DNA of 64,000 nt from Nemertoderma westbladi. Taxonomy: Eukaryota > Animalia > Xenacoelomorpha. Of this stretch, positions 1-64,000 are shown in pieces; the first letter of the stretch is position 1, and each line of letters begins with the position of its first letter. The notes beneath the pieces were generated by a model, which was not told the DNA's origin, did no database searches, and worked only from the letters and a program-made list of their open reading frames with translations. A program made the translations under genes and the position numbers. The stretch covers positions 156,714 to 220,713 of the forward strand of contig JAUCBJ010007620.1 in NCBI GenBank assembly GCA_032718475.1, in the 5' to 3' direction.

Positions 1-2700
1 CAACATGCGACTATTGTAAAGATGGAAAAAGTAAGTGAAATCCATTGTCAGACAACATGCAACTATTTTAAAGATGGAAAAAGTAAGTGAAATACATTGT
101 CAGACAACATGCGACTATTTTAAAGATGGGAAAAGTAAGTGAAATCCATTGTCAGACAACATGCGACTATTGTAAAGATGGAAAAAGTAAGTGAAAACCA
201 TTGTCAGACAACATGCGACTATTGTAAAGATTGAAAAAGTAAGTGAAATCCATTGTCAGACAACATGCGACTATTGTAAAGATGGAAAAAGTTAGTGAAA
301 TCCATTGTCAGACAACATGCGACTATTGTAAAGATGGAAAAAAGTAAGTGAAATCCATTGTCAGACAACACGCGACTATTGTAAAGATGGAAAAATTAAG
401 TGAAATCCATTGTCAGACAACATGCGACTATTGTAAAGATGGAAAAAGTAAGTGAAAACCATTGTCAGACAACATGCGACTATTGTAAAGATTGAAAAAG
501 TAAGTGAAATCCATTGTCAGACAACATGCGACTATTTTAAAGATGGAAAAAGTAAATGAAATCCATTGTCAGACAACATGCGACTATTGTAAAGATGGAA
601 AAAGTAAGTGAAAACCATTGTCAGACAACATGCGACTATTTTAAAGATGGAAAAAGTAAGTGAAAACCATTGTCAGACAACATGCGACTATTTTAAAGAT
701 GGAAAAAGTAAGTGAAATCCATTGTCAGACAACATGCGACTATTGTAAAGATGGAAAAAGTAAGTGAAAACCATTGTCAGACAACATGCGACAAGATTGA
801 AAAAGTAAGTGAAATCCATTGTCAGACAACATGCGACTATTTTAAAGATGGAAAAAGTAAGTGAAATCCATTGTCAGACAACATGCGACTATTTTAAAGA
901 GGGAAAAAGTAAGTGAAAACCATTGTCAGACAACATGCGACTATTGTAAAGATTGAAAAAGTAAGTGAAATCCATTGTCAGACAATATGCGACTATTGTA
1001 AAGATTGAAAAAGTAAGTGAAATCCATTGTCAGACAACATGCGACTATTGTAAAGATTGAAAAAGTAAGTGAAATCCATTGTCAGACAATATGCGACTAT
1101 TGTAAAGATTGAAAAAGTAAGTGAAATCCATTGTCAGACAACATGCGACTATTGTAAAGATGGAAAAACTAAGTGAAATCCATTGTCAGACAAGATGCGA
1201 CTATTGTAAAGATGGAAAAAGTAAGTGAAAACCATTGTCAGACAACATGCGACTATTTTAAAGATGGAAAAAGTAAGTGAAAACCATTGTCAGACAACAT
1301 GCGACTATTTTAAAGATGGAAAAAGTAAGTGAAATCCATTGTCAGACAACATGCGACTATTGTAAAGATGGAAAAAGTAAGTGAAAACCATTGTCAGACA
1401 ACATGCGACAAGATTGAAAAAATAAGTGAAATCCATTGTCAGACAACATGCGACTATTTTAAAGATGGAAAAAGTAAGTGAAATCCATTGTCAGACAACA
1501 TGCGACTATTTTAAAGAGGGAAAAAGTAAGTGAAAACCATTGTCAGACAACATGCGACTATTGTAAAGATTGAAAAAGTAAGTGAAATCCATTGTCAGAC
1601 AATATGCGACTATTGTAAAGATTGAAAAAGTAAGTGAAATCCATTGTCAGACAACATGCGACTATTGTAAAGATTGAAAAAGTAAGTGAAATCCATTGTC
1701 AGACAATATGCGACTATTGTAAAGATTGAAAAAGTAAGTGAAATCCATTGTCAGACAACATGCGACTATTGTAAAGATGGAAAAACTAAGTGAAATCCAT
1801 TGTCAGACAACATGCGACTATTTTAAAGATGGAAAAAGTAAATGAAATCCATTGTCAGACAACATGCGACTATTTTAAAGATGGAAAAAGTAAGTGAAAA
1901 CCATTGTCAGACAACATGCGACTATTGTAAAGATTGAAAAAGTAAGTGAAATCCATCGTCAGACAACATGCGACTATTTTAAAGATGGAAAAAGTAAGTG
2001 AAATCCATTGTCAGACAACATGCGACTATTTTAAAGATGGAAAAAGTAAGTGAAATCCATTGTCAGACAACATGCGACTATTGTAAAGATGGAAAAAGTA
2101 AGTGAAAATCATTGTCAGACAACATGCGACTATTTTAAAGATGGAAAAAGTAAGTGAAATCCATTGTTAGACAACATGCGACTATTGTAAAGATGGAAAA
2201 AGTAAGTGAAAACCATTGTCAGACAACATGCGACTATTGTAAAGATTGAAAAAGTAAGTGAAATCCATTGTCAGACAACATGCGACTATTGTAAAGATGG
2301 AAAAAGTTTTAGTGAAATCCATTGTCAGACAACATGCGACTATTGCAATAATGGAAAAAGTAAGTGAAACCCATTGTCAGCCAACATGCGACTATTTTAA
2401 AGATGGAAAAAGTAAGTGAAATCCATTGTCAGACAACATGCGACTATTGTAAAGATGGAAAAAGTAAGTGAAAATCATTGTCAGACAACATGCGACTATT
2501 GTAAAGATGGAAAAAGTAAGTTAAATCCATTGTCAGACAACATGCGACTATTGTAAAGATGGAAAAAGTAAGTGAAAACCATTGTCAGACAACATGCGAC
2601 TATTATAGAGATGGAAAAAGTAAGTGAAATCCATTGTCAGACAACATGCGACTATTGTAAAGATGGAAAAAGTAAGTGAAATCCATTGTCAGACAACATG
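1..2700 (+). repeat. 52-bp tandem satellite, left segment (continues beyond window start)
   Basis: Consensus CAACATGCGACTATTGTAAAGATGGAAAAAGTAAGTGAAATCCATTGTCAGA (52 nt) repeated head-to-tail with scattered substitutions; about 52 monomers. Contains a 617-bp (12-mer) duplication marked by a 7-nt deletion at ~793 and ~1410. Confidence 0.99.
2685..2700 (+). repeat. Left target-site duplication of LINE (ATTGTCAGACAACATG)
   Basis: Identical 16-mer immediately flanks the insertion at 2685-2700 and 6519-6534. An uninterrupted paralogous site with matching variant monomers on both sides is at 23351-23366. Confidence 0.9.
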
Positions 2701-2788
2701 AAAGACTCATGACATAACTGTAACTTTAACTTTGACAACCTAACTGTACTGCTGTATGTCAATTATTTAAATTTATTATTTCAATGAT

Positions 2789-3568
2789 ATGGCTGAGGCA
2801 GTGGAGTTCGTGAAACACCAAGATGAAATTCTCAATCTGATCCGCTCCGTTAAACAAAAGAAAAGCTTCACCAATGACGAGGAGAAACACGTAATTGATA
2901 AACTGATGGCGATGTCATCCTTGTTTACCACTACGCTCGGTCTGCTCGCCGAAGCGCGCCAAGAGTCGGTTAACTCCAAAAACCAACTCCTGAACAACCT
3001 TCTGACACACCCCTCGGCTGCGGTTGCAGCAAACGCGAAAGTCGGACTTCCTCCCGCGACCTCGGCATGGAACAGGTCCGAGTGTGGTGCTGGTGCCCCC
3101 ACCAGCCTCGCCGCTACAAACGTCAACAACGTCACCACCGGTACCGGTACACCAGCCAGGAATCCACAACCAGCACCGCTTAGGACGATTATCGGGGGGA
3201 GCCGACCCGCCGGCGGCCCTATCCGGGCTGGTACGAAGCCGCCCGCGCCCCCACGGAAGGCCCACGTTCATATCGGGAGGTTGCACCCCAATGTAACCTC
3301 AAAGGATATCTGCGACTTCCTCAATCTGGAGAAAGTTCAATTCGACGAAGTTGTGGCAGTTCCCCCACGCCAGGATTCGCCATACATCAGTTATCATATC
3401 GTTTGCGACCAGGAAAAACGCGACTCAGTCATAGACCCCACATTATGGGAAGACGGAGTTACAATCCGTAACTACCGTCTAAATGACGAGGAGCGGGTTC
3501 ACTACGGAGTGCGCCCACGGCAATACAACGGAACCCCCATCCCATCCTCCCAACAGGACAGGGAATGA
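2789..3568 (+). CDS. LINE ORF1 protein (259 aa): N-terminal helical region, P/A/T-rich linker, C-terminal RRM-like domain
   Basis: ATG-initiated ORF. The C-terminal VHIGRLHPNVTSKDICDFL...YISYHIV...DPTLWEDGVTIRNY resembles the RRM-type ORF1 domain of CR1/L2/RTEX-type LINEs. Confidence 0.85.
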   Translation: MAEAVEFVKHQDEILNLIRSVKQKKSFTNDEEKHVIDKLMAMSSLFTTTLGLLAEARQESVNSKNQLLNNLLTHPSAAVAANAKVGLPPATSAWNRSECGAGAPTSLAATNVNNVTTGTGTPARNPQPAPLRTIIGGSRPAGGPIRAGTKPPAPPRKAHVHIGRLHPNVTSKDICDFLNLEKVQFDEVVAVPPRQDSPYISYHIVCDQEKRDSVIDPTLWEDGVTIRNYRLNDEERVHYGVRPRQYNGTPIPSSQQDRE

Positions 3569-6383
3569 CACCCGTCGCACCCGGTAATCCCAAACGATGA
3601 CGTCATCATTAGACTCTGGAACGTAGAAGGTTTACAATACCTGGTAAATCATTATAGCGACGCTGAACTCTACTCAAACTCAGATGTAGTCCTATTTACA
3701 GAAACTTTCCTCACTACAACTACATTTCAAACGCCGAATTACTACCCCTTCCTCTCGCCAGCTGCCCAGGGCTCCAGTGGCCGACCCAGTGGCGGTCTGC
3801 TAATTCTGTGCAAACCAAATTTAAACCCATCCGGACTTGCTCAAGATACCAGTCACATAATAATTAAAACTGATATAGCTTATTTCGCAGTTTTCTACTT
3901 TCCACCAAAAACCGCGCTGGAAAACATTATTCTCTCCATCTCCACTGCACTATCCCATACAGACTGCAACCTACCCACTGTATTGGGTGGAGATTTTAAT
4001 TGTAGACTCGATAACGGCAACCGCGGGTCAACTCTCGTGGAACACCTCAACTCGCTCGGTTTCACCTGCCTCAACAATGCTGCCAACCCCACTTATATAT
4101 CACCTCAAGGTGAGAGTGTCATCGACCTGATGTTTGTCAGATATGTTGGCGCCCTCCCACCAAATATACCAGACTTAAACGTTATTCTGGGCCCAATAAG
4201 GAAACACCAAAGGACCCAGGTGACTCTTGGTTTCCAGACATTAAACCTACCGCCGACTAAACCGCCTCGATACACACGGAAAATAAACCCTGATATCATC
4301 CGACAGCACCCCAATCTCCAGTTAATCCGGGAAAATCTAACAACCACCAACGACATAGATAGCGCGACTGCACTGTTCAATGAGGCGTTAACTAACTCTG
4401 CAACACTAATATCATCTTGCAACCCCAGCGGCAAACCCTGGTACGACGTTGAGTGCCAGGAACTTAAAGGAGCACTCATTTCAGCAATGAAAAATCGCAA
4501 TAAGTCAGAGACTGACAACACATCATTCTGGAACCTTCGAAAAATATACAAACGGCTTATTATATCTAAACGCAATGAATACGAAGAAAAGGTTTTATCA
4601 GACTTGGTGGGAAGAGCCGAGATTAAACCCTGGTCTTTGTTTAACGATCGTAAACCTACAGTCGCCCCGATCGATTCCATACGCTTAGAATCACACTTCC
4701 ACGACTTGCTGGGTATCTCGCGCGACCCCCCTGGCACAGAACCAATCCCAGTGACAAGCGAAGCAGATCGAAGCATCTCAGAATGGTACAATGAGCCTCT
4801 CTCCGACTCAGTTGTATTCGAAACAATACAATCCTCAGCAAACAATAAAGCCTCCGGGCCCGACAACATCTACTACGAACATCTAAAACAAGCCTGCCCG
4901 TTCATTCTGGTAACTCTAACTTTGCTCTACAACGTATGTCTCAATGCTGGCAAGCTTCCTTTCATCTGGAAGAACAGCATTATAAACATCCTGTATAAAG
5001 GTAAAGGTGCAATATCGAACCCGGACAACTACCGTGGCATCGCCCTTCTCTGCGTTCTCCTTAAAATACTAACATCGACTTTAAACAAACGTATTCGTCA
5101 ACATGTTGGCCAACTGATCCCACCCGAACAATATGGATTCCTCCCCGGTCGCTCTACGAATCAAGCTATATCAAAACTCCTCTGCGATATAGCATCAGCG
5201 TTCCGCTCGAGTCGCCGCGAAGAACGGATCGTCTACGCGGCATTCGTCGACTTCCGAAAGGCGTTCGACTTTGTAAGCCGTGCCAAGCTACTCCATAAAA
5301 TATATGCCCTCGGTATCAAAGGAAAGACATACGATCTCGTAAAGGAACTACTAGATAATTACATCCGGGTTTATGATGGCCTACGTTTCTCGAATATAAT
5401 CCACCAACTCCGCGGTGTCCTTCAAGGGGACTGCCTCTCTCCGACTCTTTTCATCATCTTCATTGCGGATCTGGCGTCAGCCCTCCGTAACTCTGTGGCT
5501 CTCCTTAAATTTATATTCTATGCAGACGACCTAGTGTTCTACTCCTGCAACAAACGCGAAATCCAATCTGCACTTGACGTCCTCCAAACCTGGTGTGTCG
5601 CTAATGGGATGGAGGTGAACCTCACCAAAACAAAAATTGTAAAATTCCGCAAAGGCGGCCGCATTGCACGCAGCGACCACTTCACTTACAACAACCGCGA
5701 AGTTCAACTCGCCAGCCATTACGAATATCTCGGAGTCACCTTCCAGTCCTCACTATCCTTCTCTCTCCACCTCAAACAGAAAAAAGAAAAAGCTTATTGC
5801 ATCATCGGTTCCCTTAAACACATCCACCTCTTGTCTGTAGAAACTGGAATTAAAATTTTTCAACTCAAAAATATCTCCAATGATAACATACGCACTACAA
5901 ATAATCTCACCACATCTCTCCCTGCAAAATGTGAAAGATATCGACAAAGTAAAAACGACCCACGTAAAACGAATGCTTCGACTACACAGCTCTGCTTCCT
6001 CGACACTTGTATTAAAATTGGCAGGGGAAAAATCATTCATCGAAGCCCTCCTAGAGACCTCCCTGTATGCGTTTAACCCAGAAGTTATCCGAAACTACCG
6101 GTCGTACCGCTCCGAACGCGAGGAGAATTTTGTTAACGAGGGATACTCCCGCGGTCCAGCATTCCAAACCTCGGTTTGGAAGACTCATGGCCAGACTAAC
6201 AGGCATGTTGTCACCCGGACGACAGCCCACGGATTCCACTTTAAAGTCTGCAACAACTCCGTTCCCTTCCATGCCTTAACCCCGGAATGCCATTGCAAGT
6301 TCTGCAAACTCTCCTGCAGTGACCGCTACCACATACTTTCCTGCAACCTCTGCCCGCCTCTGTCGGTACTCGCCGCAAACTAA
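3569..6383 (+). pseudogene. LINE ORF2 (apurinic-like endonuclease + reverse transcriptase + C-terminal zinc knuckle) with one +1 frameshift near 5867-5871
   Basis: The frame is open from 3569: IRLWNVEGL, FTETF, GRPSGG, GGDFN, SVIDL (APE); KPWYDVEC, NYRGIALL, QYGF, FVDFRKAFD, GVLQGDCLSPTLF, FYADDL, YEYLGV (RT). After FQLK the homologous frame continues as ISPMITYA... to CKFC-x8-H-x3-C and the stop at 6381-6383. Confidence 0.9.
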
Positions 6384-6518
6384 CCACAACGCCCCCCCCC
6401 CACCCTTGGCATATTACTGTACTTTTATATACTGTACTGTATTGGTATATGTTTTTCTATTGGCTGATTGGTATACTGTATCTCATATTTACCCCGCCCG
6501 GGGTGTATCTATTAATAT

Positions 6519-6534
6519 ATTGTCAGACAACATG
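6519..6534 (+). repeat. Right target-site duplication of LINE
   Basis: ATTGTCAGACAACATG, identical to 2685-2700; the satellite resumes in register. Confidence 0.9.
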
Positions 6535-9500
6535 CGACTATTGCAATAATGGAAAAGGTAAGTGAAATCCATTGTCAGACAACATGCGACTAATGTAAAG
6601 ATGGAAAAAGTAAGTGAAATCCATTGTCAGACAACATGCGACTATTGTAAAGATGGAAAAAGTAAGTGAAAACCATTGTCAGACAACATGCGACTATTAT
6701 AGAGATGGAAAAAGTAAGTGAAATCCATTGTCAGACAACATGCGACTATTGTAAAGATTGAAAAAGTAAGTGAAAACCATTGTCAGACAACATGCGACTA
6801 TTATAGAGATGGAAAAAGTAAGTGAAATCCATTGTCAGACAACATGCGACTATTGTAAAGATTGAAAAAGTAAGTGAAATCCATTGTCAGACAACATGCG
6901 ACTATTGTAAAGATGGAAAAAGTAAGTGAAATCCATTTCAGACAACATGCGACTATTGTAAAGATGGAAAAATTAAGTGAAATCCATTGTCAGACAACAT
7001 GCGACAATTGCAATAATGGAAAAAGTAAGTGAAATCCATTGTCAGGCAACATGCGACTATTGTAAAGATGGAAAAAGTAAGTGAAATCCATTGTCAGACA
7101 ACATGCGACTATTGCAATAATGGAAAAGGTAAGTGAAATCCATTGTCAGAAAACATGCGACTATTGCAATAATGGAAAAGGTAAGTGAAATCCATTGTCA
7201 GAGAACATGCGACTATTGTAAAGATGGAAAAAGTTAGTGAAATCCATTGTCAGACAACATGCGACTATTGTAAAGATGTAAAAAGTAAGTGAAATCCATT
7301 GTCAGACAACATGCGACTATTTTAAAGATGGAAAAAGTAAGTGAAATCCATTGTCAGACAACATGCGACTATTGTAAACATGGAAAAAGTAAGTGAAATC
7401 CATTGTCAGACAACATGCGACTATTGTAAACATGGAAAAAGTTAGTGAAATCCATTGTCAGACAACATGCGACTATTTTAAAGATGGAAAAAGTAAGTGA
7501 AATCCATTGTCAGACAACATGCGACTATTGTAAACATGGAAAAAGTAAGTGAAATCCATTGTCAGACAACATGCGACTATTGTAAAGATGTAAAAAGTAA
7601 GTGAAATCCATTGTCAGACAACATGCGACTATTTTAAAGATGGAAAAAGTAAGTGAAATCCATTGTCAGACAACATGCGACTATTGTAAACATAGAAAAA
7701 GTAAGTGAAATAAATCCATTGTCAGACAACATGCGACTATTGTAAAGATGTAAAAAGTAAGTGAAATCCATTGTCAGACAACATGCGACTATTGTAAAGA
7801 TGTAAAAAGTAAGTGAAATCCATTGTCAGACAACATGCGTCTATTGCAATAATGGAAAAGGTAAGTGAAATCCATTGTCAGAAAACATGCGACTATTGCA
7901 ATAATGGAAAAGGTAAGTGAAATCCATTGTCAGAGAACATGCGACTATTGTAAAGATGGAAAAAGTTAGTGAAATCCATTGTCAGACAACATGCGACTAT
8001 TGTAAAGATGTAAAAAGTAAGTGAAATCCATTGTCAGACAACATGCGACTATTTTAAAGATGGAAAAAGTAAGTGAAATCCATTGTCAGACAACATGCGA
8101 CTATTGTAAACATGGAAAAAGTAAGTGAAATCCATTGTCAGAGAACATGCGACTATTGTAAACATGGAAAAAGTAAGTGAAATCCATTGTCAGACAACAT
8201 GCGACTATTGTAAACATGGAAAAAGTTAGTGAAATCCATTGTCAGACAACATGCGACTATTTTAAAGATGGAAAAAGTAAGTGAAATCCATTGTCAGACA
8301 ACATGCGACTATTGTAAACATGGAAAAAGTAAGTGAAATCCATTGTAAACATGGAAAAAGTAAGTGAAATCCATTGTCAGACAACATGCGACTATTGTAA
8401 ACATGGAAAAAGTTAGTGAAATCCATTGTCAGACAACATGCGACTATTGTAAAGATGTAAAAAGTAAGTGAAATCCATTGTCAGACAACATGCGACTATT
8501 TTAAAGATGGAAAAAGTAAGTGAAATCCATTTCAGACAACATGCGACTATTGTAAAGATGGAAAAATTAAGTGAAATCCATTGTCAGACAACATGCGACT
8601 ATTGCAATAATGGAAAAGGTAAGTGAAATCCATTGTCAGACAACATGCGACTATTGCAATAATGGAAAAGGTAAGTGAAATCCATTGTCAGACAACATGC
8701 GACTATTGTAAAGATGGAAAAAGTAAGTGAAATCCATTTCAGACAACATGCGACTATTGTAAAGATGGAAAAACTAAGTGAAATCCATTGTCAGACAACA
8801 TGCGACTATTGTAAAGATGGAAAAAGTAAGTGAAATCCATTTCAGACAACATGCGACTATTGTAAAGATGGAAAAATTAAGTGAAATCCATTGTCAGACA
8901 ACATGCGACTATTGCAATAATGGAAAAAGTAAGTGAAATCCATTGTCAGACAACATGCGACTATTGTAAAGATGGAAAAAGTAAGTGAAATCCATTTCAG
9001 ACAACATGCGACTATTGTAAAGATGGAAAAATTAAGTGAAATCCATTGTCAGACAACATGCGACTATTGCAATAATGGAAAAAGTAAGTGAAATCCATTG
9101 TCAGACAACATGCGACTATTGTAAATATGGAAAAAGTAAGTGAAATCCATTGTCAGACAACATGCGACTATTGCAATAATGGAAAAGGTAAGTGAAATCC
9201 ATTGTCAGACAACATGCGACTATTGCAATAATGGAAAAGGTAAGTGAAATCCATTGTCAGACAACATGCGACTATTGCAATAATGGAAAAGGTAAGTGAA
9301 ATCCATTGTCAGACAACATGGGACTATTGTAAAGATGGAAAAATTAAGTGAAATCCATTGTCAGACAACATGGGACTATTGTAAAGATGGAAAAATTAAG
9401 TGAAATCCATTGTCAGACAACATGCGACTATTGCAATAATGGAACAAGTAAGTGAAATCCATTGTCAGACAACATGCGACTATTGTAAAGATGGAAAAAT

Positions 9501-10719
9501 TAAGTGAAATCCATTGTCAGACAACATGCGACTATTGCAATAATGGAAAAGGTAAGTGAAATCCATTGTCAGACAACATGCGACTATTGCAATAATGGAA
9601 AAGGTTAGTGAAATCCATTGTCAGACAACATGCGACTATTGTAAAGATGGAAAAAGTAAGTGAAATCCATTGTCAGACAACATGCGACTATTTTAAAGAT
9701 GGAAAAAGTAAGTGAAATCCATTGTCAGACAACATGCGACTATTTTAAAGATGGAAAAGTAAGTGAAATCCATTGTCAGACAACATGCGACTATTTTAAA
9801 GATGGAAAAAGTAAGTGAAATCCATTGTCAGACAACATGCGACTATTTTAAAGATGTAAAAAGTAAGTGAAATCCATTGTCAGACATCATGCGTCTATTG
9901 TAAAGATTGAAAAAGTAAGTGAAATCCATTGTCAGACAACATGCGACTATTGTAGAGATGGAAAAAGTAAGTGAAATCCATTGTCAGACAACATGCGACT
10001 ATTTTAAAGATGGAAAAAGTAAGTGAAATCCATTGTCAGACAACATGCGACTATTTTAAAGATGTAAAAAGTAAGTGAAATCCATTGTCAGACATCATGC
10101 GTCTATTGTAAAGATTGAAAAAGTAAGTGAAATCCATTGTCAGACAACATGCGACTATTGTAGAGATGGAAAAAGTAAGTGAAATCCATTGTCAGACAAC
10201 ATGCGTCTATTGTAAAGATTGAAAAAGTAAGTGAAATCCATTGTCAGACAACATGCGACTATTGTAGAGTTGGAAAAAGTAAGTGAAATCCATTGTCAGA
10301 CAACATGCGACTATTTTAAAGATGGAAAAAGTAAGTGAAATCCATTGTCAGACAACATGCGACTATTGTAAAGATGTTAAAAGTAAGTGAAAACCATTGT
10401 CAGACAACATGCGACTATTGTAAAGATTGAAAAAGTAAGTGAAATCCATTGTCAGACAACATGCGACTATTGTAAAGATGGAAAAAGTAAGTGAAATCCA
10501 TTGTCAGACAACATTCGACTATTGTAAAGATGTTAAAAGTAAGTGAAAACCATTGTCAGACAACATGCGACTATTGTAAAGATTGAAAAAGTAAGTGAAA
10601 TCCATTGTCAGACAACATGCGACTATTTTAAAGATGGAAAAAGTAAGTGAAATCCATTGTCAGACAACATTCGACTATTGTAAAGATGTTAAAAGTAAGT
10701 GAAATCCATTGTCAGACAA

Positions 10720-13700
10720 CATGCGACTATTGTAAAGATGGAAAAAGTAAGTGAAATCCATTGTCAGACAACATGCGACAATTGTAAAGATGGAAAGAGT
10801 AAGTGAAAACCATTGTCAGACAACATGCGACAATTGTAAAGATTGAAAAAGTAAGTGAAATCCATTGTCAGACAACATGCGACTATTTTAAAGATGGAAA
10901 AAGTAAGTGAAATCCATTGTCAGACAACATGCGACTATTTTAAAGATGGAAAAGTAAGTGAAATCCATTGTCAGACAACATGCGACTATTTTAAAGATGG
11001 AAAAAGTAAGTGAAATCCATTGTCAGACAACATGCGACTATTTTAAAGATGTAAAAAGTAAGTGAAATCCATTGTCAGACATCATGCGTCTATTGTAAAG
11101 ATTGAAAAAGTAAGTGAAATCCATTGTCAGACAACATGCGACTATTGTAGAGATGGAAAAAGTAAGTGAAATCCATTGTCAGACAACATGCGACTATTTT
11201 AAAGATGGAAAAAGTAAGTGAAATCCATTGTCAGACAACATGCGACTATTTTAAAGATGTAAAAAGTAAGTGAAATCCATTGTCAGACATCATGCGTCTA
11301 TTGTAAAGATTGAAAAAGTAAGTGAAATCCATTGTCAGACAACATGCGACTATTGTAGAGATGGAAAAAGTAAGTGAAATCCATTGTCAGACATCATGCG
11401 TCTATTGTAAAGATGGAAAAAGTAAGTGAAATCCATTGTCAGACAACATGCGACTATTGTAGAGTTGGAAAAAGTAAGTGAAATCCATTGTCAGACAACA
11501 TGCGACTATTTTAAAGATGTAAAAAGTAAGTGAAATCCATTGTCAGACATCATGCGTCTATTGTAAAGATTGAAAAAGTAAGTGAAATCCATTGTCAGAC
11601 AACATGCGACTATTGTAGAGTTGGAAAAAGTAAGTGAAATCCATTGTCAGACATCATGCGACTATTTTAAAGATGGAAAAAGTAAGTGAAATCCATTGTC
11701 AGACAACATGCGACTATTGTAAAGATGTTAAAAGTAAGTGAAAACCATTGTCAGACAACATGCGACTATTGTAAAGATTGAAAAAGTAAGTGAAATCCAT
11801 TGTCAGACAACATGCGACTATTTTAAAGATGGAAAAAGTAAGTGAAATCCATTGTCAGACAACATTCGACTATTGTAAAGATGTTAAAAGTAAGTGAAAA
11901 CCATTGTCAGACAACATGCGACTATTGTAAAGATGTAAAAAGTAAGTGAAATCCATTGTCAGACAACATGCGACTATTGTAAAGATTGAAAAAGTAAGTG
12001 AAATCCATTGTCATACAACATGCGACTATTGCAATAATGGAAAAGATAAGTGAAATCCATTGTCAGACAACTTGCGACTATTGTAAAGATGGAAAAAGTA
12101 AGTGAAATCCATTGTCAGACAACACGCGACTATTGTAAAGATGGAAAAAGTAAGTGAAATCCATTGTCAGACAACATGCGACAATTGTAAAGATGGAAAA
12201 AGTAAGTGAAAACCATTGTCAGACAACATGCGACAATTGTAAATATTGAAAAAGTAAGTGAAATCCATTGTCAGACAACATGCGACTATTTTAAAGATGG
12301 AAAAAGTAAGTGAAATCCATTGTCAGACAACATGCGACTATTGTAAAGATGGAAAAAAAGTAAGTGAAATCCATTGTCAGACAACACGCGACTATTGTAA
12401 AGATGGAAAAAGTAAGTGAAATCCATTGTCAGACAACATGCGACAATTGTAAAGATGGAAAAAGTAAGTGAAAACCATTGTCAGACAACATGCGACAATT
12501 GTAAAGATTGAAAAAGTAAGTGAAATCCATTGTCAGACAACATGCGACTATTTTAAAGATGGAAAAAGTAAGTGAAATCCATTGTCAGACAACATGCGAC
12601 TATTGTAAAGATGGAAAAAGTAAGTGAAATCCATTGTCAGACAACATGCGACTATTGTAAAGATGGAAAAAGTAAGTGAAATCCATTGTCAGACAACATG
12701 CGACCATTGTAAAGATGGTAAAAGTAAGTGAAATCCATTGTCAGACAACATGCGACTATTGTAAAGATGGAAAACGTAAGTGAAATCCATTGTCAGACAA
12801 CATGCGACTATTTTAAAGATGGAAAAAGTAAGTGAAATCCATTGTCAGACAACATGCGACTATAGTAAAGATGGAAAAAGTCAGTGAAATCCATTGTCAG
12901 ACAACATGCGACTATAGTAAAGATGGAAAAAGGAAAAAGTAAGTGAAATCCATTGTCAGAGAACATGCGACTATTGTAAAGATTGAAAAAGTAAGTGAAA
13001 TCCATTGTTAGACAACATGCGACTATTGTAAAGATGGAAAAAGTAAGTGAAATCCATTGTCAGACAACATGCGACTAGTGTAAAGATTGAAAAAGTAAGT
13101 GAAAACCATTATCAGACAACATGCGACTATAGTAAAGATGGAAAAAGGAAAAAGTAAGTGAAATCCATTGTCAGAGAACATGCGACTATTGTAAAGATGG
13201 AAAAAGTAAGTGAAATCCATTGTCAAACAACATGCGACTAGAAAAAGTAAGTGAAATCCATTGTCAGACAACATGCGACTATTGTAAAGATGGAAAAAGT
13301 TAGTGAAATCCATTGTCAGACAACATGTGACTATTGTAAAGATGGAAAAGGTAAGTGAAATCCATTGTCAGACAACATGCGACTAGTGTAAATATTGAAA
13401 AAGTAAGTGAAAACCATTGTCAGACAACATGCGACTATTGTAAAGATGGAAAAAGTAAGTGAAATCCATTGTCAGACAACATGCGACAATTGTAAAGATG
13501 GAAAGAGTAAGTGAAAACCATTGTCAGACAACATGCGACAATTGTAAAGATTGAAAAAGTAAGTGAAATCCATTGTCAGACAACATGCGACTATTTTAAA
13601 GATGGAAAAAGTAAGTGAAATCCATTGTCAGACAACATGCGACTATTTTAAAGATGGAAAAGTAAGTGAAATCCATTGTCAGACAACATGCGACTATTTT

Positions 13701-16150
13701 AAAGATGGAAAAAGTAAGTGAAATCCATTGTCAGACAACATGCGACTATTTTAAAGATGTAAAAAGTAAGTGAAATCCATTGTCAGACATCATGCGTCTA
13801 TTGTAAAGATTGAAAAAGTAAGTGAAATCCATTGTCAGACAACATGCGACTATTGTAGAGATGGAAAAAGTAAGTGAAATCCATTGTCAGACAACATGCG
13901 ACTATTTTAAAGATGGAAAAAGTAAGTGAAATCCATTGTCAGACAACATGCGACTATTTTAAAGATGTAAAAAGTAAGTGAAATCCATTGTCAGACATCA
14001 TGCGTCTATTGTAAAGATTGAAAAAGTAAGTGAAATCCATTGTCAGACAACATGCGACTATTGTAGAGATGGAAAAAGTAAGTGAAATCCATTGTCAGAC
14101 ATCATGCGTCTATTGTAAAGATGGAAAAAGTAAGTGAAATCCATTGTCAGACAACATGCGACTATTGTAGAGTTGGAAAAAGTAAGTGAAATCCATTGTC
14201 AGACAACATGCGACTATTTTAAAGATGTAAAAAGTAAGTGAAATCCATTGTCAGACATCATGCGTCTATTGTAAAGATTGAAAAAGTAAGTGAAATCCAT
14301 TGTCAGACAACATGCGACTATTGTAGAGTTGGAAAAAGTAAGTGAAATCCATTGTCAGACAACATGCGACTATTTTAAAGATGGAAAAAGTAAGTGAAAT
14401 CCATTGTCAGACAACATGCGACTATTGTAAAGATGTTAAAAGTAAGTGAAAACCATTGTCAGACAACATGCGACTATTGTAAAGATTGAAAAAGTAAGTG
14501 AAATCCATTGTCAGACAACATGCGACTATTTTAAAGATGGAAAAAGTAAGTGAAATCCATTGTCAGACAACATTCGACTATTGTAAAGATGTTAAAAGTA
14601 AGTGAAAACCATTGTCAGACAACATGCGACTATTGTAAAGATTGAAAAAGTAAGTGAAATCCATTGTCAGACAACATGCGACTATTGTAAAGATTGAAAA
14701 AGTAAGTGAAATCCATTGTCATACAACATGCGACTATTGCAATAATGGAAAAGATAAGTGAAATCCATTGTCAGACAACTTGCGACTATTGTAAAGATGG
14801 AAAAAGTAAGTGAAATCCATTGTCAGACAACACGCGACTATTGTAAAGATGGAAAAAGTAAGTGAAATCCATTGTCAGACAACATGCGACAATTGTAAAG
14901 ATGGAAAAAGTAAGTGAAAACCATTGTCAGACAACATGCGACAATTGTAAATATTGAAAAAGTAAGTGAAATCCATTGTCAGACAACATGCGACTATTTT
15001 AAAGATGGAAAAAGTAAGTGAAATCCATTGTCAGACAACATGCGACTATTGTAAAGATGGAAAAAAAGTAAGTGAAATCCATTGTCAGACAACACGCGAC
15101 TATTGTAAAGATGGAAAAAGTAAGTGAAATCCATTGTCAGACAACATGCGACAATTGTAAAGATGGAAAAAGTAAGTGAAAACCATTGTCAGACAACATG
15201 CGACAATTGTAAAGATTGAAAAAGTAAGTGAAATCCATTGTCAGACAACATGCGACTATTTTAAAGATGGAAAAAGTAAGTGAAATCCATTGTCAGACAA
15301 CATGCGACTATTGTAAAGATGGAAAAAGTAAGTGAAATCCATTGTCAGACAACATGCGACTATTGTAAAGATGGAAAAAGTAAGTGAAATCCATTGTCAG
15401 ACAACATGCGACCATTGTAAAGATGGTAAAAGTAAGTGAAATCCATTGTCAGACAACATGCGACTATTGTAAAGATGGAAAACGTAAGTGAAATCCATTG
15501 TCAGACAACATGCGACTATTTTAAAGATGGAAAAAGTAAGTGAAATCCATTGTCAGACAACATGCGACTATAGTATAGATGGAAAAAGTCAGTGAAATCC
15601 ATTGTCAGACAACATGCGACTATAGTAAAGATGGAAAAAGGAAAAAGTAAGTGAAATCCATTGTCAGAGAACATGCGACTATTGTAAAGATTGAAAAAGT
15701 AAGTGAAATCCATTGTTAGACAACATGCGACTATTGTAAAGATGGAAAAAGTAAGTGAAATCCATTGTCAGACAACATGCGACTAGTGTAAAGATTGAAA
15801 AAGTAAGTGAAAACCATTATCAGACAACATGCGACTATAGTAAAGATGGAAAAAGGAAAAAGTAAGTGAAATCCATTGTCAGAGAACATGCGACTATTGT
15901 AAAGATGGAAAAAGTAAGTGAAATCCATTGTCAAACAACATGCGACTAGAAAAAGTAAGTGAAATCCATTGTCAGACAACATGCGACTATTGTAAAGATG
16001 GAAAAAGTTAGTGAAATCCATTGTCAGACAACATGTGACTATTGTAAAGATGGAAAAGGTAAGTGAAATCCATTGTCAGACAACATGCGACTAGTGTAAA
16101 GATTGAAAAAGTAAGTGAAAACCATTGTCAGACAACATGCGACTATTGTA
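10720..16150 (+). repeat. Tandem block duplication within satellite, period 2,708 bp (52 monomers + 4 nt)
   Basis: Marker GAAAGAGT at 10793 and 13501; identical spurious ORFs at 12808/15516 and 13023/15731 (offset 2708). The shared indels (-1, +2, +7, +7, -11) sum to +4. Boundaries are approximate. Confidence 0.9.
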
Positions 16151-19100
16151 AAGATGGAAAAAGTAAGTGAAATCCATTGTCAGACAACATGCGACTATTG
16201 TAAAGATGGAAAAAGTAAGTGAAATCCATTGTCAGACAACATGCGACTAGTATAAAGATTGAAAAAGTAAGTGAAAACCATTGTCAGACAACATGCGACT
16301 ATTGTAAAGATGGAAAAAGTAAGTGAAAACCATTGTCAGACAACATGCGACTATAGTAAAGATTGAAAACGTAAGTGAAATCCATTGTCAAAAACATGCG
16401 ACCAATGTAATAATGGAAAAAGTAAGTGAAATCCATTGTCAGACAACGTGCGTCTATTGTAAAGATGGAAAAAGTAAGTGAAATCCATTGTCAGACAATA
16501 TGCGACCAATGTAATAATGGAAAAAGTAAGTGAAATCCATTGTCAGACAACGTGCGTCTATTGTAAAGATGGAAACAGTAAGTGAAATCCATTGTCAGAC
16601 AACATGCGACCATTGTAAAGATTGAAAAGTAAGTGAAATCCATTGTCAGACAACATGCGACCAATGTAATAATGGAAAAAGTAAGTGAAATCCATTGTCA
16701 GACGACGTGCGTCTATTGTAAAGATGGAAAACGTAAGTGAAATCCATTGTCAGACAACATGCGACCAATGTAATAATGGAAAAAGTAAGTGAAATCCATT
16801 GTCAGACAACGTGCGTCTATTGTAAAGATGGAAAAAGTAAGTGAAATCCATTGTCAGACAACATGCGACCAATGTAATAATGGAAAAAGTAAGTGAAATC
16901 CATTGTCAGAGAACATGCGACTATTGTAAAGATGGAAAAAGTAAGTGAAAACCATTGTCAGACAACATGCGACTATTGTAGAGATGGAAAAAGTAAGTGA
17001 AATCCATTGTCAGAGAACATGCGACTATTGTACAGATGGAAAAAGTAAGTGAAAACCATTGTCAGACAACATGCGACTATTGTAAAGATTGAAAAAGTAA
17101 GTGAAATCCATTGTCAGACAACAAGCGACCATTGTAAAGATGGAAAAAGTAAGTAAAATCCATTGTCAGACAACATGCGACTATTGTAAAGATGGAAAAA
17201 GTAAGTGAAAACCATTGTCAGACAACATGCGACTATTTTAAAGATGGAAAAAGTAAGTGAAAACCATTGTCAGACAACATGCGACTATTTTAAAGATGGA
17301 AAAAGTAAGTGAAATCCATTGTCAGACAACATGCGACTATTGTAAAGATGGAAAAAGTAAGTGAAAACCATTGTCAGACAACATGCGACTATTGTAAAGA
17401 TTGAAAAAGTAAGTGAAATCCATTGTCAGACAACATGCGACTATTGTAAAGATTGAAAAAGTAAGTGAAATCCATTGTCAGACAACATGCGACTATTGTA
17501 AAGATGGAAAAAGTAAGTGAAATCCATTGTCAGACAACATGCGACTATTGTAAAGATGGAAAAAGTAAGTGAAATCCATTGTCAGACAACATGCGACTAG
17601 TATAAAGATTGAAAAAGTAAGTGAAAACCATTGTCAGACAACATGCGACTATTGTAAAGATGGAAAAAGTAAGTGAAAACCATTGTCAGACAACATGCGA
17701 CTATAGTAAAGATTGAAAACGTAAGTGAAATCCATTGTCAAAAACATGCGACCAATGTAATAATGGAAAAAGTAAGTGAAATCCATTGTCAGACAACGTG
17801 CGTCTATTGTAAAGATGGAAAAAGTAAGTGAAATCCATTGTCAGACAATATGCGACCAATGTAATAATGGAAAAAGTAAGTGAAATCCATTGTCAGACAA
17901 CGTGCGTCTATTGTAAAGATGGAAACAGTAAGTGAAATCCATTGTCAGACAACATGCGACCATTGTAAAGATTGAAAAAGTAAGTGAAATCCATTGTCAG
18001 ACAACATGCGACCAATGTAATAATGGAAAAAGTAAGTGAAATCCATTGTCAGACGACGTGCGTCTATTGTAAAGATGGAAAACGTAAGTGAAATCCATTG
18101 TCAGACAACATGCGACCAATGTAATAAGGGAAAAAGTAAGTGAAATCCATTGTCAGACAACGTGCGTCTATTGTAAAGATGGAAAAAGTAAGTGAAATCC
18201 ATTGTCAGACAACATGCGACCAATGTAATAATGGAAAAAGTAAGTGAAATCCATTGTCAGAGAACATGCGACTATTGTAAAGATGGAAAAAGTAAGTGAA
18301 AACCATTGTCAGACAACATGCGACTATTGTAGAGATGGAAAAAGTAAGTGAAATCCATTGTCAGAGAACATGCGACTATTGTAAAGATGGAAAAAGTAAG
18401 TGAAAACCATTGTCAGACAACATGCGACTATTGTAAAGATTGAAAAAGTAAGTGAAATCCATTGTCAGACAACAAGCGACCATTGTAAAGATGGAAAAAG
18501 TAAGTAAAATCCATTGCCAGACAACATACGACTATTGTAAAGATGGAAAAAGTAAGTGAAAACCATTGTCAGACAACATGCGACTATTTTAAAGATGGAA
18601 AAAGTAAGTGAAAACCATTGTCAGACAACATGCGACTATTTTAAAGATGGAAAAAGTAAGTGAAATCCATTGTCAGACAGCATGCGACTATTGTAAAGAT
18701 GGAATAAGTAAGTGAAAACCATTGTCAGACAACATGCGACTATTGTAAAGATTGAAAAAGTAAGTGAAATCCATTGTCAGACAACATGCGACTATTGTAA
18801 AGATTGAAAAAGTAAGTGAAATCCATTGTCAGACAACATGCGACTATTGTAAAGATGGAAAAAGTAAGTGAAATCCATTGTCAGACAATATGCGACTATT
18901 GTAAATATGGAAAAAGTAAGTGAAATCCATTGTCAGACAACATGCGACTATTGTAAAGATGGAAAAAGTAAGTGAAATCCATTGTCAGACAATATGCGAC
19001 TATTGTAAATATGGAAAAAGTAAGTGAAATCCATTGTCAGACAACATGCGACTATTTTAAAGATGGAAAAAGTAAGTGAAATCCATTGTCAGACAACATG

Positions 19101-22100
19101 CGACTATTTTAAAGATGGAAAAAGTAAGTGAAAACCATTGTCAGACAACATGCGACTATTGTAAAGATTGAAAAAGTAAGTGAAATCCATTGTCAGACAA
19201 TGTGCGACTATTGTAAAGATTGAAAAAGTAAGTGAAATCCATTGTCAGACAACATGCGACTATTTTAAAGATGGAAAAAGTAAGTGAAATCCATTGTCAG
19301 ACAACATGCGACTATTGTAAAGATGGAAAAAGTAAGTGAAAATCATTGTCAGACAACATGCGACTATTTTAAAGATGGAAAAAGTAAGTGAAATCCATTG
19401 TCAGACAACATGCGACTATTGTAAAGATGGAAAAAGTAAGTGAAAACCATTGTCAGACAACATGCGACTATTGTAAAGATTGAAAAAGTAAGTGAAATCC
19501 ATTGTCAGACAACATGCGACTATTGTAAAGATGGAAAAAGTTAGTGAAATCCATTGTCAGACAACATGCGACTATTGTAAAGATGGAAAAAAGTAAGTGA
19601 AATCCATTGTCAGACAACATGCGACTATTGTAAAGATGGAAAAAGTAAGTTAAATCCATTGTCAGACAACATGCGACTATTGTAAAGATGGAAAAAGTAA
19701 GTGAAAACCATTGTCAGACAACATGCGACTATTATAGAGATGGAAAAAGTAAGTGAAATCCATTGTCAGACAACATGCGACTATTGTAAAGATGGAAAAA
19801 GTAAGTGAAATCCATTGTCAGACAACATGCGACCAATGTAATAATGGAAAAAGTAAGTGAAATCCATTGTCAGACAACGTGCGTCTATTGTAAAGATGGA
19901 AAAAGTAAGTGAAATCCATTGTCAGACAACATGCGACCAATGTAATAATGGAAAAAGTAAGTGAAATCCATTGTCAGAGAACATGCGACTATTGTAAAGA
20001 TGGAAAAAGTAAGTGAAAACCATTGTCAGACAACATGCGACTATTGTAGAGATGGAAAAAGTAAGTGAAATCCATTGTCAGAGAACATGCGACTATTGTA
20101 CAGATGGAAAAAGTAAGTGAAAACCATTGTCAGACAACATGCGACTATTGTAAAGATGGAAAAAGTAAGTGAAAACCATTGTCAGACAATGTGCGACTAT
20201 TGTAAAGATTGAAAAAGTAAGTGAAATCCATTGTCAGACAACATGCGACTATTTTAAAGATGGAAAAAGTAAGTGAAATCCATTGTCAGACAACATGCGA
20301 CTATTGTAAAGATGGAAAAAGTAAGTGAAAATCATTGTCAGACAACATGCGACTATTTTAAAGATGGAAAAAGTAAGTGAAATCCATTGTCAGACAACAT
20401 GCGACTATTGTAAAGATGGAAAAAGTAAGTGAAAACCATTGTCAGACAACATGCGACTATTGTAAAGATTGAAAAAGTAAGTGAAATCCATTGTCAGACA
20501 ACATGCGACTATTGTAAAGATGGAAAAAGTTAGTGAAATCCATTGTCAGACAACATGCGACTATTGTAAAGATGGAAAAAAGTAAGTGAAAACCATTGTC
20601 AGACAACATGCGACTATTGTAGAGATGGAAAAAGTAAGTGAAATCCATTGTCAGAGAACATGCGACTATTGTACAGATGGAAAAAGTAAGTGAAAACCAT
20701 TGTCAGACAACATGCGACTATTGTAAAGATTGAAAAAGTAAGTGAAATCCATTGTCAGACAACAAGCGACCATTGTAAAGATGGAAAAAGTAAGTAAAAT
20801 CCATTGTCAGACAACATGCGACTATTGTAAAGATGGAAAAAGTAAGTGAAAACCATTGTCAGACAACATGCGACTATTTTAAAGATGGAAAAAGTAAGTG
20901 AAAACCATTGTCAGACAACATGCGACTATTTTAAAGATGGAAAAAGTAAGTGAAATCCATTGTCAGACAACATGCGACTATTGTAAAGATGGAAAAAGTA
21001 AGTGAAAACCATTGTCAGACAACATGCGACTATTGTAAAGATTGAAAAAGTAAGTGAAATCCATTGTCAGACAACATGCGACTATTGTAAAGATTGAAAA
21101 AGTAAGTGAAATCCATTGTCAGACAACATGCGACTATTGTAAAGATGGAAAAAGTAAGTGAAATCCATTGTCAGACAACATGCGACTATTGTAAAGATGG
21201 AAAAAGTAAGTGAAATCCATTGTCAGACAACATGCGACTAGTATAAAGATTGAAAAAGTAAGTGAAAACCATTGTCAGACAACATGCGACTATTGTAAAG
21301 ATGGAAAAAGTAAGTGAAAACCATTGTCAGACAACATGCGACTATAGTAAAGATTGAAAACGTAAGTGAAATCCATTGTCAAAAACATGCGACCAATGTA
21401 ATAATGGAAAAAGTAAGTGAAATCCATTGTCAGACAACGTGCGTCTATTGTAAAGATGGAAAAAGTAAGTGAAATCCATTGTCAGACAATATGCGACCAA
21501 TGTAATAATGGAAAAAGTAAGTGAAATCCATTGTCAGACAACGTGCGTCTATTGTAAAGATGGAAACAGTAAGTGAAATCCATTGTCAGACAACATGCGA
21601 CCATTGTAAAGATTGAAAAAGTAAGTGAAATCCATTGTCAGACAACATGCGACCAATGTAATAATGGAAAAAGTAAGTGAAATCCATTGTCAGACGACGT
21701 GCGTCTATTGTAAAGATGGAAAACGTAAGTGAAATCCATTGTCAGACAACATGCGACCAATGTAATAAGGGAAAAAGTAAGTGAAATCCATTGTCAGACA
21801 ACGTGCGTCTATTGTAAAGATGGAAAAAGTAAGTGAAATCCATTGTCAGACAACATGCGACCAATGTAATAATGGAAAAAGTAAGTGAAATCCATTGTCA
21901 GAGAACATGCGACTATTGTAAAGATGGAAAAAGTAAGTGAAAACCATTGTCAGACAACATGCGACTATTGTAGAGATGGAAAAAGTAAGTGAAATCCATT
22001 GTCAGAGAACATGCGACTATTGTAAAGATGGAAAAAGTAAGTGAAAACCATTGTCAGACAACATGCGACTATTGTAAAGATTGAAAAAGTAAGTGAAATC

Positions 22101-25100
22101 CATTGTCAGACAACAAGCGACCATTGTAAAGATGGAAAAAGTAAGTAAAATCCATTGCCAGACAACATACGACTATTGTAAAGATGGAAAAAGTAAGTGA
22201 AAACCATTGTCAGACAACATGCGACTATTTTAAAGATGGAAAAAGTAAGTGAAAACCATTGTCAGACAACATGCGACTATTTTAAAGATGGAAAAAGTAA
22301 GTGAAATCCATTGTCAGACAGCATGCGACTATTGTAAAGATGGAATAAGTAAGTGAAAACCATTGTCAGACAACATGCGACTATTGTAAAGATTGAAAAA
22401 GTAAGTGAAATCCATTGTCAGACAACATGCGACTATTGTAAAGATTGAAAAAGTAAGTGAAATCCATTGTCAGACAACATGCGACTATTGTAAAGATGGA
22501 AAAAGTAAGTGAAATCCATTGTCAGACAATATGCGACTATTGTAAATATGGAAAAAGTAAGTGAAATCCATTGTCAGACAACATGCGACTATTGTAAAGA
22601 TGGAAAAAGTAAGTGAAATCCATTGTCAGACAATATGCGACTATTGTAAATATGGAAAAAGTAAGTGAAATCCATTGTCAGACAACATGCGACTATTTTA
22701 AAGATTGAAAAAGTAAGTGAAATCCATTGTCAGACAACATGCGACTATTTTAAAGATGGAAAAAGTAAGTGAAAACCATTGTCAGACAACATGCGACTAT
22801 TGTAAAGATTGAAAAAGTAAGTGAAATCCATTGTCAGACAATATGCGACTATTGTAAAGATTGAAAAAGTAAGTGAAATCCATTGTCAGACAACATGCGA
22901 CTATTTTAAAGATGGAAAAAGTAAGTGAAATCCATTGTCAGACAACATGCAACTATTGTAAAGATGGAAAAAGTAAGTGAAAATCATTGTCAGACAACAT
23001 GCGACTATTTTAAAGATGGAAAAAGTAAGTGAAATCCATTGTCAGACAACATGCGACTATTGTAAAGATGGAAAAAGTTAGTGAAATCCATTGTCAGACA
23101 ACATGCGACTATAGTAAAGATGGAAAAAAGTAAGTGAAATCCATTGTCAGACAACATGCGACTATTGTAAAGATGGAAAAAGTAAGTTAAATCCATTGTC
23201 AGACAACATGCGACTATTGTAAAGATGGAAAAAGTAAGTGAAAACCATTGTCAGACAACATGCGACTATTATAGAGATGGAAAAAGTAAGTGAAATCCAT
23301 TGTCAGACAACATGCGACTATTGTAAAGATGGAAAAAGTAAGTGAAATCCATTGTCAGACAACATGCGACTATTGCAATAATGGAAAAGGTAAGTGAAAT
23401 CCATTGTCAGACAACATGCGACTATTGTAAAGATGGAAAAAGTAAGTGAAATCCATTGTCAGACAACATGCGACTGTTGTAAAGATGGAAAAAGTAAGTG
23501 AAAACCATTGTCAGACAACATGCGACTATTATAGAGATGGAAAAAGTAAGTGAAATCCATTGTCAGACAACATGCGACTATTGTAAAGATTGAAAAAGTA
23601 AGTGAAAACCATTGTCAGACAACATGCGACTATTATAGAGATGGAAAAAGTAAGTGAAATCCATTGTCAGACAACATGCGACTATTGTAAAGATTGAAAA
23701 AGTAAGTGAAATCCATTGTCAGACAACATGCGACTATTGTAAAGATGGAAAAAGTAATTGAAATCCATTTCAGACAACATGCGACTATTGTAAAGATGGA
23801 AAAATTAAGTGAAATCCATTGTCAGACAACATGCGACTATTGCAATAATGGAAAAGGTAAGTGAAATCCATTGTCAGACAACATGCGACTATTGCAATAA
23901 TGGAAAAAGTAAGTGAAATCCATTGTCAGACAACATGCGACTATTGTAAAGATGGAAAAAGTAATTGAAATCCATTTCAGACAACATGCGACTATTGTAA
24001 AGATGGAAAAATTAAGTGAAATCCATTGTCAGACAACATGCGACTATTGCAATAATGGAAAAGGTAAGTGAAATCCATTGTCAGACAACATGCGACTATT
24101 GCAATAATGGAAAAGGTAAGTGAAATCCATTGTCAGACAACATGCGACTATTGTAAAGATGGAAAAAGTAAGTGAAATCCATTTCAGACAACATGCGACT
24201 ATTGTAAAGATGGAAAATTAAGTGAAATCCATTGTCAGACAACATGCGACTATTGCAATAATGGAAAAGGTAAGTGAAATCCATTGTCAGACAACATGCG
24301 ACTATTGCAATAATGGAAAAGGTAAGTGAAATCCATTGTCAGACAACATGCGACTATTATAGAGATGGAAAAAGTAAGTGAAATCCATTGTCAGACAACA
24401 TGCGACTATTGTAAAGATTGAAAAAGTAAGTGAAATCCATTGTCAGACAACATGCGACTATTGTAAAGATGGAAAAAGTAATTGAAATCCATTTCAGACA
24501 CATGCGACTATTGTAAAGATGGAAAAATTAAGTGAAATCCATTGTCAGACAACATGCGACTATTGCAATAATGGAAAAAGTAAGTGAAATCCATTGTCAG
24601 ACAACATGCGACTATTGTAAATATGGAAAAAGTAAGTGAAATCCATTGTCAGACAACATGCGACTATTGTAAAGATGGAAAAAGTAAGTGAAATCCATTG
24701 TCAGACAACATGCGACTATTGTAAAGATGGAAAAAGTAAGTGAAATCCATTGTCAGACAACATGCGACCAATGTAATAATGGAAAAAGTAAGTGAAATCC
24801 ATTGTCAGACAACGTGCGTCTATTGTAAAGATGGAAAAAGTAAGTGAAATCCATTGTCAGACAACATGCGACCAATGTAATAATGGAAAAAGTAAGTGAA
24901 ATCCATTGTCAGAGAACATGCGACTATTGTAAAGATGGAAAAAGTAAGTGAAAACCATTGTCAGACAACATGCGACTATTGTAGAGATGGAAAAAGTAAG
25001 TGAAATCCATTGTCAGAGAACATGCGACTATTGTACAGATGGAAAAAGTAAGTGAAATCCATTGTCAGACAACATGCGACTATTGTAAAGATTGAAAAAG

Positions 25101-28100
25101 TAAGTGAAATCCATTGTCAGACAACATGCGACTATTGTAAAGATGGAAAAAGTAATTGAAATCCATTTCAGACAACATGCGACTATTGTAAAGATGGAAA
25201 AATTAAGTGAAATCCATTGTCAGACAACATGCGACTATTGCAATAATGGAAAAGGTAAGTGAAATCCATTGTCAGACAACATGCGACTATTGCAATAATG
25301 GAAAAAGTAAGTGAAATCCATTGTCAGACAACATGCGACTATTGTAAAGATGGAAAAAGTAATTGAAATCCATTTCAGACAACATGCGACTATTGTAAAG
25401 ATGGAAAAATTAAGTGAAATCCATTGTCAGACAACATGCGACTATTGCAATAATGGAAAAGGTAAGTGAAATCCATTGTCAGACAACATGCGACTATTGC
25501 AATAATGGAAAAGGTAAGTGAAATCCATTGTCAGACAACATGCGACTATTGTAAAGATGGAAAAAGTAAGTGAAATCCATTTCAGACAACATGCGACTAT
25601 TGTAAAGATGGAAAATTAAGTGAAATCCATTGTCAGACAACATGCGACTATTGCAATAATGGAAAAGGTAAGTGAAATCCATTGTCAGACAACATGCGAC
25701 TATTGCAATAATGGAAAAGGTAAGTGAAATCCATTGTCAGACAACATGCGACTATTGTTAAGATGGAAAAAGTAAGTGAAATCCATTGTCAGACAACATG
25801 CGACTATTGTAAAGATGGAAAAAGTAATTGAAATCCATTTCAGACAACATGCGACTATTGTAAAGATGGAAAAATTAAGTGAAATCCATTGTCAGACAAC
25901 ATGCGACTATTGCAATAATGGAAAAGGTAAGTGAAATCCATTGTCAGACAACATGCGACTATTGTAAAGATGGAAAAAGTTAGTGAAATCCATTGTCAGA
26001 CAACATGCGACTATAGTAAAGATGGAAAAAAGTAAGTGAAATCCATTGTCAGACAACATGCGACTATTGTAAAGATGGAAAAAGTAAGTTAAATCCATTG
26101 TCAGACAACATGCGACTATTGTAAAGATGGAAAAAGTAAGTGAAAACCATTGTCAGACAACATGCGACTATTATAGAGATGGAAAAAGTAAGTGAAATCC
26201 ATTGTCAGACAACATGCGACTATTGTAAAGATGGAAAAAGTAAGTGAAATCCATTGTCAGACAACATGCGACTATTGCAATAATGGAAAAGGTAAGTGAA
26301 ATCCATTGTCAGACAACATGCGACTATTGTAAAGATGGAAAAAGTAAGTGAAATCCATTGTCAGACAACATGCGACTGTTGTAAAGATGGAAAAAGTAAG
26401 TGAAAACCATTGTCAGACAACATGCGACTATTATAGAGATGGAAAAAGTAAGTGAAATCCATTGTCAGACAACATGCGACTATTGTAAAGATTGAAAAAG
26501 TAAGTGAAAACCATTGTCAGACAACATGCGACTATTATAGAGATGGAAAAAGTAAGTGAAATCCATTGTCAGACAACATGCGACTATTGTAAAGATTGAA
26601 AAAGTAAGTGAAATCCATTGTCAGACAACATGCGACTATTGTAAAGATGGAAAAAGTAATTGAAATCCATTTCAGACAACATGCGACTATTGTAAAGATG
26701 GAAAAATTAAGTGAAATCCATTGTCAGACAACATGCGACTATTGCAATAATGGAAAAGGTAAGTGAAATCCATTGTCAGACAACATGCGACTATTGCAAT
26801 AATGGAAAAAGTAAGTGAAATCCATTGTCAGACAACATGCGACTATTGTAAAGATGGAAAAAGTAATTGAAATCCATTTCAGACAACATGCGACTATTGT
26901 AAAGATGGAAAAATTAAGTGAAATCCATTGTCAGACAACATGCGACTATTGCAATAATGGAAAAGGTAAGTGAAATCCATTGTCAGACAACATGCGACTA
27001 TTGCAATAATGGAAAAGGTAAGTGAAATCCATTGTCAGACAACATGCGACTATTGTAAAGATGGAAAAAGTAAGTGAAATCCATTTCAGACAACATGCGA
27101 CTATTGTAAAGATGGAAAATTAAGTGAAATCCATTGTCAGACAACATGCGACTATTGCAATAATGGAAAAGGTAAGTGAAATCCATTGTCAGACAACATG
27201 CGACTATTGCAATAATGGAAAAGGTAAGTGAAATCCATTGTCAGACAACATGCGACTATTATAGAGATGGAAAAAGTAAGTGAAATCCATTGTCAGACAA
27301 CATGCGACTATTGTAAAGATTGAAAAAGTAAGTGAAATCCATTGTCAGACAACATGCGACTATTGTAAAGATGGAAAAAGTAATTGAAATCCATTTCAGA
27401 CACATGCGACTATTGTAAAGATGGAAAAATTAAGTGAAATCCATTGTCAGACAACATGCGACTATTGCAATAATGGAAAAAGTAAGTGAAATCCATTGTC
27501 AGACAACATGCGACTATTGTAAATATGGAAAAAGTAAGTGAAATCCATTGTCAGACAACATGCGACTATTGTAAAGATGGAAAAAGTAAGTGAAATCCAT
27601 TGTCAGACAACATGCGACTATTGTAAAGATGGAAAAAGTAAGTGAAATCCATTGTCAGACAACATGCGACCAATGTAATAATGGAAAAAGTAAGTGAAAT
27701 CCATTGTCAGACAACGTGCGTCTATTGTAAAGATGGAAAAAGTAAGTGAAATCCATTGTCAGACAACATGCGACCAATGTAATAATGGAAAAAGTAAGTG
27801 AAATCCATTGTCAGAGAACATGCGACTATTGTAAAGATGGAAAAAGTAAGTGAAAACCATTGTCAGACAACATGCGACTATTGTAGAGATGGAAAAAGTA
27901 AGTGAAATCCATTGTCAGAGAACATGCGACTATTGTACAGATGGAAAAAGTAAGTGAAATCCATTGTCAGACAACATGCGACTATTGTAAAGATTGAAAA
28001 AGTAAGTGAAATCCATTGTCAGACAACATGCGACTATTGTAAAGATGGAAAAAGTAATTGAAATCCATTTCAGACAACATGCGACTATTGTAAAGATGGA

Positions 28101-28699
28101 AAAATTAAGTGAAATCCATTGTCAGGCAACATGCGACTATTGCAATAATGGAAAAGGTAAGTGAAATCCATTGTCAGACAACATGCGACTATTGCAATAA
28201 TGGAAAAAGTAAGTGAAATCCATTGTCAGACAACATGCGACTATTGTAAAGATGGAAAAAGTAATTGAAATCCATTTCAGACAACATGCGACTATTGTAA
28301 AGATGGAAAAATTAAGTGAAATCCATTGTCAGACAACATGCGACTATTGCAATAATGGAAAAGGTAAGTGAAATCCATTGTCAGACAACATGCGACTATT
28401 GCAATAATGGAAAAGGTAAGTGAAATCCATTGTCAGACAACATGCGACTATTGTAAAGATGGAAAAAGTAAGTGAAATCCATTTCAGACAACATGCGACT
28501 ATTGTAAAGATGGAAAATTAAGTGAAATCCATTGTCAGACAACATGCGACTATTGCAATAATGGAAAAGGTAAGTGAAATCCATTGTCAGACAACATGCG
28601 ACTATTGCAATAATGGAAAAGGTAAGTGAAATCCATTGTCAGACAACATGCGACTATTGTTAAGATGGAAAAAGTAAGTGAAATCCATTGTCAGACAAC

Positions 28700-31600
28700 A
28701 TGCGACTATTGTAAAGATGGAAAAAGTAATTGAAATCCATTTAAGACAACATGCGACTATTGTAAAGATGGAAAAATTAAGTGAAATCCATTGTCAGACA
28801 ACATGCGACTATTGCAATAATGGAAAAGGTAAGTGAAATCCATTGTCAGACAACATGCGACTATTGCAATAATGGAAAAGGTAAGTGAAATCCATTGTCA
28901 GACAACATGCGACTATTGTAAAGATGGAAAAAGTAAGTGAAATCCATTTCAGACAACATGCGACTATTGTAAAGATGGAAAATTAAGTGAAATCCATTGT
29001 CAGACAACATGCGACTATTGCAATAATGGAAAAGGTAAGTGAAATCCATTGTCAGACAACATGCGACTATTGCAATAATGGAAAAGGTAAGTGAAATCCA
29101 TTGTCAGACAACATGCGACTATTATAGAGATGGAAAAAGTAAGTGAAATCCATTGTCAGACAACATGCGACTATTGTAAAGATTGAAAAAGTAAGTGAAA
29201 TCCATTGTCAGACAACATGCGACTATTGTAAAGATGGAAAAAGTAATTGAAATCCATTTCAGACACATGCGACTATTGTAAAGATGGAAAAATTAAGTGA
29301 AATCCATTGTCAGACAACATGCGACTATTGCAATAATGGAAAAAGTAAGTGAAATCCATTGTCAGACAACATGCGACTATTGTAAATATGGAAAAAGTAA
29401 GTGAAATCCATTGTCAGACAACATGCGACTATTGTAAAGATGGAAAAAGTAAGTGAAATCCATTGTCAGACAACATGCGACTATTGTAAAGATGGAAAAA
29501 GTAAGTGAAATCCATTGTCAGACAACATGCGACCAATGTAATAATGGAAAAAGTAAGTGAAATCCATTGTCAGACAACGTGCGTCTATTGTAAAGATGGA
29601 AAAAGTAAGTGAAATCCATTGTCAGACAACATGCGACCAATGTAATAATGGAAAAAGTAAGTGAAATCCATTGTCAGAGAACATGCGACTATTGTAAAGA
29701 TGGAAAAAGTAAGTGAAAACCATTGTCAGACAACATGCGACTATTGTAGAGATGGAAAAAGTAAGTGAAATCCATTGTCAGAGAACATGCGACTATTGTA
29801 CAGATGGAAAAAGTAAGTGAAATCCATTGTCAGACAACATGCGACTATTGTAAAGATTGAAAAAGTAAGTGAAATCCATTGTCAGACAACATGCGACTAT
29901 TGTAAAGATGGAAAAAGTAATTGAAATCCATTTCAGACAACATGCGACTATTGTAAAGATGGAAAAATTAAGTGAAATCCATTGTCAGACAACATGCGAC
30001 TATTGCAATAATGGAAAAGGTAAGTGAAATCCATTGTCAGACAACATGCGACTATTGCAATAATGGAAAAAGTAAGTGAAATCCATTGTCAGACAACATG
30101 CGACTATTGTAAAGATGGAAAAAGTAATTGAAATCCATTTCAGACAACATGCGACTATTGTAAAGATGGAAAAATTAAGTGAAATCCATTGTCAGACAAC
30201 ATGCGACTATTGCAATAATGGAAAAGGTAAGTGAAATCCATTGTCAGACAACATGCGACTATTGCAATAATGGAAAAGGTAAGTGAAATCCATTGTCAGA
30301 CAACATGCGACTATTGTAAAGATGGAAAAAGTAAGTGAAATCCATTTCAGACAACATGCGACTATTGTAAAGATGGAAAATTAAGTGAAATCCATTGTCA
30401 GACAACATGCGACTATTGCAATAATGGAAAAGGTAAGTGAAATCCATTGTCAGACAACATGCGACTATTGCAATAATGGAAAAGGTAAGTGAAATCCATT
30501 GTCAGACAACATGCGACTATTATAGAGATGGAAAAAGTAAGTGAAATCCATTGTCAGACAACATGCGACTATTGTAAAGATTGAAAAAGTAAGTGAAATC
30601 CATTGTCAGACAACATGCGACTATTGTAAAGATGGAAAAAGTAATTGAAATCCATTTCAGACACATGCGACTATTGTAAAGATGGAAAAATTAAGTGAAA
30701 TCCATTGTCAGACAACATGCGACTATTGCAATAATGGAAAAAGTAAGTGAAATCCATTGTCAGACAACATGCGACTATTGTAAATATGGAAAAAGTAAGT
30801 GAAATCCATTGTCAGACAACATGCGACTATTGTAAAGATGGAAAAAGTAAGTGAAATCCATTGTCAGACAACATGCGACTATTGTAAAGATGGAAAAAGT
30901 AAGTGAAATCCATTGTCAGACAACATGCGACCAATGTAATAATGGAAAAAGTAAGTGAAATCCATTGTCAGACAACGTGCGTCTATTGTAAAGATGGAAA
31001 AAGTAAGTGAAATCCATTGTCAGACAACATGCGACCAATGTAATAATGGAAAAAGTAAGTGAAATCCATTGTCAGAGAACATGCGACTATTGTAAAGATG
31101 GAAAAAGTAAGTGAAAACCATTGTCAGACAACATGCGACTATTGTAGAGATGGAAAAAGTAAGTGAAATCCATTGTCAGAGAACATGCGACTATTGTACA
31201 GATGGAAAAAGTAAGTGAAATCCATTGTCAGACAACATGCGACTATTGTAAAGATTGAAAAAGTAAGTGAAATCCATTGTCAGACAACATGCGACTATTG
31301 TAAAGATGGAAAAAGTAATTGAAATCCATTTCAGACAACATGCGACTATTGTAAAGATGGAAAAATTAAGTGAAATCCATTGTCAGACAACATGCGACTA
31401 TTGCAATAATGGAAAAGGTAAGTGAAATCCATTGTCAGACAACATGCGACTATTGCAATAATGGAAAAAGTAAGTGAAATCCATTGTCAGACAACATGCG
31501 ACTATTGTAAAGATGGAAAAAGTAATTGAAATCCATTTCAGACAACATGCGACTATTGTAAAGATGGAAAAATTAAGTGAAATCCATTGTCAGACAACAT

Positions 31601-34600
31601 GCGACTATTGCAATAATGGAAAAGGTAAGTGAAATCCATTGTCAGACAACATGCGACTATTGCAATAATGGAAAAGGTAAGTGAAATCCATTGTCAGACA
31701 ACATGCGACTATTGTAAAGATGGAAAAAGTAAGTGAAATCCATTTCAGACAACATGCGACTATTGTAAAGATGGAAAATTAAGTGAAATCCATTGTCAGA
31801 CAACATGCGACTATTGCAATAATGGAAAAGGTAAGTGAAATCCATTGTCAGACAACATGCGACTATTGCAATAATGGAAAAGGTAAGTGAAATCCATTGT
31901 CAGACAACATGCGACTATTATAGAGATGGAAAAAGTAAGTGAAATCCATTGTCAGACAACATGCGACTATTGTAAAGATTGAAAAAGTAAGTGAAATCCA
32001 TTGTCAGACAACATGCGACTATTGTAAAGATGGAAAAAGTAATTGAAATCCATTTCAGACACATGCGACTATTGTAAAGATGGAAAAATTAAGTGAAATC
32101 CATTGTCAGACAACATGCGACTATTGCAATAATGGAAAAAGTAAGTGAAATCCATTGTCAGACAACATGCGACTATTGTAAATATGGAAAAAGTAAGTGA
32201 AATCCATTGTCAGACAACATGCGACTATTGTAAAGATGGAAAAAGTAAGTGAAATCCATTGTCAGACAACATGCGACTATTGTAAAGATGGAAAAAGTAA
32301 GTGAAATCCATTGTCAGACAACATGCGACCAATGTAATAATGGAAAAAGTAAGTGAAATCCATTGTCAGACAACGTGCGTCTATTGTAAAGATGGAAAAA
32401 GTAAGTGAAATCCATTGTCAGACAACATGCGACCAATGTAATAATGGAAAAAGTAAGTGAAATCCATTGTCAGAGAACATGCGACTATTGTAAAGATGGA
32501 AAAAGTAAGTGAAAACCATTGTCAGACAACATGCGACTATTGTAGAGATGGAAAAAGTAAGTGAAATCCATTGTCAGAGAACATGCGACTATTGTACAGA
32601 TGGAAAAAGTAAGTGAAATCCATTGTCAGACAACATGCGACTATTGTAAAGATTGAAAAAGTAAGTGAAATCCATTGTCAGACAACATGCGACTATTGTA
32701 AAGATGGAAAAAGTAATTGAAATCCATTTCAGACAACATGCGACTATTGTAAAGATGGAAAAATTAAGTGAAATCCATTGTCAGACAACATGCGACTATT
32801 GCAATAATGGAAAAGGTAAGTGAAATCCATTGTCAGACAACATGCGACTATTGCAATAATGGAAAAAGTAAGTGAAATCCATTGTCAGACAACATGCGAC
32901 TATTGTAAAGATGGAAAAAGTAATTGAAATCCATTTCAGACAACATGCGACTATTGTAAAGATGGAAAAATTAAGTGAAATCCATTGTCAGACAACATGC
33001 GACTATTGCAATAATGGAAAAGGTAAGTGAAATCCATTGTCAGACAACATGCGACTATTGCAATAATGGAAAAGGTAAGTGAAATCCATTGTCAGACAAC
33101 ATGCGACTATTGTAAAGATGGAAAAAGTAAGTGAAATCCATTTCAGACAACATGCGACTATTGTAAAGATGGAAAATTAAGTGAAATCCATTGTCAGACA
33201 ACATGCGACTATTGCAATAATGGAAAAGGTAAGTGAAATCCATTGTCAGACAACATGCGACTATTGCAATAATGGAAAAGGTAAGTGAAATCCATTGTCA
33301 GACAACATGCGACTATTATAGAGATGGAAAAAGTAAGTGAAATCCATTGTCAGACAACATGCGACTATTGTAAAGATTGAAAAAGTAAGTGAAATCCATT
33401 GTCAGACAACATGCGACTATTGTAAAGATGGAAAAAGTAATTGAAATCCATTTCAGACACATGCGACTATTGTAAAGATGGAAAAATTAAGTGAAATCCA
33501 TTGTCAGACAACATGCGACTATTGCAATAATGGAAAAAGTAAGTGAAATCCATTGTCAGACAACATGCGACTATTGTAAATATGGAAAAAGTAAGTGAAA
33601 TCCATTGTCAGACAACATGCGACTATTGTAAAGATGGAAAAAGTAAGTGAAATCCATTGTCAGACAACATGCGACTATTGTAAAGATGGAAAAAGTAAGT
33701 GAAATCCATTGTCAGACAACATGCGACCAATGTAATAATGGAAAAAGTAAGTGAAATCCATTGTCAGACAACGTGCGTCTATTGTAAAGATGGAAAAAGT
33801 AAGTGAAATCCATTGTCAGACAACATGCGACCAATGTAATAATGGAAAAAGTAAGTGAAATCCATTGTCAGAGAACATGCGACTATTGTAAAGATGGAAA
33901 AAGTAAGTGAAAACCATTGTCAGACAACATGCGACTATTGTAGAGATGGAAAAAGTAAGTGAAATCCATTGTCAGAGAACATGCGACTATTGTACAGATG
34001 GAAAAAGTAAGTGAAATCCATTGTCAGACAACATGCGACTATTGTAAAGATTGAAAAAGTAAGTGAAATCCATTGTCAGACAACATGCGACTATTGTAAA
34101 GATGGAAAAAGTAATTGAAATCCATTTCAGACAACATGCGACTATTGTAAAGATGGAAAAATTAAGTGAAATCCATTGTCAGACAACATGCGACTATTGC
34201 AATAATGGAAAAGGTAAGTGAAATCCATTGTCAGACAACATGCGACTATTGCAATAATGGAAAAAGTAAGTGAAATCCATTGTCAGACAACATGCGACTA
34301 TTGTAAAGATGGAAAAAGTAATTGAAATCCATTTCAGACAACATGCGACTATTGTAAAGATGGAAAAATTAAGTGAAATCCATTGTCAGACAACATGCGA
34401 CTATTGCAATAATGGAAAAGGTAAGTGAAATCCATTGTCAGACAACATGCGACTATTGCAATAATGGAAAAGGTAAGTGAAATCCATTGTCAGACAACAT
34501 GCGACTATTGTAAAGATGGAAAAAGTAAGTGAAATCCATTTCAGACAACATGCGACTATTGTAAAGATGGAAAATTAAGTGAAATCCATTGTCAGACAAC

Positions 34601-37600
34601 ATGCGACTATTGCAATAATGGAAAAGGTAAGTGAAATCCATTGTCAGACAACATGCGACTATTGCAATAATGGAAAAGGTAAGTGAAATCCATTGTCAGA
34701 CAACATGCGACTATTATAGAGATGGAAAAAGTAAGTGAAATCCATTGTCAGACAACATGCGACTATTGTAAAGATTGAAAAAGTAAGTGAAATCCATTGT
34801 CAGACAACATGCGACTATTGTAAAGATGGAAAAAGTAATTGAAATCCATTTCAGACACATGCGACTATTGTAAAGATGGAAAAATTAAGTGAAATCCATT
34901 GTCAGACAACATGCGACTATTGCAATAATGGAAAAAGTAAGTGAAATCCATTGTCAGACAACATGCGACTATTGTAAATATGGAAAAAGTAAGTGAAATC
35001 CATTGTCAGACAACATGCGACTATTGTAAAGATGGAAAAAGTAAGTGAAATCCATTGTCAGACAACATGCGACTATTGTAAAGATGGAAAAAGTAAGTGA
35101 AATCCATTGTCAGACAACATGCGACCAATGTAATAATGGAAAAAGTAAGTGAAATCCATTGTCAGACAACGTGCGTCTATTGTAAAGATGGAAAAAGTAA
35201 GTGAAATCCATTGTCAGACAACATGCGACCAATGTAATAATGGAAAAAGTAAGTGAAATCCATTGTCAGAGAACATGCGACTATTGTAAAGATGGAAAAA
35301 GTAAGTGAAAACCATTGTCAGACAACATGCGACTATTGTAGAGATGGAAAAAGTAAGTGAAATCCATTGTCAGAGAACATGCGACTATTGTACAGATGGA
35401 AAAAGTAAGTGAAATCCATTGTCAGACAACATGCGACTATTGTAAAGATTGAAAAAGTAAGTGAAATCCATTGTCAGACAACATGCGACTATTGTAAAGA
35501 TGGAAAAAGTAATTGAAATCCATTTCAGACAACATGCGACTATTGTAAAGATGGAAAAATTAAGTGAAATCCATTGTCAGACAACATGCGACTATTGCAA
35601 TAATGGAAAAGGTAAGTGAAATCCATTGTCAGACAACATGCGACTATTGCAATAATGGAAAAAGTAAGTGAAATCCATTGTCAGACAACATGCGACTATT
35701 GTAAAGATGGAAAAAGTAATTGAAATCCATTTCAGACAACATGCGACTATTGTAAAGATGGAAAAATTAAGTGAAATCCATTGTCAGACAACATGCGACT
35801 ATTGCAATAATGGAAAAGGTAAGTGAAATCCATTGTCAGACAACATGCGACTATTGCAATAATGGAAAAGGTAAGTGAAATCCATTGTCAGACAACATGC
35901 GACTATTGTAAAGATGGAAAAAGTAAGTGAAATCCATTTCAGACAACATGCGACTATTGTAAAGATGGAAAATTAAGTGAAATCCATTGTCAGACAACAT
36001 GCGACTATTGCAATAATGGAAAAGGTAAGTGAAATCCATTGTCAGACAACATGCGACTATTGCAATAATGGAAAAGGTAAGTGAAATCCATTGTCAGACA
36101 ACATGCGACTATTATAGAGATGGAAAAAGTAAGTGAAATCCATTGTCAGACAACATGCGACTATTGTAAAGATTGAAAAAGTAAGTGAAATCCATTGTCA
36201 GACAACATGCGACTATTGTAAAGATGGAAAAAGTAATTGAAATCCATTTCAGACACATGCGACTATTGTAAAGATGGAAAAATTAAGTGAAATCCATTGT
36301 CAGACAACATGCGACTATTGCAATAATGGAAAAAGTAAGTGAAATCCATTGTCAGACAACATGCGACTATTGTAAATATGGAAAAAGTAAGTGAAATCCA
36401 TTGTCAGACAACATGCGACTATTGTAAAGATGGAAAAAGTAAGTGAAATCCATTGTCAGACAACATGCGACTATTGTAAAGATGGAAAAAGTAAGTGAAA
36501 TCCATTGTCAGACAACATGCGACCAATGTAATAATGGAAAAAGTAAGTGAAATCCATTGTCAGACAACGTGCGTCTATTGTAAAGATGGAAAAAGTAAGT
36601 GAAATCCATTGTCAGACAACATGCGACCAATGTAATAATGGAAAAAGTAAGTGAAATCCATTGTCAGAGAACATGCGACTATTGTAAAGATGGAAAAAGT
36701 AAGTGAAAACCATTGTCAGACAACATGCGACTATTGTAGAGATGGAAAAAGTAAGTGAAATCCATTGTCAGAGAACATGCGACTATTGTACAGATGGAAA
36801 AAGTAAGTGAAATCCATTGTCAGACAACATGCGACTATTGTAAAGATTGAAAAAGTAAGTGAAATCCATTGTCAGACAACATGCGACTATTGTAAAGATG
36901 GAAAAAGTAATTGAAATCCATTTCAGACAACATGCGACTATTGTAAAGATGGAAAAATTAAGTGAAATCCATTGTCAGACAACATGCGACTATTGCAATA
37001 ATGGAAAAGGTAAGTGAAATCCATTGTCAGACAACATGCGACTATTGCAATAATGGAAAAAGTAAGTGAAATCCATTGTCAGACAACATGCGACTATTGT
37101 AAAGATGGAAAAAGTAATTGAAATCCATTTCAGACAACATGCGACTATTGTAAAGATGGAAAAATTAAGTGAAATCCATTGTCAGACAACATGCGACTAT
37201 TGCAATAATGGAAAAGGTAAGTGAAATCCATTGTCAGACAACATGCGACTATTGCAATAATGGAAAAGGTAAGTGAAATCCATTGTCAGACAACATGCGA
37301 CTATTGTAAAGATGGAAAAAGTAAGTGAAATCCATTTCAGACAACATGCGACTATTGTAAAGATGGAAAATTAAGTGAAATCCATTGTCAGACAACATGC
37401 GACTATTGCAATAATGGAAAAGGTAAGTGAAATCCATTGTCAGACAACATGCGACTATTGCAATAATGGAAAAAGTAAGTGAAATCCATTGTCAGACAAC
37501 ATGCGACTATTGTAAAGATGGAAAAAGTAATTGAAATCCATTTCAGACAACATGCGACTATTGTAAAGATGGAAAAATTAAGTGAAATCCATTGTCAGAC

Positions 37601-38870
37601 AACATGCGACTATTGCAATAATGGAAAAGGTAAGTGAAATCCATTGTCAGACAACATGCGACTATTGCAATAATGGAAAAGGTAAGTGAAATCCATTGTC
37701 AGACAACATGCGACTATTGTAAAGATGGAAAAAGTAAGTGAAATCCATTTCAGACAACATGCGACTATTGTAAAGATGGAAAATTAAGTGAAATCCATTG
37801 TCAGACAACATGCGACTATTGCAATAATGGAAAAGGTAAGTGAAATCCATTGTCAGACAACATGCGACTATTGCAATAATGGAAAAGGTAAGTGAAATCC
37901 ATTGTCAGACAACATGCGACTATTATAGAGATGGAAAAAGTAAGTGAAATCCATTGTCAGACAACATGCGACTATTGTAAAGATTGAAAAAGTAAGTGAA
38001 ATCCATTGTCAGACAACATGCGACTATTGTAAAGATGGAAAAAGTAATTGAAATCCATTTCAGACACATGCGACTATTGTAAAGATGGAAAAATTAAGTG
38101 AAATCCATTGTCAGACAACATGCGACTATTGCAATAATGGAAAAAGTAAGTGAAATCCATTGTCAGACAACATGCGACTATTGTAAATATGGAAAAAGTA
38201 AGTGAAATCCATTGTCAGACAACATGCGACTATTGTAAAGATGGAAAAAGTAAGTGAAATCCATTGTCAGACAACATGCGACTATTGTAAAGATGGAAAA
38301 AGTAAGTGAAATCCATTGTCAGACAACATGCGACCAATGTAATAATGGAAAAAGTAAGTGAAATCCATTGTCAGACAACGTGCGTCTATTGTAAAGATGG
38401 AAAAAGTAAGTGAAATCCATTGTCAGACAACATGCGACCAATGTAATAATGGAAAAAGTAAGTGAAATCCATTGTCAGAGAACATGCGACTATTGTAAAG
38501 ATGGAAAAAGTAAGTGAAAACCATTGTCAGACAACATGCGACTATTGTAGAGATGGAAAAAGTAAGTGAAATCCATTGTCAGAGAACATGCGACTATTGT
38601 ACAGATGGAAAAAGTAAGTGAAATCCATTGTCAGACAACATGCGACTATTGTAAAGATTGAAAAAGTAAGTGAAATCCATTGTCAGACAACATGCGACTA
38701 TTGTAAAGATGGAAAAAGTAATTGAAATCCATTTCAGACAACATGCGACTATTGTAAAGATGGAAAAATTAAGTGAAATCCATTGTCAGACAACATGCGA
38801 CTATTGCAATAATGGAAAAGGTAAGTGAAATCCATTGTCAGACAACATGCGACTATTGCAATAATGGAAA
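28700..38870 (+). repeat. Higher-order repeat, 1,398-bp unit (27 monomers minus 6 nt), about 7 near-identical copies
   Basis: Identical marker ORF at 28861, 30259, 31657, 33055, 34453, 35851 and 37249 (exact 1398 spacing), also 24096/25494 and 26998/28396. Six single-base deletions per unit account for 1404-1398. Confidence 0.95.
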
Positions 38871-41800
38871 AAGTAAGTGAAATCCATTGTCAGACAACAT
38901 GCGACTATTGTAAAGATGGAAAAAGTAAGTGAAATCCATTGTCAGACAACATGCGACTGTTGTAAAGATGGAAAAAGTAAGTGAAAACCATTGTCAGACA
39001 ACATGCGACTATTATAGAGATGGAAAAAGTAAGTGAAATCCATTGTCAGACAACATGCGACTATTGTAAAGATTGAAAAAGTAAGTGAAAACCATTGTCA
39101 GACAACATGCGACTATTATAGAGATGGAAAAAGTAAGTGAAATCCATTGTCAGACAACATGCGACTATTGTAAAGATTGAAAAAGTAAGTGAAATCCATT
39201 GTCAGACAACATGCGACTATTGTAAAGATGGAAAAAGTAATTGAAATCCATTTCAGACAACATGCGACTATTGTAAAGATGGAAAAATTAAGTGAAATCC
39301 ATTGTCAGACAACATGCGACTATTGCAATAATGGAAAAGGTAAGTGAAATCCATTGTCAGACAACATGCGACTATTGCAATAATGGAAAAAGTAAGTGAA
39401 ATCCATTGTCAGACAACATGCGACTATTGTAAAGATGGAAAAAGTAATTGAAATCCATTTCAGACAACATGCGACTATTGTAAAGATGGAAAAATTAAGT
39501 GAAATCCATTGTCAGACAACATGCGACTATTGCAATAATGGAAAAGGTAAGTGAAATCCATTGTCAGACAACATGCGACTATTGCAATAATGGAAAAGGT
39601 AAGTGAAATCCATTGTCAGACAACATGCGACTATTGTAAAGATGGAAAAAGTAAGTGAAATCCATTTCAGACAACATGCGACTATTGTAAAGATGGAAAA
39701 TTAAGTGAAATCCATTGTCAGACAACATGCGACTATTGCAATAATGGAAAAGGTAAGTGAAATCCATTGTCAGACAACATGCGACTATTGCAATAATGGA
39801 AAAGGTAAGTGAAATCCATTGTCAGACAACATGCGACTATTATAGAGATGGAAAAAGTAAGTGAAATCCATTGTCAGACAACATGCGACTATTGTAAAGA
39901 TTGAAAAAGTAAGTGAAATCCATTGTCAGACAACATGCGACTATTGTAAAGATGGAAAAAGTAATTGAAATCCATTTCAGACACATGCGACTATTGTAAA
40001 GATGGAAAAATTAAGTGAAATCCATTGTCAGACAACATGCGACTATTGCAATAATGGAAAAAGTAAGTGAAATCCATTGTCAGACAACATGCGACTATTG
40101 TAAATATGGAAAAAGTAAGTGAAATCCATTGTCAGACAACATGCGACTATTGTAAAGATGGAAAAAGTAAGTGAAATCCATTTCAGACAACATGCGACTA
40201 TTGTAAAGATGGAAAAACTAAGTGAAATCCATTGTCAGACAACATGCGACTATTGTAAAGATGGAAAAAGTAAGTGAAATCATTTCAGACAACATGCGAC
40301 TATTGTAAAGATGGAAAAATTAAGTGAAATCCATTGTCAGACAACATGCAACTATTGCAATAATGGAAAAAGTAAGTGAAATCCATTGTCAGACAACATG
40401 CGACTATTGTAAAGATGGAAAAAGTAAGTGAAATCCATTTCAGACAACATGCGACTATTGTAAAGATGGAAAAAGTAAGTGAAATCCATTGTCAGACAAC
40501 ATGCGACTATTGTAAATATGGAAAAAGTAAGTGAAATCCATTGTCAGACAACATGCGACTATTGCAATAATGGAAAAGGTAAGTGAAATCCATTGTCAGA
40601 CAACATGCGACTATTGCAATAATGGAAAAGGTAAGTGAAATCCATTGTCAGACAACATGCGACTATTGTTAAGATGGAAAAAGTAAGTGAAATCCATTTC
40701 AGACAACATGCGACTATTGTAAAGATGAAAAAATTAAGTGAAATCCATTGTCAGACAACATGCGACTATTGCAATAATGGAAAAGGCAAATGAAATCCAT
40801 TGTCAGACAACATGCGACTATTGCAATAATGGAAAAGGTAAGTGAAATCCATTGTCAGACAACATGCGACTATTATAGAGATGGAAAAAATAAGTGAAAT
40901 CCATTGTCAGACAACATGCGACTATTGTAAAGATTGAAAAAGTAAGTGAAAACCATTGTCAGACAACATGCGACTAATATAGAGATGGAAAAAGTAAGTG
41001 AAATCCATTGTCAGACAACATGCGACTATTGTAAAGATTGAAAAAGTAAGTGAAATCCATTGTCAGACAACATGCGACTATTGTAAAGATGGAAAAAGTA
41101 ATTGAAATCCATTTCAGACAACATGCGACTATTGTAAAGATGGAAAAATTAAGTGAAATCCATTGTCAGACAACATGCGACTATTGCAATAATGGAAAAA
41201 GTAAGTGAAATCCATTGTCAGACAACATGCGACTATTGCAATAATGGAAAAGGTAAGTGAAATCCATTGTCAGACAACATGCGACTATTGTTAAGATGGA
41301 AAAAGTAAGTGAAATCCATTTCAGACAACATGCGACTATTGTAAAGATGGAAAAAGTAAGTGAAAACCATTGTCAGACAACATGCGACTATTTTAAAGAT
41401 GTAAAAAGTAAGTGAAATCCATTGTCAGACAACATACGACTATTGCAATAATGGAAAAGGTAAGTGAAATCCATTGTCAGACAACATGCGACTATTGCAA
41501 TAATGGAAAAGGTAAGTGAAATCCATTGTCAGACAACATGCGACTATTGTAAAGATGGAAAAAGTAAGTGAAATCCATTTCAGACAACATGCGACTATTG
41601 TAAAGATGGAAAAATTAAGTGAAATCCATTGTCAGACAACATGCGACTATTGCAATAATGGAAAAGGTAAGTGAAATCCATTGTCAGACAACATGCGACT
41701 ATTGCAATAATGGAAAAGGTAAGTGAAATCCATTGTCAGACAACATGCGACTATTTTAAAGATGGAACAAGTAAGTGAAATCCATTGTCAGACAACATGC

Positions 41801-44800
41801 GACTATTGTAAAGATGGAAAAAGTAAGTGAAATCCATTTCAGACAATATGCGACTATTGTAAAGATGGAAAAATTAAGTGAAATCCATTGTCAGACAACA
41901 TGCGACTATTGCAATAATGGAAAAAGTAAGTGAAATCCATTGTCAGACAACATGCGACTATTGTAAAGATGGAAAAAGTAAGTGAAATCCATTTCAGACA
42001 ACATGCGACTATTTTAAAGATGGAACAAGTAAGTGAAATCCATTGTCAGACAACATGCGACTATTGTAAAGATGGAAAAAGTAAGTGAAATCCATTTCAG
42101 ACAACATGCGACTATTGTAAAGATGGAAAAATTAAGTGAAATCCATTGTCAGACAACATGCGACTATTGCAATAATGGAAAAAGTAAGTGAAATCCATTG
42201 TCAGACAACATGCGACTATTGTAAAGATGGAAAAAGTAAGTGAAATCCATTTCAGACAACATGCGACTATTGTAAAGATGGAAAAATTAAGTGAAATCCA
42301 TGGTCAGACAACATGCGACTATTGCAATAATGGAAAAATTAAGTGAAATCCATTGTCAGACAACATGCGACTATTGTAAATATGGAAAAAGTAAGTGAAA
42401 TCCATTGTCAGACAACATGCGACTATTGCAATAATGGAAAAGGTAAGTGAAATCCATTGTCAGACAACATGCGACTATTGCAATAATGGAAAAGGTAAGT
42501 GAAATCCATTGTCAGACAACATGCGACTATTGTAAAGATGGAAAAATTAAGTGAAATCCATTGTCAGACAACATGCGACTATTGCAATAATGGAAAAGGT
42601 AAGTGAAATCCATTGTCAGACAACATGCGACTATTGTAAAGATGGAAAAAGTAAGTGAAATCCATTTCAGACAACATGCGACTATTGTAAAGATGGAAAA
42701 ATTAAGTGAAATCCATTGTCAGACAACATGCGACTATTGCAATAATGGAAAAGGTAAGTGAAATCCATTGTCAGACAACATGCGACTATTGCAATAATGG
42801 AAAAGGTAAGTGAAATCCATTGTCAGACAACATGCGACTATTGTAAAGATGGAAAAAGTAAGTGAAATCCATTTCAGACAACATGCGACTATTGTAAAGA
42901 TGGAAAAAGTAAGTGAAATCCATTGTCAGACAACATGCGACTATTGTAAAGATGGAAAAAGTAAGTGAAATCCATTGTCAGACAACATGCGACTATTGCA
43001 ATAATGGAAAAGGTAAGTGAAATCCATTGTCAGACAACATGCGACTATTGTAAAGATGGAAAAAGTAAGTGAAATCCATTGTCAGACAACATGCGACTAT
43101 TGTAAAGATGGAAAAACTAAGTGAAATCCATTGTCAGACAACATGCGACTATTGTAAAGATGGAAAAAGTAAGTGAAATCATTTCAGACAACATGCGACT
43201 ATTGTAAAGATGGAAAAATTAAGTGAAATCCATTGTCAGACAACATGCGACTATTGCAATAATGGAAAAAGTAAGTGAAATCCATTGTCAGACAACATGC
43301 GACTATTGTAAAGATGGAAAAAGTAAGTGAAATCCATTTCAGACAACATGCGACTATTGTAAAGATGGAAAAAGTAAGTGAAATCCATTGTCAGACAACA
43401 TGCGACTATTGTAAATATGGAAAAAGTAAGTGAAATCCATTGTCAGACAACATGCGACTATTGCAATAATGGAAAAGGTAAGTGAAATCCATTGTCAGAC
43501 AACATGCGACTATTGCAATAATGGAAAAGGTAAGTGAAATCCATTGTCAGACAACATGCGACTATTGTTAAGATGGAAAAAGTAAGTGAAAAACATTTCA
43601 GACAACATGCGACTATTGTTAAGATGGAAAAAGTAAGTGAAATCCATTTCAGACAACATGCGACTATTGTAAAGATGAAAAAATTAAGTGAAATCCATTG
43701 TCAGACAACATGCGACTATTGCAATAATGGAAAAGGCAAATGAAATCCATTGTCAGACAACATGCGACTATTGCAATAATGGAAAAGGTAAGTGAAATCC
43801 ATTTTCAGACAACATGCGACTATTATAGAGATGGAAAAAATAAGTGAAATCCATTGTCAGACAACATGCGACTATTGTAAAGATTGAAAAAGTAAGTGAA
43901 AACCATTGTCAGACAACATGCGACTATTATAGAGATGGAAAAAGTAAGTGAAATCCATTGTCAGACAACATGCGACTATTGTAAAGATTGAAAAAGTAAG
44001 TGAAATCCATTGTCAGACAACATGCGACTATTGTAAAGATGGAAAAAGTAATTGAAATCCATTTCAGACAACATGCGACTATTGTAAAGATGGAAAAATT
44101 AAGTGAAATCCATTGTCAGACAACATGCGACTATTGCAATAATGGAAAAAGTAAGTGAAATCCATTGTCAGACAACATGCGACTATTGCAATAATGGAAA
44201 AGGTAAGTGAAATCCATTGTCAGACAACATGCGACTATTGTTAAGATGGAAAAAGTAAGTGAAATCCATTTCAGACAACATGCGACTATTGTAAAGATGG
44301 AAAAAGTAAGTGAAAACCATTGTCAGACAACATGCGACTATTTTAAAGATGTAAAAAGTAAGTGAAATCCATTGTCAGACAACATACGACTATTGCAATA
44401 ATGGAAAAGGTAAGTGAAATCCATTGTCAGACAACATGCGACTATTGCAATAATGGAAAAGGTAAGTGAAATCCATTGTCAGACAACATGCGACTATTGT
44501 AAAGATGGAAAAAGTAAGTGAAATCCATTTCAGACAACATGCGACTATTGTAAAGATGGAAAAATTAAGTGAAATCCATTGTCAGACAACATGCGACTAT
44601 TGCAATAATGGAAAAGGTAAGTGAAATCCATTGTCAGACAACATGCGACTATTGCAATAATGGAAAAGGTAAGTGAAATCCATTGTCAGACAACATGCGA
44701 CTATTTTAAAGATGGAACAAGTAAGTGAAATCCATTGTCAGACAACATGCGACTATTGTAAAGATGGAAAAAGTAAGTGAAATCCATTTCAGACAACATG

Positions 44801-47800
44801 CGACTATTGTAAAGATGGAAAAATTAAGTGAAATCCATTGTCAGACAACATGCGACTATTGCAATAATGGAAAAAGTAAGTGAAATCCATTGTCAGACAA
44901 CATGCGACTATTGTAAAGATGGAAAAAGTAAGTGAAATCCATTTCAGACAACATGCGACTATTTTAAAGATGGAACAAGTAAGTGAAATCCATTGTCAGA
45001 CAACATGCGACTATTGTAAAGATGGAAAAAGTAAGTGAAATCCATTTCAGACAACATGCGACTATTGTAAAGATGGAAAAATTAAGTGAAATCCATTGTC
45101 AGACAACATGCGACTATTGCAATAATGGAAAAAGTAAGTGAAATCCATTGTCAGACAACATGCGACTATTGTAAAGATGGAAAAAGTAAGTGAAATCCAT
45201 TTCAGACAACATGCGACTATTGTAAAGATGGAAAAATTAAGTGAAATCCATTGTCAGACAACATGCGACTATTGCAATAATGGAAAAATTAAGTGAAATC
45301 CATTGTCAGACAACATGCGACTATTGTAAATATGGAAAAAGTAAGTGAAATCCATTGTCAGACAACATGCGACTATTGCAATAATGGAAAAGGTAAGTGA
45401 AATCCATTGTCAGACAACATGCGACTATTGCAATAATGGAAAAGGTAAGTGAAATCCATTGTCAGACAACATGCGACTATTGTAAAGATGGAAAAAGTAA
45501 GTGAAATCCATTTCAGACAACATGCGACTATTGTAAAGATGGAAAAATTAAGTGAAATCCATTGTCAGACAACATGCGACTATTGCAATAATGGAAAAGG
45601 TAAGTGAAATCCATTGTCAGACAACATGCGACTATTGCAATAATGGAAAAGGTAAGTGAAATCCATTGTCAGACAACATGCGACTATTGTAAAGATGGAA
45701 AAAGTAAGTGAAATCCATTTCAGACAACATGCGACTATTGTAAAGATGGAAAAAGTAAGTGAAATCCATTGTCAGACAACATGCGACTATTGTAAAGATG
45801 GAAAAAGTAAGTGAAATCCATTGTCAGACAACATGCGACTATTGTAAAGATGGAAAAAGTAAGTGAAATCCATTGTCAGACAACATGCGACTATTGCAAT
45901 AATGGAAAAGGTAAGTGAAATCCATTGTCAGACAACATGCGACTATTGTAAAGATGGAAAAAGTAAGTGAAATCCATTGTCAGACAACATGCGACTATTG
46001 CAATAATGGAAAAGGTAAGTGAAATCCATTGTCAGACAACATGCGACTATTGTAAAGATGGAAAAAGTAAGTGAAATCCATTTCAGACAACATGCGACTA
46101 TTGTAAAGATGGAAAAAGTAAGTGAAATCCATTGTCAGACAACATGCGACTATTGCAATAATGGAAAAGGTAAGTGAAATCCATTGTCAGACAACATGCG
46201 ACTATTGTAAAGATGGAAAAAGTAAGTGAAATCCATTGTCAGACAACATGCGACTATTGCAATAATGGAAAAAGTAAGTGAAACCCATTGTCAGCCAACA
46301 TGCGACTATTTTAAAGATGGAAAAAGTAAGTGAAATCCATTGTCAGACAACATGCGTCTATTGTAAAGATGGAAAAAGTAAGTGAAATCCATTGTCAGAC
46401 AACATGCGACTATTTTAAAGATGGAAAAAGTAAGTGAAATCCATTGTCAGACAACATGCGACTATTGTAAAGATGGAAAAAGTAAGTGAAATCCATTGTC
46501 AGACAACATGCGACTATTGTAAAGATGGAAAAAGTAAGTGAAATCCATTGTCAGACAACATGCGACTATTGCAATAATGGAAAAAGTAAGTGAAACCCAT
46601 TGTCAGCCAACATGCGACTATTTTAAAGACGGAAAAAGTAAGTGAAATCCATTGTCAGACAACATGCGTCTATTGTAAAGATGGAAAAAGTAAGTGAAAT
46701 CCATTGTCAGACAACATGCGACTATTTTAAAGATGGAAAAAGTAAGTGAAATCCATTGTCAGACATCATGCGTCTATTGTAAAGATTGAAAAAGTAAGTG
46801 AAATCCATTGTCAGACAACATGCGACTATTGTAAAGATGGAAAAATTAAGTGAAATCCATTGTCAGACAACATGCGACTATTGTAAAGATGGAAAAATTA
46901 AGTGAAATCCATTGTCAGACAACATGCGACTATTGCAATAATGGAAAAAGTAAGTGAAACCCATTGTCAGCCAACATGCGACTATTTTAAAGATGGAAAA
47001 AGTAAGTGAAATCCATTGTCAGACAACATGCGACTATTTTAAAGATGGAAAAAGTAAGTGAAATCCATTGTCAGACAACATGCGACTATTTTAAAGATGT
47101 AAAAAGTAAGTGAAATCCATTGTCAGACATCATGCGTCTATAGTAAAGATTGAAAAAGTAAGTGAAATCCATTGTCAGACAACATGCGACTATTGTAGAG
47201 ATGGAAAAAGTAAGTGAAATCCATTGTCAGACAACATGCGACTATTTTAAAGATGGAAAAAGTAAGTGAAATCCATTGTCAGACAACATGCGACTATTTT
47301 AAAGATGTAAAAAGTAAGTGAAATCCATTGTCAGACATCATGCGTCTATTGTAAAGATTGAAAAAGTAAGTGAAATCCATTGTCAGACAACATGCGACTA
47401 TTGTAGAGATGGAAAAAGTAAGTGAAATCCATTGTCAGACAACATGCGTCTATTGTAAACATTGAAAAAGTAAGTGAAATCCATTGTCAGACAACATGCG
47501 ACTATTGTAGAGATGGAAAAAGTAAGTGAAATCCATTGTCAGACAACATGCGACTATTGCAATAATGGAAAAGGTAAGTGAAATCCATTGTCAGACAACA
47601 TGCGACTATTGCAATAATGGAAAAGGTAAGTGAAATCCATGGTCAGACAACATGCGACTATTGTAAAGATGGAAAACCTAAGTGAAATCCATTGTCAGAC
47701 AACATGCGACTATTGTAAAGATGGAAAAAGGAAAAAGTAAGTAAAATCCATTGTCAGACAACATGTGACTATTGTAAAGATGGAAAAAGTAAGTTAAAAC

Positions 47801-47861
47801 ATGAACAGTAGGAAACTAGTATATACCCGGAATTGCAGCAGAATGCTCTTAATAGTGTTAA

Positions 47862-48046
47862 CCCTTGCGTACCAACACTTAAAGGCGGCAGTATGCAGCC
47901 TTTGTGGGTAGGATAATTAGTAATATTGTTATCCTTTTTATATAAAAATATTTGGTACGATAAGTAAATAAACCTTGGTCTAAACACATTTTTTTTGGTC
48001 AGTGTGGGAGGAAAAATTTATGTAATTTATCTTTGGTGTACAAGGG
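47862..48046. mobile_element. piggyBac-type non-autonomous element (MITE), 185 bp
   Basis: TTAA at 47858-47861 and 48047-48050. Termini CCCTTGCGTACCAA / TTGGTGTACAAGGG form an imperfect TIR starting CCC. Confidence 0.8.
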
Positions 48047-48873
48047 TTAATATTTGAAACTAGTTTAATAACATAAGAAATTATTATTTGATGTTAAATT
48101 CGTTAATATTTTTACACAGCGCATGGCCCACTGTTCTTATGTTATAAACTCGATTCTATATTACAAATATTTGCACCATCTACAATATGCTAAATTTTAA
48201 AACAAAATATTCTAGAAAAAATTAGCTAAGTATTAAAAAAATATGTGCTAGAATGTAGTTTAACAAACGCGAAATCGCGCAAAGGTGCGCGTCTACATCG
48301 CAAGAGCAACTGTCTCCTTGAATGGCTTGCTACCAATCTTACAACCAAAAAACATTCACCAGAATTGGGGATTTTTAGTATTATAAAACATAGTTTTTAA
48401 ATCCCACGTTAATAATTTTATGTAATATTGTATGTTGTATTTGTTATAAATGATATAATTAGATCCTATTTTAAAGTCGGCGTGAAATACGCTGTGAAAT
48501 AAACTCAATTATGGGCTATAGGGTGCTTGCTATATATCACGGCTTGAAATAAAGTAACACTATTCTTTCAGTATGATTGCACCGTATTCTACGGTCACTC
48601 TAAGGTAGGTACAGTAGATCCTCATCACAGATGCAATCAGCACAAGATACATATGTCTTTACCGGTAGGCCTACACACCGCATACGGAACCGATGTCACT
48701 CATTCTGTCACTGCCTACATTTAGCAGGCCTACTTATGCATAAGTTGTTCCCTGCACCGGTATAATAATATATGAATATACCTAGCATACCGTAGGCCTA
48801 CAGCCACATGAAAGTGGCTATTTTACACTTTTACTTATTGGATTTACTGGTTAATTTTTTGGTTCGGGTTGGT

Positions 48874-49016
48874 TGGTGATTCTCAAACCCTAATTAAAAC
48901 TGTCACGTATCCCGAACCCTAAGTCATGAGGCTCTAATCTAAGAGATTTTGTGGAATTTCGGACCTCTCTTAGGGTTAGGGTACATGACAATTTGAATTA
49001 GGGTTTCGGACCACCA
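48874..49016. mobile_element. Fold-back/MITE-like element with ~55-bp imperfect inverted arms containing CCCTAA/TTAGGG motifs
   Basis: Left arm TGGTGATTCTCAAACCCTAATTAAAACTGTCACGTATCCCGAACCCTAAG matches the reverse complement of right arm CTTAGGGTTAGGGTACATGACAATTTGAATTAGGGTTTCGGACCACCA. Confidence 0.7.
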
Positions 49017-49198
49017 CTATCGAAATTTGGGGCGAAAATGACCGCGGGGAGAGGGCATTCCTCGCGATGGGCATTTTTTGCCTGTGACACCAGTAGCTAT
49101 ATGAGGATGAGCCTAACTATTGAACAAGTAAAGCACTCAAAATAATATCTTAATAATAATATACCGCCTATGTACTGTAGCTTAACATTAGGCTAGCC

Positions 49199-49261
49199 CA
49201 TGGAATACTAAATATACATTCTATTTATATATACATTCTACTCTATATTTAGTATTCCATG
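49199..49261. mobile_element. Tiny hairpin MITE with CATGG termini
   Basis: Perfect inverted repeat CATGGAATACTAAATATA / TATATTTAGTATTCCATG, flanked by near-direct repeats GCTAGCC / GCTAACC (possible 7-bp TSD). Confidence 0.65.
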
Positions 49262-49442
49262 GCTAACCTTATATTTACAGTTTGTGAAATTCTGCAACAT
49301 CTAAACCTAAACCAAGTATTGTATTGTAGATATTTAACCATACTCTTAAAAAAATTAAAAATAAAAGTTAATTTAAAAATCTAAATATGTAAAATCTAAA
49401 TATGCTTTGATTTTTACTGAGTATTATTTATTTTGTAAATAG

Positions 49443-49574
49443 CTTGCGTTCAACGAAAAGATTCGATTGATATGTGTATCGATTTAGCGGAAAGAGGAGA
49501 ATGTGAGAAGAACCCAATTTACATGTACACTCACTGCCAAACCTCTTGTGATCATTGTACGGATGGCCATAAAG
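49443..49574 (+). CDS. Internal coding exon encoding one ShKT (ShK toxin-like) domain
   Basis: Pyrimidine-rich acceptor TTTTATTTTGTAAATAG, 132-nt symmetric phase-1 exon, donor AAG|GTGGGT. Translation CVQRKDSIDMCIDLAERGECEKNPIYMYTHCQTSCDHCTDGHK has the six-Cys ShKT pattern with the A..GEC..NP.YM...C..SC..C signature. Confidence 0.88.
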
Positions 49575-51053
49575 GTGGGTCAACAATCGTAAGGTATCAT
49601 CCCAGTTAGGCACTACTACAGTATGTGTACCCATGATCGGGATTTTTTTTGTAGTAGCTAGTTTTTCTACATTTTTTTTAATGTTCTATGTCATATTAGC
49701 TATATAGTTTTGTAAAAAAAAATGTTCTGGATCAAATATTTTTTGTTCTAGAACATTTTTTATAAAAATTTTAATTCCTAGCCTATAGCCCTATACCTAG
49801 GCCTACAGTATAAAACACTAGCTACAATAAAAAAAACATATCTACTAATATTCTAGAATATTTTAATAATATGTTTATTTATAATAAATCACGTTTTGAA
49901 AAATTACTAGAGAGCTAGTCAATCAGCTAATGTTCTAGAACACAATATTTTTTTTGAAAAATGTTGCAATGAAGTCAGTGGTGATATTACTATGCAAAAA
50001 GTACATCATTTCAGTAATTAATATCAAAATATCAACTGCGACTGCATACGGAACTCTAGCCAATATTTTGTTCTAGAAGACATTTTTTATTTTTTATACT
50101 AGCTATTATTTACTAACCTCTTTTTATAAAAGTTATAGAACCCGTGTTACTGGTAGTAATCAATTTTGATAAATTTGTTCTAGAATATGTTCTTTTTCTA
50201 GAACTTTTTTGGAAAAAATACCATCCTACTGTCAGAGGTCAAAAGTTTGTTCTAGAAAAAATACCTCATAAAGAGGTTACATAAAGTAACATTTTTTGCC
50301 CTCACTTAATTGGTTATTTATTTACAATATAATTGTTAACGACTAAATTATTGAGATTTTTGGACTTTCTGGCTAAAACTTGTGCTCATTTCTGGTGTAT
50401 AATATGGCACAAATGTAAACAAATGCACATACTGTACATAAATGTAAACAGTTGGTAGGCCTAAAAGATCAGCAAATAAGATTCAAAATCGTGGTACAGT
50501 ATGTCAAGTATATCGAATATTTTCTTTAATAAATTATTATACAATATTTTGTCTGCGTTTTTATTAAATTTTGGTGTTTTTTTGTGTTGAATTTTGCTGT
50601 TGAATTCCATAAATTTAGTTACTGGACTCACAAGTCTAACTGTGTCATAAATTTCTAGAATATAATTACTGTTTCCATGGGAGCACTACAAAACGAAAAC
50701 TGAAATTTTTACGAATAAATCTACCCTTCTAGAATTATATCATTATGTTAAATACGTAATACCCCATTTTGAAGAATAATACATGTATTAAATTTGTTTA
50801 TCCTGAGAACGCCACTTGATTTCTTACCAGTTTGAAAAAACCTTTTCTCATTAAATCGCGGTTCAAAATATGATTGTTTAACAACTATTTATTTCGATCA
50901 ATAAAAATAACATTCATGCTGTAACTACAATATATGAATAGTGACATCTAAATATCAATTCAGACAACAGTCTTGATTGAAGGTTTACTATGGATGGAAT
51001 TGAAGATGACTTGAATTTACACTGCTCAACAAGAAGACATATACCACAAAATA

Positions 51054-51195
51054 ATGCTTATTCACTCCATGAGGCCGCCGAAACACAAGATTGTGCACTG
51101 GCTGGTCCTCACGGCGATGGCAATGTCCTGCAAAGGGGAGACGGATCCATTCAAGTGTAAAGCTAGGGGAGACCAAAGAAACACCTCCAATATTT
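51054..51195 (-). mobile_element. Short RTE LINE fragment (post-RT region)
   Basis: Near-identical to 57828-57965; encodes FAGHCHRREDQPVHNLV...PHGVNKH versus FAGHCFRREDQPVHNLVLWQPHGVNKH. Confidence 0.85.
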
Positions 51196-51590
51196 TAATA
51201 ATATTACAATACAACATACACCCTATTATAATAATGGGGGGGGGGGGAACTTCTAACTGAAATTGTTTTCATTTTTATAATATTTACTAATTTAGGTGAC
51301 TGGTCTAAATACTATACTTAGTAAGTCCTCACTCACCCTTCAAGTACACGGTATGAGGTGCAAGTATTTCGTCTACATAATGTATACCGGATATTCGCCA
51401 GTGGACCGCGATTTAATGATTATTTAATACTTAATTAAATTTAATTTAGTTCAAAACAACCAAGTAACCTACGTGTCTATGCCTTGCCATTAATTTACCA
51501 TTAATTTTGCTGACCTTATTCTTATAACTATACCTTGTGTATTACTGTATATTTTTTGTACTAATTTACAGTATTTATTTGTATCTTCAG

Positions 51591-51607
51591 GAGGGATGTT
51601 TGTCTAA
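51591..51607 (+). CDS. Candidate terminal coding exon of the ShKT gene (G-G-M-F-V-stop)
   Basis: Branch-like CTAAT at 51561 and acceptor TATTTATTTGTATCTTCAG. A phase-1 join to the ShKT exon gives GGA GGG ATG TTT GTC TAA. Very short, so support is weak. Confidence 0.35.
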
Positions 51608-51819
51608 CAGACAACAGAAATCTGCTCAACTAACAGACAGAACTTGGACGTTTCTCATTAACCTGTGTTACCATTCCTCTCTAACCGATTAATGTTTGGG
51701 TGGAGGGTTATTCAAACTGTGTATTTTGATTATTTAATACTGTAGCAGTTTTACTCTTATGGTTTGGAGTTATCTACGCTTCATTGTGTTGGTTCACGGT
51801 CCTATTGACATAAGTGACC

Positions 51820-52000
51820 ATTATTACCCTTCTGTGTATGTGGGTGTGTGTGTGTCCGTTACATCTCCGTTATTTATGAATCAATCGAAACGAATTTTGG
51901 ACAAGCGATAGATATAGGCATGACCACGGCTCATACGGAAAATTAGGTTTTGAGATGATATTTGTGCAATGCGAGCGCTATTATTAGGGCAACCAATTAC
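51820..52000. mobile_element. Possible Helentron/DINE-like non-autonomous element remnant
   Basis: TTATTACC followed by a (TG)n/GTCCGT microsatellite and ATCTCCG...GAATCAATCGAAACGAATTTTG. Resemblance only. Confidence 0.3.
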
Positions 52001-52099
52001 TGCATTAGCATTAGACAGCGGAAAATTTGAATTTTATAGAAGTAGTTGTTACCGGTCTGTTGGTCAGCCGGTAGACCAATAATATAACTGTACTACAGT

Positions 52100-53470
52100 A
52101 TTCTCACGAAATTAGGGGAGCCGGACTAGGTTGTTGGATTACATCCACATGGTTAGGAGCACTATGTTACGCTGATGACATAATTTTGTTAACCACCACT
52201 CAATCAGACATGGAGTCAATGGTTAGCATCGCGATATCGGAAGCAAACACCTTAAACTTGAAAATTGAACCCTCTAAATCCAACTGGATGCACACATCAC
52301 AAAAATCTCCCACAACTTTCATCAAAATTAATGGTGTACTGGTCCCTGAGTCAGACTCAATTAAATTTTTGGGTGTGGAAATAACCAAAAACAAGTTCAA
52401 TAATCTCTCAAGCAAATGCATCAGGGTGATATCCGCGATAGCTGGAGCTTTCCATAAAAATGGATGGTCAGTACGAAACCTGGATATCGACACCGTGGCT
52501 TACCTCTGGAGAATGGTCGCCATACCCGCCATCCTATATGGTCTTAAGTTCTACATAGGAGGGATGTCAGACACACAAATACATCATCTGGAGGTGCATT
52601 ACCGCAAACAACTTCGGGGACTACTATCCCTGGGGACGTACGTAAACAACACAACCATTTACAACCTATTTAACTCCAACTCACGTTCTAACCTGGCCCT
52701 AACTCATGCCATAGGGACTTTAATCAACATATATAAATGTCCCATTCCACCGGTTCAAACCACCCTACTTATCACCATGCAACTGAATAAACGACAAAGA
52801 TATAAAGGAGTCGGCAGTGCCTATCACCTAACCAGCAGTAGGTGTGCAATGCCGGCGCTAATGACAATGCTGACATCCAGATTTGATAAAAAAAGAATTG
52901 CTTCTCGTCTTGACATGGGAAAATTAACCTGCCTGGAGACAATTAACTTGAATTTCATTAGGAACACTTATAAGATCTCAAACATCACTTTTAATCAAAA
53001 ACACGACAGGATCATACAGTATTTCAGTAAACATAATGAACTTCTGAACGAGGACCCAAATGAAACAAACTCACCAATTTTTAATACCCAATAATGTAAA
53101 TAAAAACCTGATTTTATTACGAAATGCCCCTGTGCCTAGCACATTTTAAGATGCTGAATTGTACTTATAATATTATGGGTTTTATGTCTACAATAATTGT
53201 TAATATTGTAATTCGTCATTTTATATGATCTTATATGATTAAATATATGTAGACATTTTACTTGTTGTTGGCGCTGTGCCGCGGGGCGCCTTTTTACTCG
53301 CCAACTTGTTGTGCAAAGCAACATTTTAATCTTTCGTATTATTATGATGCTATTTAATATTAATATTAATATGTTGTGTTTAAATCTCTCTTTAACGTGC
53401 AGTACAGTGCTCATATCTAACCTTATATTTGTCGGCTTGACCGAATTAAACATATATATCTATCTATTGA
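52100..53470 (+). mobile_element. 5'-truncated LINE (RT from the YADD region to the 3' end; RTEX-like)
   Basis: Open frame from ~52102: GAGLGCWITSTWLGALCYADDIILL...IKFLGV...IPAILYG, stop at 53094. The 3' end has a small hairpin TCGG-CTTGA-CCGA, ATTAAA and an (AT)n(ATCT)n tail. Possible TSD TGTACT(A/G)CAGT at 52089-52099 and 53471-53481. Confidence 0.8.
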
Positions 53471-53999
53471 TGTACTGCAGTGCTGTTACTGCTGTGTAGT
53501 GTTCTGATATAAGTAGGGCCGTGAACCCACCAGGCTTGCCAGCTCGTTCTTGTATTTACCTGAAAATGATTAACAATTCGATACGCGTTGTAATATTATG
53601 GTGTTAGACGTGTTACAATAAATATATATTCACATCAAACATCCGGTAATCATATAATATAAATGGTACGTAACTTGGTATGTATAGTATAATGAAATAG
53701 ACAACGATCACAGTCACAAATTAGGCGAGATTTTTTTATGGTTACATGATTCTCCATAGTTCCAAGTCCAGTGTCTCTTTCAATAAAAATATAATGCCTT
53801 GTTGTGGGGTGGAATGACTATCTATGTGAATTAAATATTACATAATGTACTAGAATACTATGATAAAGCTCTCCGTAGCGAAAAATATCATCCGACCCTA
53901 ATTGGGTTCAAACCCGGTACCTAGGTTTCAAACTTCCGGTTATCGCCAGCCGGGTGTGTGCCACATGACCCTATGGTGGATCATGTGCTTCAGAGTATG

Positions 54000-54970
54000 T
54001 ATGGGTGCTGGGCCCCATCCCCATATCTGACTCAACTCCGACACCCTCACTGTGGAATGAAAAATCAGGGTGTGGTATTTGCACCGAGAGTTTACTCGGC
54101 AAAAAAGCACCCCCAATCCCCACTATGGATTACATTAATAATGCGGAGGTCTGGCAACAAGAGACCATTGGAATTACCGGACACAATTGGCCTCACAAGC
54201 GTCAGTTATCACCTGATTGGCTGCACGTCTTAACCCCTACTGGACAGAGAGCGGCCAACAGTTCTGTGAGTCCCTTTCCTGATGACCTTTCTGGACGAAA
54301 CCCTGTGTCACCAGGGATGCCAGATTGCGAGGGTGGTGGAGGGATTCTGGAGTTGGAGGTTAGCTACTCTTATGTTCCACCCCGACCAACCAAATTACTA
54401 GACTAGCCACTGAATTAAAACCCCAACACAGACTCGGACTCGGGTCCCCAATGCGACAAGGCGAGCTGGCTGCCGTGGTAGATAAGCTTTCCATTGGCGC
54501 AGTGGGTATTCAGAGCACCGAATGCGTACTACTGGACAGACTGATGAGGTTCTGATTACGGAAATTGGTGCCGGTTGGCGACTCGCCCCCGCATCAGCAG
54601 ATGATAGTGGCAATGGTGGAATTGGTCTTTTGATGAATCCAACATGCAGCATTGTATAAAATAGGCCAAATATCCAACCTCATCATCGGAAGACTGGCTA
54701 AGAAGTTTCATAAGGTGGTTTTGCTTGTGTGCAATTCTTCTCCAACTAGTGTTGCCAGAGAAGAGGAGGTGTAATATTTCTACCACATTCTACTAGCTGC
54801 TACTGATGGAGTGTATCAGCATGCATTCTTAATTTTCCTGGGTGACTTTAACGCAAGTCCACATCAATCATCTACAGTCCTTGGTCTATAACAATGTTGT
54901 TAACCGAAATTCCGTCCATCGTAGGATTTCATCTCTGGAAATGGTGGATCCTAACCACGATAGGGTTCCT
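54000..54970 (+). pseudogene. Degenerate 5' part of an RTE LINE (probable 5' UTR plus APE endonuclease)
   Basis: ELAAVVDKLSIGAVGIQ/EHR (frameshift) from 54463, then SADDSGNGGIGLLMNP, VCNSSPTS and QHAFLIFLGDFNA (~54820-54856), with stops and frameshifts. The 5' boundary is uncertain. Confidence 0.75.
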
Positions 54971-55060
54971 TTACTGATCAGCATGGTATGCGTGCTTGCG
55001 CTTTCTGGCGATAGGTTTAGCATAGCCAGGTCTATGGCAGCTCCATCAATGGTTATACAG

Positions 55061-55310
55061 TAATAATAAATAATAATAATGCATAAATGATTTGCATGGC
55101 GCCGCTTAATATCCTGATCAGAGGCGCTTAAAACTATATGAAAATGAAAACTTAAGTCACAATAAAATTACTATGTTTAAAATAATATTAAAAGTAAAGT
55201 TATCCTATACGCAATCGTCGTAGTTACGAGTAAAAATATAGGTTTTCAGCTCCTTCTTAAATGAGTCCACCGATATCGCCTCTTTTATATGTTTGCAATG
55301 TTGTCTTGGA
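55061..55310 (-). mobile_element. 3' end of an L2/CR1-group LINE
   Basis: Minus strand reads HIKEAISVDSFKKELKTYIF (L2-type C-terminus), then an AAGCGCCTCTGATCAGGATATTAAGCGGCGCC stem-loop and a (TAT)n tail. Confidence 0.7.
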
Positions 55311-55440
55311 CTCAATTCTAGTTGAGACTTTGAGCCAATATGGAGAGATTTCAACACTGTCGTTATGTGTACTCGATCGCGTTTTTTTGATACCCATTAA
55401 CAAAGGAGTGGCTGAGTTCTGAACTGGTTGGTGCAATCAT

Positions 55441-55640
55441 CGCCCGCGGCCAACCTTCGCCCGCGGCCAACCTTCGCCCGCGGCCAACGAGCAGGTTACA
55501 GACATGATAGATACAGAGACGATTTTATTTAACCAAAACAAAAAACGAGATTGTTAACACTCATTTTGAGAGCGAAGATTTCTCCGGGCGAAGATTGCTC
55601 CGGCGAAAATGCTCGCTGGCGAAGTTTGCTCCGTCGCTCT
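55441..55640. repeat. GC-rich subterminal-type repeats in inverted orientation (probable small DNA element)
   Basis: About 3 copies of the 17-mer CGCCCGCGGCCAACCTT (55441-55488) and about 4 copies of a GGCGAAGATTGCTCC-like unit (55570-55635). The TTCGCCC and GGGCGAA cores are reverse complements. Confidence 0.5.
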
Positions 55641-55936
55641 GACTCTCTGAAGTTTTGAATAAGGTTCTTAGGGAGACCAATCAATAATACAAATGAATGG
55701 ATCAGCGATTCCAGACTACGTTTATCGAAGCAGTGGTTCCCATTTACTAAACGGCGCAGGTTGTCCTTGTCGAATTATTATCTGCTTGTCCAATTTCATA
55801 TGTGAATCGAAAGCCGAACCAATACTTTCTGTGATATTCTTAAAAACCAAAAGTTCACAGCCAACTGATAGTGGTATAATTGGAATGCTTCTGTATGAAG
55901 AGTGATTGAAACAATATTATTTCAATTTTGTCTTGA

Positions 55937-56330
55937 TTAATTTTGAGCAAGTGTGACCGCGTTTTTTGATAACTCTTCAATTATCCTTCTAAGTGCCAAA
56001 ATGGGCTCCATGGTCCCACGACCTTTACGGAACCCATTCTGATTTCCACGGAGCAGTCTCTCAATGGGATCCTTGATGCGAATTAATAGAATTATATTGT
56101 ATAGCTTTGCAGCAATCGAGATCAATGATATTCCCCGAAAAGAACCATAGAGTGTTAGGTTGCCCTTCTTGGGAACTGGCACCAACTTATTTGTTTTCAT
56201 TTCTTGTGGGACTCTTGCTGTTCGGTACATGTCTACTATGATGGGATAGATGAGCTTTAAACACTCAGGTATTTTAAAGACCTCAGGGGGAACACCATCT
56301 ACTCCACTGGCACGATTGGTCTTATTGGAG
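55937..56330 (-). pseudogene. RTE LINE fragment, N-terminal RT
   Basis: ASGVDGVPPEVFK, then LVPVPKKGNL...FRGISLISIAAKLYN...NQNGFRKGRGTMEPILALRRIIE. Confidence 0.88.
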
Positions 56331-56429
56331 TTGGTTTACATGAACAACCTAACAATGACTGAGATTGTATTGAAAATCTACATAATAATATTATTGTAGT
56401 TCGGACAACCATTTATTCGGGGTTATAAC

Positions 56430-57100
56430 TATTTATTGTACGGTAAATACAATATTCTTTATTCACAGTTCGTCCCGAGATCTGTTATTTACCGACCGAG
56501 CGCAGCGAGGGAGGTAAATAAGTCAGATCGAGGGGCAAAAAGGTAAATAACGTGTTTTATTTATCGTACAATATGTAATTTTATTGTTAAAATCATCCTT
56601 ATTATTATAATCATTAAAATATTTATTGTTTAATAAGTAATTTAACATTGTACCAGTTGCACCACGTACCGGAGTTATTCTTCGCCCCCTATGTGATTTT
56701 TTGATACCAAGGGAAAGGTGTTGTTACAAGGATTCCAAATTTGTAAATACCTGTTAATGTCATTGAGAATAGCTGAGATATGGGCGTTCAAAAAGTGCAG
56801 CTATTGGCTTCCGTTACAGCCTGCAGGACATGCCATTTATTATATTTAATAAATACACAATATTCTGGAACAAAATTATTAATTTGAAGATTATTATTAA
56901 TTACTTTATGTCATTTTACTAGACGTAACTACTCATTAAATAAATAAAATGCCACAGAATACTTTTTATTACAAAGTTTACTGATTGAAGAGCAATAATC
57001 CCCCCTTACGTAGGTGAATAATGCAAATTTTATTTACCGCTGGCCAATTGACTGAGCGGAAAATAATGTAAATTTTAACAATAAAAATTATTATTACAAT
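56430..57100. mobile_element. Possible Crypton-like non-autonomous element
   Basis: Inverted TATTGTACG(G/A)TAAATA pair (~56433, ~56560), CCGAGCGCAGCGAGG core, and inverted TTTATTGTTAAAAT pair (~56580, ~57072). Family assignment is by resemblance only. Confidence 0.3.
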
Positions 57101-57648
57101 TTAATGCATACCCATATACTTTGCGATGTCTGTATTAGATTATAGTGTCTGTCTATGTACGCACAGTAGTGTAGGCGGTAGATGAAAGGTAATAACATTT
57201 TATTTCCCATGCTACATGTACGCTTATACGTAGACCAACCATTCTTTACAAAATATATGAGTTGTGGGGGTCGAATGAATAAGGAACGGGGGGGGGGGGG
57301 GGGGGTGACCTACAATGAGTTATAGCAGGTCATGGGGGAACTAATTTGATTGTTTAATCTTTCATTTATGTAGAGAAAGCGAATTAATCGTATGTTTCAT
57401 TATATTTACTGACACAGAAAACCTTAATAGCCGTAAAAACATGCTACATAGGCCTACTGTTATGTAATTGCGTTTTCAAACAACATGCATTTTCAAAAAC
57501 AGTTTATTAGTTCCTAATGAGTTGAATATCTGTTAATTACTTCCGAAATCGAAGACCGTTATATAATGAAAATGTATGTGGGTCAGAAATAATCCATAGG
57601 TACTCCGTGTAAGAAAATATACCGGTACTGGGTGGCGGGTTAACCGGC

Positions 57649-58740
57649 TACTACTACTAGGATCGGCATGCTGCATTGCAGCTGCATTTTTAAGAATGCT
57701 GTGCCGGCTTGTCAACAAAATTGCACCGCCACAACTCCCTATCACCCATGACATTTGCTAGATCATCCGCATCTTTAAGGCCAGTGTCCTTTAAGATGCG
57801 TCTCAAGAAAGTCATGGGCTGTCCACCATGCTTATTCACTCCATGAGGCTGCCAAAGTACAAGATTATGCACTGGCTGGTCCTCACGGCGAAAGCAATGT
57901 CCTGCAAAGCGGAGGCGATTTTGTTCTAGTGTCAAGCTTGGGGGAACCAATGAGACACCTCCAATGTTATATAGTGTCTGGTTGGAGATGTGTGCATTGT
58001 ACTTGACACAATGTACCCGGCGTAGCATTCTTGTGAATGTGCCATCCAGAGATTTGGTGTCCTCAGCAGTTAGAGCCCAGCATGGACTCCCGTAGAGGAG
58101 TACTGGAACTACTGCTACTCTAAATAATCGGACCTTAAGTTTCCGATTAGTTCTAGGTGACTTCCAAATCCTGGAAAGCCTATTCAAGGCTGCCCATGCC
58201 TTTCCCTTACGTATTCGAAGGTCCTCACCTGACTTCCGGATCCATGATCCCATGTAACAGAAGTCGTCCACATGCTCAAGCATACCATCCTTTGAGCTTA
58301 TGCTCATCCGATCAGAGACTTGCTGAGGACTTTCAAAGTTAACTGTCAGAATTTTGGTCTTTCTGGAGTTAATAAAAAGACCAACACTAGAAGCAGCATA
58401 TTCTAATGAGCTGAGGAGCCGTTGGGCTCCCTCTAATGATTCTGAGAGTACTCCTAAGTCATCAGCAAAGTCTAGATCAGTTAGGTACTTGGCAGGATTT
58501 CCTCGACTTCTGGAGCCAGTAGGTGGAGTTATCATCACCCCATCATCATTATGATGATCTAAGGACATGCGTAGAACATAGTCAACCACAATAATGAACA
58601 AGAATGGTGCAAGTGTGTCTCCTTGGAGGACGCCCCATAACACTTCAAATGGTTCTGTGTCACCGTCAACAGTAGACACAAATGTTGTCGAACCATCGTA
58701 TACTGATCTGATTGCTGCAATAATTTCATCGGCTGGTACC
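57649..58740 (-). mobile_element. 5'-truncated RTE LINE with intact RT C-terminal reading frame
   Basis: ORF 57690-58679 (frame open to ~58740): GVLQGDTLAPFLF, LDFADD, FCYMGSWI, VPVLLYG, LRFAGHC. Very short 3' UTR ending in a (TAG)n tail at 57649-57660. Confidence 0.92.
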
Positions 58741-58879
58741 GGTTTGATATATTTACTGTATATGAATCAAACCACTGGAGCACAGTACCGCGTACACCAA
58801 AGGAAGACTCATCTGGAAGTCATCCTGATGACAAAGTCCAGATAACAAAGTCATCTGGAAGAATCTGCAAGAGTTTCTT

Positions 58880-59530
58880 ATGCTCAATAGTGTCGAACAC
58901 AGAGCTCAAACGCGTAAAATGCACTTTCGTTCATCTACCCCGCACAAAATATCGTTATGAAGCTTGATGAGAGCCGTCTCTGTACTGCACCAAAGACGAT
59001 AGGCACACTGCATTATTCCTTCCAGCCAGCTGTTTGTACTGTATGTACCCAAGTGGCGAATCATCTGTTCTGCAGCGACCTTTTCAATAACCTTTGACAA
59101 ATTTATGTTTGAAACAGGTCTGAAGTTTTTAACACTTCAGAATCAAGTGATAGCTTCTTTAACAGAGCAGTTAATATTGCCTCCTTCAAAGATTAAGGAA
59201 ATTTACCCAAGGCAAAATACAAGTTAGTGATTAATACAAATATTGGTAAATGGACTAATAAGCAGTTCTTGATAATAAAAGTTGGAGCTGGATCTGAAGG
59301 CCCGAATTTATTACATCATGCATATGATCGGCATCTACACTCTACAGTATGGAAACTAGTGAAAAGACACTCATCCGAATCAACATATTCATCATTGAAT
59401 TAAATCATCCCTCTCCAACATCGATGACAACCATTGTATCTCTAATCTTCTTATTTTCCATCGAAAAACATTACCGGTAGCTATGTCCTAGCATCAGAAT
59501 CATGACAAGGAATGGAGTTCTTTACATTCC
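58880..59530 (-). pseudogene. L2/CR1-group LINE RT fragment
   Basis: DPAPTFIIK, FRPVSNINLSKVIEKV and QCAYRLWCSTETALIKLHNDILCGVD; degenerate. Confidence 0.82.
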
Positions 59531-59664
59531 GATGAAGAACTTTTCGGTTATGGCCTACAGGGGGAGATTACAATGACATCCGGCGCCATAGGTTGACTGG
59601 AGTGCACTCCGAGGGGGTGGGGGGTGTGGGGTGGGGGATTACGGATCGAGATCGTAGGTACTTA

Positions 59665-59780
59665 TGTTCATAATATAGCAATCCAATGCCATCAGTGATT
59701 ACTTCTGGTATTCCATAAGCTCTTATGATTTCCAAGATTTCACCTATGTGGATGAAATTAAATGCTTCCTTGAAGACCAC
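59665..59780 (-). pseudogene. RTE LINE fragment (RT domain 3 region)
   Basis: FKEAFNFIHIGEILEIIRAYGIPEVITDGIGLLY resembles the RTE F.KAFDSIHR..M..IL.AYGIP motif. Confidence 0.75.
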
Positions 59781-60636
59781 AAGGGTCTGAACTGAATGTA
59801 AACTCTTTGATTCAATTCGTACAACCAATCTCCGTAAATTACCTCGAATATTGTTGATCAGCGCTCGTGCTCTCCATATCCCTTCAATGAATTCATCTAC
59901 TCGCTTTATGATTGGACATTCTTCTAAATGCTTCTCTAGAGTTCAGCAGTTGATTATTTTTCTTGTTGGGCTGACCTCGATGTTTAGTTGCTGCTCAAGC
60001 AAGTGCTTGGGCCTATAATATGCCGCTAGTTCACATTTACTATTGAGGCGAATGCGTTATTGTTTTTCCACATGTTTTTATTCATCAAATATTATTCGGG
60101 AATTAATATAATAATATTGTTTGAAGACGCCGAACTCGAGACAGACTAGACGATAATAGTAATCCAGTATCGGATTATTTAAGTCCAACAAGATATACAT
60201 ACATACAGCAGATTATGTAGAATATACTGTAGCACTGTAGGATTATTATTTTAAAACTTACTTTTGTTTGAATAATGACTTTCTGCATTCAAAGTTCATT
60301 TTTTCTTATAAAATGTTTTGGACATTTGTGCAAATATTGTCGGAGAGATAGGTGAAATATAGTCGGTATATTCTTATAATATTTGTAGGCTTATTCATAT
60401 TTACGTGGGAGCGGGAATACATGTTCACTCACATCATAGGTTAGTTTTACAATGCATCTACACTTACTGACAATATCGGGGGCGGTTGATCCACTGTCGG
60501 GCGAGACACATATAGTCTGTAAGCCTTTAGCATAGCATACAGAATTTTACATGCCATATCGGTATTGGTTGTCTGAAAGCAAGACAATTTAGTATAATTA
60601 TGGTATTATTGTTGTTTCATTTATTTCTCCACCAAC

Positions 60637-60910
60637 CAGCCGGTGGTGGAGTGGTCACTCAAGTTGCTTCTAGCTGGGGGGTCCCCGGTTCGATCCCATG
60701 CCACGAAATTTACCTTTTCGTACGCCTACCCAACAATATTGGAACCCGGTTTCTGCTGGGGGAGTAAGAAGTTAAGAAATGTAAACGTTGGGAGTTAATG
60801 TGGCTCTCACCCACCCTCTTTAACTCTTAACAGCCAACAAAGAGAGAAGCCTTCGGGTTGCCACTAAATATCTCGAGTCTCAGTTTCACTGATAACTTCA
60901 CTTTACTTTA
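60637..60910 (+). mobile_element. tRNA-derived SINE
   Basis: A box TGGTGGAGTGG (60644-60654), B box GGTTCGATCCC (60687-60697), ~200-nt body and an (ACTTT)n-like tail at ~60896-60910. Confidence 0.8.
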
Positions 60911-63141
60911 TTCCACTTTAGTTAATTCTACTATTCTACCTATTAACTGAAGATCTACTGAATAATTATTTTTGATTTATTCTTTATTTCAAATAAAATA
61001 ATTCATTCAATGAATAATACAAATTTAAACACAATAAATACAAATTTAAATTTAGAAAGGTGTGTTTCGTTGTGAATACTTATCTCACAATGTGAAAGCC
61101 CTTCTATCAGAAGGTAAAAATCATGTTGTTAATTTTTTGTAATAAAAGATATAGATTTCCATATATTTTACTTTCAATACCGGTATGTTAAATACATATG
61201 AATATATTCTTATTAAAATAAGACAAAATATTTTTTTTTTCAATTCGATTCTATTGTTTCGTTATTTACAGTATCCGCAAAAATTCGTCCCGGACAATTC
61301 GATCAGTTTTGGGCCAAAATTATCGGACCCAATTGCCCTGAAACGTATACAGTAGTCGGGACCAAATTGAACGGTACAATCCTTAATCCGCCCGTCTACC
61401 TGTCCGTCTGTCTGTCTAATTGGTTCGTAGTAAATATTGGAGGCCTATTATGGAAAAAGTATAATATTACACAAACTGCTAAATTAATATATAGTTGCGG
61501 CAATATGGCATACTTCAAATTTCCCGCGGATATATTGATTTCAAATGAGATTATTGATATCCAAACTACAACTTTGGATCACACACGAATAAAGGGAACA
61601 GCTAGAAAAATAGTGCCCTTACGAAAAATGGTAGTGGGGTCGCGGTGTATGCTCTAAACCAACTATATGTTTTCAACTCACAACCCCAAAAAAAAACAAA
61701 ATATATATATTTAATAGTAATATATATTTATTATATATTATTTAGGTTACATATGGCCGCTTTAAATTGCGATGGCTGCTTTTTTGAGACAACACCAAAG
61801 TTATATTTCTGAATATTGCAATAGAGTCAAAAACTGCGGAATAAAAAATATATTAGAATTAGGTAAAAATCGTTAGGCTGCACCAACATTTGGGCTGAGA
61901 TATGGAATAGTCATTGAATAATGGAATACTAAAAGGAGTCATTCAACACGTTACGTTCAATTTGGGTGGTTCCATCAACAGGATTAGTTAGTAATATTTA
62001 ATTTAATTTATTATAATTATAATTATAGAATTCAGAATTATTTATAGATACAAAAAATCTTATAAAGCTCTGATAATAGGCCTTCCTTCCTCCACATGTA
62101 GCTTACACCTAAAGCATTCATTCTAATTGGATAATATCATGCGGGGAATTAGGGGCTGCCTAGTTACTGATCAGCTGAGGCCGGCAAACTCGTATTTCAT
62201 TGGCTGCATATGTATTCTGAGCCCACAAGTTCAGCCTATAATTCGCTATGCATTCAAGCATAGCCAAGGAATTGATATTATTTCCAACACAGTAGAACCT
62301 AAATGCAATGTTTCTCACTCGTTATTTCTTATGCTTACATTTTTATGGCATGATTAATTATATCCTAAATACTAAAAACCAAACCTTAATCCTATGATCG
62401 AACTTATTTTAGTCTTTATATGCAATAATTGTTGTTTTAGGCAGATGGCCCCTGCTGCCTTGGCTAATAATTATTAAGCAAGTTAATACGTCAATATAAA
62501 AATTTTGGTCCTTAATTCATATTTGCTTGCATAGTCAGGAGAGAGTAAGAGACTAAAAAGCATTACCAAATGCAAATAATTCTTTGGGCTGAACCTAATT
62601 TTTTTAATAATAGTAATTATACTGATACAAAGGTCTACCGGTAACTGCTTATAATATTAATATTAATACGAGACCGGCTGACAGGGGGGAAACTTGACGC
62701 AAATCCCATCTCGGCGAATTAATATCTCGCCTCTGATCAATTAATCAATTTATGTAAAGGAGCAGGTTGCACGTTAGTGGCAGTAGCAGTAGCACGTTAT
62801 TATTCTAACCAAACTAATAAATTTACAAATTTACTACGTTTACAGTTTTTTTTTGGGAGTATTCAGATGTTACTTGCGTCAATTATCGATTTACACCTGT
62901 AGAGGGATTAATTATGAATGTTGATTATTGTAAATTATGTTAGTCCTAACCATTTGTAGTGTTATTTAATAATTTATTGTATATATGTTTACTAAACTTA
63001 TATTTTCAAACATTATTTAGTGTTTTGGTTATTGCCCTACCTTAATTATATCGGCGGTTATGGTAATTGGGAATTCAAGAAGGCGGGTTGACGGGAGAAT
63101 TGTTTAAAGTTTCCGACATCGTGTTTGACAAACGCGGGACA

Positions 63142-63295
63142 ATGGTGCTGGGGTGTCCGTCTCTTTGTATTTTGGTGCTACTGACTGCTAATTTGGCATT
63201 AAGCCTTTCACAATTAACACGGGATACGCCGTGTACAATATTAAAGGAGACGTATTTGATCCCAGAGTCACAGCTGCAATCCTATCCTATTAGTG
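63142..63295 (+). CDS. Probable first coding exon of a secreted/membrane protein (signal peptide)
   Basis: Kozak-like ACAATGG; MVLGCPSLCILVLLTANLALSLSQLTRDTPCTILKETYLIPESQLQSYPIS; ends at a strong phase-1 donor G|GTGAGT (63296). No family recognised. Confidence 0.55.
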
Positions 63296-63454
63296 GTGAG
63301 TCTGACTGTCTGAGTACATTTATATAGTTTGTTTATTTTTATGTTTTATCAAAAAATATTTACTAACAAAAATAAGTACATTTTATATATGTGGCCCATA
63401 ATTATTCAATTTTATAATTTATTAATGGTGTTATGGGTGAATGAGTGGTTTCAT

Positions 63455-63631
63455 ATTATTATAACTTGTGTTGGGCACAGCTTTTCAAAGTCGGTAATGA
63501 CGTCCAGGCGGCCTGAGCCGCTAGCTGAATGGTTAGAGCGTCAGACTACCAACCCGGAGGTCACCAATTCGATCCCACCTGGACGTCATTGCCGACTTTA
63601 CAACGCTGTGCCCAACAAAAGTTATAATAAT
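63455..63631. mobile_element. Inverted-repeat element enclosing a tRNA-like Pol III head
   Basis: ~56-bp arms (63455-63510 and 63575-63631) are reverse complements with few mismatches. The centre has A box TAGCTGAATGG, a tRNA-like D/anticodon region and a degenerate B box AATTCGATCCC. Confidence 0.7.
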
Positions 63632-64000
63632 TATTCAAGCGGCACATCTACTGCGCTCATTTTGCAAAGTGGTATCGGCTTATAAAACTAGCGCATCTGC
63701 ATGTAATATATCGTGATGTTTGCCAGGTCTGCCTGAGTGTTGAGTCAGCCATCCTTTAATTAATCTTCAGTCATTTCATTCTCTGGTGTTGAATACTACA
63801 GTACAAGTCGTCAAAGATTGGCAAATTAACCAATTTGAGGTTTCGCAGGATTGCAAGCTGTGGGTGATATATATATATAATAATATGTTTGGGGAGCGGG
63901 GTTACACTACCTACCTATACAATACATTTCCATTGCATATGGGGTTGGCTTAAACAGCGCATTGGTTAGGAATGCGGTGGTGGCACAAGTCGTTCATGAG

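Follow-up and report, generated by a model that had tools for sequence, protein, structure and literature searches.

A satellite array made of the end of a coding, probably ShK, exon and one base of its splice donor in a gene of Nemertoderma westbladi

In a 64,000-nt stretch of the Nemertoderma westbladi genome (hereafter the window, i.e. the entire segment analyzed), a 52-bp satellite runs, on the same strand, into an intron of a gene encoding an ShK domain, which raises the question of whether the satellite originated from the gene itself and, if so, how the gene is still spliced. An earlier note on this DNA had proposed that the 3' end of a paralogous ShK exon of the same gene was amplified in place, yielding an array with about 850 or more copies and higher-order repeats within positions 1 to 49580. 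The repeated part of the window is organized as follows.

1..2700, + strand: left part of the 52-bp array, which continues past the left edge of the window
2701..6518, + strand: LINE inserted into a unit, with ORF1 and an ORF2 encoding endonuclease and reverse transcriptase
6519..47798, + strand: right part of the 52-bp array; across both parts there are 701 donor-like sites among about 847 units
29001..37398, + strand: the 27-unit higher-order repeat, in a block that shows no mismatch at its period of 1,398 bp

Segmentation of positions 1 to 47798 gives 847 units of 52 bp, in line with the proposed copy number, and the higher-order organization was likewise recovered, with a period of 27 units or 1,398 bp. 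By length, the 43,981 bp of array correspond to 845.8 units, a minimum value given that the array leaves the window at position 1. The 52-bp array is indeed present in the span originally assigned to it, but a 3.8-kb LINE that splits it in two had gone unmentioned; this element is flanked by a 16-bp target-site duplication (2685-2700 and 6519-6534) and carries one frameshift in ORF2, near position 5870. The units diverge from the consensus by 4.2% and from each other by 7.0%, in a near star-like pattern, and the last two units of the array escape homogenization. The locus shows a long, homogeneous tandem array of tens of kilobases (at least 43,981 bp, as assembled) along with higher-order repeats, which are common in satellites albeit not obligatory. 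A search of metagenome contigs with an exact 30-nt pattern of the unit gave no matches, nor did Rfam applied to positions 47000-64000.

The size of the array depends on the assembly, which could have inflated the array length or the higher-order block while leaving the feature itself real, and the 7,000 bases without a mismatch at lag 1,398 are what such inflation would produce. We consider this improbable: the array is built from 134-138 distinct unit types and its local period takes several values, the LINE with its target-site duplication sits within it, and short-read DNA contigs include many unit variants at a very high summed depth, which was left out of the copy estimates because contig depth is not usable as copy number.

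The array passes into the gene through the following features, all on the same strand.

47738..47788, + strand: the 51 nt of exon origin in the last unit, to which an entire 51-nt contig of run X4 aligns with 2 differing letters
47789..49442, + strand: last donor copy, followed by unique intron sequence as far as the AG acceptor
49443..49574, + strand: exon of 132 nt in phase 1-1 with an ShK domain, present in spliced form in runs X4 and X5
49575..51590, + strand: next intron, GT..AG; X4 and X5 both show the joint from 49572 to 51589 (cut +2)
51591..52000, + strand: last exon, with five short codons, a stop at 51605-51607 and then the 3' UTR; contig coverage extends at least to 52000

The exon at 49443-49574 scores 22.1 bits against the Pfam ShK profile (PF01549), above the curated cut-off of 20.9, so that its assignment to this family in the earlier note holds. 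A representative protein search with this exon produced 1,096 matches at E-values up to 0.001, the best 150 of which are generic multi-ShK proteins with 35-55% identity, none of them this protein; a word-index protein search with the exon gave no candidate, which is weak evidence.

Comparison of the unit with this exon reproduced the codon figures given previously: the two agree at 9 of 12 residues and at 24 of 36 nucleotides, with 7 synonymous differences in third positions. The third positions diverge most, with identity at codon positions 1, 2 and 3 of 10, 11 and 3 out of 12, respectively. The BLOSUM62 score of the two peptides is 65, a value reached by none of 20,000 dinucleotide shuffles (mean 21, maximum 49), as the proposed alignment would predict, and the runner-up among the 32,324 six-frame 12-mers from the non-array part of the window scores only 23. 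Taken by itself, the unit gives a marginal result with a generic ShK profile made from the search hits, 57 of 2,000 shuffles scoring as high. The boundaries of the unit require correction: the monomer had been read from a CAT codon, whereas the exonic part begins 11 nt earlier, so that the unit consists of the last 51 nt of an exon and one G of the splice donor.

The identity of that exon comes from spliced contigs of two studies. The label of runs X4 and X5 is 'DNA?', and no run is recorded as RNA; we take these two as RNA from their GT..AG joints (the joint 49572 to 51589 is not listed for the DNA runs X1 and X3). In X4, a 146-nt contig (depth 559) joins 30 nt of the unit end to position 49443; the joint was placed on the second-last unit but would fit any unit. 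In X5, contig 27 (1,183 nt, depth 41.4) spans 49443-49572 and the last exon, with 299 nt upstream; 248 nt of the latter form a loose end ahead of 47738, so that 51 nt fall on the unit, i.e. a single unit. This unit-to-exon joint is not itself listed and was deduced by arithmetic, with 51 x 41.4 / 144 giving the observed X5 bin depth of 14.7. Upstream, the single X5 unit continues in frame into unique sequence bearing the ShK cysteine spacing: translated by hand, the loose end contains a Gly-x-Cys motif ten residues ahead of the first cysteine of the unit, as in the downstream exon. Read in the same way, the partial upstream exon (loose end plus unit) has four cysteines at ShK spacing and lacks the Asn and Tyr-Met of the family. 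[quoted passage not shown] Two motifs from the 5' part of the upstream exon were sought in the window with up to 2 mismatches allowed, and neither was found. Nor did the DNA contigs compared include one that joins this 5' part to the first unit or shows other flanks; their filter loses records, as it also dropped the X5 contig and any X1 or X2 contig over the unique intron, and this absence therefore carries no weight.

The direction of this derivation is indicated by a sister gene (record 18 of X4, with DNA in X1 and X2), which matches over 37 nt with 5 differences. Its DNA is uninterrupted at the position where the unit starts, and it has a GTAAGT donor of its own, which implies that the satellite came from the exon. 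The same gene bears on two other accounts of the origin. The unit could have been born at another gene copy, with the array subsequently moved or recombined to its present site and a left edge other than the exon; the left edge does lie outside the window and a close sister gene does exist. We regard this as very unlikely given that the sister gene differs from the unit at 5 of 37 nt compared with 2 of 51 nt for the RNA unit, and that the last unit is continuous with the unique intron leading to the very exon that the spliced contigs join to the unit (an X3 DNA contig over 47769-48034 shows 0 differences from the window). Alternatively, the 51 nt might be a separate mini-exon that uses the AG of the junction as its acceptor, or a pre-existing satellite exonized by the gene. 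At every junction, AG immediately precedes TAAGT, and 51 nt in phase 1-1 would preserve the frame. However, the junction AG has 3 pyrimidines among the 15 upstream positions, a count that is 9 and 12 of 15 at the real acceptors, the DNA of the sister gene has no interruption there, and the unit encodes three conserved cysteines of the ShK family, with synonymous divergence from the next exon. Both variants were rejected on these grounds and appear extremely improbable.

Head to tail on the strand of the gene, upstream of the unique intron, the units retain 701 donor-like sites, and 110 of these roughly 700 donors carry the better match to AAG/GTAAGT (consensus according to PMC1557585). An in-frame stop is present at 696 of the 701 donor-bearing junctions, two codons past nearly every donor, so that only the first donor could keep the reading frame. 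A coding tandem repeat or an array of micro-exons was rejected: 52 is not divisible by 3, stops are nearly universal at the junctions, and the mutational spectrum is neutral. In the 39 coding nucleotides, the distinct changes include 10 synonymous, 42 missense and 5 stop, against 19, 89 and 9 possible; judged from these counts, the units appear to drift neutrally.

Splicing at the first copy likely still occurs. Relative to the window, the RNA contigs of X4 and X5 have 5 differences in 116-130 exon bases and further ones in the UTR, and might therefore come from an allele without the array. This leads to a more adverse reading, in which the origin of the satellite is the same but the array and the sense-strand LINE crippled this allele, so that alleles having few copies or none would supply the correct message and the RNA of the array allele would be truncated or decayed. 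Several observations fit: the variants in the main RNA contigs of both studies are missing from the window, bases found on a window-like X3 DNA contig occur in X4 on a minor path, whose depth at 49559 is 31.5 of 192, and VNTR length affects splicing in at least one described case, ABCA7 (PMC5954066). Furthermore, a 61-nt junction contig of X4, read as 30 + G + 30, i.e. unit-to-unit, has a depth of 724, greater than the 559 of the spliced joint, which clean use of the first donor does not explain unless the contig stems from background DNA or pre-mRNA. Among the three X4 contigs examined, variant units are absent from this loop, whereas by k-mer counts in the window the junction words average 207 copies and variant words reach up to 144. 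Conversely, the exon, donor and acceptor in the window are intact, and X5 contains one unit and no unit-to-unit loop even though the DNA of the same sample contains the satellite. The X1 depths of 34.8 for the variant and 71.4 for the shared exon fit two intron-sharing alleles, with depth again no measure of copy number. On balance, a crippled allele seems unlikely. As for the X4 loop itself, background DNA or pre-mRNA should also yield variant contigs, which contig simplification may remove.

Taken together, the spliced contigs, the in-frame upstream sequence of X5 and the sister gene support amplification in place, as originally proposed. We consider it probable that the array was born at this site from the ShK exon end by microhomology-guided tandem duplication, and likely that the array is neutral and leaves the transcript by splicing from the first donor. 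One TAAGT lies inside the exon and another in the donor, 52 nt apart and embedded in sequences alike at 9 of 11 bases. Slippage or unequal crossing-over between the two could have created the first duplicate, and duplication through this pair would rebuild a donor at each junction. Further unequal exchange would then have produced hundreds of copies and the 27-unit repeat, extending the array into the start of the next intron. The reading frame would be kept only by the first donor, and use of a later one would result in a truncated protein or message decay. The units diverge by 4.2% from a consensus that continues to match the expressed exon end, close to the 3.8% between exon alleles. On a less likely reading of these figures, the satellite, with its higher-order repeats and LINE, might have grown from 51 coding bases while alleles segregated, and array length might then, in an allele-specific manner, dial splicing to later donors that drop the last ShK domain.

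Few satellites can be traced to their single-copy source; at this locus, that source, the likely breakpoints and the central sequence can all be named, so that a comparison of populations and sister species could date the growth from a single duplication to a 44-kb array carrying higher-order repeats. In addition, the locus subjects first-donor selection to a natural stress test, with about 700 decoy donors behind the real one. The satellites of the Drosophila genes kl-3 and kl-5 are simple repeats rather than copies of a gene's own exon and donor. These Y-linked genes resemble the present locus in having introns enlarged by satellite DNA, in their case giant and on the megabase scale (PMC6508621). 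The CapA satellite, the major satellite of a clade, has been traced to an intron of NOS1AP (via PMC8210747), likewise single-copy genic DNA, whereas the source here is a coding exon.

Tandem repeats that span a splice donor are an already described class (PMC1557585, PMC3087553, PMC5954066), to which this locus belongs in that the exonic part of its unit is spliced to the next exon in contigs and the donor is repeated ahead of the unique intron. The gain is therefore one of scale and datability, not of mechanism. Human examples include the 37-bp minisatellite of F7 IVS7 (5-9 units), IFI6/6-16 (25 pseudo-sites), CBS IVS13 (15-20), lamin B2 and PDGF (PMC1557585). In this group, the first unit lies across the exon-intron boundary and donor copies extend into the intron (PMC1557585), an arrangement that is likely here as well. 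In F7, the most upstream donor alone is used, as it mainly is in the minisatellite group (PMC1557585); for the present array, the contigs make first-donor use likely. The F7 constructs had at most 12 units (PMC1557585), to be set against the roughly 700 decoys of this array. The amphioxus 'mirages' of the Adh3 and globin genes are tandem copies of exon-intron boundaries in which normal splicing persists and, as with the last two units here, edge units escape homogenization in an invertebrate; BflGb6 has 3-6 units, and the passages on these genes describe no higher-order structure (PMC3087553). The ABCA7 intron 18 VNTR has a 25-bp unit beginning with the donor, a second donor that shifts the frame, and alleles of hundreds of units, the largest with about 427 units and 10,678 bp (PMC5954066). 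In the literature surveyed, mostly by title or abstract opening and with few subscription papers and no supplements, we found no donor-spanning array of tens of kilobases with higher-order repeats. What distinguishes the Nemertoderma array within the class is, accordingly, its size, at least 846 units and 44 kb compared with the F7 group (PMC1557585) and, relative to the largest ABCA7 allele, at least a twofold unit number and a fourfold length (PMC5954066); its 27-unit higher-order repeat and LINE; and its almost wholly coding unit, with 51 of 52 nt from the exon as opposed to 4 exon and 33 intron nucleotides in F7 (PMC1557585) and a unit in ABCA7 that starts at the GT and contains no exon (PMC5954066).

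The five sequencing runs examined (X1 to X5) belong to six that are listed, none of them recorded as RNA; X4 and X5, from two studies, nevertheless behave as RNA because in both the donor at 49574 is joined to 51591 with GT..AG ends, a joint unlisted for the DNA runs X1 and X3, and several bins of unique intron are uncovered. X4 contains a 146-nt contig (depth 559) in which 30 nt from the end of the 52-bp satellite unit run directly into 49443, the start of the ShK exon downstream of the array; these 30 nt were mapped to the second-last unit, and any unit fits equally. An X5 contig of 1,183 nt (depth 41.4) spans the ShK exon and the last exon and continues 299 nt upstream. Here, the link from unit to ShK exon is arithmetic, the joint itself being absent from the joint listing: with a 248-nt loose end before 47738, 51 nt remain for the last unit, and 51 x 41.4 / 144 equals the observed bin depth of 14.7. 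Translated by hand, the loose end carries in frame a Gly-x-Cys ten residues before the first Cys of the unit, the spacing of the downstream ShK exon. The X4 joint and the in-frame X5 sequence with its ShK spacing indicate that the unit is the terminal 3' portion of a ShK exon farther upstream. The earlier note, which had read the satellite as an amplified exon end plus splice donor, was correct on this point, since RNA-like contigs join the unit end to the ShK exon. No more than five residues follow the second ShK exon before the protein ends.

The unit boundary follows from two further X4 contigs. One, of 51 nt, corresponds to 47738-47788 with two other letters, and the consensus unit likewise differs from the last unit at two positions; the other, of 61 nt, was read as a unit junction of the form 30 + G + 30. 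Together, they point to a unit of 51 exon bases plus one G, with the exonic part beginning 11 nt before the CAT codon from which the earlier note read the unit. TAAGT opens the 51 exonic nt and recurs 52 nt on within the donor GTAAGT; around it, the exon side matches the true start of the intron at 9 of 11 bases. The first duplicate could have arisen from these two TAAGT copies by slippage or unequal crossing-over, and the same process would rebuild the donor at every unit junction. Alternatively, the TAAGT of the exon may have been written later, by exchange with the array: the Tyr-Met pair kept by the ShK family is absent exactly at this position, although the neighboring codons have diverged as well. 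The source ShK domain (X5 loose end before 47738) lacks the family's Asn in addition to Tyr-Met, whose missing position is the place of the TAAGT microhomology; over 90% of the aligned family domains keep these residues (Asn 0.91, Met 0.96).

The ShK exon (49443-49574) matches Pfam ShK with 22.1 bits (cut-off 20.9). Its codon comparison with the unit, as presented in the earlier note, is exact: 9 of 12 residues and 24 of 36 nt are identical, with agreement at 10, 11 and 3 of the 12 first, second and third codon positions. The alignment withstands shuffling: its score is 65, whereas 20,000 shuffles of the unit average 21 and peak at 49. Among 32,324 six-frame 12-mers from the rest of the window, the second-best against the unit scores 23. 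On a generic ShK profile, the unit peptide, which is short, gives a borderline result by itself (reached by 57/2,000 shuffles); thus, the strong signal is likeness to the ShK exon of the same gene.

A sister gene is represented by a 1,415-nt X4 contig and by DNA contigs of X1 and X2 that agree with the unit over 37 nt (47747-47783) except at 5 positions. Because the upstream letters are identical in DNA and RNA, the sister exon is uninterrupted where the unit begins; beyond the match, the DNA runs on into a GTAAGT donor, and the RNA into another exon that is, by our reading, ShK-like at its start. An uninterrupted exon with its own donor marks the unit sequence as ordinary exon within the gene family and the satellite as derived from it. 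The sister gene has the same layout, each phase-1 exon encoding a single ShK domain, and shares with the source exon an additional Ser-Cys ahead of the conserved His-Cys.

The array is already under way at window position 1 and ends at 47798. Segmentation yields 847 units of 138 types and length 845.8 units (43,981 bp), in accord with the earlier estimate of about 850 or more. The higher-order repeat, also named in the earlier note, comprises 27 units (1,398 bp) and dominates over 25.7-40 kb. At lag 1,398, there are zero mismatches across 7,000 bases, so this stretch either grew very recently or owes its identity to assembly. In-register 52-mers (n = 654) differ by 4.2% from the consensus and by 7.0% from one another, with no gradient of divergence along the array. 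The units are under no coding constraint: of the possible changes to the 39 coding nt (19 synonymous, 89 missense, 9 stop), 10, 42 and 5, respectively, occur as distinct changes. Among 701 donor-like sites (GTAAGT preceded by AAA in 571 and by AAG in 110), 696 are followed by an in-frame stop, so that use of any later donor could only truncate the protein. The last two units (47690-47788) carry private changes (a 7-bp duplication and single substitutions), as expected of array edges escaping homogenization.

LINE-related and inverted repeats in the window
2701-6518 (3,818 bp), + strand (that of the gene): LINE with endonuclease and reverse transcriptase domains, inside the array
52075-53094, + strand: putative LINE reverse transcriptase fragments, open frames, by eye
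55937-56335, 57690-58766 and 59568-59942, - strand: putative LINE reverse transcriptase fragments, open frames, by eye
63455-63631: inverted repeat, arms of 57 nt, 89% complementary, 63 nt apart

The LINE inside the array appears full-length and is flanked by a 16-bp target-site duplication made of unit sequence; ORF1 is open, with no Pfam match, and ORF2 has a single late frameshift. By these signs, the element is young. The inverted repeat is possibly a small non-autonomous transposon. The sequencing runs show a 144-nt repeat (51054-51197 and 57828-57971, 84%) to be highly repetitive.

The junction of the 5' part of the source exon with the first unit in DNA is predicted to lie left of the window; two motifs from this part have no match within the window, and a metagenome scan for the unit yielded no matches. 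The array-bearing allele is only putatively the expressed one because the principal RNA contigs depart from the window sequence, at 5/116 (X4) and 5/130 (X5) bases of the exon as well as in the UTR. The X1 depths (variant 34.8, shared exon 71.4) hint that the variant is another allele and not a gene duplicate; in X3, which shares its sample record with X5, the contig examined has 0 of the 3 listed RNA variants at 49474-49482. Four of the five listed ShK-exon variants among runs (49474-49571) change the amino acid by our reading, and the gene may be evolving fast. The X4 unit-junction contig has a depth of 724, above that of the X4 spliced joint, and could reflect splicing at later donors, a short array of perfect units in the X4 individual, or a background of DNA or pre-mRNA; the 3 X4 contigs examined contain no variant units, and X5 has no unit-to-unit loop. 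In one X2 contig (loose end before 47730), units of opposite orientation are joined, which hints at an inversion within an array of that sample or at an artefact of contig building.

Donor-spanning minisatellites of 5 to about 26 units occur in human F7, IFI6, CBS, lamin B2 and PDGF, and in F7 the most upstream donor alone is used (PMC1557585). The ABCA7 VNTR reaches about 427 units (10,678 bp), and its second donor is used (PMC5954066); amphioxus 'mirages' are the invertebrate case (PMC3087553), and CapA, cited second-hand, is a satellite from a NOS1AP intron (PMC8210747). The literature searched, mainly open-access papers, held no report of a donor-spanning array that is as large as this one and has higher-order repeats. 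The array is real, and the evidence supports its interpretation in the earlier note. It probably works like the F7 and ABCA7 repeats and has two of their defining features; compared with the largest published allele found, its units are at least twice as many and its length is at least fourfold, and it is further set apart by its higher-order structure, LINE insertion and almost wholly coding unit.
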